A stretch of 64,000 nucleotides of DNA from Chiloscyllium plagiosum (Eukaryota): the NCBI RefSeq assembly GCF_004010195.1, contig NC_057719.1:11160507-11224506 (forward strand), written 5' to 3'. How positions within the stretch are numbered: the stretch's first letter is position 1; each line of letters opens with the position of its first letter. Under the pieces are notes generated by a model that saw nothing but the letters and a program-made list of their open reading frames with translations, was not told the origin of the DNA and ran no database searches. The translations under genes were made by a program, and so were the position numbers. Positions 1 through 64,000 of the stretch are shown in pieces.

Positions 1-280
1 TAAATGTCGAGTCCTGAAGGCTGTAAAGTCCCCACATTGAAAATGAGGTGTTGTGCTTCCAGTTTATGCTGAGCTGCACTGGAGCACTGCAGGCAAGCCC
101 GAGACAGAGATGTTGGCCAGAGTACAAGGTGGTATGTTCAAGTGGCAGGCAGTGGGAAGCTCATGGTTATTTTTGCAGAAGAACATTGTTGTTCTTCAAA
201 GTGATCGTCCAGTCTGCATTCCTTCCCCCAGTGTAGAAGAGACCACATTGTGAGCAATTAATACAGTAGACTAGATTGAG
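1..280 (-). mobile_element. Penelope-like element, degenerate GIY-YIG endonuclease / C-terminal fragment
   Basis: Minus strand reads LNLVYCINCSQCGLFYTGE... and, near the window edge, EAQHLIFNVGTLQPSGLDI. This matches the PLE pattern VYCIxCxxCGLxYIGET...EQHLIFxLGTLQPxGLNI and the copy at 52068-52350. Frameshifted. Confidence 0.75.
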
Positions 281-1589
281 TTAAGTGCAGGCAATCCAGA
301 TATGTTCTCACCAAGGCTCTGTACAATTGCAGCAAGATATCCTTGCTCCTGTACCTAAAGTCTCTCGCTATGAAGACCAGAATACCATTTCTCTTGTTCA
401 CTGTCTGCATGCTTTCTTCCTGAAATAGAGATATAGAAAGAGAATGTATAGAAAGTGCTCACCAGCTGGGACAGCTTCCACATCGCTGGCCGAGATAAAG
501 ACACTGATTATATGAAGAAACAACTGGCTGCTCCAATGGGAAGCCGGTACAGTTGATGGTCTCAGAAAGATACGATCAGTGGTAAACCTAAACCATCTTG
601 TGATCACAAAACATAACTAACAGTCCAGCCATGTGAAAATCAGGGATTGAGCCAATGTGACTTGGAATCCATGGATTATGAGGTGGTAGCAAGACACTGA
701 ACCATTTCAGAAGGAAATTAGAGGATACTCAAGGGAAATAAACGTGCAGGGCTACAGGAATAAAATGGCGGAAAGGGAGTCGCTGGTTGGTTCCACAGTG
801 AAACGGCATGGATTTGATAGGCTCAATGGCCTTCTGCTGTGTCATGAGGTAAACACTTTAATAATATAGAAGAATGACTGAACAAATGAAAGGCCAATTA
901 AAACAATAATTCTACCCATCAACCTCTTTCAAAGAGTCTACGACACATCCTGGCATGAAGGGAGAGAAAGAAATTCTCAGTGGCGGACAGCATGGGGATC
1001 ATTAAATCCAAACTATCGGCTTCTCCTAAGCACACCACGCTCACTACATATCACATCTCAAATTACTCAGATACTGAATCCCAAAATGTTATTCTCAAAA
1101 AAAACCTATCTAATTTGCATTTTAATTAATCAACATTTTCTGCTTCCACAGACTCCCTAGGGAGCCTGTGCCATAGATTTACTCACTGACTGAAATAATA
1201 TTTTCACAGATTAGTTTTGAATCTATCCCACTTCAAACACAGTCTGCATCCCTCTGGTTATGTAGCTCTGGTCAAGGTGAAAGGTCACAGTCCATATTTT
1301 AGTCCCTTTAAGATGTTTGAAAAAAATCGTAATTGTATCACCTTTTGACCTGCTCCCTTTCAGCCTGAACAGAGCCCATTTACTCCTCATAATAAAGTCG
1401 ATCTTTCTAGTCATACCACTCACTGTACCCCAATGCCACCAAGTCCCTGCTCCCTGTGAAACAAACTACAACTGGATTAATAGGAACTCACGCATACACC
1501 ACCGATCCATTGTGATGAATCAAGAAGTTTATCCCACATTAAGACAATGGAGTAAAGCAGCCCAAGGCATTTTGCAGGAAGATTCAAAA

Positions 1590-1895
1590 TGAGGTGGCAC
1601 AGTGGTTAGCACTACTGCCTCACATCGCCAGGGTTCTGGTTCAATTCCACCCTGAGGCAACTGTGTGTGGGTGGAGATTGCACATTCACCCATGTTTGCG
1701 TGGCTTGCCTCTGGGTGCCCCAGTTTCCACCCATAGTCCAAAGATGTGCACATTAAGTGGATTGGTCGTGGTAAATTGCCCATCGTGTCCAGGTGGAATA
1801 GTCATGGGAAAATGCAGGGTAGGGGGTTGGGATGCTTGTCAGAGGGTTAGTGTGGACTCGATGGGCCAAATGGTCTGCTTCATATGATTCTATGA
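1590..1895 (+). mobile_element. HE1-like tRNA-derived SINE, diverged
   Basis: GGTGGCACAGTGGTTAGCAC A-box head, GGTTCAATTCC B-box, same body as 2406-2718, CR1-like tail ending ATGATTCTATGA. Confidence 0.85.
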
Positions 1896-2405
1896 AAAGT
1901 GCACACCAAGCATCCTAAGAGATATTAGGCTTCAGAGATGCAGGTTTTTATAGGTTTTAATCAAGGGTGAGGTGGAGGGCGTTTTTGGTGGAATTTCAGA
2001 GCTCAGGGCCTTGACAGCCACCATGGGTGGAGTAATGAAATCCAGGAATGTACACGGGGCCAGAATTGGAAGAGTGCAGGGATTTTGAAAGGTTGCAGCA
2101 CTTGGTGGGGGGTTATTCCAGTCGCCAGATTAGGGCCTCAGAAGATAATCATTGCATTCGCCTGTCTTATTGGCTGAGGTAGGCTTTGGAATTTACCCAA
2201 CAGTAGTAGCATAAGACCCTGCATTGGTGAACTAGGACAATTGAAATGTGTCGAACATGTCATAATAAAGTGAAAGCACTCATCACTACAAACATTAGGA
2301 TTGCAAGAAACTTGCAAGTGTGGTTAGAAGATCAGCCAGCAATACTGAAAACATAGGACATGAATTAGACTAATAATTCATCCAATAAGACTACTGATCA
2401 TTAGT

Positions 2406-2718
2406 GGGCGGCACGGTGGCACAGTGGTTAGCACTGCTGCCTCGCAGCGCCAGAGACCCGGGTTCAATTCCCGCCTCAGGCGACTGACTGTGTGGAGTTT
2501 GCACATTCTCCCCGTGTCTGCGTGGGTTTCCTCCGGGTGCTCCGGTTTCCTCCCACAGTCCAAAGATGTGCAGGTCAGGTGAATTGGCCATGTTAAATTG
2601 TCCGTAGTGTTAGGTAAGGGGTAAATGTAGGGGTATGGGTGGGTTGCGCTTCGGCGGGTCGGTGTGGACTTGTTGGGCCGAAGGGCCTGTTTCCACACTG
2701 TAAAGTAATCTAATCTAA
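2406..2718 (+). mobile_element. HE1-like tRNA-derived SINE, full length, young
   Basis: GGGCGGCACGGTGGCACAGTGGTTAGC head with A box, B box GGTTCAATTCC at 2461, CR1-like 3' tail, (TAATC)n end, ATTAGT on both flanks. Confidence 0.92.
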
Positions 2719-3654
2719 TATTAGTCTTCAGGTTTATAAAATGGTGCAAGGCTTTTTGTGATCAATAAATCAGTATAAGTACTGTACATAAAGACACGTA
2801 AATGCAAACACATGAATTAGGGGCAGCGTAGGCCATTTGACCCCTCGTGTCTGTTCTAGCATTCGTTAAGGTCGTGGCTGATCTGATTGTGATATCCTGC
2901 CTCCCTAGTACAATTTGAGTATCCATTGGATTAGCAGGCAATCCAACTTAAGAAGCCAGCCTGCCTCATTCACTCTCGCGTAGGTCTGGAAAGCCCCAGT
3001 GAATGATGTGAATCCGATCTACCCTCCTGTTCAGATATTGCTTGTGGCTCTGGACTGAATTCCCAGGCAGCATTTGAGCAACTAAACACGTTCAAGCTGA
3101 TGAATGAGACAGCCTCATTAAGTACTGATCTGCTAATCTTCCGCCAACATTGTGTCACTGCATTGGCAAGTTACATCTGTCTCTGGTCTATGGGGATGGC
3201 CAACTCTTGATTGTTACACCAAGAACTAGCAGGACACCTCACCGTCACTGATACAATCTCCTCACCAAAGTTTGACTGCTCGGTTTTCATGCAGTCCAAT
3301 CTTTGCAAAATAAAAGCCACCATTTGTTTTCCTCAAACCAAATAGTCTCTCTTGTTAAAGATTATTTGTCAACACTTATTGTCATAATCTAATAAGGGAC
3401 ATGGTGCCTGCAAGCAAATGGTTTGAAAGAATGTTGATAGCAACACGTAATTATGATGGGTAGATATTCAATGTCACATGAAAGTGGCAGAAGTTTCAAA
3501 CAGGCATGAACACACATTAATGCATGTCTGCATGTGTGAAATGTGCCCATGAGTCTATGTATAAACAATGTGTGTCCCTGTGCATATACACATCCATATA
3601 GGAATGTGTGCCAATGTGTTTCTATGCTTGTAGGTTGCATGGATACCTATATAT

Positions 3655-3819
3655 CAATCAGTGAGGTCTGCAGATGCTGGAGATCAGAGTTGAGAGTGTA
3701 TTGCTAGAAAAGCACAGCAGGTCAGGCAGCATCCGAGAAGAGCTCCAGCCCGAAACGTTGATTTTCCTGCTCCTTGGATGCTGCCTGACCTGCTGTGCTT
3801 TTCCAGCAACACACTCTCC
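3655..3819. mobile_element. Penelope-terminus-derived palindromic short element with partial hammerhead core
   Basis: Inverted arms GAAAAGCACAGCAGGTCAGGCAGCATCC / GGATGCTGCCTGACCTGCTGTGCTTTTC; centre keeps GCCCGAAACGTTG; imperfect flanking repeat ACCTATAYAT. Confidence 0.8.
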
Positions 3820-5459
3820 ACCTATACATGAGTCCCTATGCATGTACAAAGGTTGTATATACATATATGTGTTCTATGACATTATATATCCTCTCTCCAT
3901 AACATTTATAACAAATACAGTGGTTGTGCTCATTTGTAAAGTAAATAAAACAAAATTGAGTATCAGTGACATTTAATTTTGAAGAAGATTAAGTGAGTAT
4001 ATATAATTACAGTGTGATAACTATGCATTAATATGTCTTTTATAAATTCTACTGCAAAAAGGTAACAACCAGGACTGGGCTGATTTTGGATGCTTCAACA
4101 TGTGCATGCTACCATCCTTTTCTAACTGTGCAAATTCTTTAGGGGGTTATGTGGTCAAGTCCATGTGAGTTTGCATTACCATGCGGAGAGCCTTATAGAA
4201 TATAGTTTATTGCATCCTGCAGTTATTGACATGTTATAAGAATGGGTTGCCTATTACTACAGAGACTTTTGGGACAGGACCCAGTCTTGGGTCTATCTCA
4301 CATGAGGTCCCACTTTACTTTCTGATGAAATCCTCATGATATCTTCACAGTGGGTGGTATTTATTGAACGTAATCAATCATTAACCCTTTCAGGCCTGCA
4401 TACAACACATGGGATACTTCATCATTCACAATTCAACACAAGACAAAGGAATGCATGTTCTCCCTGAGCTCTTGGCCCTCTCGGTACTCCAGGAAACCCC
4501 TGACGTTTCTTAAATGCTGTGTCAGGGTGCCCAATCAAATTGGCAAAAGGATTCAAATTGATCTCCTTCAGCAGGGCTGGATTTTCTGGAGATGGATTGC
4601 CAATTCTGATTGTGTGTGCTAGTAGAGGTTTTGTCATGTGACCTCCCACCTTCACCCCTGCCCTCTGCCATTAGTGCATCCTCTGGATGAACTGCCTTCC
4701 CAGGTTTTGAGAGCTCAATGTTGGGATCAAATAGGGATTCCAAGCCCTCATGCGATGGCAATAGGGCTGGTGTGGAAACATTCCCAAGGCAGTCTCCTAA
4801 TTGGCTAACTGTAAACTTCTCATTTAATAGCAGACCATTTGGTCCCTCACGTCTGCTCTGCCATTCAGTATGATCATGGCTGATCTTCAGCTTCAAATCC
4901 ACTTTCCTGCCCAGTTCATTTGATTCTAGATCAAACAACTCTTGATTTCAGTGATAGTTATCTCAAAAATGGAGAATTCACAATCCTCTGGGTCAAAATT
5001 TCCAACTGGCTAAAGGAAGAAATCCAAGATGATTTATCTTGCTTCTTGTTATTACACTCCTAAGTTCTGGATGCCCTTTCCAGGGCAAAGAACCTCTCAT
5101 TGACCACCTTATCAAGATCTTCTCAAATCTAGGTTTCAATAAAATCACCCCTCATTCTTCTAAACTCCAGACAGTGTCAGTCTAACTTACTCAGTCTCTC
5201 ATGGTAAGACAACCCTGTCTCCCAGAAACTCATTTAATCAACTTTGTTGTACCAAAAAGGATCCTGAGTAATCCAAGATGGAGGATGGAAAAAATTGTGG
5301 CTGTAAGAGCTGTTCCTTTTTTGAGGTTTTTTTCAGTGGTGGAGCTGATTTCCTCACATTCTAGGAGCAGTAATTACTGCTTTATAAGCTGCTGCATTGT
5401 TTTGGAACTTTGGAACATCAAAAATTTCACAGTTGTAAAAACTAATCTGCTTTTCTATT

Positions 5460-5950
5460 CTCCCTACATTCCCATAGTATAATATTTCCACCACTTTGAT
5501 GCCCACTTGCTTAACCTGTCTATATCTCTTTGCAACCCCCTTGTATCTTCCTCACAATATTACATTTCCACTTAGCTTTGTATTATCAACAAACTTGGAA
5601 ATATTACTTGCAGTCTCTTTGACTAAGTCCTTAACATAGATGGTAAACAGGTGAAGGTGAGTACTGCAGATGCTGGAGATTAGAGCCAAGATTAGAGTGG
5701 TGCTGGAAAGGCACAGCAGGTCTGACAGCATCCAAGGAGCAGGAAAATCAATGTTTCGGGCAAAAACCATTCATCAGGATGGTAAACAGCAGGGGCTCAG
5801 ACACTGATCCTTGTGCTACTCCACAGCTGCCAACTCAAAAATGCTCAGTTCAACCCTACGCTCTGCTCCCTAGTCATTAACCTATTCTCCATCCATTGCT
5901 CCCAACCACATAGACTCTTACCTTATGTATTAACATTTTATGTGGTAATA
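5460..5950 (-). mobile_element. CR1 LINE RT fragment, interrupted by a PLE-derived insert
   Basis: Minus-strand translation FTIYVKDLVKETASNISKFVDNTKLSG resembles CR1 FTIYINDL...ISKFADDTKLGG. Confidence 0.75.
5651..5777 (-). mobile_element. PLE-terminus short element with degenerate hammerhead core and 12-bp TSD
   Basis: GATGGTAAACAG at 5639-5650 and 5778-5789; minus strand starts CTGATGAATGGTTTTTGCCCGAAACATTG. Confidence 0.85.
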
Positions 5951-6339
5951 TAAGGGCAGTAGGCAGACACTCAAAGTTGTCAGCCCTCCGTCCTGATTCT
6001 TGGCAGCAGGGATCAAGACGTTTAAAGGTGAACTCACTGACTTGCACATCAATTGTCAAATAGGTTGAATCAAGGTAGACTGGAATCCCTTTAGCGGGAC
6101 AGGCCTCTTCTGTCATTAATGCAGCTTCCTCTTTGAGGGAAACAGGGTCTGCAGCTTCCATGACACTCAGTCTGCGGTGGGGAGGACACTTCCATTGAGC
6201 TGACAGTGCCAGTATGTGACCAGGTTGGTCACTGCTGCAAAATGACAGCGAGGCCACCAAATCACCTCTAACTGGAGTCTCAACAATGCTAACTATTGGC
6301 AGCTACGGAGCGAGTAGCCAATCTATTTCCCTGCTCACC

Positions 6340-6640
6340 CCCAGGAATCAGCTCTGGCTCATTAAGAAAAATCAAGAGAAACAGTGGCCCTAGTATCATC
6401 TCCTGGGCAACCCCACTATATACTTTCCTCCAGTCATAAAAATACCCATTCAACACTGTGTTCTGATTCCTTCCACTCAACTTGGTATCCAATACTGTGA
6501 CTTACCCTTTTATTCCACTTTGTGGTAAGCCTGTTATATGACATTTTAACACTCAGCTTTTTGAAGTCCATGTACCTTCACATCAACTGCATAAGCTTCA
6601 TGAACCCAAGTGCAACCTCATCAAAAACATGGTAAGAGCA
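6340..6640 (-). mobile_element. Old CR1 LINE RT fragment
   Basis: Translation LNGYFYDWRKVYSGVAQEMILGPLFLLIFLNE resembles CR1 SGVPQGSVLGPLLFxIFIND. Confidence 0.7.
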
Positions 6641-9600
6641 CAGCAGCTCTCCAGGAGTTTTCATCTTCTACACAAACAAGGGACTTTGTGTGCGATATAG
6701 AAGGCAGATGGCTAAAGCAGACCAGTAAATGTCAAACATTGATACACTGCAAACTGTGACAGACGGAAAGCCACAAATGCCAAGGGAATGTTTGAGGATT
6801 GATATCAGGAGGCTGTGCTTCACACACAGAGTGAGCAATGTATCCAATAAGCTTCAGAGTCAAGTTGTGGAGGTGAAAACCTGAGATTATTTGAATAACA
6901 GATGGATGCCACGATGGAGGTGGGCTGGGGGTTGGTAAATTGGGTGAATGAGTTTGAATGAGCACACTTGGTCAAATGAATTGAGATTAGCAAGACTGTG
7001 TTGAATGGCTTTTCTCATCCGATTCGACCCTGTGATGTTTTTAATGAAAGGAGGCAGACTTTAACTTTCTGTGAAACCACTTCAAATCTCCAATTGCTAT
7101 GCCGTCAGCATTTTCTTGCTATAGATGACCATCAGTTAAATTCACTTCTAGCAAACGAGTTCCATTTAGATGCACCCACCTCCCCTAGAACTCAAGTAAA
7201 AACAAACAGCACCTTTGTTGAATCAGAGTAGAATTATTACACTATTAAGGATAATAAAATATGTAAATTATGTAAATCAAACAATTTTCTTAGGGAAATT
7301 GAGCCAATTAAACAATTCAAAGTCAGCAGATTTTATTTTTATAAGTTCAGAGAATAAAATGAGGGTGAAAATATGAAAGAATTGTGTTACATAGAGATTG
7401 CATATTCATGAAAATGTGGTTAATTAGATGTGACAAGAGCATGAAAGCATGAGGAAGGGACTCTAACTGCTGGGAATTCACTAACCACATTCTACTGTGT
7501 AAATACACCAGCCATCATGTGAGGGTCAGTATAGGGGACAAATTTAATGATGGAGTCAGGATTCTCAATGACTGCCACCAAAACTGGCAGCATACTTGAT
7601 GATCTCCATCCCAAGAGTCCTGAGCAATTAAGTCCCAAATTGTCAACAGGTCCTGATTCCAGGGCTATCGAATGCAAGGGTTGGCAATGTAGGGGAAGTG
7701 GGGGAAGTGGAGGTTGGAGGGGAGCAATTTAATTACTGCCCAGATTGATAGAAATCCAGCCTCTGACATCCAGCACTCAACTGTGCAACAACGCCTCAGA
7801 GTGCGGTGGCCACTGCTGGTAATACACTTGGGCCTTCATGGGGGAACCCTGAGTAAATGGGATAGATTAACTGTGGGGTTTGTTCTTACCATGCATCCTC
7901 CTTCCTCAGTGCCTTTGCATGAAGCCCCAACTAAGCCCCACAGTGCCTCTACTTTATTTGTGGAGCAGCGGTAACGTCCCTACCCTGGATAGGGAGACCC
8001 ATCTGCGCTCCAGAATTAAACCCCAAATTGCCGTTAGGTCCTGCTGCAATTCCTGAACAGACTGAGTAGAAAAACAGGTTAAAGAAAAATAGTTTTATTT
8101 TATGGCAAGTCCCCTGCCTGCCACAGGTGTGAAGCCCAAATTGGTCATTAACTGCCCAGAGAAGAGCATCTATTAGCATCTGGACAGGAAGGTCACACCA
8201 GACCCCCTCATCCAATCACACAGGTAATATCCTCCTCTCCTGATATGGAACTCACCTCCTGGAGGAAGGAGGGTATTCAATTTGGCCCTAGAATCTATTT
8301 CAAACCTTTGGAAAAAGACTAGTGTTTGCCCCATCTTAGACCATTTAGTAGTATGTGGTATTGGAGTAAACCAGTCAGCCAACAAACCAAGGATACATTT
8401 TTCACTTGATATTATCAACAGTGAAAAAAGGAAGTCTTGGGGTGTCACAGAAATGTTACAACAACAACTCACTTGTATTAATTAGCTCAAGGCAGCTCAC
8501 AAAGGGCCAACTGGAGAGGATCAGTCAGGGGTGGTTGAGGGGAGTTAGCTGAAGCGTTGGTCAAAAAGAGACACTTTGACAAAGTTTCAAAGCTGGAAAA
8601 AGAGTTGGGTGAAGGAATTGGGCAAGTTTGGCCAAAGTAAAAGGATTAGTGTCAAGGGGTGCTAAAAAGCTTTAAAGGTGGTCAAGATCTTGAGCATAAA
8701 GTCAAGTTTTCACAGAATCATAAAAGTGTTATGGTACAGAGGGAGGCCATTCAGCCATCTTGGTAAAGGAACCTCATTTAAACACATTATAAACACTGCT
8801 TTGCCTTGCTTTCTCTGCTTGTAGAAGCGTAAAAGCTTTTTGTTTGTTTCGACTGGTCACACATTCATCTGCAAGGAGGACCACTGGGCTTGAATGCTCA
8901 ATCACTGAAGCACAGTCAGCCAATCAGCTCCAGTCACATGGTCTCATATTCTGGCCAATCATCCTTGGGAGTTTTTCTTCGAATGTATAAACACTTTTTT
9001 CATATTTTGTTTGTAGGCAGTGAGGCGCAGCTAAAAATGGCAGCATTCTGGAAATTTCATTTGCAATGACTGGGCAGTAACAGCGTCAGGAGAGAGAAGA
9101 AAAACAAGACAGTTTATATCGATGAAGAAAGTGTTCGCCATGCATGATTAACCCTGAGGATGTGCTGTGGTATTTCTGCACCACTTCATTAATTTCCCAG
9201 AGACAACATTCTTTTTCTCTTCAATGTAGCCTTTAAAAATTACTGGGGCATCTCAAGCCAAAAAATAACACAAAACACGGATATGTATGTACGTATCTGT
9301 GCACATGTGACTTTGTGTGTGTTTCTGTGCACGTGTATATGGGTGTGCATGTTTATGGTCAGGAGTGGCATGCGAGGCTATGATGCTCTATCTGGAGCCT
9401 GAGCTGTCTAACCAATGACAATGAAGAGTACAGAGAGTGAGAGATTGGCTGAAAGACAGCACTGAATCAATAGTACTGTACAAGATGGGCCATTACTTGA
9501 AATGCCTTCGGCCTGTTGTAAAACTGTTCAGAGGTGATAGCTATAAAAGAGAAGTTACTGCAAGAAGGTATGACTGGAACTGTATACTTCTCCATGAAGA

Positions 9601-9919
9601 CCAGTGCTCCATGGCAGACTGCCAAAATGTTCTACTCCTGATCCAATCGGCATCACAGAATGATAGAAATTGACAGTACACCAGAGATGATGTTCTGCCC
9701 ATCAAGCCCGTACGAAATGAAAAGAGTGATCCTGCCTCAGTCCAATACCCTGCAGTTTACGGCACGTCTTTTCCCTCAATGTGATGAGGGGTTCTGTTTC
9801 TAAGCACAGGCTCTATATCCCCTCCACACTAGAGGTGAAAGGAATAGGCCCTACCTATCAGCTCTAATGATTATGTACACCTCAATTAAACTTCCCTCAG
9901 CTTCCTCTGTTCCAAAGAA

Positions 9920-12900
9920 CTGACTCTGATAGATACTGTCCCATACAGTTTCGCTGTCTGTTATTGCGAGATAGTGACTCATACAGCTCCCTCTGAGCTG
10001 CGACTGACAGATACTGACCCTAACTCCACCTTGTGTGCTTTTACTGAAAGATACTGACCTATACTCCTCACTCTTTACTGTTACTGATAGATACTGACCC
10101 ATACGCCTCCCTCTATTCTGTTACTGATAGACACTGACCCATACTTGCTCCCCCTGTTTTATTATTGACAGATACTGACCCATACTGCTCCTTCTTTGCT
10201 GTTACTGACCGACACTGACCCACACTGCTCCCCCATTTTGTTACTGACAGATACTAACCCATACTGTTCCTTCTGTGCTGTTGATGATCTCTGTTACTGA
10301 TAGATACTGACCCACACTGCTCCCCAAGTTTCGTTACTGACAGATACTGACACATACTGCTCCTTTTGTGCTGTTACTGACCACTGTTACTGATAGATAC
10401 TTCCATACTGCTCCCCCGTTTTGTTACTGACAGATACTGACACATACTGCTCCTTTTGTGCTGTTACTGACCACTGTTACTGATAGATACTTCCATACTG
10501 CTCCCCCGTTTTGTTACTGACAGATACTGACACATACTGCTCCTTTTGTGCTGTTACTGACCACTGTTACTGATAGATACTTCCATACTGCTCCCCCGTT
10601 TTGTTACTGACAGATACTGACACATACTGCACCCTCTGTTCTGTTCCTGACAGATACTGGCCCACACTGCTCCCTCTGAATTGTTACTGATACTGACACA
10701 TACTGCTCCCTCTGTACTATTACTGACAGATACTGGCCCATACTGCTCCTTCTGTGCTGTTACTGACCTCTATTACTGAAAGGTACTGACATATACTGCT
10801 GCTTCTGTGACTGCTCCCTCTGTACTGTTACTGACCTCTGTTACTAATAGATGTTGACAGATACTGCTTCCCCTGTTTTGTTACTGACAGATGTTGACCC
10901 ATACTGTTCCCTCTGTACTGTTACTGACAGATACTGACACATACTGCTCCTTTTGTGCTGTTACTGACCACTGTTACTGATAGATACTTCCATACTGCTC
11001 CCCCGTTTTGTTACTGACAGATACTGACACATACTGCACCCTCTGTTCTGTTCCTGACAGATACTGGCCCACACTGCTCCCTCTGAATTGTTACTGATAC
11101 TGACACATACTGCTCCCTCTGTACTATTACTGACAGATACTGGCCCATACTGCTCCTTCTGTGCTGTTACTGACCTCTATTACTGAAAGGTACTGACATA
11201 TACTGCTGCTTCTGTGTTGTTGCTGATCTCTGTAACTGACAGATACTAACCCACACTGCTCCCCCTGTTTTGTTACTGACAGATACTGGCACATACTGCA
11301 CCCTCTGTATTGTTACTGATAGATACTGACACATACTGCTCCCTCTGTATTGTTACTGACAGATACTGACCCATACTGCTCCTTCTGTGCTGTTACTGAC
11401 CTCTGATACTGATAGATACTGATCCATACTGCTCCCCCATTTTGTTACTGACAGATACTGACCCATACTGCTCCCTCTGTATTATTACTGACAGATACGA
11501 CGCATAATGCTCCCTCTGTACTGTTATTGTCAGATACTGACCCATACTGCTAACTCTATATTGTTACTATCAGATACTGACCCATGCTGATCCCCCTGTA
11601 CTGTTACTGACTGATACTGACCCATATGCTCCCTCTGAACTGTTACTGACAGATACTGACCCTTACTGCTCGCTCTGCATTGTTACAGACAGATACCGAC
11701 GATAGTGCTCCCTCTGTAATGTTACTGACAGACATGGACCCATAGTGCTCTCACCGTACTGTTAATGACAGATACTGACCCACACTGCTCCCTCTAAACT
11801 ATTACTGATAGAGACTGACCCATACACTCTACATTGTTACTGACAGGTACTGATACATACTGCTTCTTCTGTGCTGTTACTGACCTCTGTTACTGATAGA
11901 TGCTGACCCATACTGCTCCCCCATTTTGTTACTGACAGATACTGACCCATACTGCTCCCTCAGTACTGTTACTGACTGATACTGACCCATACTGCTTCCT
12001 CTGTATTGGTACTGACAGATACTGACCCATACTGTTCCTTTGTACTGTTTCGAACAGATACTGGCCCACACTGCTCTCTCTGTACTATTACTGACAGATA
12101 CTGACCCATACTGCTCCCTCAGTACTGTTACTGACAGATACTGGCCCACACTGCTCCCTCTGTACTGTTACTGACAGATACTGATCCATACTGCTCCCTC
12201 TGTACTGGTACTGACAGGAACTGACCCACATTGCTCCCTCTGTACTGTTATTGACAGATACTGACAAATAGTGCACCCTCTGTACTGTTAGTGACAGATA
12301 CTGACCCATACTGCTCCTTCTGTGCTGTTACTGACCTCTGTTACTGAAGATACTGACATATACTGCTCCTTTTATGCTGTTACTGACCTCCATTACTGAT
12401 AGATACTGACCCATACTGCTCCCCCGACTGACAAATAGTGCACCCTCTGTACTGTTAGTGACAGATACTGACCCATACTGCTCCTTCTGTGCTGTTACTG
12501 ACCTCCATTACTGATAGATACTGACCCATACTGCTCCCCCGTTTTGTTACTGACAGATACTGACCCATACTGCTCCCTCAGTACTGTTACTGACTGATAC
12601 TGACCCATACTGCTCCCTCTGTATTGTTACTGAGATATACTGACTCATACTGTTCCTAACAGATACTGACCCATACTGCTCCCTCAGTATTGTTACTGAC
12701 TGATACTGACCCATACTGCTCCCTCTGTACTGGTACTGACAGATACTGACCCATACTGCTCCCTCTGTATTGTTACTGAGATATACTGACTCATACTGTT
12801 CCCTCTGTACTGTTACTGACAGATACTGACCCATGCTGCTCCTTCTGTACTGTTCCTAACAGATACTGACCCATACTGCTCCCTCTGTATTGTTACTGAG

Positions 12901-15900
12901 ATATACTGACCCAAACTGCTCCTTCTGTATTGTGACTGAGATATACTGAATCATACTGCTCCTTCTGTACTGTTACTGACAGATACTGTTCCCTTGTACT
13001 GTTTCGAACAGATACTGGCCCACACTGATCCCTCTGTACAATTACTGATAGATACTGGAGCATACTGCTCCACTTGTACTGTTANNNNNNNNNNNNNNNN
13101 NNNNNNNNNNNNNNNNNNNNNNNNNNNNNNNNNNNNNNNNNNNNNNNNNNNNNNNNNNNNNNNNNNNNNNNNNNNNNNNNNNNNNNNNNNNNNNNNNNNN
13201 NNNNNNNNNNNNNNNNNNNNNNNNNNNNNNNNNNNNNNNNNNNNNNNNNNNNNNNNNNNNNNNNNNNNNNNNNNNNNNNNNNNNNNNNNNNNNNNNNNNN
13301 NNNNNNNNNNNNNNNNNNNNNNNNNNNNNNNNNNNNNNNNNNNNNNNNNNNNNNNNNNNNNNNNNNNNNNNNNNNNNNNNNNNNNNNNNNNNNNNNNNNN
13401 NNNNNNNNNNNNNNNNNNNNNNNNNNNNNNNNNNNNNNNNNNNNNNNNNNNNNNNNNNNNNNNNNNNNNNNNNNNNNNNNNNNNNNNNNNNNNNNNNNNN
13501 NNNNNNNNNNNNNNNNNNNNNNNNNNNNNNNNNNNNNNNNNNNNNNNNNNNNNNNNNNNNNNNNNNNNNNNNNNNNNNNNNNNNTGCTCCCTCTGTACTG
13601 TTACTGACAGATACTGACCCACACTGCTCCCCATGTCTATTAGTGACAGACACTGACCCATACTGCTCCCTCTGTGCTGTTACTGATAGATACTGACCCA
13701 TCCTGCTCCCTCTGTACTGTTACTGACAGATACTGACCCACACTGCTCCCCTTGTCTGTTACTGACAGATACTGACCCATACTGCTCCCTCTGTACTGTT
13801 ACTGATGGATACTGACCCATCCTGCTCCCTCTGTACTGTTACTGATGGATACTGACCCATACTGCTCCCTCTGTACTGTTACTGACAGATACTGACAAGC
13901 ACTGCTCCCCATGTCTGTTACTGACAGTTACTGACCCATACCGCTCCCTCTGTACTGTTACGGACAGACTCTAACCCCTTCTGCTCCCTTTATAATGTTA
14001 CTGACAGATACTGACCCATACTGTACTGTTACTGACAGTTACTGACCCATACTGCTCCCTCTGTACTGTTACTGACAGATACTGACCCATACTGCTCCCC
14101 CCTCAGTTTCTGACTGATTCTAACCCATGCTGTTCCCTCTGTAATATTACTGATAGACACTGAACTATCCTGCTCCTTCTGTGCTGTTACTGATAGATAC
14201 TGACCCATATTGCTCCTTCTGTGCTGTTACTTACAGACATTGACCCACACTGCTCCCCATGTCTCTTACTGACAGATTCTGACCCACACTGCTCCCTCTG
14301 TACTGTTGCTGATAGATACTGACTCACACTGCTCCATCTGTACTGTGACTAACAGATACTGACCCACACTGCTCCGTCTGTACTGTTACAGACACATACT
14401 GAGCCATACTGCTCTCCCTGTCTGTTACTGACAGATACTGACCCACACTGCTCCCCATGTCTGCTACTGACAGATACTGACCCATCCTGCTCCTTGTGCT
14501 GTTACTGACAGTTACTGACCCATACTGCTCCCTCTGTACTGTTACTGACAGATACTGACCTACACTGCTCCCCTTGTCTGTTACTGATAGATACTGACCC
14601 ATACTGCTCCTTCTGTGCTGTTACTGATAGATACTGACCCACACTGCTCCATCTCTGTACTGTTACTGACAGACACTGACCCAGACTGCTCCCTCTGTAC
14701 TGTTACTGATAGATACTGAGCCACACTGCTCCCCTTGTCTGTTACTGACAGATGTTGACCCATACTGCTCCATCTGTACTGTTACTGACAGATACTGACC
14801 CACACTGCTCCCCTTCTCTGTTACTGACAGATACTGACCCATACTGCTCTCTCTGTACTGTTACTGATAGATACTGACCCATCCTGCTCCCTCTGTACTG
14901 TTACTGACAGATACTGACCCACACTGCTCCCCTTGTCTGTTACTGACAGATGTTGACCCATACTGCTCCATCTGTACTGTTACTGACAGATACTGACCCA
15001 CACTGCTCCCCTTGTCTGTTACTGACAGATGTTGACCCATACTGCTCCATCTGTACTGTTACTGACAGATACTGACCCACACTGCTCCCCTTGTCTGTTA
15101 CTGACAGATGTTGACCCATACTGCTCCATCTGTACTGTTACTGACAGATACTGACCCACACTGCTCCCCATGTCTGCTACTGACAGATACTGACCCATCC
15201 TGCTCCTTGTGCTGTTACTGACAGTTACTGACCCATACTGCTCCCTCTGTACTGTTACTGACAGATACTGACCCATACTGCTCCTTCTGTGCTGTTACTG
15301 ACACATACTGACCCATACTGCTCCTTCTGTGCTGTTACTGACAGATACTGAACCACACTGCTCCCCAGGTCTATTACTGATAGACACTGAACCATCCTGC
15401 TCCCTCTGTACTGTTACTGACACATACTGACCCATATTGCTCCTTCTGTGCTGTTACTGACACATACTGACCCATATTGCTCCTTCTGTGCTGTTACTGA
15501 CACATACTGACCCATATTGCTCCTTCTGTGCTGTTACTGACAGATACTGAACCACACTGCTCCCGAGGTCTATTACTGATAGACACTGAACCATCCTGCT
15601 CCCTCTGTACTGTTACTGACAGATACTGACCCATACTGCTCCTTCTGTGCTGTTACTGACACATACTGACCCATATTGCTCCTTCTGTGCTATTACTGAC
15701 AGACATTGACCCACACTGCTCCCCATGTCTCTTACTGACAGATTCTGACCCACACTGCTCCCTCTGTACTGTTGCTGATAGATACTGACTCACACTGCTC
15801 CGTCTGTACTGTGACTAACAGATACTGACCCATACTGCTCCGTCTGTACTATTACTAATAGATACTGACCCATACTGCTCCCTCTATATCGTTACTGACA

Positions 15901-16025
15901 AATACTGAAGCATACTACTCACTCTCTATTGTTACTGACTGATAATGACCCATACTGCTCCCTCTGTACTGTTCCTGACAGATACTGACCCATACCCCTC
16001 CTTCTGTACTAATACTGATAGTACT
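9920..16025. repeat. ~6 kb satellite, 40-bp monomer TGTTACTGACAGATACTGACCCATACTGCTCCCTCTGTAC with shorter and longer variants; spans an assembly gap
   Basis: Continuous tandem copies on both sides of the N run. The monomer is built from 10-bp subunits (NNNTACTGAC). Higher-order periods of 90, 407 and 79 bp are visible. Confidence 0.97.
13085..13584. other. Assembly gap (500 N) inside the satellite
   Basis: N run. Confidence 1.
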
Positions 16026-16039
16026 CTACTATCTCCACA

Positions 16040-17250
16040 ATGATATGCATGCCAATTGCTCACAGACACAATCAGCACAAACTCTATCCGAGACAAGTTT
16101 GTCATAGCGCTCAAACCCCTTCTCCATTTTGTTTGCTGCAAATCCTGCATCTCATCCGCAGCAACTTACTCACAAGCTTGGAGACAATCTACAGAGCAGA
16201 CAGGAAATAGTTCAAGCGACATAGCCATCAATCTGAAGCCAAAATTACTTCCCGCTCAACTACTGATCTTCGATATGTGGTGAGCACTTCATATGTGTTC
16301 ACTCAGAAACTGAACTGAGGTCATTGTCAGCCCTTTTTCTGAAGCAGATAAGAAAATGAGCCGTCCACTATATTCCAATGAACTCAAGTCTTTTTCCAAC
16401 CAGATCCCACAGGGCAACCCTTCTCTGGTGATTATGCTGAATACCAACCTTCAAAATGTGAACCATTTTCGTTTTCTGGGAAGCCTCCTCTCAAGGAAGG
16501 CACACACACAAGACAAAAATACATCGTCACTTCCAATGAACCAACTCCACCTTCAGCCAGCTGAGAAAGCGTAACTGAGGATGAGGATCTCAAAGCTGAG
16601 ACTAAAATCATGTTTTACAGGGCATCAGCGGTCCAAAATGCTTTGGAAGCTTCTACAATATACATCAAGTACTTCACAGCGCTGGTGAAGAACTATAAAT
16701 GGTATCTTTGCAAGTTTTTCAAAATCCCATGACAAGAAAATGTAGTCGAACAGCAGTGTCCCCTCCTGAGCCAATTTGTCCACCTTCAAGGTGCTTATCA
16801 CACAAAACCAACTCCAATTTGATCACCATCAAGGTGCTGATCACACAAAATCAGCTCCACTAGACTCCACAAAATCAGTCTCATCAATCATACACCTAAC
16901 TCCAGACTCAATTATTCTATGAGAATTCACAGCATAAGGACATTCCCAGAGATGTAATCAAAACATCCTCATAGAGATCAAACATCCCCACAACTCTGGG
17001 GTCCCTATTCCATGACCAAACAAAATAGAGAATGTCTATTGGGATGACACTGAATACACACAGTCAGAATCAGCGCTGGTGAGGTACAAGTCTCAGAAAG
17101 TGCACACAAACCATCAAATACCTCCTCTGCGCTACCCCTGCAAGCATCACCTGCCCACACCTGGCAGATTGTCTGCAGATGGCACATTGGACTTTTCAGC
17201 TATCTCAGAACATATTGAACCTACATTGAAAAAAGTCATCCTTCATTCCA
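16040..17250 (+). mobile_element. Degenerate RTE-clade LINE 3' region
   Basis: LQNVNHFRFLGSLLSRKA (RTE 'V..F.YLGS' motif), followed by remnants of 'TKIMFYRA...' and of the '..KI..IPW.D' segment; many frameshifts. Confidence 0.65.
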
Positions 17251-17869
17251 AGGACTACACAGACGGCAATCAATGTCATCTGAGAATTTCTGCAAAGGGA
17301 GCTGGTCATCCACCGTCTGGTTTTCAAAAAAGAGTCTGGTCTTTCAAACCTGCATCCACTTTGATGCGTTGTTAACTCATTAGTTACTGAATTAGTCCTT
17401 GAATAATATTCATCAGAAGCGAAGATCAGAAAGTAAATCAAATCTACTCTCTCTTCTGTTTCAGCCCAAAATCCTGGTTGGCCTTAGGATTTGGCAACTC
17501 TAACCAAGATGGAAAACCGAAAGAACTGTGGATGCTGGAAGAACCACAGATACTTGGTTTTTCCACTGAAGCTGGAATGGGAATATAGCCAGAGATGAGG
17601 CAACCTCATTGCTAGATCCCAATTATTACTCACAGATTCAAATCTGTCTCACCACGGAAACTCCTTGCTCAATCCATCACGATTCAAAATTAACTCCAAT
17701 TCCTTCTGAATTTCAAACAAGATTAGAACTCTTTAATTCATTTAATTTCTTTCAGATTGCAAACACATCTATCTGTATCACACCACCATGCTGTAACCTT
17801 CAAAGGGGAATGAAATGAATATTGGGTAAGGAAATGCCTGCATATGTATAAGGAAAAGGGAAGGGAGTG

Positions 17870-18043
17870 ACCCTAACTGCAACATTTAAAAAGCATCTGG
17901 ATGGGTAAATGAATTGTAAGGGTTTAGAGGTATATGGGCCAAGTGCTGGCAAATGGGACTAGATTAGGTTAGGATATTTGGTCGGCATGGACAAGTTGGA
18001 CCGAAGGGTCTGTTTCCATGCTGTACATCTCTATGACTCTATG
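17870..18043 (+). mobile_element. CR1/HER1-type LINE 3' end
   Basis: GCAACATTTAAAAAGCATCTGGATGG...GCTGTACATCTCTATGACTCTATGA tail matching the longer copies. Confidence 0.9.
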
Positions 18044-18971
18044 AATTTAATTGGTCACCCCTTTCAAAGGGCCAGCACAGGCGTAATGGGCTAAATAGCC
18101 TCTTTCTATGAGGTACCATGTTTGGATTGCAAACTGATGCAAACTATGGATACAGGAGGTTATATTTCTCAGCCTTTCACCTCAATCATTGAATCAAAAT
18201 CAAGATTTGTATTTCTATTGCACCTTTAATAGCCTTAGGACATCGCAACATACTTTATGGCCACTTGGCTGATTTTGAAGTCTCCTCCCTGATGCAATGG
18301 AAGAAACACAATGGCCAATTTACACACACCAATAAGACAATGGCTGAGCCAACAATTCTGTTTTTAACATGGTTCAAATGTTGGGTACACGTTCATTTTC
18401 TGATTCTGAGAATTGGAAAAGAACTGATGATTGATGTCATTTCTTGGCAACAAAGGCCCTAACATGTAATTGATTTTGCAATGATGTCATCCACAGGTCA
18501 GAAGAACTTGGATGAAAAAACAAGACACTTTGGGAGTAAAACTTTCAGAAGAGAGAGAGAAAAGATTATTTCCAAGACCTTAATTGCCGGGCAAAAAGAC
18601 TGAGCTTTGGAAGCAGTCTCGTACTGAAGATTGCAAAACAGCAGCCTCTGAACAATTAGTTTCTATTTTGTAATAGACTTGAGAGTTGTTCAGTTGTTGA
18701 GGGGTTTGCTGGGAAGCAATGCTATCCCCTTTCTCTCTCTCTCTCTCTCTATACCTTAAAAGAAAACCATTTGAATAAATATTGCAGGGAGTCATATCCT
18801 GAGAATCAGAGAAAGTTCTCAAAATCAATATGTCTGATTGCCTCATAAACTCTGAGAGCCGGCCTGTTAATTCATTAACAAGGCCTATGCCAAAGTGACT
18901 TGCCACCAAACTTCTGATCTTGCACTGGACAGCGGCTAACAGCAACATGATCTCGTTGACAAGAAACTAAA

Positions 18972-19762
18972 GAGTCATAGTCATAGAGATGTACAGCACA
19001 GAAACAGACCCTTAGGTTCAATTCATCCATACCGACCAGATATCCCAAACCAATCTCGTCCCACCTGCCTGCATCTGGCCCATATCCCTCTAAACCCTTC
19101 CTATTCATATACCCATGCAGATGCCTTTTAAATGTTGCAATTGTGCCAGCCTCCACCACATCCTCTGGCAGCTCATTCATTCACGTACCACCCTCTGCGT
19201 GAAAAAGTTGCCCCAGGTCTCTTTTATATCTTTCCCCTCGCACCCCAAACCTATGCCCTTTAGTTCTGGACTCCCCAACTCCAGGGAAAAGACTTTGTCT
19301 ATTTATCCTATCCATGCCCCTCATGATTTTATAAACGTCTATACGGTCATCCCTCAGCCTCCGACGCTCCAGGGAAAACAGCCCCAGCCTGTTCAGCCTC
19401 TCCCTATAACTCAAATCCTCCAACCCTGGCAACATCCTTGTAAATCTTTTCTGAACTCTTTCAAGTTTCACAACATCCTTCCGATAGGAAGGAGACCAGA
19501 AATGCACGCAATATTCCAACAGTGGCCTAACCAATGTCCTGTACAGCCGCAACATGACCTCCCAACTCCTGTACTCAATACACTGACCAATAAAGGAAAG
19601 CATACCAAACGTCTTCTTCACTATCCTAAGTATCTGCGACTCCACTTTCAAGGAGCTATGAACTTGCACTCCAAGGTCTCTTTGTTCAGCAACACTCCCT
19701 AGGACCTTACCATTAAGTGTATAAGTTCTGCTAAGATTTGCTTTCCCAAAATGCAGCACCTC
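18972..19762 (-). mobile_element. CR1/HER1-type LINE, 5'-truncated, young
   Basis: ORF 19181-19759 LHFGKANLSRTYTLNGK...YRTLVRPLLEYCVHFWSP...; (CTATGA)-type tail. Confidence 0.95.
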
Positions 19763-20326
19763 GCCAACTGTGAAAAAGTCATCTCATTCTACCCTTTTTA
19801 GCTCCTTGATCAACAGAATTTTCCCAGATTTCCATGCAAAATTGCTCTGCAATGTTCTTTGTCTGTCCCTGTCTGTGTGTGTGTGTGTATGTGTATGCGT
19901 GCATAGCCAAATTTCCCAGGTTAGCCTGAAGAAGAATGAGCTTTCCTTTCTTTTTCTCACAGTGAGCATGCGCACTGCAATGTTGTGACTCTAGAAGATA
20001 GGTTCTAAGTTGTGGTTGCTTTAAAAACGCTCCTGCCTCCAACTCTTATGATCAACAGAACCCCAATCTTGCAGAAGGGAGTCTTCATTTGCCATTTCAT
20101 CCAATAATTGGCTCCTTCCACTGTGCAGTACATCCTCAATATCCACAGGGAGGTTTGGGCCATCTGTACGCTGTTTCAGTAGTGGGTAGATAAACATACC
20201 ATGGCAAATTAATTTGCTGGCAGGCAGACACATGAGACTCAGACACTGTACTTGGGTTGGTTCCTGGGCTGTGCCAGTTTACGGAGAAGGAGAAATCTGT
20301 GGTTACCTGATCCATCAGAATGGGCA

Positions 20327-20530
20327 GAAAGTGAGGTCTGCAGATGCTGGAGATCAGAGCTGGAAATGTGTTGCTGGAAAAGCGCAGCAGGTCAGGCAGC
20401 ATCCAGGGAACAGGAGAATCGACGTTTCGGGCATAAGCCCTTCTTCCTGAAGAAGGGCTTATGCCCGAAACGTCGATTCTCCTGTTCCCTGGATGCTGCC
20501 TGACCTGCTGCGCTTTTCCAGCAACACATT
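20327..20530. mobile_element. PLE-terminus-derived element with perfect 86-bp inverted repeat, hammerhead core and 16-bp TSD
   Basis: Arms 20361-20446 and 20449-20534 (the last 4 nt overlap the TSD); TCCATCAGAATGGGCA at 20311-20326 and 20531-20546. Confidence 0.92.
20444..20478 (+). ncRNA. Minimal type-I hammerhead ribozyme motif (PLE type)
   Basis: TC-CTGAAGA-A-GGGC-TTAT-GCCC-GAAA-CG-TC-GA; conserved core, 4-bp helix II, palindromic ACGT in place of helix III. Confidence 0.75.
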
Positions 20531-21244
20531 TCCATCAGAATGGGCACTGATCAGGGTGAAAGAGGAAGCTCGAAAGTAGACAGCACCTGAATAGACAGAG
20601 GCCAGACAGCCCAGTATACACACAGCAAACAGAATTGAACATAGACTCAATGCTTTGCTTCTAATCTGCAGAGCCTCTTGACACTGCTCCATTTGTAAGG
20701 TGAGGACAATGTCACAGTAACTAGGACAAATCGTTCACGACTCAGCAAAAGAAAGTTACAGGTCCTGTAGTAGGTGCAGCGAGGCACATACCTGCACAAA
20801 AAATATAAAATGACTGCAGAGACAGTCTTAGCTTCATTGTTATCAATTTAATCTCTAAGTCTGAACATTATCCATTCAAGTCCTCCAATTCAGATGTTCC
20901 AACTCAAAAATAAAGATTGACACTCCAGTTCCACACTCAAGGGGTGTATACTCAATTGTCCAATCCATTGCCTCTTGAATTAGATGTTACATCAAGGTGT
21001 CTATGTGCCCCCAGAAGTGAGTGTAAAAAGATCCTTGGGAAATCACTTTGGAGAAGGGCCAATATACATTTCTCAAGCAACATCATAAAAAAAATATGAT
21101 CTGCTCCTGATTACACTGCTGTTTGCTGCTGTCCATAGTCCTTTCAGTACAACAGTGACTATACTTCAACACTATTTCATTAACCACAAAACACTGTGGG
21201 AGTTCCTGAGGCTGTGTAAGCCACTATATAATTAAAAATACTTT

Positions 21245-22500
21245 ATTTCTTCACAGGTAAACCAACATCTGACTCAGGAATTCATCCTCATCTCAGTTCT
21301 AGAGAATCATCCCTTCTCTCTGAGGCCGTGCTCTCAGGTCCTAGTCTCTCCTACCAGATGAAACACCTTCTCCATGTCCACTCTATCCAGTCCTCTCAGT
21401 ATGCTACACATTTCAATCAGATTACCCTCTTGTCCTTCTAAACTCCATCAAGTACAGACCCAGAGTCCTCAATCGTTCCTCACGCGACAAGCCCTTCTCC
21501 TCCAAGATCATTCTTGTAAACTTTCTCTGGCCCACCTCCAATGCCAGCACATCCTTCCTTAGATACAGGTCCCCAAACTGCTCACAATATTCCAAATACA
21601 GTCTGACTACACCTTCATATAGTCTCAGCAGTACTTGGATTCTAGCCCTCTTGACATAAATTGCATTTGCATTCCGAACTGCCAACTGAAGATGCATGTT
21701 AATTTTAAGAGAATCCTGAACTAGGACTTCCAAGTTACTCTGTGCTTCAGATTTCTATAGCCTTTCCCAATTTAGAAAATAGTCTACACCTCTTTTCTTC
21801 CTAACCTCCACAATTTCTCACATTGCCACTACTTTGCCTACTTTCCTAGCATGTCCAAGTCCTTTGGCGGCCTCCTCACTTCCTCAACACTACTTGTCCA
21901 TCCACTTATCTTTGACTCATCTGAAAAGCCAGGGACAATGCCCTCAGTTCCGTCATCCATGTTGCTAATGTCTAACATGAATTGTTGTGGTCCCAACACT
22001 GAACGCTGCAGAACCCCACTAGTCACCAGCTGCCATCCTGAAAAAGATTTCTTTATCCCAACTCACTGTCTTCCACCAGTCAGCCAATCCAGTACCTTGC
22101 CCCTAACACCATGGGCTCCTACCTTATTTAGCAGCCTCCTGTACAGCACCTTGTCAAATGCCTTCTGTAAAACCAAGTAGATATCATCCACTGGCTCTTC
22201 TATCTCTAACTTGTTCACTACCTCCTCAAAATATTCAAACAGATTTATCAGGCATGACCTCCCCTTGACAAAATCATGCTGACTCAGCCCTATTTTACTT
22301 CTTCCAACTATTCACAATCGTATCCCTCATAATGGACTCTTAAATCTTACCGAAACCAAAGTCAAATTAACTAGCCTATAGTGTCCTGTCTTTTGCCTCC
22401 CTCCCTTCCGAAACAGGGGTGTTACAATAGCCATTTTCCAGTCCCTGACTCCAATGATTCCTGAAAGATCATACCAATGCCTCTACAATCTCCTCAGCTT
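21245..22500 (-). mobile_element. CR1 LINE ORF2 fragment, older subfamily
   Basis: TSGVLQRSVLGPQQFMLDISNMDDGTEG and LYEGVVRLYLEYCEQF...RKFTRMI segments. Confidence 0.9.
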
Positions 22501-22524
22501 TGTCCTTCAGAATCGAGATCCTTC

Positions 22525-22826
22525 AGGATCAATGACAAGGGAACACAGATTTAAGAGAAGAGGCAGGAGGTTTTGAGGGCATGTGAGGAAAAACCTTTTC
22601 ACTCAGAGGGTGGTGGGAACCTGGAACTCACTGCCTGTAAGTGTGAGAGAGGCAGAAACCCCCATACTGTTTTAAAAAGTATTTAGATGTGCACTTGAGA
22701 TGTCAATGAAAGAAGGCTATGGGCTAAGTGCTGGAAAATGGGATTAGAAAAGTTAGCGCATTGTTTTTAACCAAAGCAGATTCGATGGGCCATAGGGCCT
22801 TTTTCTGTGCTGCAGACCTCTATGAT
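22525..22826 (+). mobile_element. CR1 LINE 3' end
   Basis: TTTTCACTCAGAGGGTGGTGGGAACCTGGAAC (FTQRVVGTWN) and tail ending GACCTCTATGA. Confidence 0.8.
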
Positions 22827-23754
22827 CCAATACAATAAACCGATGCACATTTTTCCCTCTTTGATAGAAAGATTTCCTTTTAGCTTTAAGCTTTGCTTTC
22901 TTTGCCACCATTTTGTTCACTGAAGAATAAATGACACAACTGAAGCAGTTTTTCTAATACCAACATACTGTCAGGAGCAACACAGTTAACCCATCAGGCA
23001 GGAATGCCGACTAGGGACTCTGCCCAATAATGAAAGCCTCTAATCCCCCATAAAAGCAAACATTTGAACATTATCTCCTCCTCACTAACAATTCTGTGCT
23101 AATACCTCTCCATTGGCTGGGGCAATTGGAAGGTGCCTGTTTACAAAAGCAAGCGGAGTCTATCTATAGGACACACTGCACCAAAACAGTAGCATTCATT
23201 ACCAATTTACCTCCTGCAAGATTTTCTGCAGCAAAACAGGTGCCACTTGTCAAGGTTAAGGCTGCAGGCTACGGTTTGAATTTTATTTTTGGGCAGGATT
23301 TCATTTTCAATTAATTTCGGAGCTTAACATGGGTCAACGAGAAGGGATAATGCTTTTTTTGTTCTAGTCAAATTCACAAAAGGCGGAGTGCCCCCTTGTG
23401 ATGGCTCTTAGCTCCGAGATATCCTTCCCATCCCCCCCGCCCCCCCATACCTCCACCCATTATCATCGTCTGATTCCAGAGCTTTATGCAGCAAAGTGCT
23501 CATTTTAACGGAGGCAGAGCCTGCGCTTTCGACAACTATCAACCACATCCCTTTAATCCCCTGTGCTGGATCAATCTGAGAATGAGTTTGAACAAAATGC
23601 CTCAAGGACAGCATTAACCTATATTTCAGGTTGCAGCTCATGTTTCCTTGCCTCCGCCATCAGTCACTCTCGTTACCTGCAGATGCAGAACCACTGCTTT
23701 CCCCACACGGGACCACCCTTCACGGTGGGGCTTTCTGTCGTCATCATTAACAAC

Positions 23755-24045
23755 AATTTGGATTCAACTAGCACCTTTGACATTTCAAAAAGTCCTAAGG
23801 TGCTTAACAGCAGTGCAATAAAGCAAAATCCGGTATCATGATGCACACTGAAATGGTCTAAAGCTTGGTCAAAGTGGTGAGGTTAAAGAATTGTCTTAAA
23901 GGACAGAGAGGTACAAAGGCAGATAGGTTCAAGGAGAGAAACCCAGAATCTAGGGCCTACATAGCTAAAGCAGGACCATCAATGTTGGAGAAATTCAAAT
24001 CGGATATGGTCAGGAAGCAAAAACTAAAGGAGCACTGAGATAGAG
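23755..24045 (-). mobile_element. L2-like LINE 3' remnant; probably continues at ~24420-24530 and ~25700-26080
   Basis: Degenerate sequence similar to 1900-2100 and 38610-38830; ORF 25460-25834 begins AETIMHAFVILR, an L2-like 'ETLIHAFVTSRLD' motif. Confidence 0.5.
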
Positions 24046-24049
24046 TTAA

Positions 24050-24390
24050 ACTGCATAAAAAAGACACTTCAGCCCACCATAGACATATAGGCTGACTAAC
24101 AAATAGCAAACTATATTACTCCTATTTACCTGCATTTGTTCCATAGCCTACTATGCCCTGGCATTTTAAGTGCTCACTTAAATGATTCTTAAATGCTGAG
24201 AGAGTACCTGCCTCTACGATCCTCTCATGCAGCACATTCCATACTTGTCTAGGTGAAAACATGTTCCTCAGCTCCTCTCTAAACCACTTACTCCTCATAT
24301 CAAACTTATGCCCTCTCCTCTCAGACATACCTGCCATGGGGAAAAGATTCGCACGATCTACCCTGTCCAAGCCTCTCATAATTTTGTGTC
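24050..24390 (-). mobile_element. CR1 LINE 3' fragment
   Basis: MRGLDRVDRANLFPMAG...RGHKF...VWNVL...VEAGTLSAFKNHL. Confidence 0.85.
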
Positions 24391-24574
24391 AGATCCTCCT
24401 ATATATATACCTAAGAGCTATGGGGTTGTAAGAAATTACATAAATAGGAAGGGGTGAGACTCTGGGAGAATTTGAAAACAAGCTGAGAGCTTTATAATTA
24501 AGATGTCACTTAACCAAGAGTTAATTAAGAGTTAATTATTGTTCCTAAGGTAAGCTTAGGAACAATATCAGACG

Positions 24575-25692
24575 GAATACAGGTAGAACTAGCCATTTGG
24601 ATACAGAACTGGCTCAAAGGTAGAAGACAGAGGGTGGTGGTGGGGGGTTGTTTTTCAGACTAGAGGCCTGTAACCAGTGGAGTGCCACAAGGATCGGGAC
24701 TGGGCCCTCTACTTTTTGTCATTTACATAAATGATTTGGATGCGAGCATAAGAGGTACAGTTAGTAAGTTTGCAGATGACACCAAAATTGGAGGTGTAGT
24801 GGACAGCGAAGAAGGTTACCTCAGATTACGACAGGATCTGGACCAGATGGGCCAATGGGCTGAGAAGTGGCAGATGGAGTTTAATTCAGATAAATGCAAG
24901 GTGCTGCATTTTGGGAAAGCAAATCTTAGCAGGACTTATACACTTAATGGTAAAGTCCTAGGGAGTGTTGCTGAACAAAGAGACCTTGGAGTGCAGGTTA
25001 ATAGCTCCTTGAAAGTGGAGTCGCAGGTAGATAGGTTAGTGAAGAAGACGTTTGGTATGCTTTCCTTTATTGGTCAGAGTATTGAGTACAGGAGTTGGGA
25101 GGTCATGTTGCGGCTGTACAGGACATTGGTTAGGCCACTGTTGGAATATTGCGTGCAGTTCTGGTCTCCTTCCTATCGGAAAGATGTTGTGAAACTTGAA
25201 AGGGTTCAGAAAAGATTTACAAGGATGTTGCCAGGGTTGGAGGATCTGAGCTATAGGGAGAGGCTGAACAGGCTGGGGCTGTTTTCCCTGGAGCGTCGGA
25301 GGCTGCAGGGTGACCTTATAGACGTTTACAAAATTATGAGGGGCATGGATAGGATAAATAGAAAAAGTCTTTTCCGTGGGGTCGGGGAATCCAGAACTAG
25401 AGAGCATAGGTTTAGAGTGAGAGGGGAAAGATATAAAAGAGACCTAAGGGGCAACTTTTTCACGCAGAGGGTGGTACATGTATGGAATGAGCTGCCAGAG
25501 GATGTGGTGGAGGTTGGTACAATTGCAACATTGAAGAGGCATTTGGATAGGTGGGTATATGAATAGGAAGGGTTTGGAGGGATATGGTCCGGGTGCTGGC
25601 AGGTGGGACTAGATTGGGTTGGGATATCTGGTCGGCATGGACAGGTTGGACTGAAGGGTCTGTTTCCATGCTGTACATCTCTATGACTCTAG
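24575..25692 (+). mobile_element. CR1/HER1-type LINE, 5'-truncated, with open RT C-terminal frame (ORF 24682-25566, 294 aa)
   Basis: PQGSGLGPLLFVIYINDLD...SKFADDTKIGG RT motifs, WQMEFN, YRTLVRPLLEYCVQFWSP; tail CTCTATGACTCTA. Confidence 0.97.
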
Positions 25693-26290
25693 AACATGAA
25701 GCAGGACGTGTCACGGGTAACTGAGTTTTAGATATCCTCAACTTTACGTAGATTATGTGAGGCGAATCAATAGGACTGCGTTGGGATAGTCTTCTAAGGA
25801 TAACAAAAGCATGCATGATGGTTTCAGCTGTCAAAGCACTGAGACAAAGGTAGAGATAGACAATGTTGCATAAACAGAAATAGTAGTCTTGTTAATAGCA
25901 CACATGGACGTTTATCCCAGGGTCAAATATTATGCCAAACTGTAAACAATCTGGTTCAATCTTACACAGTTGTTGGGGCGAGGGAGAAGAGTTGGTAATC
26001 AGATAATGGAGTTGGGAGTGGTGACCAAATACAGTGGTTTCAGCCTTCCTGATATTTAATGACAAATTGTCTCTTGCATCATTCTATGAAATAATGTAGG
26101 GGCAGAGTTCCAGCAGTCCACTCTGTCCTGATATTTCCCCCAGCGTGAATTTATGTGTGGGGGGGCGGGGGGGGTGGGTGGGTGCATGAGGAAGTGGAGC
26201 TTGCTACCATCAGAATATTGAGGCAAACAGCAAATGTGCATTTAAGGGAAACAAACATGAGGGACAAACAAACAGAAGGATATGTAGAAA

Positions 26291-26612
26291 AGATGGCTCA
26301 GTGGTTAGCACCGCTGCCTCACGGCGCCCGGGATCCGGATTCGATTCCACCCTCAGGCGACCATCTGTACGGAGTTTGCACGTTCTCCCATGTCTGTGCG
26401 TGTTTTCACCGGGCACTCCAATTCCCTCCCACAGTTCAAAGATGTGCAGGTTAGGTGAATTGGCCATGCTAAAGTGCCCATCATGTTCAGAGATGTGCAG
26501 GCCATGGGAAATGTGGGGTTACAGGTTTGGGTAGGATGGTGGGATGTTCTTCAGAGAGTCGGTGAGGACTTGAGGGGCCAAATGGCCTGTTTCCACACTG
26601 TACCGATTCTAT
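26291..26612 (+). mobile_element. HE1-like SINE, diverged
   Basis: TGGCTCAGTGGTTAGCAC head, GATTCGATTCC B box, tail GGCCTGTTTCCACACTGTA. Confidence 0.88.
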
Positions 26613-29329
26613 AAAAAATTAGTCAAAAAGAATTGGGAGGAGATGTACATGGAGCAAAAGCAATAGCATGGCTCACTTGGGCTGAAAGACCAATATCTGT
26701 GCTGTAGATTCCATGTGCTGTAGATTCTATGTACGTAATGAGAAATATCTGTGGGTCAATATCTATCTCATAGACACAGAGCCCAGTGATTCCTCAACAT
26801 AAAGTGCATATTCAGCACTTGCCACTCTATCAGTGACAGAGACTGAACCATCAAGCCTTTTCTATTCCTCACTGATAAACAGTGACTGGCCGTTGACCAC
26901 GTTGAGAATTTTCCCGTTTCCTCGCTGTGGTAAGTTGGATCAGAAGATGCACACCATTGAGGGGAAATGTGCAGTTGATAAAGTTAACAACAAGCAAGAA
27001 TCAATGTTCAAAGACATTTCACCGCTGCCTAGAGAAAGTCTCATCTTTGCACCCAGAACTCTGTTGGAAAATGCAGGGAGCTGCTCTTGACACCAAAGAC
27101 CTCACTGGACTTTCCACATGATTCTCCTAGATTTCTCACCACAGACCACATCATTCTGGATCTGGACACATTCTGTCCCATGTCTTCCCCCTTCTTAACA
27201 CATACAATGTAGAAATACAAACCAAACTTAAGGTATGATGCTCTCTACTTTAGATTTCTAAACAATACCATATCATAACATTAGTTTATATATAACATGA
27301 AGTGCATATCTTGTGCTGTTTTGTATTTGTTAATGCTTGTGCTGTTATTTCTGTTGTTCTGTATGCTGGTAAGAAATAGTTCCTGCATCAAAGGCACCCA
27401 AGTATACCACACCCAGTTCGCATATCCTTCAATTCCTTTCTGCCTGATGTGTTTCTCTAGCTTCCTCTTAAGTCTATCACTGTTATTCCCTTTAAATTTG
27501 TCTGTTATTCACCTCAACTACTCCATGCATAAACCTGTTCTACCCATCAGGTGGTAACAGTGCAAAGACGTTTCTGCAGAAATATTGATTGGGGTTGTTA
27601 AAGACTGCCTGATATTTATGGTCCCTAACGTTGGATTCTTTGAATGTTTTCACCTTCTAATGTTGCCTTCTTCACCATAATGAGCAATTTGCCAGTAACT
27701 CATCTTGCCATCCCTTGATAAACCACCTTCTTTCAAGTCACTTCTTCTCAAACTTCCTTGACCTATTCACATCAATTAGATTGCAGCCTGCAGCCCATGG
27801 GTCTCAGTCAGTCATTGGAAAGAAGTCAAGGACAATAGACAGTAGAATTCCCTGGTGCCAGCCCCATTGAGGCTGGCAGATTTGCTCCCAGTTTTACCAC
27901 TGGTGAACCATATGGAGAAGTGACCAAATGGATTCCATCCTTGTTGAATGGCCATTTGCTTAGAAGCAATGTTGGGCACCAAGGAGCACAACAGGCTGAA
28001 CTGTGTCAGACAAATCCCAGGCAAACCAGAGTAGTTAACAACATTTCAACCTGATGTCCTTATCATAGGCGTGAGAGCAATGAGACACACAACAGAAATT
28101 GTCATTTGCACCACAGTGCTTCTGTTATTAAATATTTTGTGCAGCTGTTGAATCAGGTTCTGCAAACAGTTCATTGCTGTGTGATTTACAGGGCTTCTGA
28201 ATCCATTTATACAGGGCTTTCACTCTTCACCAAGAAGCCAAGCACTTAATACAGCACCACAAGTCGGCTTGTAAATGCAGGGTTACACTAAAGGGCACTT
28301 CCGGATGTTTGACAATGTGCAAGGAGCCAACGTGTAAAAGGAAGCGGATTCTATACAGGGGACAGAATGGAAAAGTTAAATCACAACTCGTACTATAACG
28401 CACTGCTGCAAAGATTCAGGTTCCAGCAACCTTCTTTCCCTTGAGATGCAAGCATTGCCATCAACACCATCAGCATTTAATGCATTTCCCCGGTTGAGAA
28501 GTCACCTTCTTGAACTGCTGCAGTCCATGTGGTGAAGGTATTCTTACAGCATGGTTAGGTAAGAAATTCCAGAATTTAGACCCAACAATAAGAAAAGAAC
28601 AGTGCCATATTTCCATGTGATATCTCTTGCCACTTCTGAGATATGAAGGGTAACTTGGAGTTAGTGATAATCCCACATGTCAAAACATAAAATCAACTTT
28701 AACTATAATGCAGGGACCAAACTTCAGAGCTTGGGAGTCATATTTTTCAGAAATGGATTAATATAAAAGCAGCTCATCAGAGAAACAAAACAAATTTAGC
28801 CCCATCCAGGAAAGGGATCAATAATATCCACAGTAAACCCAGGTTTGCTAAAGCTGAAGCAAAGCATGTTGCCAAACCTCTGTATCTTCCACTCATTAGG
28901 ACAAAGGCAAAAATGCCAGATTTCAAAACAAAACCATAGCAGTTTGTACTGAAGGAGAGAAGGGTACTGATTGATTGGCAGGCTGTTTGACTGAGCAAGG
29001 AATTGCCCCAGAGAGAGCAATAGGAAATGTGAACTAACCCACAAGTAAGTCTTTCAAGATTACTAACAGACTGGTCAATTTTATCTGTTCAATTTATTAA
29101 TATGGAAATTTGCCGGCAGCCAAAAAATTGATATCTTGGATTGTAGCTTCTAGACACGCAGTATAGACTGTATGGAACCAATTCACCATACATCAGCATG
29201 CTGATAAAGCTAGAGGAGACTTTAGATATTCACTGCTGCTTTTTCAAGGGCAGTATCTTGTCCTCAAACACACAAGATATGATTTTTGGGAACAGGCTTT
29301 TTTCCACATCATATGCATGTATGAAATAA

Positions 29330-29860
29330 AGGAACACTGTGTACAATGTAGGTCACTATATCTAAGGAAAGGTGTAAATGCTTTGAAGACAGTTCAAAGA
29401 AGATGTGCCAGTCTAATACCTGGAGTGAGAGGGCCGTTTTGTGCAGAAAGGTTGGACAGACTACACTGGAAACGTAAGAGGTGACTTGATTGATCCATAC
29501 GTAATCCTGAGTGGTGTTGACAGGAAAGATTATGGAGAAGATGTTTCCACCTGTATGAGAATGTAGAACAAGGGTTCACTGTTTAAAAATCAGTGAACCC
29601 TATTTAAAACAGAAATGAGGAGATTTTGTTTCTCTCAGACAGCTTCCAGTCTCTGGAATTTCTTCCTAAACAAGTGGTGGAAGCAGAGTCCTCGAATACT
29701 TTTAAGACAGAGTGATAGATAAATTCTTGTAAAGCAAGGCAGTGGAAGGCTTTCAGGAGCAGGCCGGAATGTAGATCTGTAAATCAAATCAGCCATGATT
29801 TAGTTAATGGCAGAACAGGTTTGAGGGGCAGAATGGACTATTCCTGCTCCTAATTTGTAA
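29330..29860 (+). mobile_element. Old CR1 LINE 3' fragment
   Basis: CTAAGGAAAGGTGTAAATGCTTTGAAGACAGTTCAAAGAAGA (LRKxVNALxxVQRR) and CR1-type tail GAATGGACTATTCCTGCTCCT. Confidence 0.75.
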
Positions 29861-29929
29861 GCATATTCATAGTTGATCATAACAATATCGTTTTACCACT
29901 GATGTTTGTTTTCATTGAACTCATGTGAT

Positions 29930-30800
29930 TAGCAACTTGCATGTTTCAACAACACCTTATTTGCCTAAATTGATGGTATTGCCACAGGATTCCCCCTGGG
30001 CCCAGTTCTCATTAATATGTTTGTTGGTTACCATCTTCAACAAAGTAATCAAACTTCCGATACACAGCTGACACATTTGCAAAATGTGAACCCAATTATT
30101 TGAGGAATTCAAGAATTTCTTTAAACAACTTAATGAACTCCAACAAAAGCTGTGTGTCTGTGTGTGTGTGTGTATATATAGAGTACAAGGAAACGGACCT
30201 GAAAGAGAATGAGACAGAAAATAGATAGATAAACAGGCAGTGCTGATGACAAATGCTGCATTGCAGAATGAAACATTAAAAACAGGAGGTTTTTCATTTA
30301 TCTGTCGATCCCTTTCTTTCTCATCTCTCTGGGCACCATATCAATTCTTTATCAGCTTTTGTCAGATTTGGCAAAGGGTCATTGATACTCGAAGCATTCA
30401 CTCTGTTTCTCGCTACAGATGCTGCTGGACCCTACTGAGTTCCTCCAGCATTTTTGGCTGTTTTCCAGCATCTGCCATCCTTTATATTGTATTACTGAAC
30501 GCCAATCTACATTCCAAGTTATCATTGAAAGGGAGCAATCAAATGAGCTCCATTACCTCAATGTGTTAACTGAGAAATCTGCCAACGAGGGCCCAACTGC
30601 TATCTCCTGAAAGTTTACAATCTCTGGACAATATAGGTGTTGGGATTTTTACAGTTCCACACACAGCCTCATTGAATAATGCCTTAGCCAACTATTGACC
30701 TTTTAAGATTGATGCTGTGATTGTTATTAAAGATATCCTGCATGAAAATGAAATCACAGCTCCAAGTTGGAAATGCATCCGCATAAGGTCTTCCATTTGA
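29930..30800 (+). mobile_element. Ancient Penelope-like RT fragment, interrupted by a microsatellite and a PLE-terminus insert
   Basis: IDGIATGFPLGPVLINMFVG (PLE 'DGVAMGSPLGP.LAN.F') and EREQSNELHYLNVLTEK (PLE 'E.E....LPFLDVL'). Confidence 0.7.
30360..30482 (+). mobile_element. Older PLE-terminus element with degenerate hammerhead-like head
   Basis: AAAGGGTCATTGATACTCGAAGCATT...CAGATGCTGCTGGACCCTACTGAGTTCCTCCAGCA...CCAGCATCTGC parallels the younger family. Confidence 0.55.
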
Positions 30801-30949
30801 AAGAACTTCAATGACAGCTCTTTACAAAAACTGTTTTTTGAGAAAAGCTGCACTCTTTGCTTTCTAGTTGTTCCATGATCAGTTGGGCTTACTGTGTTGC
30901 AGAACTCTAATAGCCTGCAATAATCAGTCCATGTGCAGTACAATAGAGG

Positions 30950-31232
30950 GAGAGATTGCAAATCTTCCACCTCTGAATTATCCGCAATGATATCAGGATC
31001 ACAGGCTCTGACCTGAGAACAGTTTGATGGAATCACTGCAGAGGGCATGTTGCACTGTTAGACATGCCATCTTTTGAATGAGTCATTAAATCAAAGCCCC
31101 ATCTGGTCTCGCATATCTTTCCAACAGGTCCCATGGCACTATTTTGAAAAAGGAGCACGACAATTCTCGAGGGTGTATTGTCCAATAATTAACCCTCCAT
31201 CAACATGACAAAAACAGATTACCTGTTCGCTC
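30950..31232 (+). mobile_element. Deu-domain-like SINE; 3' part resumes at ~31915-32020
   Basis: TGCCATCTTTTGAATGAG...CCCATGGCACTATTTTGAA...CCCTCCATCAACATGACAAAAACAGATTACCTG; similar to 35330-35745 and 60770-60955. Confidence 0.65.
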
Positions 31233-31611
31233 TTTGTTTTGAATTGAATGATTTATTGTCACTTGCATTTTAGAGGGAATAACATAGTAAAATGCTTCAA
31301 CTGTCGCCACAATCTGGCACCATTTTGAATAGTTTAAGAATTAAAATGAATAAGAAGCTATAACTGAAAGACAGTCTATCTTCATTTCACCGCCTCCCTG
31401 AGCCTGCTCACCACGACACCTGAGCTGTTAACCCTCCTTCACCACCTCACCAATGGCTATGTCAGACCCACCAGTGTAGAGGTCACCACTCTTTCAGCGC
31501 CATCTCTCTGCTACTGCCCTCACCTCACCAATGATGCCAGGTCCCATGCTGAACCAACATTCATCCCCACAACCAGGACACCACAGCTTGGCTGCCACCT
31601 CCGCCATGCCG

Positions 31612-31778
31612 ATAACCAGGGGTCCCTGGCTCCGGGCCTACCACAACCAAGAGCTGACACCGCCGTCTCACCAATAACCAGGGGTCCCTGGCTCCGGGCC
31701 TACCACAATCAGGAGCTGACACCACCACCTCACCAATAACCAGGTGTTCCCCGCTCTCGGCCTATTGCAACCAGGAAT
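31612..31778. repeat. 62-bp GC-rich tandem repeat, about 2.7 copies
   Basis: ATAACCAGG recurs at 31612, 31674 and 31736. Confidence 0.9.
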
Positions 31779-32867
31779 ACCTACCTCCACTGCCTGGCTA
31801 AGCCACTGTCACAGCTCGCTAAGAATCATGCTCCTTGCCAGTGCCACGATTTTGAAAAGTCCATTACCACCTCCGATCACTAGAGAAGCGTTGCTGCCCC
31901 TGTCACCAGCCCCGAACATTAATTGGTCGTCATGTTTCCTATAGTGACTAAACTTCTAAAGGTAAAGCTGAAACTCAACTTAGGACATCCTGAGGTTGTG
32001 AAAGGTGTGAAATAAATACAATTCGTTCAACTTTCACATGCAAGGACGACACCGTATATCAGACAAAATACTTAGGGAACAGTATTCCCAATCATGATAT
32101 CTCTGTTTTCATTTAAATTCTCAAACATTATCCCTGTCGTAAAGTTTTGAGGTACTCTCTATCATTTGCCAGAGAGCAGTAGCAAAGAATGACAAGGCCA
32201 AGTCATCAAATTCATTGAAGAATGCTGGCATTCCCAAAGGGAACCAGTTAATTCCGCCATCGAGAAATCAATAAAAGCATCGTTCCTAATGGCACTATTC
32301 AATCGCCAATTTTTATTCCTTTTCCATTGAGCAATATTTTTCTGCACTCACTGTTGTCGACACTTGATATGTTGTCTTCATGCATATAATCTGCAACTGC
32401 ATGACACCCATCACAGTGCAGAGTATTCTCTCTGTCCTATTGGTTCTCAATGGTTTGAAACATATAGCTCAATGTATTATCAGCTCCTGTCACTGAGTTT
32501 TCTGACTTTCATTCAGAGTAGTAAATTAACGCCCACTCCATCAGAACAGAAGACATCATTCAGGTTTTCTCCTCGGAATTGCACTTCATAGTCATCACAT
32601 GGATTTGTGCTAATCTGCGTAGCATTCCACTTATCCCAGCTATTTCCCTGCGTGACAACATTTGAAAAGTGCTTCAATGGCTGTAAGTGCTTTGGGATAT
32701 TCTGAGGATATGACCGACATTCTCCAAGTACAAATTTTTTTCTCATAACTTAGGTTAACAGTAATTTGCAACAGGAGACGAGGAATTCGCTGATAGTTAG
32801 AAGGATTGCTCCACAGTGCACCAAGTGTTTGCACATAGGTGGGGCATCAACACACTCCATGGAGCAA

Positions 32868-33016
32868 TTTACTGCAGATGCCGGAATCTGTACTGAAAAC
32901 AAAAAATGCTGGAGATCACAGTGAGTCAGGCAGCAACCATGGAGAGGGAGCAAGCTAATGTCTCAAGATGACTCTAAGTCATCTAGACCCGAAATGTTAG
33001 CTTGCTTTCTCTCCAA
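32868..33016. mobile_element. PLE-terminus-derived palindromic element, distinct subfamily
   Basis: CTGCAGATGCCGGAATCTG...GAGTCAGGCAGCA head; inverted GGAGAG..GCAAGCTAA / TTAGCTTGC..CTCTCC with CCCGAAATGTTA. Confidence 0.65.
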
Positions 33017-35329
33017 TGATAAACCCTTGCTGGCTGATGGGTGCCCTTGTGCCCAAATTGGCATATTTGTGCCAATGGCACCCTGGACCTATGTAAATGA
33101 GACATAAGTGGTACAGCCAAGTCCCTGCATCATCACAAGGTAATTTGGCACTAACTGGTTTGCCAACCCTCGCAAACATTTGAAAACTGCCTCATGTAAT
33201 TATGCAGGGAGGACTCTGAGCCTTTCAAAATGCCTCTGACCATATTCTGGCAATGACCAGAGGTGGATGGATTGAGGGCAGTGTTGATATTGCAGCCACG
33301 TGTGTCAGCCATGGAGCTCACCTTCTCAGAGCCAGTTGGTGTCTGCTCTCCTGAGAGGTCAGGGAAACTGAGCACTCTATCAGGTGGCATGAGTACTGCC
33401 CTCTGCAACCTTGGGCCCCATCCACATCCCTCCCCTGCACATCCACTATGGACGTTGGTGGCCTTGATCTGCTCGTGACCACCCAGTCCACCCAGTCTGA
33501 TCTTGTCGGTGTAAGAGCATCCCATGTTTCAAAAAGGCTGCATCCGTGCATGGACTTCCTGCCAAAAAACAGGCCAGAGAGAACTGAGACACCAGCTGTC
33601 ATAAGTGAAGTTCTTTTCTACAGCTTGGCCAATCGGCAGTTTAAATACACGCGTAGTTCCCTGGCTCCTCAAGCTCTGGGAAACCTGTGATGGGGCACTG
33701 AATTTCAAACCAAGTAAAATTATAACCTTCCCGAACATCTTCCAAGATTGTTAATTGCAGCAATAAGTTCCTGCCGGCTTGTATTAATTAAAGGCTCAGT
33801 TTCAATGAAGTTACTTGTTGGCAGCCCAAATGCTCCAGAAGTGAAGCCAGCTTGTAGCCAGTCAAAATCAATTATTATAACTACTTGCCCTCCACACAAC
33901 ATATTCAAATCAAGGGTTAATATTCTCTCTCCACTGCTACATAGCCACTAACTTTCCCTCAAAGTCACAGAAATTCAAGAATCAATGCTTACTGGTACAC
34001 TCACTAACTGTACTTTATATTAAGTGGCTATTTGTTTAAATTAGTATAACGCATGCTGCTTAAGTCCTATACAGTGGATAGGAAAGCAAGCAGCTCCCAT
34101 AAAGCATCACCAGCAACCACCACTTCTCCGCTCTCCCCTGCAGAAAGGTTTCTCTCAATTGTGTTTGCTTCTCATTTCTCACTGTCCTATCCTGAGCGAA
34201 AGAGACATTCCCAACATTCACACAGCCCCACCAGGCATTCCAATCACTTTTGAAGATAAGAACTGCTGACACCACCTGGCTGAGTGGCTGAACAAGCCTG
34301 TAGAAGAAGATTCCAGCAGACGTGAATCCCCAAACACAGCTCGCCGCCCACTCAAGTGTATCAAATAAGTACAAGCAATCTCAAACGTTACAATAGGTAC
34401 CGTCCTGTTTTCTAGCATTGCCTTGTACAACAGAATTAAGTCAAAGCTGATATGCATCAGAGAATTAAACAGAACAGGAGGCCATTCAACCCCACTGTGC
34501 CTATGCTATCCCTTTGAAGCAGTTATCCAACAGGTCCCATACCCCAACCTTTGATGCAAAGCCGTGCAAATTCTCCCACTTTTATCTAATTCCCCCTTGA
34601 GAGTTGCCACTGAATCTGCATCCTTTTCAGGTAAATTCATTCCAAATCATAACAACTCACTGTATTTTTTTAAATCTTTGCATTTCCCAACCACCCTCTA
34701 AGCCCCAAACTGTCTACTAGCCCCTTGACATTTTTGACCATTATTCTGAATCTGTCACCTTGGGTTACCAAACTTCCAAAGAGCTTCTCCTTATTTAAAA
34801 TCGCTCTTAACCTCAAAAACCTCTCAGTAATAACAGCTCCTTTCCCTTGAGAAGATCAATCACAGCTTCTTTCTGTGGAACTGAAATTCCTCAACCCTAG
34901 TACCATTCTAGAATTGCTCTGTCTTCTACAAGGCTTTTCAATCACGGTATCCTTTCAAAAAACACATAATTAATCCTGGACTCGCTGACTAGCCCAGCAT
35001 TTATCAACTATCTCTAATACTTCTTTAGTTGGGAAAATTGAGTCATTCCCTTGATCTGCCACCATCAGTGTGGTGCTGCCAGGGAGGGATTTTGATCCAA
35101 TGACAATAAAGGAATAGCTTCAAGTCCTTAAAAAAAATTTGCAAATTTATGCTTAGTAGATCAGATCACTTCTGCATTTTATTTTTTTTCTGGAGAAAGA
35201 AGCAGCCTGCAGAACCTTTTCTGATGGCTACATCCTCCCTGTACTTCTACCTTTTCAAGGAACAGCCTGCAAACCACTATACATTCTGCCTCTTCTCAAG
35301 AACTTTTGAGGTCCCATTCCACACAAAAC

Positions 35330-35745
35330 TCAGATTAACGTTTCAATGCAAGACTGAGGGAGGACTGCATTGTTGTAGCTGTCAACTTTTGGATGAGATG
35401 CTAAATCAAGGTCACCTCTGAAAGATCTTCAAGGCATCATTCTGAACAAGAACAGTGTCGCTCCCACTGTGCCAGGTTCGGTCAATATTTACCTCTGAAT
35501 CAACATCCACTGACAGCAGTTCAGAAAGAACATGAATTCTGTTTCTCACTACAAATGTGCCTGACCCAATGAGTATTTCCAAGCTTTTCTCATTTAATGT
35601 TGCTAATGAACATCGCAGCGCAGACATCCTGTTCTTGTTTTTAAGACTTAGCTGTGTACAATTACAATAGGGACAACACGTCAGAAGTGCTTCATTGGCT
35701 TTTTGGGACACGTTGAAGACATGAAATGTACTACTGCACGTATTA
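35330..35745 (+). mobile_element. Deu-domain-like SINE
   Basis: ACTGAGGGAGGACTGCATTG...TTTTGGATGAGATGCTAAATCAAGG...GGCATCATTCTGAACAAGAACAG...CTTCATTGGCT. Confidence 0.6.
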
Positions 35746-35775
35746 GAGTGAATGTTTCAAATTTGATATGGCTCT

Positions 35776-36640
35776 TAGAGTCACAGAGTCATAGAATCAT
35801 AAGCACGGAAACATTCTCTTCAACTCAACCAGTTCATGCTGAACATAATCCCAAACTAAATTAGTCCCACCTGCCTGCTCCTGGCCCATATCCCTCCAAA
35901 CCTTTCCTATCCATGTAGTTATCCAAATACCTTTTAAATGTTGTAATTGTACCCATACCATCACTTCCTCAGCAAGTTCATTCCTCACACACAAACTACC
36001 TTCTATCTTCATGTCTTTTTTAAATCTCTCTCATCTCATCTTAAAAATGCTCCCTCTCATCTTGAAATTCCCCATGCTAGGGAAAAGACAACTACCATTA
36101 ATCCTTTCTATATCCCTCATTATTTTATAAACTTCCATAAGGTCACCTCTCAATCTCCTACGCGCCAATGAAAAAAGTCCCAGCCTATCCAGCTTTTCTT
36201 TATAACTCAACCCTTCCATACCCGGCAACATCCTGGTAAATGTCTTCTGACCTCTCTCCAGATTAATAATATTCTTCCTATAGCAGGGCGATCAGAAATG
36301 GTCACTACTCCAGAAAAGGCCTCATCAATATCTTGTACAACCTCAACATGACTTCCCAACTCCTATACTCAAAAGAATGAGCAATGCAGGCAAGCATGCT
36401 AAAAATCTTTTGACCACCCTATATGTGATGCAAACTTCAAAGAATTATGTACCGAAAACCCTTAGATCCCTCTGTTCTCCAACACTACCCAGGGTCGAAA
36501 AGTGTGGCACTGGAAAAGCACAGCAGGTCAGGCAGCATTCGAGGAGCAAGAGAATCGATGTTTAGCACCGCATTTTCTGACTCCAACTCTCCAGCATCTG
36601 CAGTTTTCACTTTCTTCTAAAAGCCCTAGCATTATAAGTC
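35776..36640 (-). mobile_element. CR1 LINE 3' fragment with a PLE-terminus insert at ~36493-36616
   Basis: MLPGMEGLSYKEKLDRLGLFSLARRRLRGDLMEVYKIMR; tail (CTATGA/CTGTGA)n. Confidence 0.9.
36493..36616. mobile_element. Rearranged PLE-terminus short element
   Basis: GGAAAAGCACAGCAGGTCAGGCAGCATTCGAGGAGCAAGAGAATCGATGTTT joined to inverted CTCCAGCATCTGCAGTTTTCACTTTC. Confidence 0.75.
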
Positions 36641-36689
36641 CTACGCTCTAAGTCTACCACTATAAGTCCTACGCTTTTTTCCAGAACGT

Positions 36690-37080
36690 TTCCAGTTGTA
36701 CCTACATGGACAAATAACAACTGGATCATTCCCTTCCCACTCCAAGTTCCGCTACAACCCTGATCAGCTATCCTGAACCCAAGCATCAGGCAGGCAACAC
36801 AGCCTTCGGGACTCTCGATCTTGGCCACAGAGAACAACCTCTATTGCTCTGACTATACTGTCCCCAATTACAAATACATTTCTCTTTTCTCCCCTCTCTT
36901 GAATGGCTCCATGTTATCATGACTGTATGGTCAGTTAGCTCATCCTCCCTGCAGCCCTGACTCTCATCCACACAAGGAGCAAGAATCTCAAATCTGTTAG
37001 ACAAGCACATGGCTGAGGATCCTACGGCACTACCTCATGGATTCCTCTACCTGCCTCGCTTGTGGTCACACCCTCCTGTC
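36690..37080 (-). mobile_element. CR1 ORF1 (SGNH esterase-like) fragment
   Basis: LSNRFEIL motif, frameshifted GDSIVR-like region, CLPDAxVQD and LFVHVGT motifs typical of CR1 ORF1 esterase. Confidence 0.7.
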
Positions 37081-37299
37081 CATGATACTCCCTTCCCCTG
37101 AAACTGTTTTATTGGACAGATAAATTATTGAGCTCTCATTTGAAAACCTTTACCACATACTCAGGCATTACCTTGTATATCCTAACCATTCACTGTACAA
37201 GAAGGTTTTGCATCAAGTTGCTATTTATTTTTTAAGACAAGTATCTTAAAATCAATGTTGCATTTCATCAATGGGAACACATTATCCCAATTGTTAGTG

Positions 37300-37628
37300 G
37301 GGAGACAATGGGCCAAGTGGCATTACCGTTAGGCTATTAACCCAGAGATCCAGGCAATGTTCTGGGGACCTGGGTTCAAATCCTGCCATGGCAGATGGTG
37401 GAATTTGAATTTTATTTTTAAATCTAGAGTTACGGCTCCAATGCTGATCATGAAGCTAATATTTGGATTGTTGGAAAAGCCCATCTAGTTCACTAATGTC
37501 CTTCAGGAAGGGAAATCGTTATCCTTACCTAGTCAGGGGTTGACTCTTAACTGCCCTCTGAGCAATTATGTACGGGAAATAAGTGCTGGCCTAATCAGTG
37601 ATGCCCACATCCTGTGAGTGATTTTTTT
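37300..37628 (+). mobile_element. Second tRNA-headed SINE family; other copies at ~46170-46620 and ~60958-61250
   Basis: B box GGGTTCAAATCC, then CCATGGCAGATGGTGGAATTTGAATT...CCCATCTAGTTCACTAATGTCCTT, shared among copies. Confidence 0.7.
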
Positions 37629-37649
37629 ATAAATTATTTACTCTGTATA

Positions 37650-38080
37650 GAACCCATTTGAACGTTTTTGTCAAATCTCTCGTCAGTTTCTTTTTTTCTC
37701 AAGAGAACATCCCATCTTCTACAAATTGTCCACACAACCCATCTTTCATCACTGGAATTATTCTTGCAAATCCTCTCTGCACCCTCTCAAAGGTCTTTAC
37801 ATCCTTCCTGAGGTGTGATGCCCAGAACTGGAAATGTTGGTTGAGGCTGAATCAGTGCATTTGTATGGATTCGCCATAAGGCTTTGCACACTATTCTACT
37901 TACGAAGCCCAGAATCTGGTGTGGTTTACTCACCACTTTCTCAATCTGCCCTGTCATCTTCAATGATCTGTGCACATACATTCCACAGTCTCTCTGCTCC
38001 TACACTCGCTTTAGAATTGTATACTTTATATTAAGTTACTTCTCCTACTAAAATGCATCATTTTGTACTTCCCAGCACTT
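37650..38080 (-). mobile_element. Old CR1 LINE fragment
   Basis: YVHRSLKMTGQIEKVVSKPHQILGFVSR. Confidence 0.7.
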
Positions 38081-38245
38081 TATTTCATCATATGCAGTTT
38101 GGTACAATGAAGAGACTGGAACATAAAACAGTGACCTGAATGGGACATAACGCTTCTCAATGTGTTGTATGAAAGGCACATCAGTGGTTCTGTTAGCAGA
38201 CATAAACCATAACTGACATTTCAGCAGGACCTTCAATACGATCAA

Positions 38246-38607
38246 ATCATAGAATCCCTACAGTGTTGAAGCAGGCCATTCAGTCCATCGAGTTTATACC
38301 GACTGTCCTGAACAGCATTCCACCCGTATCCAACAACGCTCCCAACCCTATCCCAGTAACCTTGCATTCTCCTTGCTAATGCACCTAACCTGCACATCTC
38401 TAGACACTATGGGCAATTTAGCAGGGCCAACTCACCTAACCTGCACATCTTTGGACCATGGAAGGAAGCGGGAGCACCCAGAGGAAACACAGGCAGACAC
38501 GGGGAGAACGTGCAACTCCACACAGACAGTTGCCTGAGGATGGAATCGAACCTGGGTCTTCGAGCTGTGAAGCAGCAGTGCTAACAACTGAGCCACCAGG
38601 CGGCCCC
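38246..38607 (-). mobile_element. HE1-like SINE
   Basis: Reverse complement of SINE head, body and CR1-like tail. Confidence 0.88.
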
Positions 38608-39704
38608 CAATGTCACAGCATGCTTCACCAAAGCTATTGATCAAAGAAGTTCTCAATCAAAATTTAATGGCAAGCCACGTGTACAGAAATAAGGGAAGGT
38701 ACACAAAAGTCTGGACAAAGGGATAGGTTTTAATTGCACCTTACAGGAGGAAAGAGCGACAAAGATGTGCAGAGATGTAGGGAGAGAATTGCAAAACATA
38801 AGAGCCATGTGGTTATAGGTAACACCAGCACTGATGGTTTAGATTCACACTCGATATGCTTCAGTTTCAAATCACTTCAAGTCCAACTTGTACAGGAGGC
38901 TGGAGTGCAGAATAGAATAGAATAAAAATTTACAAATGGTTATAACAGTTGGAGGACGTTACACAGATGGAGGGGCAAGTTCCCATTAAAAATAAAATTG
39001 CAATAATGACCATGTAACATGCTTTGCATGTTATTTTAGTGTTTGAGGGATAAATATTGGCTAGAACAAGGAAAGGCAAGGTCATAAAAACATATACAAA
39101 CCAGAATAAGAATGTGAAAATCAGGGTAATGGCAGACTCAGAGAGCAATGCAGATCAGTTGGAAAAGGGGTGGAAAATACAAGAGGAGGCTTGACCTGTT
39201 TCTTCTTTTTCTGCAAAAACCAACAACTTGTGGGGTCCATTTCCACAGCCACTTGGTGGACCTTTGCTACTTCGTCCTCCACCACAGCCTTACAGAACAT
39301 GTTACAGAAAGCATCACTTCTCACCATAGCTTGGAAACTGCTTATGAACACAGTCTTGAGACTGCTATTATGGGATTCAGCTGAGGTGCTTCTTACAATT
39401 ATGGAGAGCTTTGATGGAAAGGGAGGACATCTGGTTGCTCTGTTTGGGTAGTCACTGATGACAACAAGTCATCAATTTAAAATGGTCACCAGGAGATTGA
39501 TGTAAGAAGTTGGAAGAAGACAAACTCCTTGTGCACTAGGATGGCTGCAGCAGGGAAAGTTTTCAAACATGCAACATATTGTCCCAGCCAATGGTAATCC
39601 CTCAACCAACAAATAGAAAAGGTTGCTTGGTCATTATCACATTGCTATTTGCAGGAGCTTGCTGTACGAAAATGACTGGCACGTTCCTTACATTATAACA
39701 AAGG

Positions 39705-39865
39705 GGTCTCTTAGCTAGACGGCTGTTTGTGATACAGAGTGACACCAACAGCACAGGTTCAATTCCCATACTGGCTGAGGTCACCATGAAGGGCCCATCT
39801 TCTCAACCTCTCCCCTCGCCTGAGGCATGGTGACCCTCAGGTTAAACCACCACCAGTTGTCTCAG
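39705..39865 (+). mobile_element. tRNA-headed SINE fragment (third family) next to a Deu-like SINE remnant
   Basis: B box GGTTCAATTCCC at ~39756; body unlike the HE1-like SINE. Confidence 0.5.
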
Positions 39866-40404
39866 CCCCACTGCATCTTCAGGTTATTCCATCATTCCTT
39901 AATCGGCTTTTCCCAAGCCCAGGAACCATTAACTGAACTGTGATGAACTCTGTCTAATTTTACTTTTTTTATATTATTATGAATGAGTTCAGTCATTAAT
40001 GTCAGCAGGGTGGGGTGACTTATCGAACTTTTCACTGTATTTTTATGTAAAAGTACACATGACAATAATATTCTATTCTATTCTATTCTATTCTGTTATT
40101 GCAGCTGACCAAGAAGGGGTTAAAAAGAGAGGAGCTAGTTCCCCCTCCTCATCTGGTCATGACAAGGACAGTGATCAGTGTTGCACTGGTCTGGTAAAAG
40201 GCTCCTTCTGAGCTCTACATTGTTATCATTCTATTGGTCCTTTCGACCTTTCCAACATCTCATTTTGTTGTTTTGTTTTCAATACTAAACATTGGCTAAA
40301 AATCACACACTGTTGTCCCTTGTTTTAAAGCTGACTTTAATTTAAAATAAGTAGAGTTCAGATTGATTGTGATAGACACAATTAAAGACAGCTCTCTAAC
40401 TGAT

Positions 40405-40601
40405 AGGACAGGTTGGGATAACTACCAATCCTGTCCTCCACATGATCTGATAGGTTGGGACAACTACCAATCCTGTCCTCCACATGATACGATAGGTTGG
40501 GTTAACTACCAATCCTGTCCTTCACACGATCTGATAGGTTGGGATAACTACTAATCCTGTCCTCCACATGCCATGATAGGTTGGGATAACTACCAATCCT
40601 G
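40405..40601. repeat. 42-bp minisatellite, about 4.7 copies (AGGTTGGGATAACTACCAATCCTGTCCTCCACATGATCTGAT)
   Basis: AGGTTGGG recurs at 40410, 40452, 40494, 40536 and 40578. Confidence 0.95.
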
Positions 40602-41464
40602 ACTTCTTGATTGGCTGTCAGTGACATCTTCCAGACTCTTTGGGAGAGGGGAAAAGGTTGATTGCTCTGGTGAAATGCTGACAAGCTGGCATTGAACACC
40701 ATTAACTTCAAAAGGAGACAACAGGCATGACTGCAATGGCTGATTCAGTGACATTAGTGAATGAAGAGAAGTATTCCCACATTTCAGTGCTCAGATGGTG
40801 CATTAAAAAAAGTGTGTAATTTGGCAGCATAAAATTTCAACACCTTCCAATTATAGCCCACTCCAGTGCCAGACATGAGAAAAACAACCCAAGGTGCTTC
40901 AGTAGAGAGTTATTAGACAAATTTCTAACACTAATATATGATAGGGGCTAAACTAACCTTGATCAGAGATTTTAAAAGGAAAAGAGATGTGAAGATGTGC
41001 CGGAATCACAAAATTATAATGGAGCAGAAGCTGGCCATTTAGCCATGATGTCTGTAGTGGCCCACTGACCATCTTGACTTAGTTCCAAACTCCTACCTTC
41101 TCTCCACAACCCTGCACATTATTTAAATATAAACAATTATGCAATGGTTTCTTCAATGCCCCAATCAAACGTGCCTCCACCTCAAGTCCAGGCACTGTTT
41201 TCCAAACCTGAACCAGTCACTGCGAAAGGAACTTATTTTTCTCACCATACCTGGTTCTTTAGCAATGCATTTTAAAACTGTGCCCTAGATCAATGGTTAA
41301 TGCTCCAGACAAGTCACCTCCCACCTGACCTGACTTCATCTAACCTCATCAACTCCCCCTTGTGTTAAACTAGCTTCGCCATTAATGAATCAATGCCAGT
41401 GGCCTCAACAATTTGGTTGGAATTTCAAATTCCTACCACTTGCTTGGTAAAGCTATTTCTCCTC

Positions 41465-41785
41465 CCTGAAGTGGATAAGATTGTGAAGAAGGCACGCTTA
41501 CCTTCATCAATTGGAGCACTGAATATCAAAGGTTGGCAAGTCATGTTGCAGCTGTATAAGACTTTAATTAGGTCACATTTGGCGTACTGTATGCAGTTTT
41601 GATCGCCACATTATAGGAAGAATGTAAAGACTTTGCAGAAAGTGCAAAAGAGGTTGACCAGGATAGTCCGTGGATTAGAGTGTGTAGCTATAAGGAAAGG
41701 TTGGACAAAGTTGGATTGCTTTTGCTAGAGCATCGGAGGCTAAGGGGTGACCTGACAGAAGTATATAAAATTATGAGAGGTATGG
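41465..41785 (+). mobile_element. CR1 LINE fragment
   Basis: VDKIVKKA...WQVMLQLYKTLIRSHLAYCMQF. Confidence 0.85.
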
Positions 41786-41810
41786 CAAGCAGAGTTGGAT
41801 GAGGTGAAGT

Positions 41811-42151
41811 TTAAGGAGAGTAAAAGATTAGAGCTCAAAGGCTCTGACCTCCCAATATTTATTTGAAGAAAATTTCAGCTCAAGCAGTTGGACAAGCACT
41901 CACGGATTAAGGGGACAGGTTAAGGAGAGTAAAAGATTAGAGCTCAACCAGGACAACACTGGAAGAGTCATGCCTGGGATGTGGGACAGGAAATGAAAAA
42001 TTCAAATGAGCAGGCAGCTATTGCAGACAGAGGAAAGCCAGAGACAGTTTGTGCCTGGAACCAAAGACAAAGGCTCTGACCTCCCAATATTTATTTGAAG
42101 AAAATTTCAGCTCAAGCAGTTGGACAAGCACTCACGGATTAAGGGGACAGG
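41811..42151. repeat. Local tandem duplication with internal deletion (A-B / A-X-B)
   Basis: 28-bp A at 41811 and 41920; 84-bp B at 41836-41919 and 42068-42151; copies identical. Confidence 0.92.
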
Positions 42152-42797
42152 CAGAAGGATAGTGTTTCAGCCACAATCAGATCAGCCATATTCTTATTGA
42201 ATGGCAGACCAGATTCGATGAGCTGAATGGCCTAACAACACTGGCTGCTCTTCAAAAGTAACCAGTTTATTCTGGGGCAGCTGAGGGGCTAAGAAGCTAC
42301 TTCATAAGTATTTGATATGATTGACTTATTCACGAGTACCAAAGTAAGGCTTTGCTTATGAGCAGTACAGGCAGATCATAGTAAGCAAGGACTTACAGAT
42401 CATAGGGTGAAACAATACTTGGGCAGAGTCATACAGGTTATATTGCACAGGGCGTGCGCTAGGCAAGGTCAACATTAGCAAAATCAGTGTTATTTGAACT
42501 TAGAGAAGGCCATTCATCAGTCTAATAATAGCCAAGAAGAAGCTGTTCCTGAATCTGTTGGTACATGTGTTCAGGCTTCTATATCTTCTGCCTGGCAGAA
42601 GAGGTTGTAGGAGTGCATTGCCAGGGTGTGATTGGTCTTTGATGATGTTGGCAGTATTTCTGCAGCATTGAGCATATAAATGGAATCCATGGATGGAAGG
42701 TTGGCTTCCATGATGGTCTGGGCTGTGCACATCACCTTCTGTAGTTTCTTATAGTCCTGGGCAGAAGAGTTGCTGTACCAGGCCGTTATGCACCCAG

Positions 42798-42869
42798 CTG
42801 AAAAATGTGTTGCTGGAAAAGTACAGCAGGTCAGGCAGCATCCAAGGAGCAGGAGAATCGACGTTTCGG
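42798..42869 (-). mobile_element. Truncated PLE-terminus insert with 8-bp TSD
   Basis: GCACCCAG at 42790-42797 and 42870-42877; minus strand starts CCGAAACGTCG. Confidence 0.85.
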
Positions 42870-42995
42870 GCACCCAGACAGTATGCTTTCAATGGTGCAT
42901 CTGTAAAAGTTGGTGAGGGACATTGTGGACATGCCGAATTTCCTGAGCTGCCTGAGGAAGAAGAGATGTGGTATGGCTTCTTGACCACTGCATCT

Positions 42996-43312
42996 ATTAG
43001 ATTAGATTAGATTACTTACAGTGTGGAAACAGGCCCAACAAGTCCACACTGACCCGCCGAAGCGCAACCCACCCAGACCTATTCCCCTGCATTTATCCCT
43101 TCACCTAACACTACGGGCAATTTAGCATGGCCACTTCACCTAACCTACACATTTTTGGATTGTGGGAGGAAACCGGAGCTCCCGGAGGAAACCCACGCAG
43201 ACACGGGTAGAATGCGCAAACTCCACACAGCGAGTCGCCTGAGGCGGGCATTGAACCCGGGTCTCTGGTGCTGTGAGGCAGCAGTGCTAACCACTGTGCC
43301 ACCGTGCCGCCC
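42996..43312 (-). mobile_element. HE1-like SINE inserted in the Rex1 LINE
   Basis: Full-length reverse-complement copy with (TAATC)n tail. Confidence 0.92.
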
Positions 43313-44361
43313 ACTATGTGGGAAGTCTAGGAAAGGTTGTTGGTTATCGTCACTTCCAGGAACTTGGTGCTCTCTACCCTCTCGACCTCAGCTCCATTGA
43401 TGTAGATAGAGGCAAGTTCTTCTCCCTTCTTTCTGAAGTCAATGATCAGTTCTTTAGCTTTTCGAACATTGAGAGAGAGGTTGTTCTCAGTGCACCCCGT
43501 CACCAAGCCCTCTATCTCATTTCTGTATACTGACTTGTCGTTGTATTCCTGTTCAAACATATTTCCAACTTCATGAAAAAGAAGCTTGCAGCCTGTACCT
43601 TAATAGTCACTTGTGATAAAGCATTCCATATTTTAGTAACCCTTTGTGAAAAATATTTCAGCTAACTTTCCCTTTCATTCTGTGATAATCTTCAGTAAGT
43701 GCCTCTTGTCAACACTGAAGAACAGTATTAGATTATTTATTTACCTTCTGAAAGCATCTTGTCACTTTGAAAATCCCCAGCAAGTACCCTAATAAAGTGT
43801 ATTCAGCCCTTAAACCAGCAGTGCTCTGGGGTACTGCAGTAACATTTAGAATGGCAGTAACATGTTTGAATAGACAAAGCCTGTTGTAGCTATCCTTTGG
43901 TACATTTTGCACATTCAGTGAAGCTGGAGGCAATGCAGTAAATCTACGAGACTGCATTAACAACATAACATGATTTGTACACTGAACCAATGCTGCATTT
44001 GGAAGGGGAAACATTGTGTTCTTCATCCATATCTGTTTTGGTTTATTCTAGGTTTTTTTGTTCAATTTTCTTCACATCAGTTTTTCTTGTTTACCCAGAA
44101 GTACGCCTGTTTTTTCCATCTATTCATGGGATGTGAACATGCTGACAAGAACAGTACTTACTGCTCATCCTTAATTCCCCTGTAGCTGAGAAGCACCTTG
44201 TTAAATCACTGCAGTCCATGGTGATGGAGGTACCCTCACCCAGCACGGTGAGGGAAGGAGTTCCAGGATTTTGAATCAACGACAGTGATATATTTCTAAG
44301 TCAGGATGGTGAGTAGCTCCCAAGAATCTGCTTCCATTGTCTTTCTAATGGTAGAGATTGC

Positions 44362-44522
44362 AGAATGTTCTCACGGGGGAGAGGGGCCAGCAAGAGGTCA
44401 TTGTCCACATTGGAACCAAAGACATTGGAAAGGAAAAGGTTGACAGTCAACATTTAAGAGGCATTTGGAGGAGTATATGAATAGGAAGGGTTTGGAGGGA
44501 TATGGGCTGGGTGCTGGCAGGT
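44362..44522 (+). mobile_element. CR1 ORF1 esterase piece fused to a CR1 3' piece
   Basis: NVLTGERGQQEVIVHIGTKDIGKEK followed directly by CAACATTTAAGAGGCATTTGGA...GGTGCTGGCAGGTG. Confidence 0.7.
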
Positions 44523-44692
44523 GAGTCAAACAGGCTGCCTTTGTCCTGGATGCTGTTGAGCTTCACAAATATTGCTGGAGCTGCATTCCTCCATGCATGT
44601 GGAACACATTCCATCACACTCCTGACGTGCAACCTCTAGGTAATGGATTGTACAGTGTCTTGTTGTTTGTTATTGTAATAGAGTTCTTTATT

Positions 44693-45172
44693 CTCAACTA
44701 GGAGAAAGTATGGGCTGCAGATGCTGGAGATCAGAGTTGAGAGTGTGGTGCTCGAAAACCACAGGTCAGGTAGTATCCAAGGATCAGCAGAATCGACATT
44801 TGGGCATAAGCCCTTCATCAGTAATTGGCTGAAGAGCTTCAGGGCAGAGGAGGTGACCTGGGGTGTGCAGAGAGAGATAGAGAGAGAGAGAGACTCACTG
44901 AGATACTTGTAGAGGGCGGAGGGGAGGAGGAGAACTTCTTCAAGGTAGGCATCCTTGGAAGAGGCCTCACAGTAAGGTTAAAATCAACTAGGAGAAAGTG
45001 AGAACTTCAGATGCTGGAGATCAGGGTCGAGAGTATGGTGCTGGAAAAGCACAGCAGGTCAGGCAGCATCCGAGGAGCCGGAGACTCGGCTTTTTAGGCA
45101 TGCCTGAAACATTGACACTCCTGCCCCTCGGATGCTGCCTGACCTGCTGTGCTTTTCCAGCACCACACACTC
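44693..45172 (-). mobile_element. Penelope-like element remnant with two tandem terminal repeats, the second folded back
   Basis: TCAACTAGGAGAAAGT...GATGCTGGAGATCAG at ~44693 and ~44984, separated by ~160 bp with (AG)n; degenerate core CTGATGAAGGGCTTATGCCCAAATGTC on the minus strand. Confidence 0.8.
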
Positions 45173-46999
45173 AACTTCTTCATTCTCAACATACAATTCC
45201 AGATTGCGGGGCACATATGACCCATGGTACTGTTCTGACCTTTGGGCCAGGAGGTCTGTCTTCAAGTCCCACCTGTCCTAGACATATATCATAACATGTC
45301 TGAACAGGTTGATTAGAAATATCATCAGTTCCATAATGTTACAGGGATGACAACCAGCATGAGAGGAAGAGGAGGGAGAGAGGGGGGACGCAATGTGTGT
45401 GCTTGTAACCACAGAAATCTTTGTTGGGACACTTCTTTATGCATCGACTGTTTAAAGTGAAATGTGCCTTATCATTTCACTTACCTTCACTTATTAATGT
45501 TTGAGTTAGGTTGATTGTAGTTAGCGTGTTCCAATAAAGGTTTTCAGTTTCCAATAAAAGTGAGATCTTGTCCCTTCACTTTCTATCCTTTGACTATGCG
45601 GGAATTCAAATATTTTCAGTCTCATGTGGTATCTATAACGCAATATACATTTATTGTCTATTGCCCCTGTAGAATTTCTCCCAAGGTTTCTTCACAACAG
45701 AATCCTGGAGATTAATCTAAAATTCCTGGAGACTCCTGTAGATTTGGATGGTTCGCAACTCTAGACATGATGGAAGTTCCAAAAGATACATTAAACAGCC
45801 TCGTCTTTAGGAAGTCAAAGGTTGTGTTTTTTCTGGGTTTTCTTCCTAGTAAAGACTCTCCAGTTTATTGATGATCTTAATTCAAGCGGGTAGAAAAGGG
45901 TGGAAATGAATAAGATTTCAAACTGTTGTTAGATAAGACAAGAAGTATTACGAGAGCTTGAAATATTGGAACATGAGCCCTCAGTGTTAGTATTAGCAGT
46001 AACAAAGATCTTCTCCCTTTCACGTCTCCATGTTTGTTAGATCAAAGAGTGAAAAATTCCTTTTGAGCCTTGGTTTTAGTTTGTAAAACACTTACTGATC
46101 TGTTGATGTGAAATTATAGAAGTCTATTACATTCTGTCTCAGATTGATTGTCCTTTGCAATTTTTAAAAATTATTTTATGGGATATGGGTGTCACTCACA
46201 AGGGGCACCATTAATTGCCCATCTCCCTTTAATAGGGTGTCTTGCTATAGGCCATTTCAAACTCACTCCTTTGGGGAAGATGATGGTGTAATGGTAATGT
46301 TGCTAGACTAATAATGCAGAGGCTCAGGTGAAAGTTTTAGGGACATGGATTCCAATCCCACTATGGCAGAAGCTGTTTTGACCTGACCTATCCTACAAAT
46401 GACTCCAGCAATGTGATTGACATAAAACTGCCTGCTGGGCAACTGGGGATGGCCAGCAACTCCCATATTCCATGAATAAATAAAAAGGAATTTCAGAGGG
46501 CATTTTAGAGTTAACCACTTTATTGAGAGTCTGGAGTCACATGTAGGCTGGGCCAGGCATGGACAGCAGATTTCCTTCCCTAATAACATTTTTAAAAATC
46601 TGTTTCACTAATGAAAATTAAGGATAGACTCATGGTTACCCTAACTGATGATAATGTCATCAAATTTTTCTCATTTTTTTCCCCCAAGATCTTGAATCTT
46701 TTTGAAAACTAGCAATGTATGGTTATACATTTACCATAAATATAAAACAGTTTGTTACTGCACATCAAAATAATGAACTTATAGGGTGAAGTAAGTGAAA
46801 AATAAATGGGTTAAGAAACCTTGTTACGGTCGGTGATGAAAAAAGTACCATTTCCCACACCACCAAACTCAATGGGCTCTGGAAATCTTAATGCATGTGT
46901 GCCTCTAACCAATAAGTTATATCAAGCATTTAGGACCTCTGTTGGACTGGATTGAGATTCAGTGAGTTTCACCAGAGGGAAGAATGGGTGAGATTTCCC

Positions 47000-47610
47000 A
47001 AGAGGGGAAATGTAGGAAAGGCCCACCAAACATTTAATGAAAAATGGAAAATAGAATGAGAAAAATTGGCCACTTATGCAATGAACAGATGGTACGAGCT
47101 TTCATGAATATACGACAAGGAGATCAGCTAAAGTTAGTGCTTCGAGGCAGTAACAGGAGAAATTATCTTTGGTAATTTATGATATGGCACAAACATCGAA
47201 CAAATATCCTGCGCCTATTCTCAGGTTGGATGACACAACTTACACATCAAGTAGAGAAACCCTGGAGCAAATAAGAGTGAAAATGTAAAGTAATTAATAT
47301 CAGCAGAGAAAAGTATTGGAGAAACTCAAGAGACTAAAATCCAACAAATTACCATTTCCTAATGGCCTAAATCTTAACAATGCATGTATAAAACTATACC
47401 ATGGTCCAATAAAGTACTCATGGCTTTCCAAAAGGAAAATTGTATTTGATAAATTTAGTAGAGTTTTTTTAAGGATATTAATTAGTAGAATCAATAAAAG
47501 TGAACGTACATGGAATATTGTAGGTTAGATGGGCTTCAGATTGGTATGACAGGTCGGCGCAACATCGAGGGCCAAAGGGCCTGTACTGCGCTGTAGTGTT
47601 CTATGTTCAA
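47000..47610 (+). mobile_element. Degraded CR1-like segments plus a CR1 3' tail
   Basis: AGAGAAAAGTATTGGAGAAACTCAAGAGACTAAAATCCAACAAATTACCA (EKVLEKLKxLKxNKxP); tail GGTCGGCGCAACATCGAGGGCC...TGTTCTATGTTC. Confidence 0.6.
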
Positions 47611-47627
47611 TAGTAGTACGCTCTAAC

Positions 47628-48109
47628 TTAGAGTCATAGAGATGTACAGCATGGAAACAGACCCTTCAGTCCAACCTGTCCATGCCAACCAGATATCCCA
47701 ACCCAATCTAGTCCCAACTGCCAGCACCCAGCCCATATCCCTCCAAACCCTCCCTATTCATATATCCATCCAGATGCCTTTTAAATGTTGCAATTGTACC
47801 AGCCTCCACTATTTCCTCTGGCAGATCATTCCATACACGTACCACCCTCTGCGTGAAAAAGTTGCCCCTTAGGTCTCTTTTTTATCTTTTGCCTCTCACC
47901 CTAAACTTATGCCCTCTAGTTCTAGACTCCCCCATGCCAGGGAAAAGACCTTTTCCATTTACCCTATCCATGCTCCTCATGATTTTGTAAACCTCTATGA
48001 GGTCACCCCTCAGTCTCCGACACTCCAGGGAAAACAGCCCCAGCCTATTCAACCTCTCCCTATAGCTCAAGTCCTCCAACCCTGGCAACATCCTTGTAAA
48101 TCTTTTCTG
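47628..48109 (-). mobile_element. CR1/HER1-type LINE 3' fragment
   Basis: QKRFTRMLPGLEDLSYRERLNRLGLFSLE...; tail. Confidence 0.93.
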
Positions 48110-48398
48110 AAGTGAATTTATTAAACAAGATAGTGGTGATGATTTTGGAGGTATGAACTGGTTTTCAGACAGCAAGCAAAGTGATACTTTCAAGGAATGT
48201 GAGCATAGCTGGATAGGCTGGCATTTGCCCATCCCTACTTGTCCTACGTCCTGGTATATTGGACCCATAATCTCTATAGTTTAGAAGAGTAAGATGTGTT
48301 CTCAGTGAAACATCCACAGAATAAACAGAAATTTTTCACCAGTCATGAAATCTAGAAGCACAGTCATCCGTTCATTTAGGACTGAGATAAGGAGAAAT

Positions 48399-48691
48399 AT
48401 GGAAACAGGCCCTTCGGCCCAACAAGTCCACACCGATCCTCCGAAGCGCAACCCACCCAGACCCATTCCCCTACACTTACCCCTTCACCTAACATTACGG
48501 GCAATTTAGCATGGCCAACTCACCTAACCTGCACAACTTTGGCGTGTGGGAGGAAACCGGACCACCAGGATGAAACCCACGCAGACACGGGGAGAATGTG
48601 CAAACTCCACACAGAGAGTCACCTTAGGCAGGAATTGAACCCCGGTCTCTGGCGCTGTGAGGCAGCAGTGCTAACGATGCCACCGTGCCGC
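48399..48691 (-). mobile_element. HE1-like SINE
   Basis: Reverse-complement copy with A and B boxes. Confidence 0.9.
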
Positions 48692-49409
48692 ACACTAATT
48701 ATGTCCATCAAAGTGTTAGTAATCTTTGGAATTCTCTGTTCCAAAGGATTGTGAATGATCCATCAATAAATACATTTAAGACCTAGAGAGGCAGACATTT
48801 GGTCTCTAAGGCCATCAGGGATATGGGGAGCATGAGGGAAAGCCTGAGATTCAGACATGATCATATTGGAATGACAGAGCAGAGTCAATAGGCTATACTG
48901 CTTAGGCCTGCCCAGAATTTTTATGATCCTGATTATACAACACAGAATGAAGACATTTAGCCCATCCTGCCTCTGCTAACTATTTGAAAGAACCATCCAA
49001 GTAATTCTGCTCCTCACTCTTTCCTCATAACTTTCCAATATATTTCCTCTTGAAGTAATTATCAACTTCCCTTTTGAAATTCACTCTTGAATCTGCTCTC
49101 ATCTCTCATTCAGACATTCCATATCATAATAATTCATTAGGTAGAAAAATAATCCTTACTTTCCCTCTGGTTCTTCAGGTAATCATTTAAAATTGAGATC
49201 TTCTAATTATTGACCACATCTTAACAATCATCAACCCCAAGCCCCACATGGAAACAGTCACTTCTCATTTTCACCATCAATGCCGTTCATCTATTTGCAG
49301 TGTTTGAAAGTTAGTCGGGCAGCCTCTAACTGGTTCTGGATCAGTGGTGCTGGAAGGGCACAGCAGTTCAGGCAGCATCCGAGGACAGGCAAAGTCCGAG
49401 GACAGGCAA

Positions 49410-49445
49410 AATCGACGTTTCGGGCAAAAGCCCTTCATCAGGAAT
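49410..49445 (-). ncRNA. Minimal type-I hammerhead ribozyme motif with intact core, ADCK1-sense orientation
   Basis: ATTC-CTGATGA-A-GGGC-TTTT-GCCC-GAAA-CG-TC-GATT on the minus strand. Confidence 0.78.
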
Positions 49446-49454
49446 AAAGGCAGA

Positions 49455-50070
49455 NNNNNNNNNNNNNNNNNNNNNNNNNNNNNNNNNNNNNNNNNNNNNN
49501 NNNNNNNNNNNNNNNNNNNNNNNNNNNNNNNNNNNNNNNNNNNNNNNNNNNNNNNNNNNNNNNNNNNNNNNNNNNNNNNNNNNNNNNNNNNNNNNNNNNN
49601 NNNNNNNNNNNNNNNNNNNNNNNNNNNNNNNNNNNNNNNNNNNNNNNNNNNNNNNNNNNNNNNNNNNNNNNNNNNNNNNNNNNNNNNNNNNNNNNNNNNN
49701 NNNNNNNNNNNNNNNNNNNNNNNNNNNNNNNNNNNNNNNNNNNNNNNNNNNNNNNNNNNNNNNNNNNNNNNNNNNNNNNNNNNNNNNNNNNNNNNNNNNN
49801 NNNNNNNNNNNNNNNNNNNNNNNNNNNNNNNNNNNNNNNNNNNNNNNNNNNNNNNNNNNNNNNNNNNNNNNNNNNNNNNNNNNNNNNNNNNNNNNNNNNN
49901 NNNNNNNNNNNNNNNNNNNNNNNNNNNNNNNNNNNNNNNNNNNNNNNNNNNNNNNNNNNNNNNNNNNNNNNNNNNNNNNNNNNNNNNNNNNNNNNNNNNN
50001 NNNNNNNNNNNNNNNNNNNNNNNNNNNNNNNNNNNNNNNNNNNNNNNNNNNNNNNNNNNNNNNNNNNNNN
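49455..50070. other. Assembly gap (616 N)
   Basis: N run. Confidence 1.
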
Positions 50071-50619
50071 GTAGGGTGGAAGGTGTGCACCAGGGGCGTT
50101 CTGTCCTTGTTGCGGTTGGAGGGGTTGGGTCTGAGGGCGGAGGTGCGGGATGTAGACAAGATGCGTTGGAGGGCAGCTTTAACGACATGGGAAGGGAGAT
50201 TGCGGTCTCTAGAGAAGGAGGCCATCTGGTGTGTTCTGTGGTGGAACCGGTCCTCCTGGGAGCAGATACGGCGGAGGCGGAGGAATTGGGAATACGGGAT
50301 GGCATTTTTGCAAGAGATAGGGTGGGAAGAGGTGTAATCCAGGTAGCTGTGGGAGTCGGTGGGTTTGTAGAAAATGTCAGTGTCTAACTGGTGTTGAGCT
50401 CAACTCTACAGTTTTGGATGGTGCAGGGTCTTTTCCCTGTTTCAGGAGAGGGAGCTGAGACAAGTTCACCAACTGCTCCCCATGCCCCAGGTTTGGCTGT
50501 TCCTGCTCCTGCTCTTGACTGCCATCTACTGACTTGTGCCGGTAAATATATTCATGCAGAACACAGAATCTTCCATTCTTAAACAGATTGCTGATGTTCA
50601 TTCATTAACAACAAAGGGA

Positions 50620-50980
50620 AGTCGGAAAGACTTGCATTTATACATTACCTTTCTCAAAATCAGAAAGTTCAACTGTGCCTTTAAGCAACTGAAATACTTT
50701 TGACATATGTTTGCTATTGTGGTATAGGATTGTTGAGGAGTGGGCTTATGTGCCTTGTTCTTCTTTGAATGACTACCATTAAATTAACTACATTCACCTC
50801 ATAGGGCAGACAGTACCTCAGATGACCATCTTATCTGAGAAACGGCACATCTGACAGTGCTGCAGTCCTTTAGTAATGCACTAGGGAGCGCCAGCCAAGA
50901 GTTTTGCTCGAGTCTCCACGGTGGGATTGAATCTACAATCTTCGGACTCAGTAATGAAGATGGGTCTGACAGTGTGCTTG
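50620..50980 (-). mobile_element. Deu-domain-like SINE
   Basis: CATCTTATCTGAGAAACGGCACATCTGACAGTGCTGCAGTCC...GGGATTGAATCTACAATCTTCGGACTCAG is the reverse complement of the family at 60770. Confidence 0.6.
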
Positions 50981-51299
50981 AACAATGCACCACATAGAGA
51001 CCACGAACTGTGGCATTACGCCTGTTAAGTGCCAGCATCTTCAGGGATGGAGGGGAGAAATTGGTGGCAAGGAGCTGGGAGAGCAGGGTGGGGCCTGAAG
51101 GAGAGACAGCCTAAGTTGCTTGTAGTGAAGCCCACTTTCAAATCAGCCCTCAGGTACCTTAGAACCTCTTTCATATTTTTATGCACAATTATTTATTTAA
51201 GCATATTTACCCCTCAGGACCAGGGAACAAAGATTTTGTCTGGTAACACACAGACTGCCCTCAGCGAAGTATTTGACATCTGTCATTTGGGTTCCCCAA

Positions 51300-52682
51300 G
51301 TCCATCTTCTGCAGCTATACTGGCACCAGTTCCTCTGCTACATCGATGACTGTATCCATGCTACCTCATGCTCCCACGAAGAGGTTGAACAGTTCACCAA
51401 CTTCACAAACACTATCCACCCCGACCTCAAGTTCACCTGGACCATCTCGGACACCTCCCTCCCCTTCTTGGATCTCACCATTTCCATTTCTGGCAACCAA
51501 CTCAACCCTACATACCCATCAACTCCCACAGCTACCTGGACTACACCTCCTCCCAGCCTGCCTCCTGTAAAAACACTATCCCTTATTCCAAATTCCTCCA
51601 CCTCCATTGCATCTGCTCCCAGGAGGACCAATTCCACCGTAGAACATCCCAATGGCCTCCTTCTTCAAAGACTGCTATTTGCTTCCTGCGCCCTGCAACG
51701 ACGCCCTGCAGTGCATCTCCTCCACTCCCTGAACCTCCGCCCTTGAACTCCACCCCTCCAATCGCAACAAGAACAGAACACCCCTGGTCCTCACCTTCCA
51801 CTCCACCAACCACCGGATACATCACATCATCCTCCGCCATTTCTGACATCTACAAACAGACTCCACCACTAGGGATAAATTTCCCTTCCCCCTGTCCACC
51901 TGCATTTCGGAGAGACCATTTCCTCCACGACTCCCTTGTCAGGTCCACGATTCCCACCAACCCACCTTCCTCCCGGCACCTTCCCTTGCCACTGTAGGAA
52001 GTGCAAACCTACACCCACAAATCCCATCTCACCTTCAACCAAGGCCCCAAAGGATCCTTCCACAGAAATTTACCTGTACTTCCACACATGTCAACTATGG
52101 CATCCATTGCACCTGATGTGGTCTCCTCCAGACTGGGGAGACAGGACGCCAGCTTGTGGATCATTTCAGAGAACTTCTCTGGGACACCCAAACTAACCAA
52201 CCCCACTGCCCTGTGGCTGAACACTTTAACTCCCCCTCCCACTCCGCTAAAGACATGCAGGTCCTGGGCCTCCTCCATCACCAAACCCTAACCACGCCTG
52301 GAGGAAGGATGGCTCATCTTCCGCCTTAGGACCCTCCAACCACATGGGATCAATGGGGATTTCACCAGATTCCCCATTTCCCCCCCCATCACCTTATCCT
52401 AGTCCCAACCTTCCAACTCAGCACCACCCTCTTGAAGGGTCCTACCTGTCCATCTTCCTTCCTACCCATATCCTCCACCCTCCACTCTGACCTATCACTT
52501 TCAGCCCCACCTTCATCTACCTAGCACTTTCCTAACTAACTTCACCCCAGCCCCATTCCATTCCTCCATTCCCCTCCCATTTATCTCTCAATTCCTTGGG
52601 CCCACAAGCCTCATTCCTGATGAAGGCCCATAACGTCGACTCTCCTGCTCCTTGGATGCTGCTTTTCCAGCGCCACACTCTT
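51300..52682 (+). mobile_element. Penelope-like retroelement, 5'-truncated: RT C-terminus, GIY-YIG domain, 3' UTR and degenerate hammerhead terminus
   Basis: YIDD at 51339-51350, HPDLKFTWTISDTSLPFLDL, FTCTSTHVNYGIHCT.CGLLQTGETGR GIY-YIG remnant, LIFRLRTLQPHGING, then CCTGATGAAGGCCCATAACGTCG at 52616. Confidence 0.93.
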
Positions 52683-53504
52683 CGATCCATTCTACCCAAT
52701 GCCCCACCTGCCCCAAAGTACACAGGCTGCCCAACAGCTGGAAACCAGAGGACATTTTAAACAAACAAAAAACATATATTTTTCACCAGCCTCGGGCTCG
52801 AAATCCCATTTCTGTGTTCATTCTCCCCACTCGATCATAAGAGACGGTGAGCGAGTTAAGTGAATGGGTTAAATGCAGCCCATATAACGAAGCAGTGAAT
52901 TGAAGGGGGTGCTCTTACTGTGAAATGTTAGTGAGCCTGCCCAGCTGCCTTGCTGAAATCAGTGAAGTGTGACTGCAGCTCCAGTACATCAAATAAATTA
53001 AGGCGGATCAATGACTAAAGACCATCTAAAGGTGAATTTCTTTCTCTTTCTCCCTGAAAACATCCTTCCCATAGCAGCCATAAAATAGAGGATGCAGCGA
53101 GTGGATGAAGCACCTTGCCCTCCCCTAACTCCGAGATTTGGGAGAAAAAATCTGTCAGAAGGTAATGATGTGAAACAGCGTAATTTGCAGGTTCTGCCCT
53201 TGCCCTTCAGAACCTCAGCGTCCCTGCCCTCTGCTTGCACACAGAAAGAAACCAAACACAAACAAAAAGCGCTTGAATATTTCTCAGATAGTTATGCTGG
53301 CTGGCCTGTGGGTCTCTCTCTGACCCTGCTAACTGGGGCTGATTGCTGATTCCCTCCTTACACCCACATGCCAGGCACAATCGACTTCCCTATAGGCAGA
53401 GCGGAACAGACAGTTTGCTCTCAATGCCATTTTTTTAATGTACAGAGTGCAGCATTTGCAAACGATTCTTGTAACTAAGTCTCTCGGTGGGTAAAGCCCA
53501 CTCT

Positions 53505-53507
<3 letters not shown>

Positions 53508-53554
<47 letters not shown>
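53508..53554. repeat. (AT)n(AC)n compound microsatellite
   Basis: Directly visible. Confidence 0.95.
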
Positions 53555-53864
53555 GTGGGCATGTGCGTACCAGTCTAGCATGCATAGTAATCACATTTTA
53601 TTTATATACATATTTATGTAACATTTCTGTGTGTGTGTGTTTGTTTGTACCTTTGTGCATGTCATAGTGATGTACAGCATGGAATCAGACCCTTTGGTCC
53701 ACCATGTCCATGCCAACCAGATATCCTAACCTCTAAACCCTTCCTATTCATATACCCATCCAGTTGACTTTTATTGTAATTGTATCAGCCTCAGCATACT
53801 AAAAAAGGGTGGAGAGATGGGCCCGACATCTGTGTCCTCACCTCCAGAGAATCCTGGCTCTTGT

Positions 53865-54175
53865 GGGCGGCACGGTAGCACAGTGGTTAGCACTGCTGCC
53901 TCACAGCGCCAGAAACCCGGGTTCAATTCCCGCCTCAGGCGACTGACTGTGTGGAGTTTGCACGTTCTCCCCGTGTCTGTGTGGGTTTCCTCCGGGTGCT
54001 CCGGTTTCCTCCAATGATTCAAAGATGTGCAGGTCAGGTGAATTGGCCATGCTAAATTGCCTGTAGTGTTAGGTAAGGGGTAAATGTAGGGGTATGGGTG
54101 GGTTGTGCTTCGGCGGGTCGGTGTGGACTTGTTGGGCCGAAGGGCCTGTTTCCACACTGTAATGTAATCTAATCT
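53865..54175 (+). mobile_element. HE1-like SINE, young
   Basis: Near-identical to 2406-2718. Confidence 0.93.
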
Positions 54176-55809
54176 TACAGGAGAAGACCAAGACTACTGC
54201 TGTGGTAACACTGTAATGTACATGTCCTGCTGTGATTAAGCAGCACTCTCCATGTCACTGCCACGCACCCACCTGCTATCATTGAACACCACTCCCAACC
54301 TTGGCCATAGCACCTTCCTTCTCTTTGTTCTTGCAGGTTCTACAAACCGAACAACAACCGTGCTCCTGAAGATGAGAATACCAAGGCCTCTGCGGAAGCA
54401 TCAAGTAGACTGCCTCCTGCTGTCCCAAATACAGACACTTGGGTGCAAGCCATAGACAGAGACAGAGTGTGTGGCTCCACAATCTGATGAGCTGGTCGAG
54501 GAAGAAAGGGCCCAAGCACCTGCCACTCAGAGCACTGCCAGAGTGTAGCCGTCTGCTGAGCCCCAGGCAAGAGAGGGTTCTGTGGTGTCAGCAGTCAGGG
54601 ACTTTATCCAAATACACAGCAAGAAGCAAAAGGGAGCAGAAAGGACACAATGGCGCTCATTGTCCAGAGGCTGCTGTCTGGCTGCCTTCATGGACAAGGT
54701 AGTGGCTGACATGTAGAGTCAGGTCCAGCACTCTCAGGGTCTTCTGGAAAGGTGTTCAGCCCTTGCATCCCAACGGCCAGCCACTGGTCCTCAGGACCAA
54801 AGACCGATGTGCTCTGCTTTGCAATCTATGCTTCCACTGCACTGCCAGTGCACAGTGGAGGCGACAGGATGATCAAGATAAGCTGGCAGATGGCAGATAC
54901 AAATGCCCACAGATCACACCCTGAGACCTTGTCATCCGGTGTCCACCATGAAGGTTGTACAGATTAAGCAGCGAGGCTGAAACCACCAGGATTAGTGAGT
55001 TTGGGAAGATGGGGCTCAGAATACTAACAATATAGCGATAAGTTAACCCAAGAATCAATAACGAACACCAGTTGGCATCTCGCAGCTGCTGAGTGAAAAT
55101 CTCAACGCACTGTTTGTGAAAAGCTTAAAGCTGGATTGAGATGATCCCAATATCATGTCAATCCAGCGAGACTCTAGGTGGGCCTCACTGCCTGATTTGC
55201 TTAGCTTGCCATAGCTCACGTCACTCAGACACCTGTAAGACTCCGTCCCACATGCTTTTGTGTCCATTTCATTTGAATCCCATTTATTAATGTTTCTGTA
55301 TTTCTCTGGTTTGCTTTCTTTCAGTTCTTTTCTCTGCTTCACTCTTTTTCCATTTATCTGTCCCACTGCCCATTTTATATTTGTCTCTCTCTCTTCCTTT
55401 CTTGCTGTCTCTATAAATATGAGCCTTATTCATTGCTGCTTACTCTTAACGCTTCAGTGGCTAATTATCAGCATTCATCGTGTTAAAGAGACATCTTCAC
55501 GGTCATTTCTGTGACACCAACACATCATTTGACCCACTCATGGTATTAAAAATAAGCATATGATAAATACTCTGGACTGTTTTAATTAAAAATATCAAAA
55601 TTAAAAATATCACTCAAGATCTTAAAACATAATTAAGATAAATGCTCTGAAGTGTATAATTAAATACATGAAGATTAACAAGAGGATACATGTATTTTGT
55701 GTAAGTGTGTGTGTGTGATGTGCATGTAGTGTGTGAACTGTGTGTGATACTTCACGTGTAATATGTGGCTCTGATAATGCGCATGAGAGTATGTTGGAGG
55801 CAGTGGAGA

Positions 55810-56264
55810 AAGTTGAGCTATAGGGAGGGGCTGAATACACTGGGGCTGTTTTTCCTGGAGCATCGGAGGCTGAGGAGTGACCTTGTAGAGGTTTATAAAA
55901 TCGTGAGGAGCATGGATAGGATAAATAGACAAGGTCTTTTCCCTGGGGTGAGGGAGTCCAGAACTTAAAGAGCATAGGTTTAGGGTGAGAGGGGATAGAT
56001 ATAAAAGAGACCCTAACAAGCAACGTTTTCACACAGAAGGTGGTACATTTGTGGAATGGGCTGCCAAAGGAAGTGATGGAGGCTAGTACAATTACAACAC
56101 TTAAAAGGCATCTGGATGGGTATATGAATAGAAAGGGTTTGGAGGGATATGGGCCAGGTGCTGGCAGGTGGGACTAGATTGGGTTGGGATAATTAGTCAG
56201 CATGGACGAGTTGGATCAAAGAATCAGTTTTCGTGCTGTACATCTCTATGACTCTATGACTCTA
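55810..56264 (+). mobile_element. CR1/HER1-type LINE 3' fragment abutting the ADCK1 exon
   Basis: LSYREGLNTLGLFFLEHRRLRSDLVEVYKIVR; tail CTCTATGACTCTATGACTCTA. Confidence 0.93.
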
Positions 56265-56300
56265 AGAATGAAGAAGATCAAGTGCAAGTCTCCACTTTAC

Positions 56301-56504
56301 CTCTCTGCCAAGATCTTCCTCAATGACTTTGTGAATTTCCTGCAGACTGCTCTGTGGGGCTTTACTATGCAGGATCTTCAATGTGCTGGTGTACTCCTCA
56401 GGTAGCAGATAGTCCAAACCGCCCAGATGTTGGCCCACTTTGATGAACGTGCCCCTGTTAGCACAGCAGAGATCCAGCAAATGTTGAGCAGAGCGACGAT
56501 GGAC
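56301..56504 (-). CDS. ADCK1: Internal coding exon (204 nt, 68 codons, phase 0/0) of aarF domain-containing kinase 1
   Basis: Translates VHRRSAQHLLDLCCANRGTFIKVGQHLGGLDYLLPEEYTSTLKILHSKAPQSSLQEIHKVIEEDLGRE, closely matching vertebrate ADCK1 as recalled, including the UbiB KxGQ motif. Acceptor tttctcccccaccaag|GTC and donor GAG|gtaaag. Confidence 0.96.
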
Positions 56505-57470
56505 CTTGGTGGGGGAGAAACACAAAGAAACAGTCTGAAATCTGAAAGGCAAGGTTCTCTCATCGAAAATCTGATGTCGTCATGGGAAACATCAAATGTC
56601 AGTGACCAAAGTAATCCAATGCATAAACATTTAGAGGACAAAAAGATGCCATTCTGCAGGTGTATACTGGCCCACTGCCACTCCGTGAGTCCCACATGCT
56701 GTCCTTGTCCCACAGACCAACAAATCTTCACTCAAGTGCCGATTCAAATCCCTTTTTAATCCATGATTGGATTACCTTCTACTGGCCTCAGGGGTAATGC
56801 ATTGCAGATCACAACCACTCCCTGTGTAAAGATGGTTTTCCTTCACCAATCACCTTAAATAAGTCTCCTCTGGTTCTCAACCCTCAGCCAACAGCTTCTC
56901 CATAAATACTCTGCCCACCCCATCACTCAGATCATTCCTCAATCTTTTCTTCTACAAAGACAGCAACTGCAGTTTCTCCAACATGCTCTTGTAGCTCAAG
57001 TCCATCATCCCTGGAACTTAAGTCTTTCTTGCATCCTCCCTAATGTTTTCACAAACTCTGTAAAAGTGCAAAGAAATGGATAGAACAATCCAGATGAGCT
57101 CAAAACACAGAATTAATGAAGGCTCATCATAGATGTCCAGATTCTTGATCAGTTGGGGAATTAGAAGGTAAGGGAAAAGGCAGGAAAGTGGATGTGAGGA
57201 AGGCCTGATCAGCTATGAGCCGAATGAATGGCTGAGCAGGCTTGAGGAACCAAATGGCCTATTCCTGTTCCTGTTTCTTTTGGTCTTATGAACTAATAGT
57301 CCTTGCTTTTGTTGTCTATGCCCTGATTTCTAATGCCCACAATCCCATGTACTTTTTTAACCAGTTTCTCAACCTGCTCTGCCAAATTCTACACCTATAC
57401 CTCAGGGTCCCTTTGGACCGGTACAGATCAAGAAAGCCATTTGTCTCACTTCTTACTTATCCAATAGAAT

Positions 57471-57614
57471 GAAATGGAGGTACCGGTGTCGGACTGGGGT
57501 AAACAAAGTTAAAACTCACACAACATCGGGTGATAGTCCAACAGTTTTATTTGGAAGTACAGCTTTCGGAGCACTGTTCCTTCCTGAAGAAATGAGTTAC
57601 CTGATGAAGTTACC
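57471..57614 (-). mobile_element. Second PLE-terminus family with hammerhead-like remnant, rearranged
   Basis: Minus strand GAAGGAACAGTGCTCCGAAAGCT...; plus strand carries CCTGAAGA and CCTGATGAAG pieces directly adjacent. Confidence 0.6.
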
Positions 57615-57619
57615 TGGCG

Positions 57620-58128
57620 TTTATCAGAAACATGTTATGAAACTTGAAAGAGTTCAGAAACGATTTACAAGGATGTTGCCAGGTTTGGAGGATTTGAGCT
57701 ATAGGGAGAGGTTGAATAGGCTGGGGCTATTTTCCTTAGAGCGTCAGAGGCTGAGGCGGTGACCTCATAGAGGTTTATAAAATCATGAGGGGTATGGATA
57801 GGATAAACAGACAAAGTCTGGGGTGGTGAGTCCAGAACTAGAGGGCATAGGTTTAGGGTGAGAAAGGAAAGATATAAAAGGGACCTAAGGGCAGCTTTTT
57901 CACGCAGAGGGTGGTGCGTGAATGAATGAACTGCCAGAGGAAGCAGTAGAGGCTGGTACTAATAAAACATTTAAAAGGCATCTGGATGGGCACATGAATA
58001 GGACGGGCTTAGAGGGATTTGGGCCAAATGCTGGCAAATGGGACTAGATTAGTCTAGGATTCTAGTCAGCATGGTCGAGCTGGACCGATGGGTCTGTTTC
58101 TGTGCTGTACATCTCTTTGACTCTATGA
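57620..58128 (+). mobile_element. CR1/HER1-type LINE 3' fragment
   Basis: YQKHVMKLERVQKRFTRMLPGLEDLSYRERLNRLG; tail. Confidence 0.93.
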
Positions 58129-58713
58129 TGAAGACAGTGGATTCTCCAGCCTCTTGAAGGAATTAGGAAAGGTCAGCAGTAAACATCAGGCTTGCCAAGG
58201 AATTTAAAAATAAAATTGTGCAGCCCCTTATCGTGTTACTGGTTTCCATGCAACTTAGCCTACTTTTTGGGAATGCAGCGACTTTTAGCCTGGCAAATGC
58301 AACAGCCATGTTCTATCAGAGACAAGCTGGTATACAGCGAGCTCAAATGAGAAGCATCTCATTTCATTTCAGTTGGCCATTAGGTAAAGGAGGCATATTC
58401 GTCTGGACCATCTAAAACAAAATGGAAAATCTGAACTGAAAACAGAAAACAAACAGCAAGTCTGACAACATTGTTGGAGAGGTCAATTAAGATTCCTAAT
58501 ATGCTATTTTTACTTATGACCTTGGATGGAGAAAAAATGGATTTTTGTTTTCAATTTGAAAGCTCTACTTTTTTCATATATAAAAGATCAGAATGCCATT
58601 TTTGAACAATGAATTCAAAATAGCAACTCCAAGAACTCGTGATTTTCACTAAATGATTGGCAAGTTACCCACAGAGATCATCGTTAAGTTGTTTGTTGAC
58701 TTGAGCTTTACTA

Positions 58714-58841
58714 GGCAAAAGTGAAGACTGCAGATGCTGGAAACCAGAGTCTTGATTAGAGTGGTGCTGGAAAAGCACAGGAGGTCAGACAGCATCCGAG
58801 GAGTAGGAAAATCAACGTTTCGAGCAAAAGCCCTTCATCAG
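58714..58841 (-). mobile_element. PLE-terminus short element with hammerhead core and 11-bp TSD
   Basis: GAGCTTTACTA at 58703-58713 and 58842-58852; minus strand CTGATGA-A-GGGC-TTTT-GCTC-GAAA-CG-TT. Confidence 0.9.
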
Positions 58842-59154
58842 GAGCTTTACTACTTAAAGGCAAAGAGAGAGAGAGAGAGAAAAAAAAAGATAGGGAGGTT
58901 ACCAGAAAAAGGATCATTCCAAGAGAAGAGATGCACAATAGTTGAGGTGCTGTTATTAGTAGTCCCCAAGCAGACAGCGCTGGGGAGCAGTCAGAAATCA
59001 ATGGGAAGACAATTACAGAAGCAGAAGCTGGAGCTGTCAGAGAAGAAGACATCCTGTAGCAATGTTGAAGAAATGAGCATTTATTTCCAGCCTGTAATTA
59101 TTTCCAGGCTCTACAAATCATAGCTTTGGGATCTTCACAAACCACTGAAGAAAT

Positions 59155-59458
59155 GGGCGGCACGGTGGCACAGTGGTTAGCATTGCTGCCTCACAGCGCC
59201 AGAGACCCAGGTTCAATTCCTGCCTCAGGCAACTGACTGTGTGGAGTTTGCACATTCTCCCCATGTCTGCGTGGGTTTCCTCCGGGTGCTCTGGTTTCCT
59301 CCCACAGTCCAAAAATGTGCAGGTCAGGTGAATTGGCCGAGCTACATTGCCCATAGTGTTAGGTGAAGGGATAAATGTAGGAGAATGTGGTCTGGGTGGG
59401 TTGCGCTTTGGCGGGTCGGTGTGGACTTGTTGGGCCGAAGGGCCTGTTTCCACACTAT
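59155..59458 (+). mobile_element. HE1-like SINE
   Basis: Full copy; AAATGGG on both flanks. Confidence 0.92.
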
Positions 59459-59856
59459 ATCAAATGGGGCTTCAATGTTACAATTCACACAAAACCTTAC
59501 GTGTGCTTCTGGAACCAATGTAAACCCTGTCAGCAGATGCTGCAAAGTAAAACTTCAATCACTTGTGTGTGAAGGGATAGCAATTGTCTCAATTACCACA
59601 ACGTTCATGGGCATTATATATCAAAGGCATTTGATATACAATGCTCATGAACTCTGGCAGACGAGAAACAGAAGGTAGTAGGATCATAATCTTCAGGTTA
59701 AATTAATCATCAGGTTTATTTATGAATAAACTAATTAAGTAGAAGCACATCATCAGAGATATTCAAATTAAATACATAAATTGGTTTATAACAATAGAGA
59801 GCCCTGTAGCTTCAGCAGTTCATTTCTAGAACTCTTGGTCTGTGCTTCTGATAAAT

Positions 59857-60206
59857 TCATAGAATTCCTACAGTGTAGAAGCAGGCCATTCAGCCCATCA
59901 GGTCCAAACCAAACGTCCAAAAAGCATCTCACCCACACCCACACCCAGACCCATCCCCCTGTAACCCCACATTTCCCATGGCTAATCCACCTAGCCTGCA
60001 CATCCCTGGACAATTTAACACAGCCAAACCACATAACCTGCACATTTGTGGATTGTGGAGGGAAACCGGAGCACCTGGAGAAAACACAGGCAGACACGGG
60101 GAGAATGTGCAAACTCCACACAGACAGTTGCCCAAAGGGTGGAATTGAGCCCAGGTCCCTGGCGCTGTGAGGCAGCAGTGCTAACCACTGAGCCACCATG
60201 CCGCCC
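59857..60206 (-). mobile_element. HE1-like SINE, older subfamily
   Basis: Reverse-complement head, body and tail. Confidence 0.88.
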
Positions 60207-60769
60207 AGGTAAGGACCCATCTGAACTCCAATCAGATTTGTTTGTCAAACCACATTTGATTTGGAAGAACAAAGCCAAGAACTAAAACCAAAGTAAGATA
60301 GTTGCCTTGATATGATTTTTAATTTTCTTCCAATTGAAGGCAAGCTCATTTTAAGAACAAATGGATATTTTTTCTCAATGTCAAGCAATCAAGATATTAA
60401 TAATTTCTAGCACTTAAGTACATAAAGCGTGAATGACAGTCTCCTGGCTGCCCACTGACTCATTTGCACTTAACATTGCACCATAGCATAAGTCGTTATA
60501 ATTACTTGAGATGATTCTGAACATTCTAACCACATTTGCATTTCAAAGAAGTAATATCTGGCACAATTAACATTGCATTTTGAAATCCAAAGAGTGCCTG
60601 GGTTTTGATCTGTTTTCTTGCTTCTCTCAGGAGGTCCAATCTCAGGTGAGGTACAGACTGTCGAGTTACTGTTACATAAAGTATGACAATTGCTGGAGAC
60701 AGGCCTGAGGCTCTATTCCTGTCCATCAATGGTTATGGTTCAAATGAAGGAAGTCATTCCGTTATCTGT

Positions 60770-60955
60770 CAGCTGTGGCTCAGCTGATGGTACATTCACC
60801 ACTCGTTACCGACTTCAAGTGCCACTCCAAGAATTAAGCTGACAAGTGATGTACTGAAAGAGTGCTGTATTGTGGGAGGTGCCGTCCTTTGTATGAACCA
60901 AAAACCTGTAAACTTGCTCATGGTTGTTCCCAGGGCACTATTTAGAAGAAAGTAC
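60770..60955 (+). mobile_element. Deu-domain-like SINE 5' part; 3' part likely resumes at ~62040-62260
   Basis: AGCTGTGGCTCAG head; GGAGGTGCCGTCCTTT...CCCAGGGCACTATTTAGAAGA. Confidence 0.6.
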
Positions 60956-61282
60956 ATTGTGGTAATGTCACTGAACTGGCAATCCAGAGGTCTACAGAAG
61001 CTTGTGGAATTTGAATTCAATGAATAGCATCTGTTGTTGCATGTTAGTATCTGTAAGAGTAATCATTAAAAGCCCATCTGGCTCACTAATGTCCTTTAGG
61101 GAGGGAAATCTGCCATCCTCACCCAGTCTGAGACTCCAGACCCACAGCGACATAGCCAACTCTAAAGTGCCATCTGAAATGGCCAAGCAACCCACTAGGC
61201 GTGAGGACATTTGAAGATGGGCAGCAAATGCTGTTTGTACCAACACCCCAGGAAAAAATAAGTATTAAAAGAATAAATATTA

Positions 61283-62037
61283 AGACTTATACACTTAATG
61301 GTAAGGTCCTAGGGAGTGTTGCTGAACAAAGAGACCATGGAGTGCAGCTCCTTGAAAGTGGAGTCGCAGGTAGATAGGATAGTGAAGAAGGCGTTTGGTA
61401 TGCTTTCCTTTATTGGTCAGAGCATTGAGTACAGGAGTTGGGAGGTCATGTTGCGGCTGTACAGGACACTAGTTAGGCCACTTTTGGAATATTGCGTGCA
61501 ATTCTGGTCTCCTTCCTATCGGAAAAATATTGTGAAACTTGGAAGGGTTCAGAAAAGATTTACAAAGATGTTGCCAGGGTTGGAGGATTTGAGCTAAAGG
61601 GAGGAGCTGAATACACTGGGGCTGTTTTTCCCTGGAGCATCGGAGGCTGTGGAGTGACCTTATAGAGGTTTATAAAATCATGAGGGGCATGGATAGGATA
61701 AATAGACAAGGTCTTTTCCCTGGGGTGGGGGAATCCAGAACTGGAGGGCATAGTTTAGGGTGAGAGGAGAAAGATATAAAAGAGACCTAACGGGCAACCT
61801 TTTCACACAGAGGGTGGTGTGTGTATGGAATGAGCTGCCAGAGGAAGTGGTGGAGGCTGGTACAATTGCAACATTTAAAAGGCATCTGGATGGGGAGATG
61901 AATAGGAAGGGTTTGGAGAGATATAGGCCAGGTGCTGGCAGGTGGGACTAGATTGGGTTGGGGTATCTGGTCAGCAGGACAAATTGGACTGAAGGGTCTG
62001 CTTCCATGCTGTACATCTCTACGACTCTATGACTCTA
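61283..62037 (+). mobile_element. CR1/HER1-type LINE 3' fragment
   Basis: SSLKVESQVDRIVKKAFGMLSFIGQSIEYRSWEVMLRLYRTLVRPLLEYCVQFWSP; tail. Confidence 0.95.
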
Positions 62038-62395
62038 CAGTGGACGTTGTCCTGGCATCAAGCCAGTACTTATCCCTAGCCGACATTGCATGAGCAGGTA
62101 AATAAGTCACTATCTTGTTGCAGTTTGTGAGATCTTGCTGTGCTGCTGCATTTCCTGCATGAAAACAGTGCTTGTACTACCAAAGTAATTAATTGACTGT
62201 AGAGCACTTTGGAGATGTCTAGTGCTCTAACACGTGCTCTGTGAATGTCAATCTTCCTCTTTTATTCGACCACATAAAGTGTGGTTATTAGTTAGCACCA
62301 TCAGTTATTAGTTATTATAACCAGGACCAAACCAAAAGTGTTCCATGGGGTTGATAACATAAGTAATGGCACCCCAACATCTTGGTCACATCTAC

Positions 62396-63790
62396 ATAGA
62401 ACATAAAACAGCACAGTACAGTACAAGTCCTTCGGCCCTCAATGTTGTTCCGACCTTTTACCCTACTTTGAGATCAGAGTAACCTACATACCCTACATTT
62501 TACTATCATCCATGTGCCTATCCAAGACTCACTTAAATGTCCCGAATGTCTCTGACTCCACTACCACTGCCGGCAGTGCATTCCACGCATCCACCACACT
62601 CTGCGTAAAGAACCTACCTCTGATATCTCCCCTACACCTTCCTCCAATCACCTTAAAATTATGCCCCCTCATGATAGCTATTTCTGCCCTGGGAAAATGT
62701 CTCTGGCTATCCACTCTATCAATGCCTCTCATCATCTTGTACACCTCTATCAAGTCACCTTTAATCCTTTTCTGCTCCAATGAGAAAAGCCTTACCTCCC
62801 TCAACTTTTCTTCATAAGACATGCCCTCCAATCCAGGCAGCATCCTGGTAAATCTCCTCTGCATCCTCTCTAAAGCTTCCACATCCTTCCTATAATGAGA
62901 CAACCAGAACTGAACACAACATTTCAAGTATAGTCTAACCAGGGCTATATAGAGCAGCAGCATAACCTCGCAGCTCTTAAACTCAATCACCCGGTAATGA
63001 AAGCCAACACACCATACACCTTCTTGACAACCCTAGCAACCTGGGTGGCAACTTTGAGGGATCAATGGACTTGAGCCCCAAGATACCTCTGTTCCTCCAT
63101 GCTGCCAAGAATCCTGTCTCTAACCCTGCATTCTGCATTCAAATTCGACCTTCCAAGGTGAATCACTTCACATTTTTCCGGTTGAATTCCATCTGCCACT
63201 TATCAGCCCAGCTCTGCATCCTGTCAAGGTCCCATTGCAACTATAACAGCCCTCCACACTATCTATCATACCACCAACCTTCATGCCAACTTACTAATCC
63301 ACCCTTCCACTTCCTCATCCAAGTTATTTATAAAAATCACAAACAGCAGAGGTCCCAGAACCGATCCCTGCTGAATGCCACTGGTCACCAAGCTGAATGC
63401 ATTCCATCTACCACCATCCTCTGTTTCTATGGCCCAGCCAATTCTGTATCCAGACAGCCAGTTTTCCTGTATCCCATGCCTTCTTACTTTCTGAATGAAC
63501 TGACAATGAGGACCCTTATCAAATGCCTTGTTAAAATCCATGTAAACCACATCCACTGCTCTACCTAACAATGTATTTTGTCGCAGCCTCAAAGAATTCA
63601 ATAAAGTTTATGAGGCATGACCTGCCCTTCACAAAGCCATGCTGGCTATCTCTAATCAAACTATGGTTTTTCCAAGTAATCACAAATCCTGTCTCTCAGA
63701 ATCCTCTCCAATACTTTATCCATCACGGACATAAGACTGGCTGGTCTATAATTCCCAGAATTGTCTCTATTCCCTTTCTTCTTGAACATT
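62396..63790 (-). mobile_element. CR1 LINE ORF2 fragment, different subfamily
   Basis: VDVVYMDFNKAFDK, SGIQQGSVLGPLLFVIFINNLD, LYIALVRLYLKCCVQFW. Confidence 0.93.
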
Positions 63791-63861
63791 TGCCACCCAG
63801 TGGACAGTGAAGACAAAAAGATCATTGCTAAGGGCGCAGCACTGCCACATCTCCTTCCTCA

Positions 63862-63990
63862 GTGCCTGACTCATCAGTTTCTTCATTTCCCCTCCCCCCC
63901 ACCATATCCCAGATCCAACCTTCCAACGCGGCATTGCCCTCGTGACCTGTCCTACTTGTCCATCTTCCTTCCCACCTATCCAATCTCCTG
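63862..63990 (+). mobile_element. Penelope-like 3' UTR fragment
   Basis: CATTTCCCCTCCCCCC..ATCCCAGATCCAACCTTCCAAC..GTCCTACTTGTCCATCTTCCTTCCCACC resembles 52360-52470. Confidence 0.75.
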
Positions 63991-64000
63991 CTCGAATGCT

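Follow-up and report, generated by a model that had tools for sequence, protein, structure and literature searches.

Short hammerhead-bearing repeats of Chiloscyllium plagiosum as likely abortive products of a Penelope-like retrotransposon

Copies in the window

The window, a stretch of 64,000 nucleotides of the Chiloscyllium plagiosum genome (contig NC_057719.1), contains a short dispersed repeat for which the initial annotation had given ten coordinates. A copy of the family was found at each of them, but they represent nine insertions, 44693 and 44984 being one composite. Head-to-head inverted arms, missed earlier, were present in four of the nine (3655, 20327, 36493 and 44984). Signed positions below are those of the model of the parent Penelope-like element (PLE), whose terminal segment is called the pseudo-LTR (pLTR).

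Two single short copies (“stubs”) on the minus strand extended from about -2 to the end of the tail: 5651..5777, which had the core boxes but broken helices II and III and was flanked by a 12-bp duplication (5639-5650 / 5778-5789), and 58714..58841, flanked by an 11-bp duplication (58703-58713 / 58842-58852), with an intact hammerhead (58814-58841) including one G-U pair and a GUU triplet. Another minus-strand stub, 42798..42869, started at about +15 inside helix II and had the short 3′ end; its 8-bp repeat (42790-42797 / 42870-42877) is of a length within the chance range. The head-to-head pairs were assigned to neither strand. The pair at 3655..3819 was formed by a tailed minus arm (about +40 to +120) and an untailed plus arm (to +89), with no CUGA box and a 10-bp repeat with one mismatch (3645-3654 / 3820-3829). 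The pair at 20327..20530, a near-perfect fold-back, consisted of a plus arm that had the short end and kept its hammerhead intact (20447-20474), and a tailed minus arm from about +2, flanked by a 16-bp duplication (20311-20326 / 20531-20546). At 36489..36619 a minus arm (+21 to +95) was followed by a short tailed plus arm, with no hammerhead. The direct repeats earlier claimed for solo copies were thus recovered at 3655, 5651, 20327, 42798 and 58714; no convincing flanking duplication was found at 36493 or 52611.

The composite, 44693..45176, comprised an inverted arm and two pLTRs separated by about 150 nt of PLE 5′ body: the plus arm lay at 45100-45174, one minus pLTR (45101-44984) continued into the PLE 5′ body (44983-44833), and the other (44825-44693) started at about -4 and had a damaged GAAA box. 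A single 17-bp duplication with two mismatches (44682-44698 / 45174-45190) flanked the whole. Two copies had been described as terminating PLE coding remnants. This held for 52611, the terminus of a decayed, 5′-truncated PLE on the plus strand (51298..52691; model positions -1343 to +96) with the 3′ part of the reverse transcriptase (RT), the endonuclease region and a hammerhead (52617) with a 7-nt deletion in helix II. For the minus-strand terminus 49337..49454, with an intact hammerhead (49414-49441) and the short end, the link is an inferred one, its upstream part being under an N gap (49455-50070); beyond the gap lay RT-region sequence (50071..50387, minus strand, model positions -1125 to -809), probably part of the same insertion.

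The hammerhead descriptor given in the initial annotation matched exactly at 20447 (plus) and 49441 (minus), and more loosely at 58841 (minus, one mismatch) and 20448 (minus, two mismatches); none of 100 shuffles gave a match. Core boxes and helices I-III were complete in 3 of 13 scored arms (20447, 49441 and 58841). The CUGA box was absent from 3655, 36493, 42798 and 44984, and the hammerheads at 5651, 44693 and 52611 were damaged.

The parent element

The PLE origin proposed for the repeats was corroborated by a full-length, partial-tandem copy in locus L216, where the same segment forms both ends of the element; the unit measured 3501 bp and contained RT-like and then GIY-YIG-like stretches. 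The segment is a pLTR of 90-135 nt, composed of the hammerhead, the ORF start and an optional tail of 35-45 nt. The RVT_1 domain of Pfam was detected in locus L114 (E=6e-9), and GIY-YIG gave a weak match in locus L094 (22.0 bits vs. a cut-off of 22.6). The features of endonuclease-bearing (EN+) PLEs of the Penelope/Poseidon type were found together: a terminus joined to an ORF in which RT precedes a C-terminal GIY-YIG domain, a partial tandem in which the pLTRs include the ORF start (the frame appears to open at about +46), an optional tail located on one end of inverted pairs, and target-site duplication. Locus L114, also considered as a possible full-length element, was discarded because the copy upstream in it is a separate solo inside a LINE.

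Abundance and forms of insertion

In 1.35 Mb spread over the genome, 189 insertions were identified (1 per 7.2 kb, or about 480,000 genome-wide by extrapolation). The density is thus a property of the genome and not a local feature. Stubs accounted for 130 of the 182 classifiable insertions and were often head-to-head pairs with target-site duplications. The 3′ ends were bimodal (about +75-98 and +125-132), 51 of 57 pairs had one tailed and one untailed arm, and 52 different junction pairs were found among the 57. Among short copies, duplications of at least 10 bp flanked 40 of 55 pairs and 23 of 70 singles, compared with 5 of 169 controls; among longer copies they were found in 3 of 35 singles and 4 of 9 pairs. 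These duplications support the earlier view of the stubs as separate insertion events.

The hammerhead

The minimal type-I hammerhead of the initial annotation was borne out; its palindromic helix III measures 2 bp. The full set of elements (CUGANGA, GAAA, helices I and II, palindromic helix III, UH triplet) occurred in 53 of 239 sampled arms, the descriptor giving 79 matches in the sample vs. none in 10 shuffles. Rfam searches at E<=1 returned no hammerhead, only hairpin-driven microRNA matches under the gathering score. An intact ribozyme was lacking in 137 of the 189 insertions. Comparing arm with arm, the core was no better kept after insertion than the rest (13/213 vs. 168/2235, p=0.58); against a column-majority baseline it had fewer mismatches than expected (28 vs. 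45), a difference not fully explained. A raw core-versus-flank figure (1.2% vs. 4.8%) was set aside, as alignment ends, base composition and subfamily sites had biased it. Loop II and N7 differed between subfamilies and the stem was kept. Source elements probably maintain the hammerhead, and the stubs carry it as a passenger. In the minimum-energy fold of the monomer helix II was kept but the hammerhead core was not, and in free folding and cofolding the hammerhead dimer was not the minimum-energy state, which says nothing on activity.

Relationship between short and long copies

The initial annotation had proposed that the repeat behaves as a SINE- or retrozyme-type non-autonomous element. 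On such a reading some solos would be transcribed from a promoter of their own inside the repeat, the PLE enzyme would recopy them in trans, and the hammerhead would process their RNA. Their number, duplications and discrete 5′ ends (see below) agree with this, as do two statements in the available text of the sources, that the Penelope pLTR has an internal promoter (PMC2377424) and that retrozymes derive from pLTRs (bioRxiv 2026.07.22.740005). No stub-specific lineage was seen, however: a tree of 135 rows labelled as stub or PLE-attached required 35 label changes vs. 37.4 after shuffling, the nearest-neighbour test gave p=0.65, and all five sequence groups contained both long and short copies. 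The SINE hallmark of a source lineage distinct from the autonomous partner was thus not found, in tests which, on a 130-nt alignment at about 5% divergence, have little power for small secondary lineages. The stub aligned over its whole length with the PLE terminus, and in the Rfam search no match to tRNA, 5S or 7SL was obtained.

Non-LTR retrozymes (PMC7229834, bioRxiv 10.64898/2026.07.22.740005) are likewise non-coding, pLTR-related dispersed monomers with a type-I hammerhead, but in the parts of these sources consulted they are defined by head-to-tail repeats with a ribozyme per unit and by circular RNA. The shark copies occur singly or as inverted pairs, their ends do not run from cut to cut, and most are without an intact core. 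No head-to-tail repeats of ribozyme-bearing units were found in the 1.35 Mb; of 17 same-strand neighbours within 1 kb, two had two intact cores and neither was a short-unit array. The one multi-unit array found (L136/138/140/142/153), a composite that came from a targeted search, resembled a retrozyme family but was rejected as such, as it is a single locus in several copies, with flanks shared at 98-100% and most cores damaged.

The family was present in polyA reads (from about 2% of one single-cell polyA run, a type of library that would miss circles), which might also suit an independent element, but 97% of the reads continued into unlike flanks, on both strands. Over 3,491 polyA reads no pile-up of molecule starts or of read ends was seen. 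Loose read ends at -7 and -4 were not used, -7 being the reference copy's own edge and -4 possibly reflecting subfamily differences. With most insertions lacking an intact ribozyme and the core no better kept, an independent family is unlikely; the elements are of a known kind, and the SINE or retrozyme reading does not hold.

Junctions at the predicted cleavage site

Hammerhead cleavage could also make the template ends, the stubs then being copies of ribozyme-processed RNA. Genome-wide, the predicted cut (+28) had 378 junctions, compared with 78 for +36 and 205 for the two positions +29 and +30 combined, making junctions there 3-5 times commoner than at control positions; the variation of loop II and N7 around a kept stem points the same way. 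By eye, however, 30 loci with the +28 pattern comprised 18 fold-back joins, 4 point mutants, 3 deletions or complex cases and only 5 simple solos, and 9 of the 18 were the same join with a 2-nt overlap. As the excess lies mostly in such fold-back joins, it does not show cleavage. In the sample just 1 of 227 arms started at +28, and most stubs began upstream of the cut, which implies uncut templates. Together with the lack of a pile-up of ends in the polyA reads and the finding, in the text of PMC11167929, that cleavage is unnecessary in vitro, this makes ribozyme-cut templates a very improbable source of the stubs.

5′ ends of the stubs

The 5′ ends of 227 uncensored arms were compared with the expectation from the upstream truncation rate. 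Fifty-two lay at -6..-1, just upstream of the catalytic core, vs. 2.5 expected (21 vs. 1.2 for unpaired arms alone), and only one at -36..-15. The initial annotation had named a continuous distribution of lengths, as left by random 5′ truncation of PLEs, as evidence against its proposal; the sharp pile-up is not such a distribution. The edge was spread over about -14..+5 rather than set at a single base, and the same edge was seen in 10 of 23 pLTRs continuing into the ORF and at 13 of 20 composite joints (counted by hand, 9 arms from duplicated loci dropped). No description of this pile-up was found in the open-access main texts searched.

That the stubs are only the short end of ordinary random truncation is very improbable, and as a sole explanation it is already contradicted: long copies do show a continuum of 5′ ends (about 0.004 per nt), 79 of the 227 arms start downstream of +5 and single motifs were taken as probably truncated PLEs in the text of PMC4209133, but the rate at -6..-1 (0.084 per nt) is about 20 times the upstream rate beside a near-empty zone, by-eye inspection of 40 loci showed that the sequence before -4 is not PLE in 37 of them, and every sequence group has attached copies, so a missing upstream reference is no explanation.

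The sharp 5′ ends point to run-off, with the RNA of the PLE itself as template, and not to an independent element. At -5, G was found 1150 times and A 882 times (expected ratio about 0.70). The ratio is suggestive of a G derived from the cap, but such an origin was left unproven: one subfamily has G at -6 (2834 vs. 1023), which confounds that control position, and the G often falls within the target duplication, as it does in at least 3 of 20 loci.

Discussion

The short repeats are separately inserted copies of the leader/pseudo-LTR of a 3.5-kb Penelope-like retrotransposon and, in our judgement, probably abortive products of its reverse transcriptase rather than members of a mobile family of their own. 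Transcription would start at an initiator-like motif at about -4, and the PLE RT would begin the cDNA internally, at one of two sites that define the tail. A cDNA begun at the mRNA's first pLTR would end by run-off at the RNA 5′ end after about 90-135 nt, giving a stub, and one begun at the downstream pLTR would give an ordinary long 5′-truncated copy; head-to-head pairs would come from two cDNAs that differ in both start site and target strand. Such run-off, at a fixed start of the RNA, would explain why lone pLTRs outnumber longer copies.

The closest system is Poseidon PAc of Anolis carolinensis (Frangieh et al. 2024, PMC11167929), for which the available text reports in vitro internal initiation at two tail-defining sites, cutting of both strands, a hammerhead that was dispensable and lies at the pLTR-ORF junction, and RNA-seq data in which no reads end at the cut site. 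In PAc the start of the ORF lies within stem II, but apparently at about +46 in the shark element; run-off stubs of the kind proposed here and a 5′-end pile-up do not appear in that text. RNA beyond the start sites was required in that system; the stubs are without it, which by analogy may be counted for run-off.

Cervera and De la Pena (2014, PMC4209133) described minimal type-I hammerheads, mostly single and dispersed, in the pLTRs of metazoan PLEs. In the text available, these share with the shark copies the core boxes, an extra base before helix II and the palindromic 15.2-16.2 pair, and some lie close together on opposite strands, interpreted there as truncated PLEs. Helix II is of 4 bp in the shark copies, unlike in that description, whose text contains no junction map, and the copy number is far above the 4,000-9,000 motifs of coelacanth and Xenopus. 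EN+ PLE insertions (PMC3846280, PMC8557442; parts of the text) are also similar: an inverted 5′-truncated copy beside the 5′ end, a one-sided tail of 30-40 bp, short duplications and solo pLTRs. The minimal form, however, dominates in the shark, and its solos often have duplications, whereas PMC3846280 attributes its solos that lack them to recombination or deletion.

In a family of this abundance, junction counts can test both the mode of PLE replication and cutting by minimal hammerheads in vivo. The counts favour templates that had not been cut and a run-off at one fixed start of the RNA, which would extend the in vitro result on internal initiation to genomic products. More speculatively, the pile-up at -6..-1 may mark the RNA start that the enzyme reaches when it initiates internally at the first pLTR, and the excess at +28 a minority of templates truly cut in vivo by the hammerhead; the ends of about half a million insertions might then be read as a fossil record of how PLEs replicate in the germ line of a vertebrate. 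In genomes of this kind, a lone minimal hammerhead should not be taken for a retrozyme.

Source element and copies in the window

Numbering follows the sense strand of the element, with 0 at the C that opens the CUGANGA box, and puts the predicted cut between +27 and +28. The initial annotation had traced a family of tiny hammerhead-bearing repeats to a Penelope-like element (PLE), a source supported by L216, another locus of this genome: a decayed full-length partial tandem (unit 3501 bp) that begins with hammerhead and tail, continues with an ORF in which RT-like and GIY-YIG-like stretches occur and with the 3' region, and then has hammerhead and tail again. Related loci gave an RVT_1 match and a borderline GIY-YIG match, and a genome search with a 109-aa piece of the coding remnant returned 51,041 first-look candidates. 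The open frame apparently starts at about +46 and continues through the tail; from this and the L216 layout, the “tiny element” is the PLE leader plus the first 13–29 codons, i.e. the pseudo-LTR (pLTR). The extracts of PMC3846280 and of PMC11167929 show this same arrangement.

Family sequence was present at all ten positions annotated as separate copies (3655, 5651, 20327, 36493, 42798, 44693, 44984, 49337, 52611 and 58714), with the hammerhead mostly on the minus strand; the hammerhead descriptor matched four times at up to two mismatches, and never in 100 shuffles. These were nine insertions rather than ten, because 44693 and 44984 lie within one 17-bp duplication, with PLE 5' body, about 150 nt long, connecting them. 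The 8–16-bp direct flanking repeats also held, around five other copies. Four of the window's insertions had head-to-head arms (an arm being one pLTR copy), which had gone unreported, and 3 of 13 scored arms retained an intact motif. An eleventh copy spanned the right edge (63829–64000, continuing into positions 1–80 of L119): a short stretch similar to PLE 5' body, then 3' region for about 115 nt, then a terminus that has no hammerhead and finishes with the tail. An old, divergent PLE fragment (endonuclease/3' region) was located at 22–288 (minus strand), with no terminus found adjoining.

Other repeats in the window were a 40-bp minisatellite that spans about 6 kb (9900–16025), shows higher-order variants and has a 500-N gap inside; a family of dispersed copies, each about 300 bp long and 77–95% alike (2404–2703, 43081–43316, 48464–48675, 53863–54162 and 59153–59452), which has a tRNA-like head and resembles a SINE; and two inverted LINE 3' fragments of 550 bp (19215–19764 and 24896–25445; 94% complementary, 5.1 kb apart), which we take to be CR1/L2-like. 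A 300-aa RT frame was found at 24664–25566.

Abundance and forms in the genome

A profile built from natural copies was searched against 140 evenly spaced 10-kb stretches of the large scaffolds (1,353,922 non-N bases) and found 264 arms, of which 239 were kept after removal of 25 divergent or very short ones. They represented 189 insertions, one per 7.2 kb, extrapolating to about 480,000 in the 3.56-Gb assembly; the exact 29-nt core pattern occurred 22,388 times genome-wide, the sample predicting 22,860. By form, there were 72 short singles and 58 short pairs (both classed as stubs, separately inserted pLTRs), and 43 long singles and 9 long pairs (attached to PLE body), the remaining 7 being cut by gaps or edges. 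Arm 3' ends in the sample were bimodal, and 51 of 57 two-arm pairs combined a tailed with an untailed arm. Among 169 insertions tested for duplications (20 removed for gaps or edges), short pairs had flanking repeats of at least 10 bp in 40 of 55 cases and short singles in 23 of 70 (shifted controls: 5 of 169). The motif was intact in 52 of the 189 insertions.

Of 79 descriptor hits in the sampled loci, 10 belonged to a second family of minimal hammerheads, which differs in stem II, has a GC helix III and presumably stems from a different PLE family; a possible truncated copy lies near 57560–57584 of the window. Degenerate telomere-like repeats directly followed a family copy at L006:1631–1760.

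Junctions at the predicted cut

Counting against the run-off mechanism proposed below, there were 378 junctions at the predicted cut, 78 at +36 and 205 at +29 and +30 together (about half at each, from a count of the first 100), an excess over +29 of about threefold after correction for dinucleotide frequency. Templates cut by the ribozyme would give this excess, as would microhomology, so that in vivo cleavage is one possible source of it. Of thirty predicted-cut loci inspected by eye, fold-back joins accounted for 18, and in 9 of these the join was the same one, its 2-nt overlap coming from helix I complementarity; the others were 5 simple solos, 4 loci with point mutations and 3 that were deletions or complex. 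Against cut templates, most stubs start upstream of the predicted cut, and therefore derive from uncut ones.

Relationship of stubs to long copies

The reading of these repeats as a SINE/retrozyme-type non-autonomous element was not supported: the sample held neither a separate stub lineage nor short-unit tandem arrays. In a tree built from 135 copies, of which 44 were long, long/short labels changed 35 times vs. 37.4 when shuffled, with 18% of shuffles as low; nearest neighbours shared labels at chance level (p=0.65), short-to-long distance was 0.051 and short-to-short 0.053, and both forms occurred in all five sequence groups. Differences between the arms of a pair, which arose after insertion, showed no extra protection of the core (13 of 213 positions vs. 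168 of 2235 in flanks, p=0.58). Relative to column majorities there were 28 core mismatches where base-matched flanks predicted 45, equally in short and long copies, a deficit that may be due to leftover subfamily variation in the flanks. Loop II and N7 differed between subfamilies while stem II was preserved (the core boxes being fixed by the descriptor), a pattern that fits selection in the source elements.

In the extracts of PMC7229834 and bioRxiv 2026.07.22.740005, tandem units and circular RNA are the defining features of retrozymes, whereas no short-unit array was present among insertions of the 1.35-Mb sample. The sole array from a targeted search was one locus in several copies (L136:899–1907; also L138, L140, L142 and L153, shared flanks 98–100%), a composite on five contigs with three units in one and four in others, head-to-tail, about 330–370 bp each (pLTR plus 5' body), with mostly damaged cores. 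It could illustrate how a retrozyme array begins, or be a duplicate, either segmental or from assembly. Of 3,491 reads on the element in one polyA single-cell run, a library in which circles and very short RNAs would go undetected, 97% continued into unlike sequence; the reads had both orientations, and no site had many read starts or ends.

5' ends and the proposed run-off mechanism

Of 227 uncensored arms, 52 had 5' ends at -6..-1 (2.5 expected from the upstream rate), 97 at -14..+5, 1 at -36..-15, 50 farther upstream and 79 downstream of +5; unpaired arms alone gave 21 at -6..-1 (1.2 expected). Stubs are thus not the continuous series of randomly 5'-truncated PLEs that the initial annotation named as its alternative, arm 5' ends being about 20 times denser at -6..-1 than upstream (0.084 vs. 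0.004 per nt). The edge was also seen in 10 of 23 pLTRs running on into the ORF and at 13 of 20 joints of a pLTR after a broken 5' body (hand counts, 9 duplicated-locus arms removed). Its sequence matches an initiator consensus, with A at -4. Before -4, G outnumbered A by 1150 to 882, against an expected ratio of about 0.70; a capped RNA would leave such a bias, but the control failed and the G often belongs to the target. In Drosophila, the pLTR of Penelope contains an internal promoter without a TATA box (extract of PMC2377424).

We propose that stubs are abortive run-off products of the PLE reverse transcriptase. In vitro, according to the extracts of PMC11167929, the anole enzyme cuts both strands and starts cDNA at two internal sites, which define the tail; RNA past these sites is required and the ribozyme is dispensable. 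With an mRNA start that we infer at about -4, initiation would lie near the mRNA 5' end and yield a 90- or 130-nt cDNA, finishing at the RNA start or sooner. A single such cDNA would give a solo stub, and two on opposite target strands a head-to-head pair; since 52 different junction pairs occurred among 57 pairs, pairs would be built anew each time. A template jump could give composites such as 44693–45176. By analogy, stubs would be dead ends, as they lack the downstream RNA that the anole enzyme needs.

The element is real and abundant, and of a kind already known. The extracts of PMC4209133 describe dispersed single minimal hammerheads, some as close opposite-strand pairs, which were interpreted as PLEs that had probably been truncated and which showed low activity even in dimeric form. 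For the PLEs in the extracts of PMC8557442 and PMC3846280, inverted copies, tails and duplications, all present here, are standard. No published description of the 5' pile-up was found in a literature search of main texts, though Fig. S2 of PMC11167929 may bear on it. The distribution of 5' and 3' ends is a modest, testable addition to the PLE mechanism.
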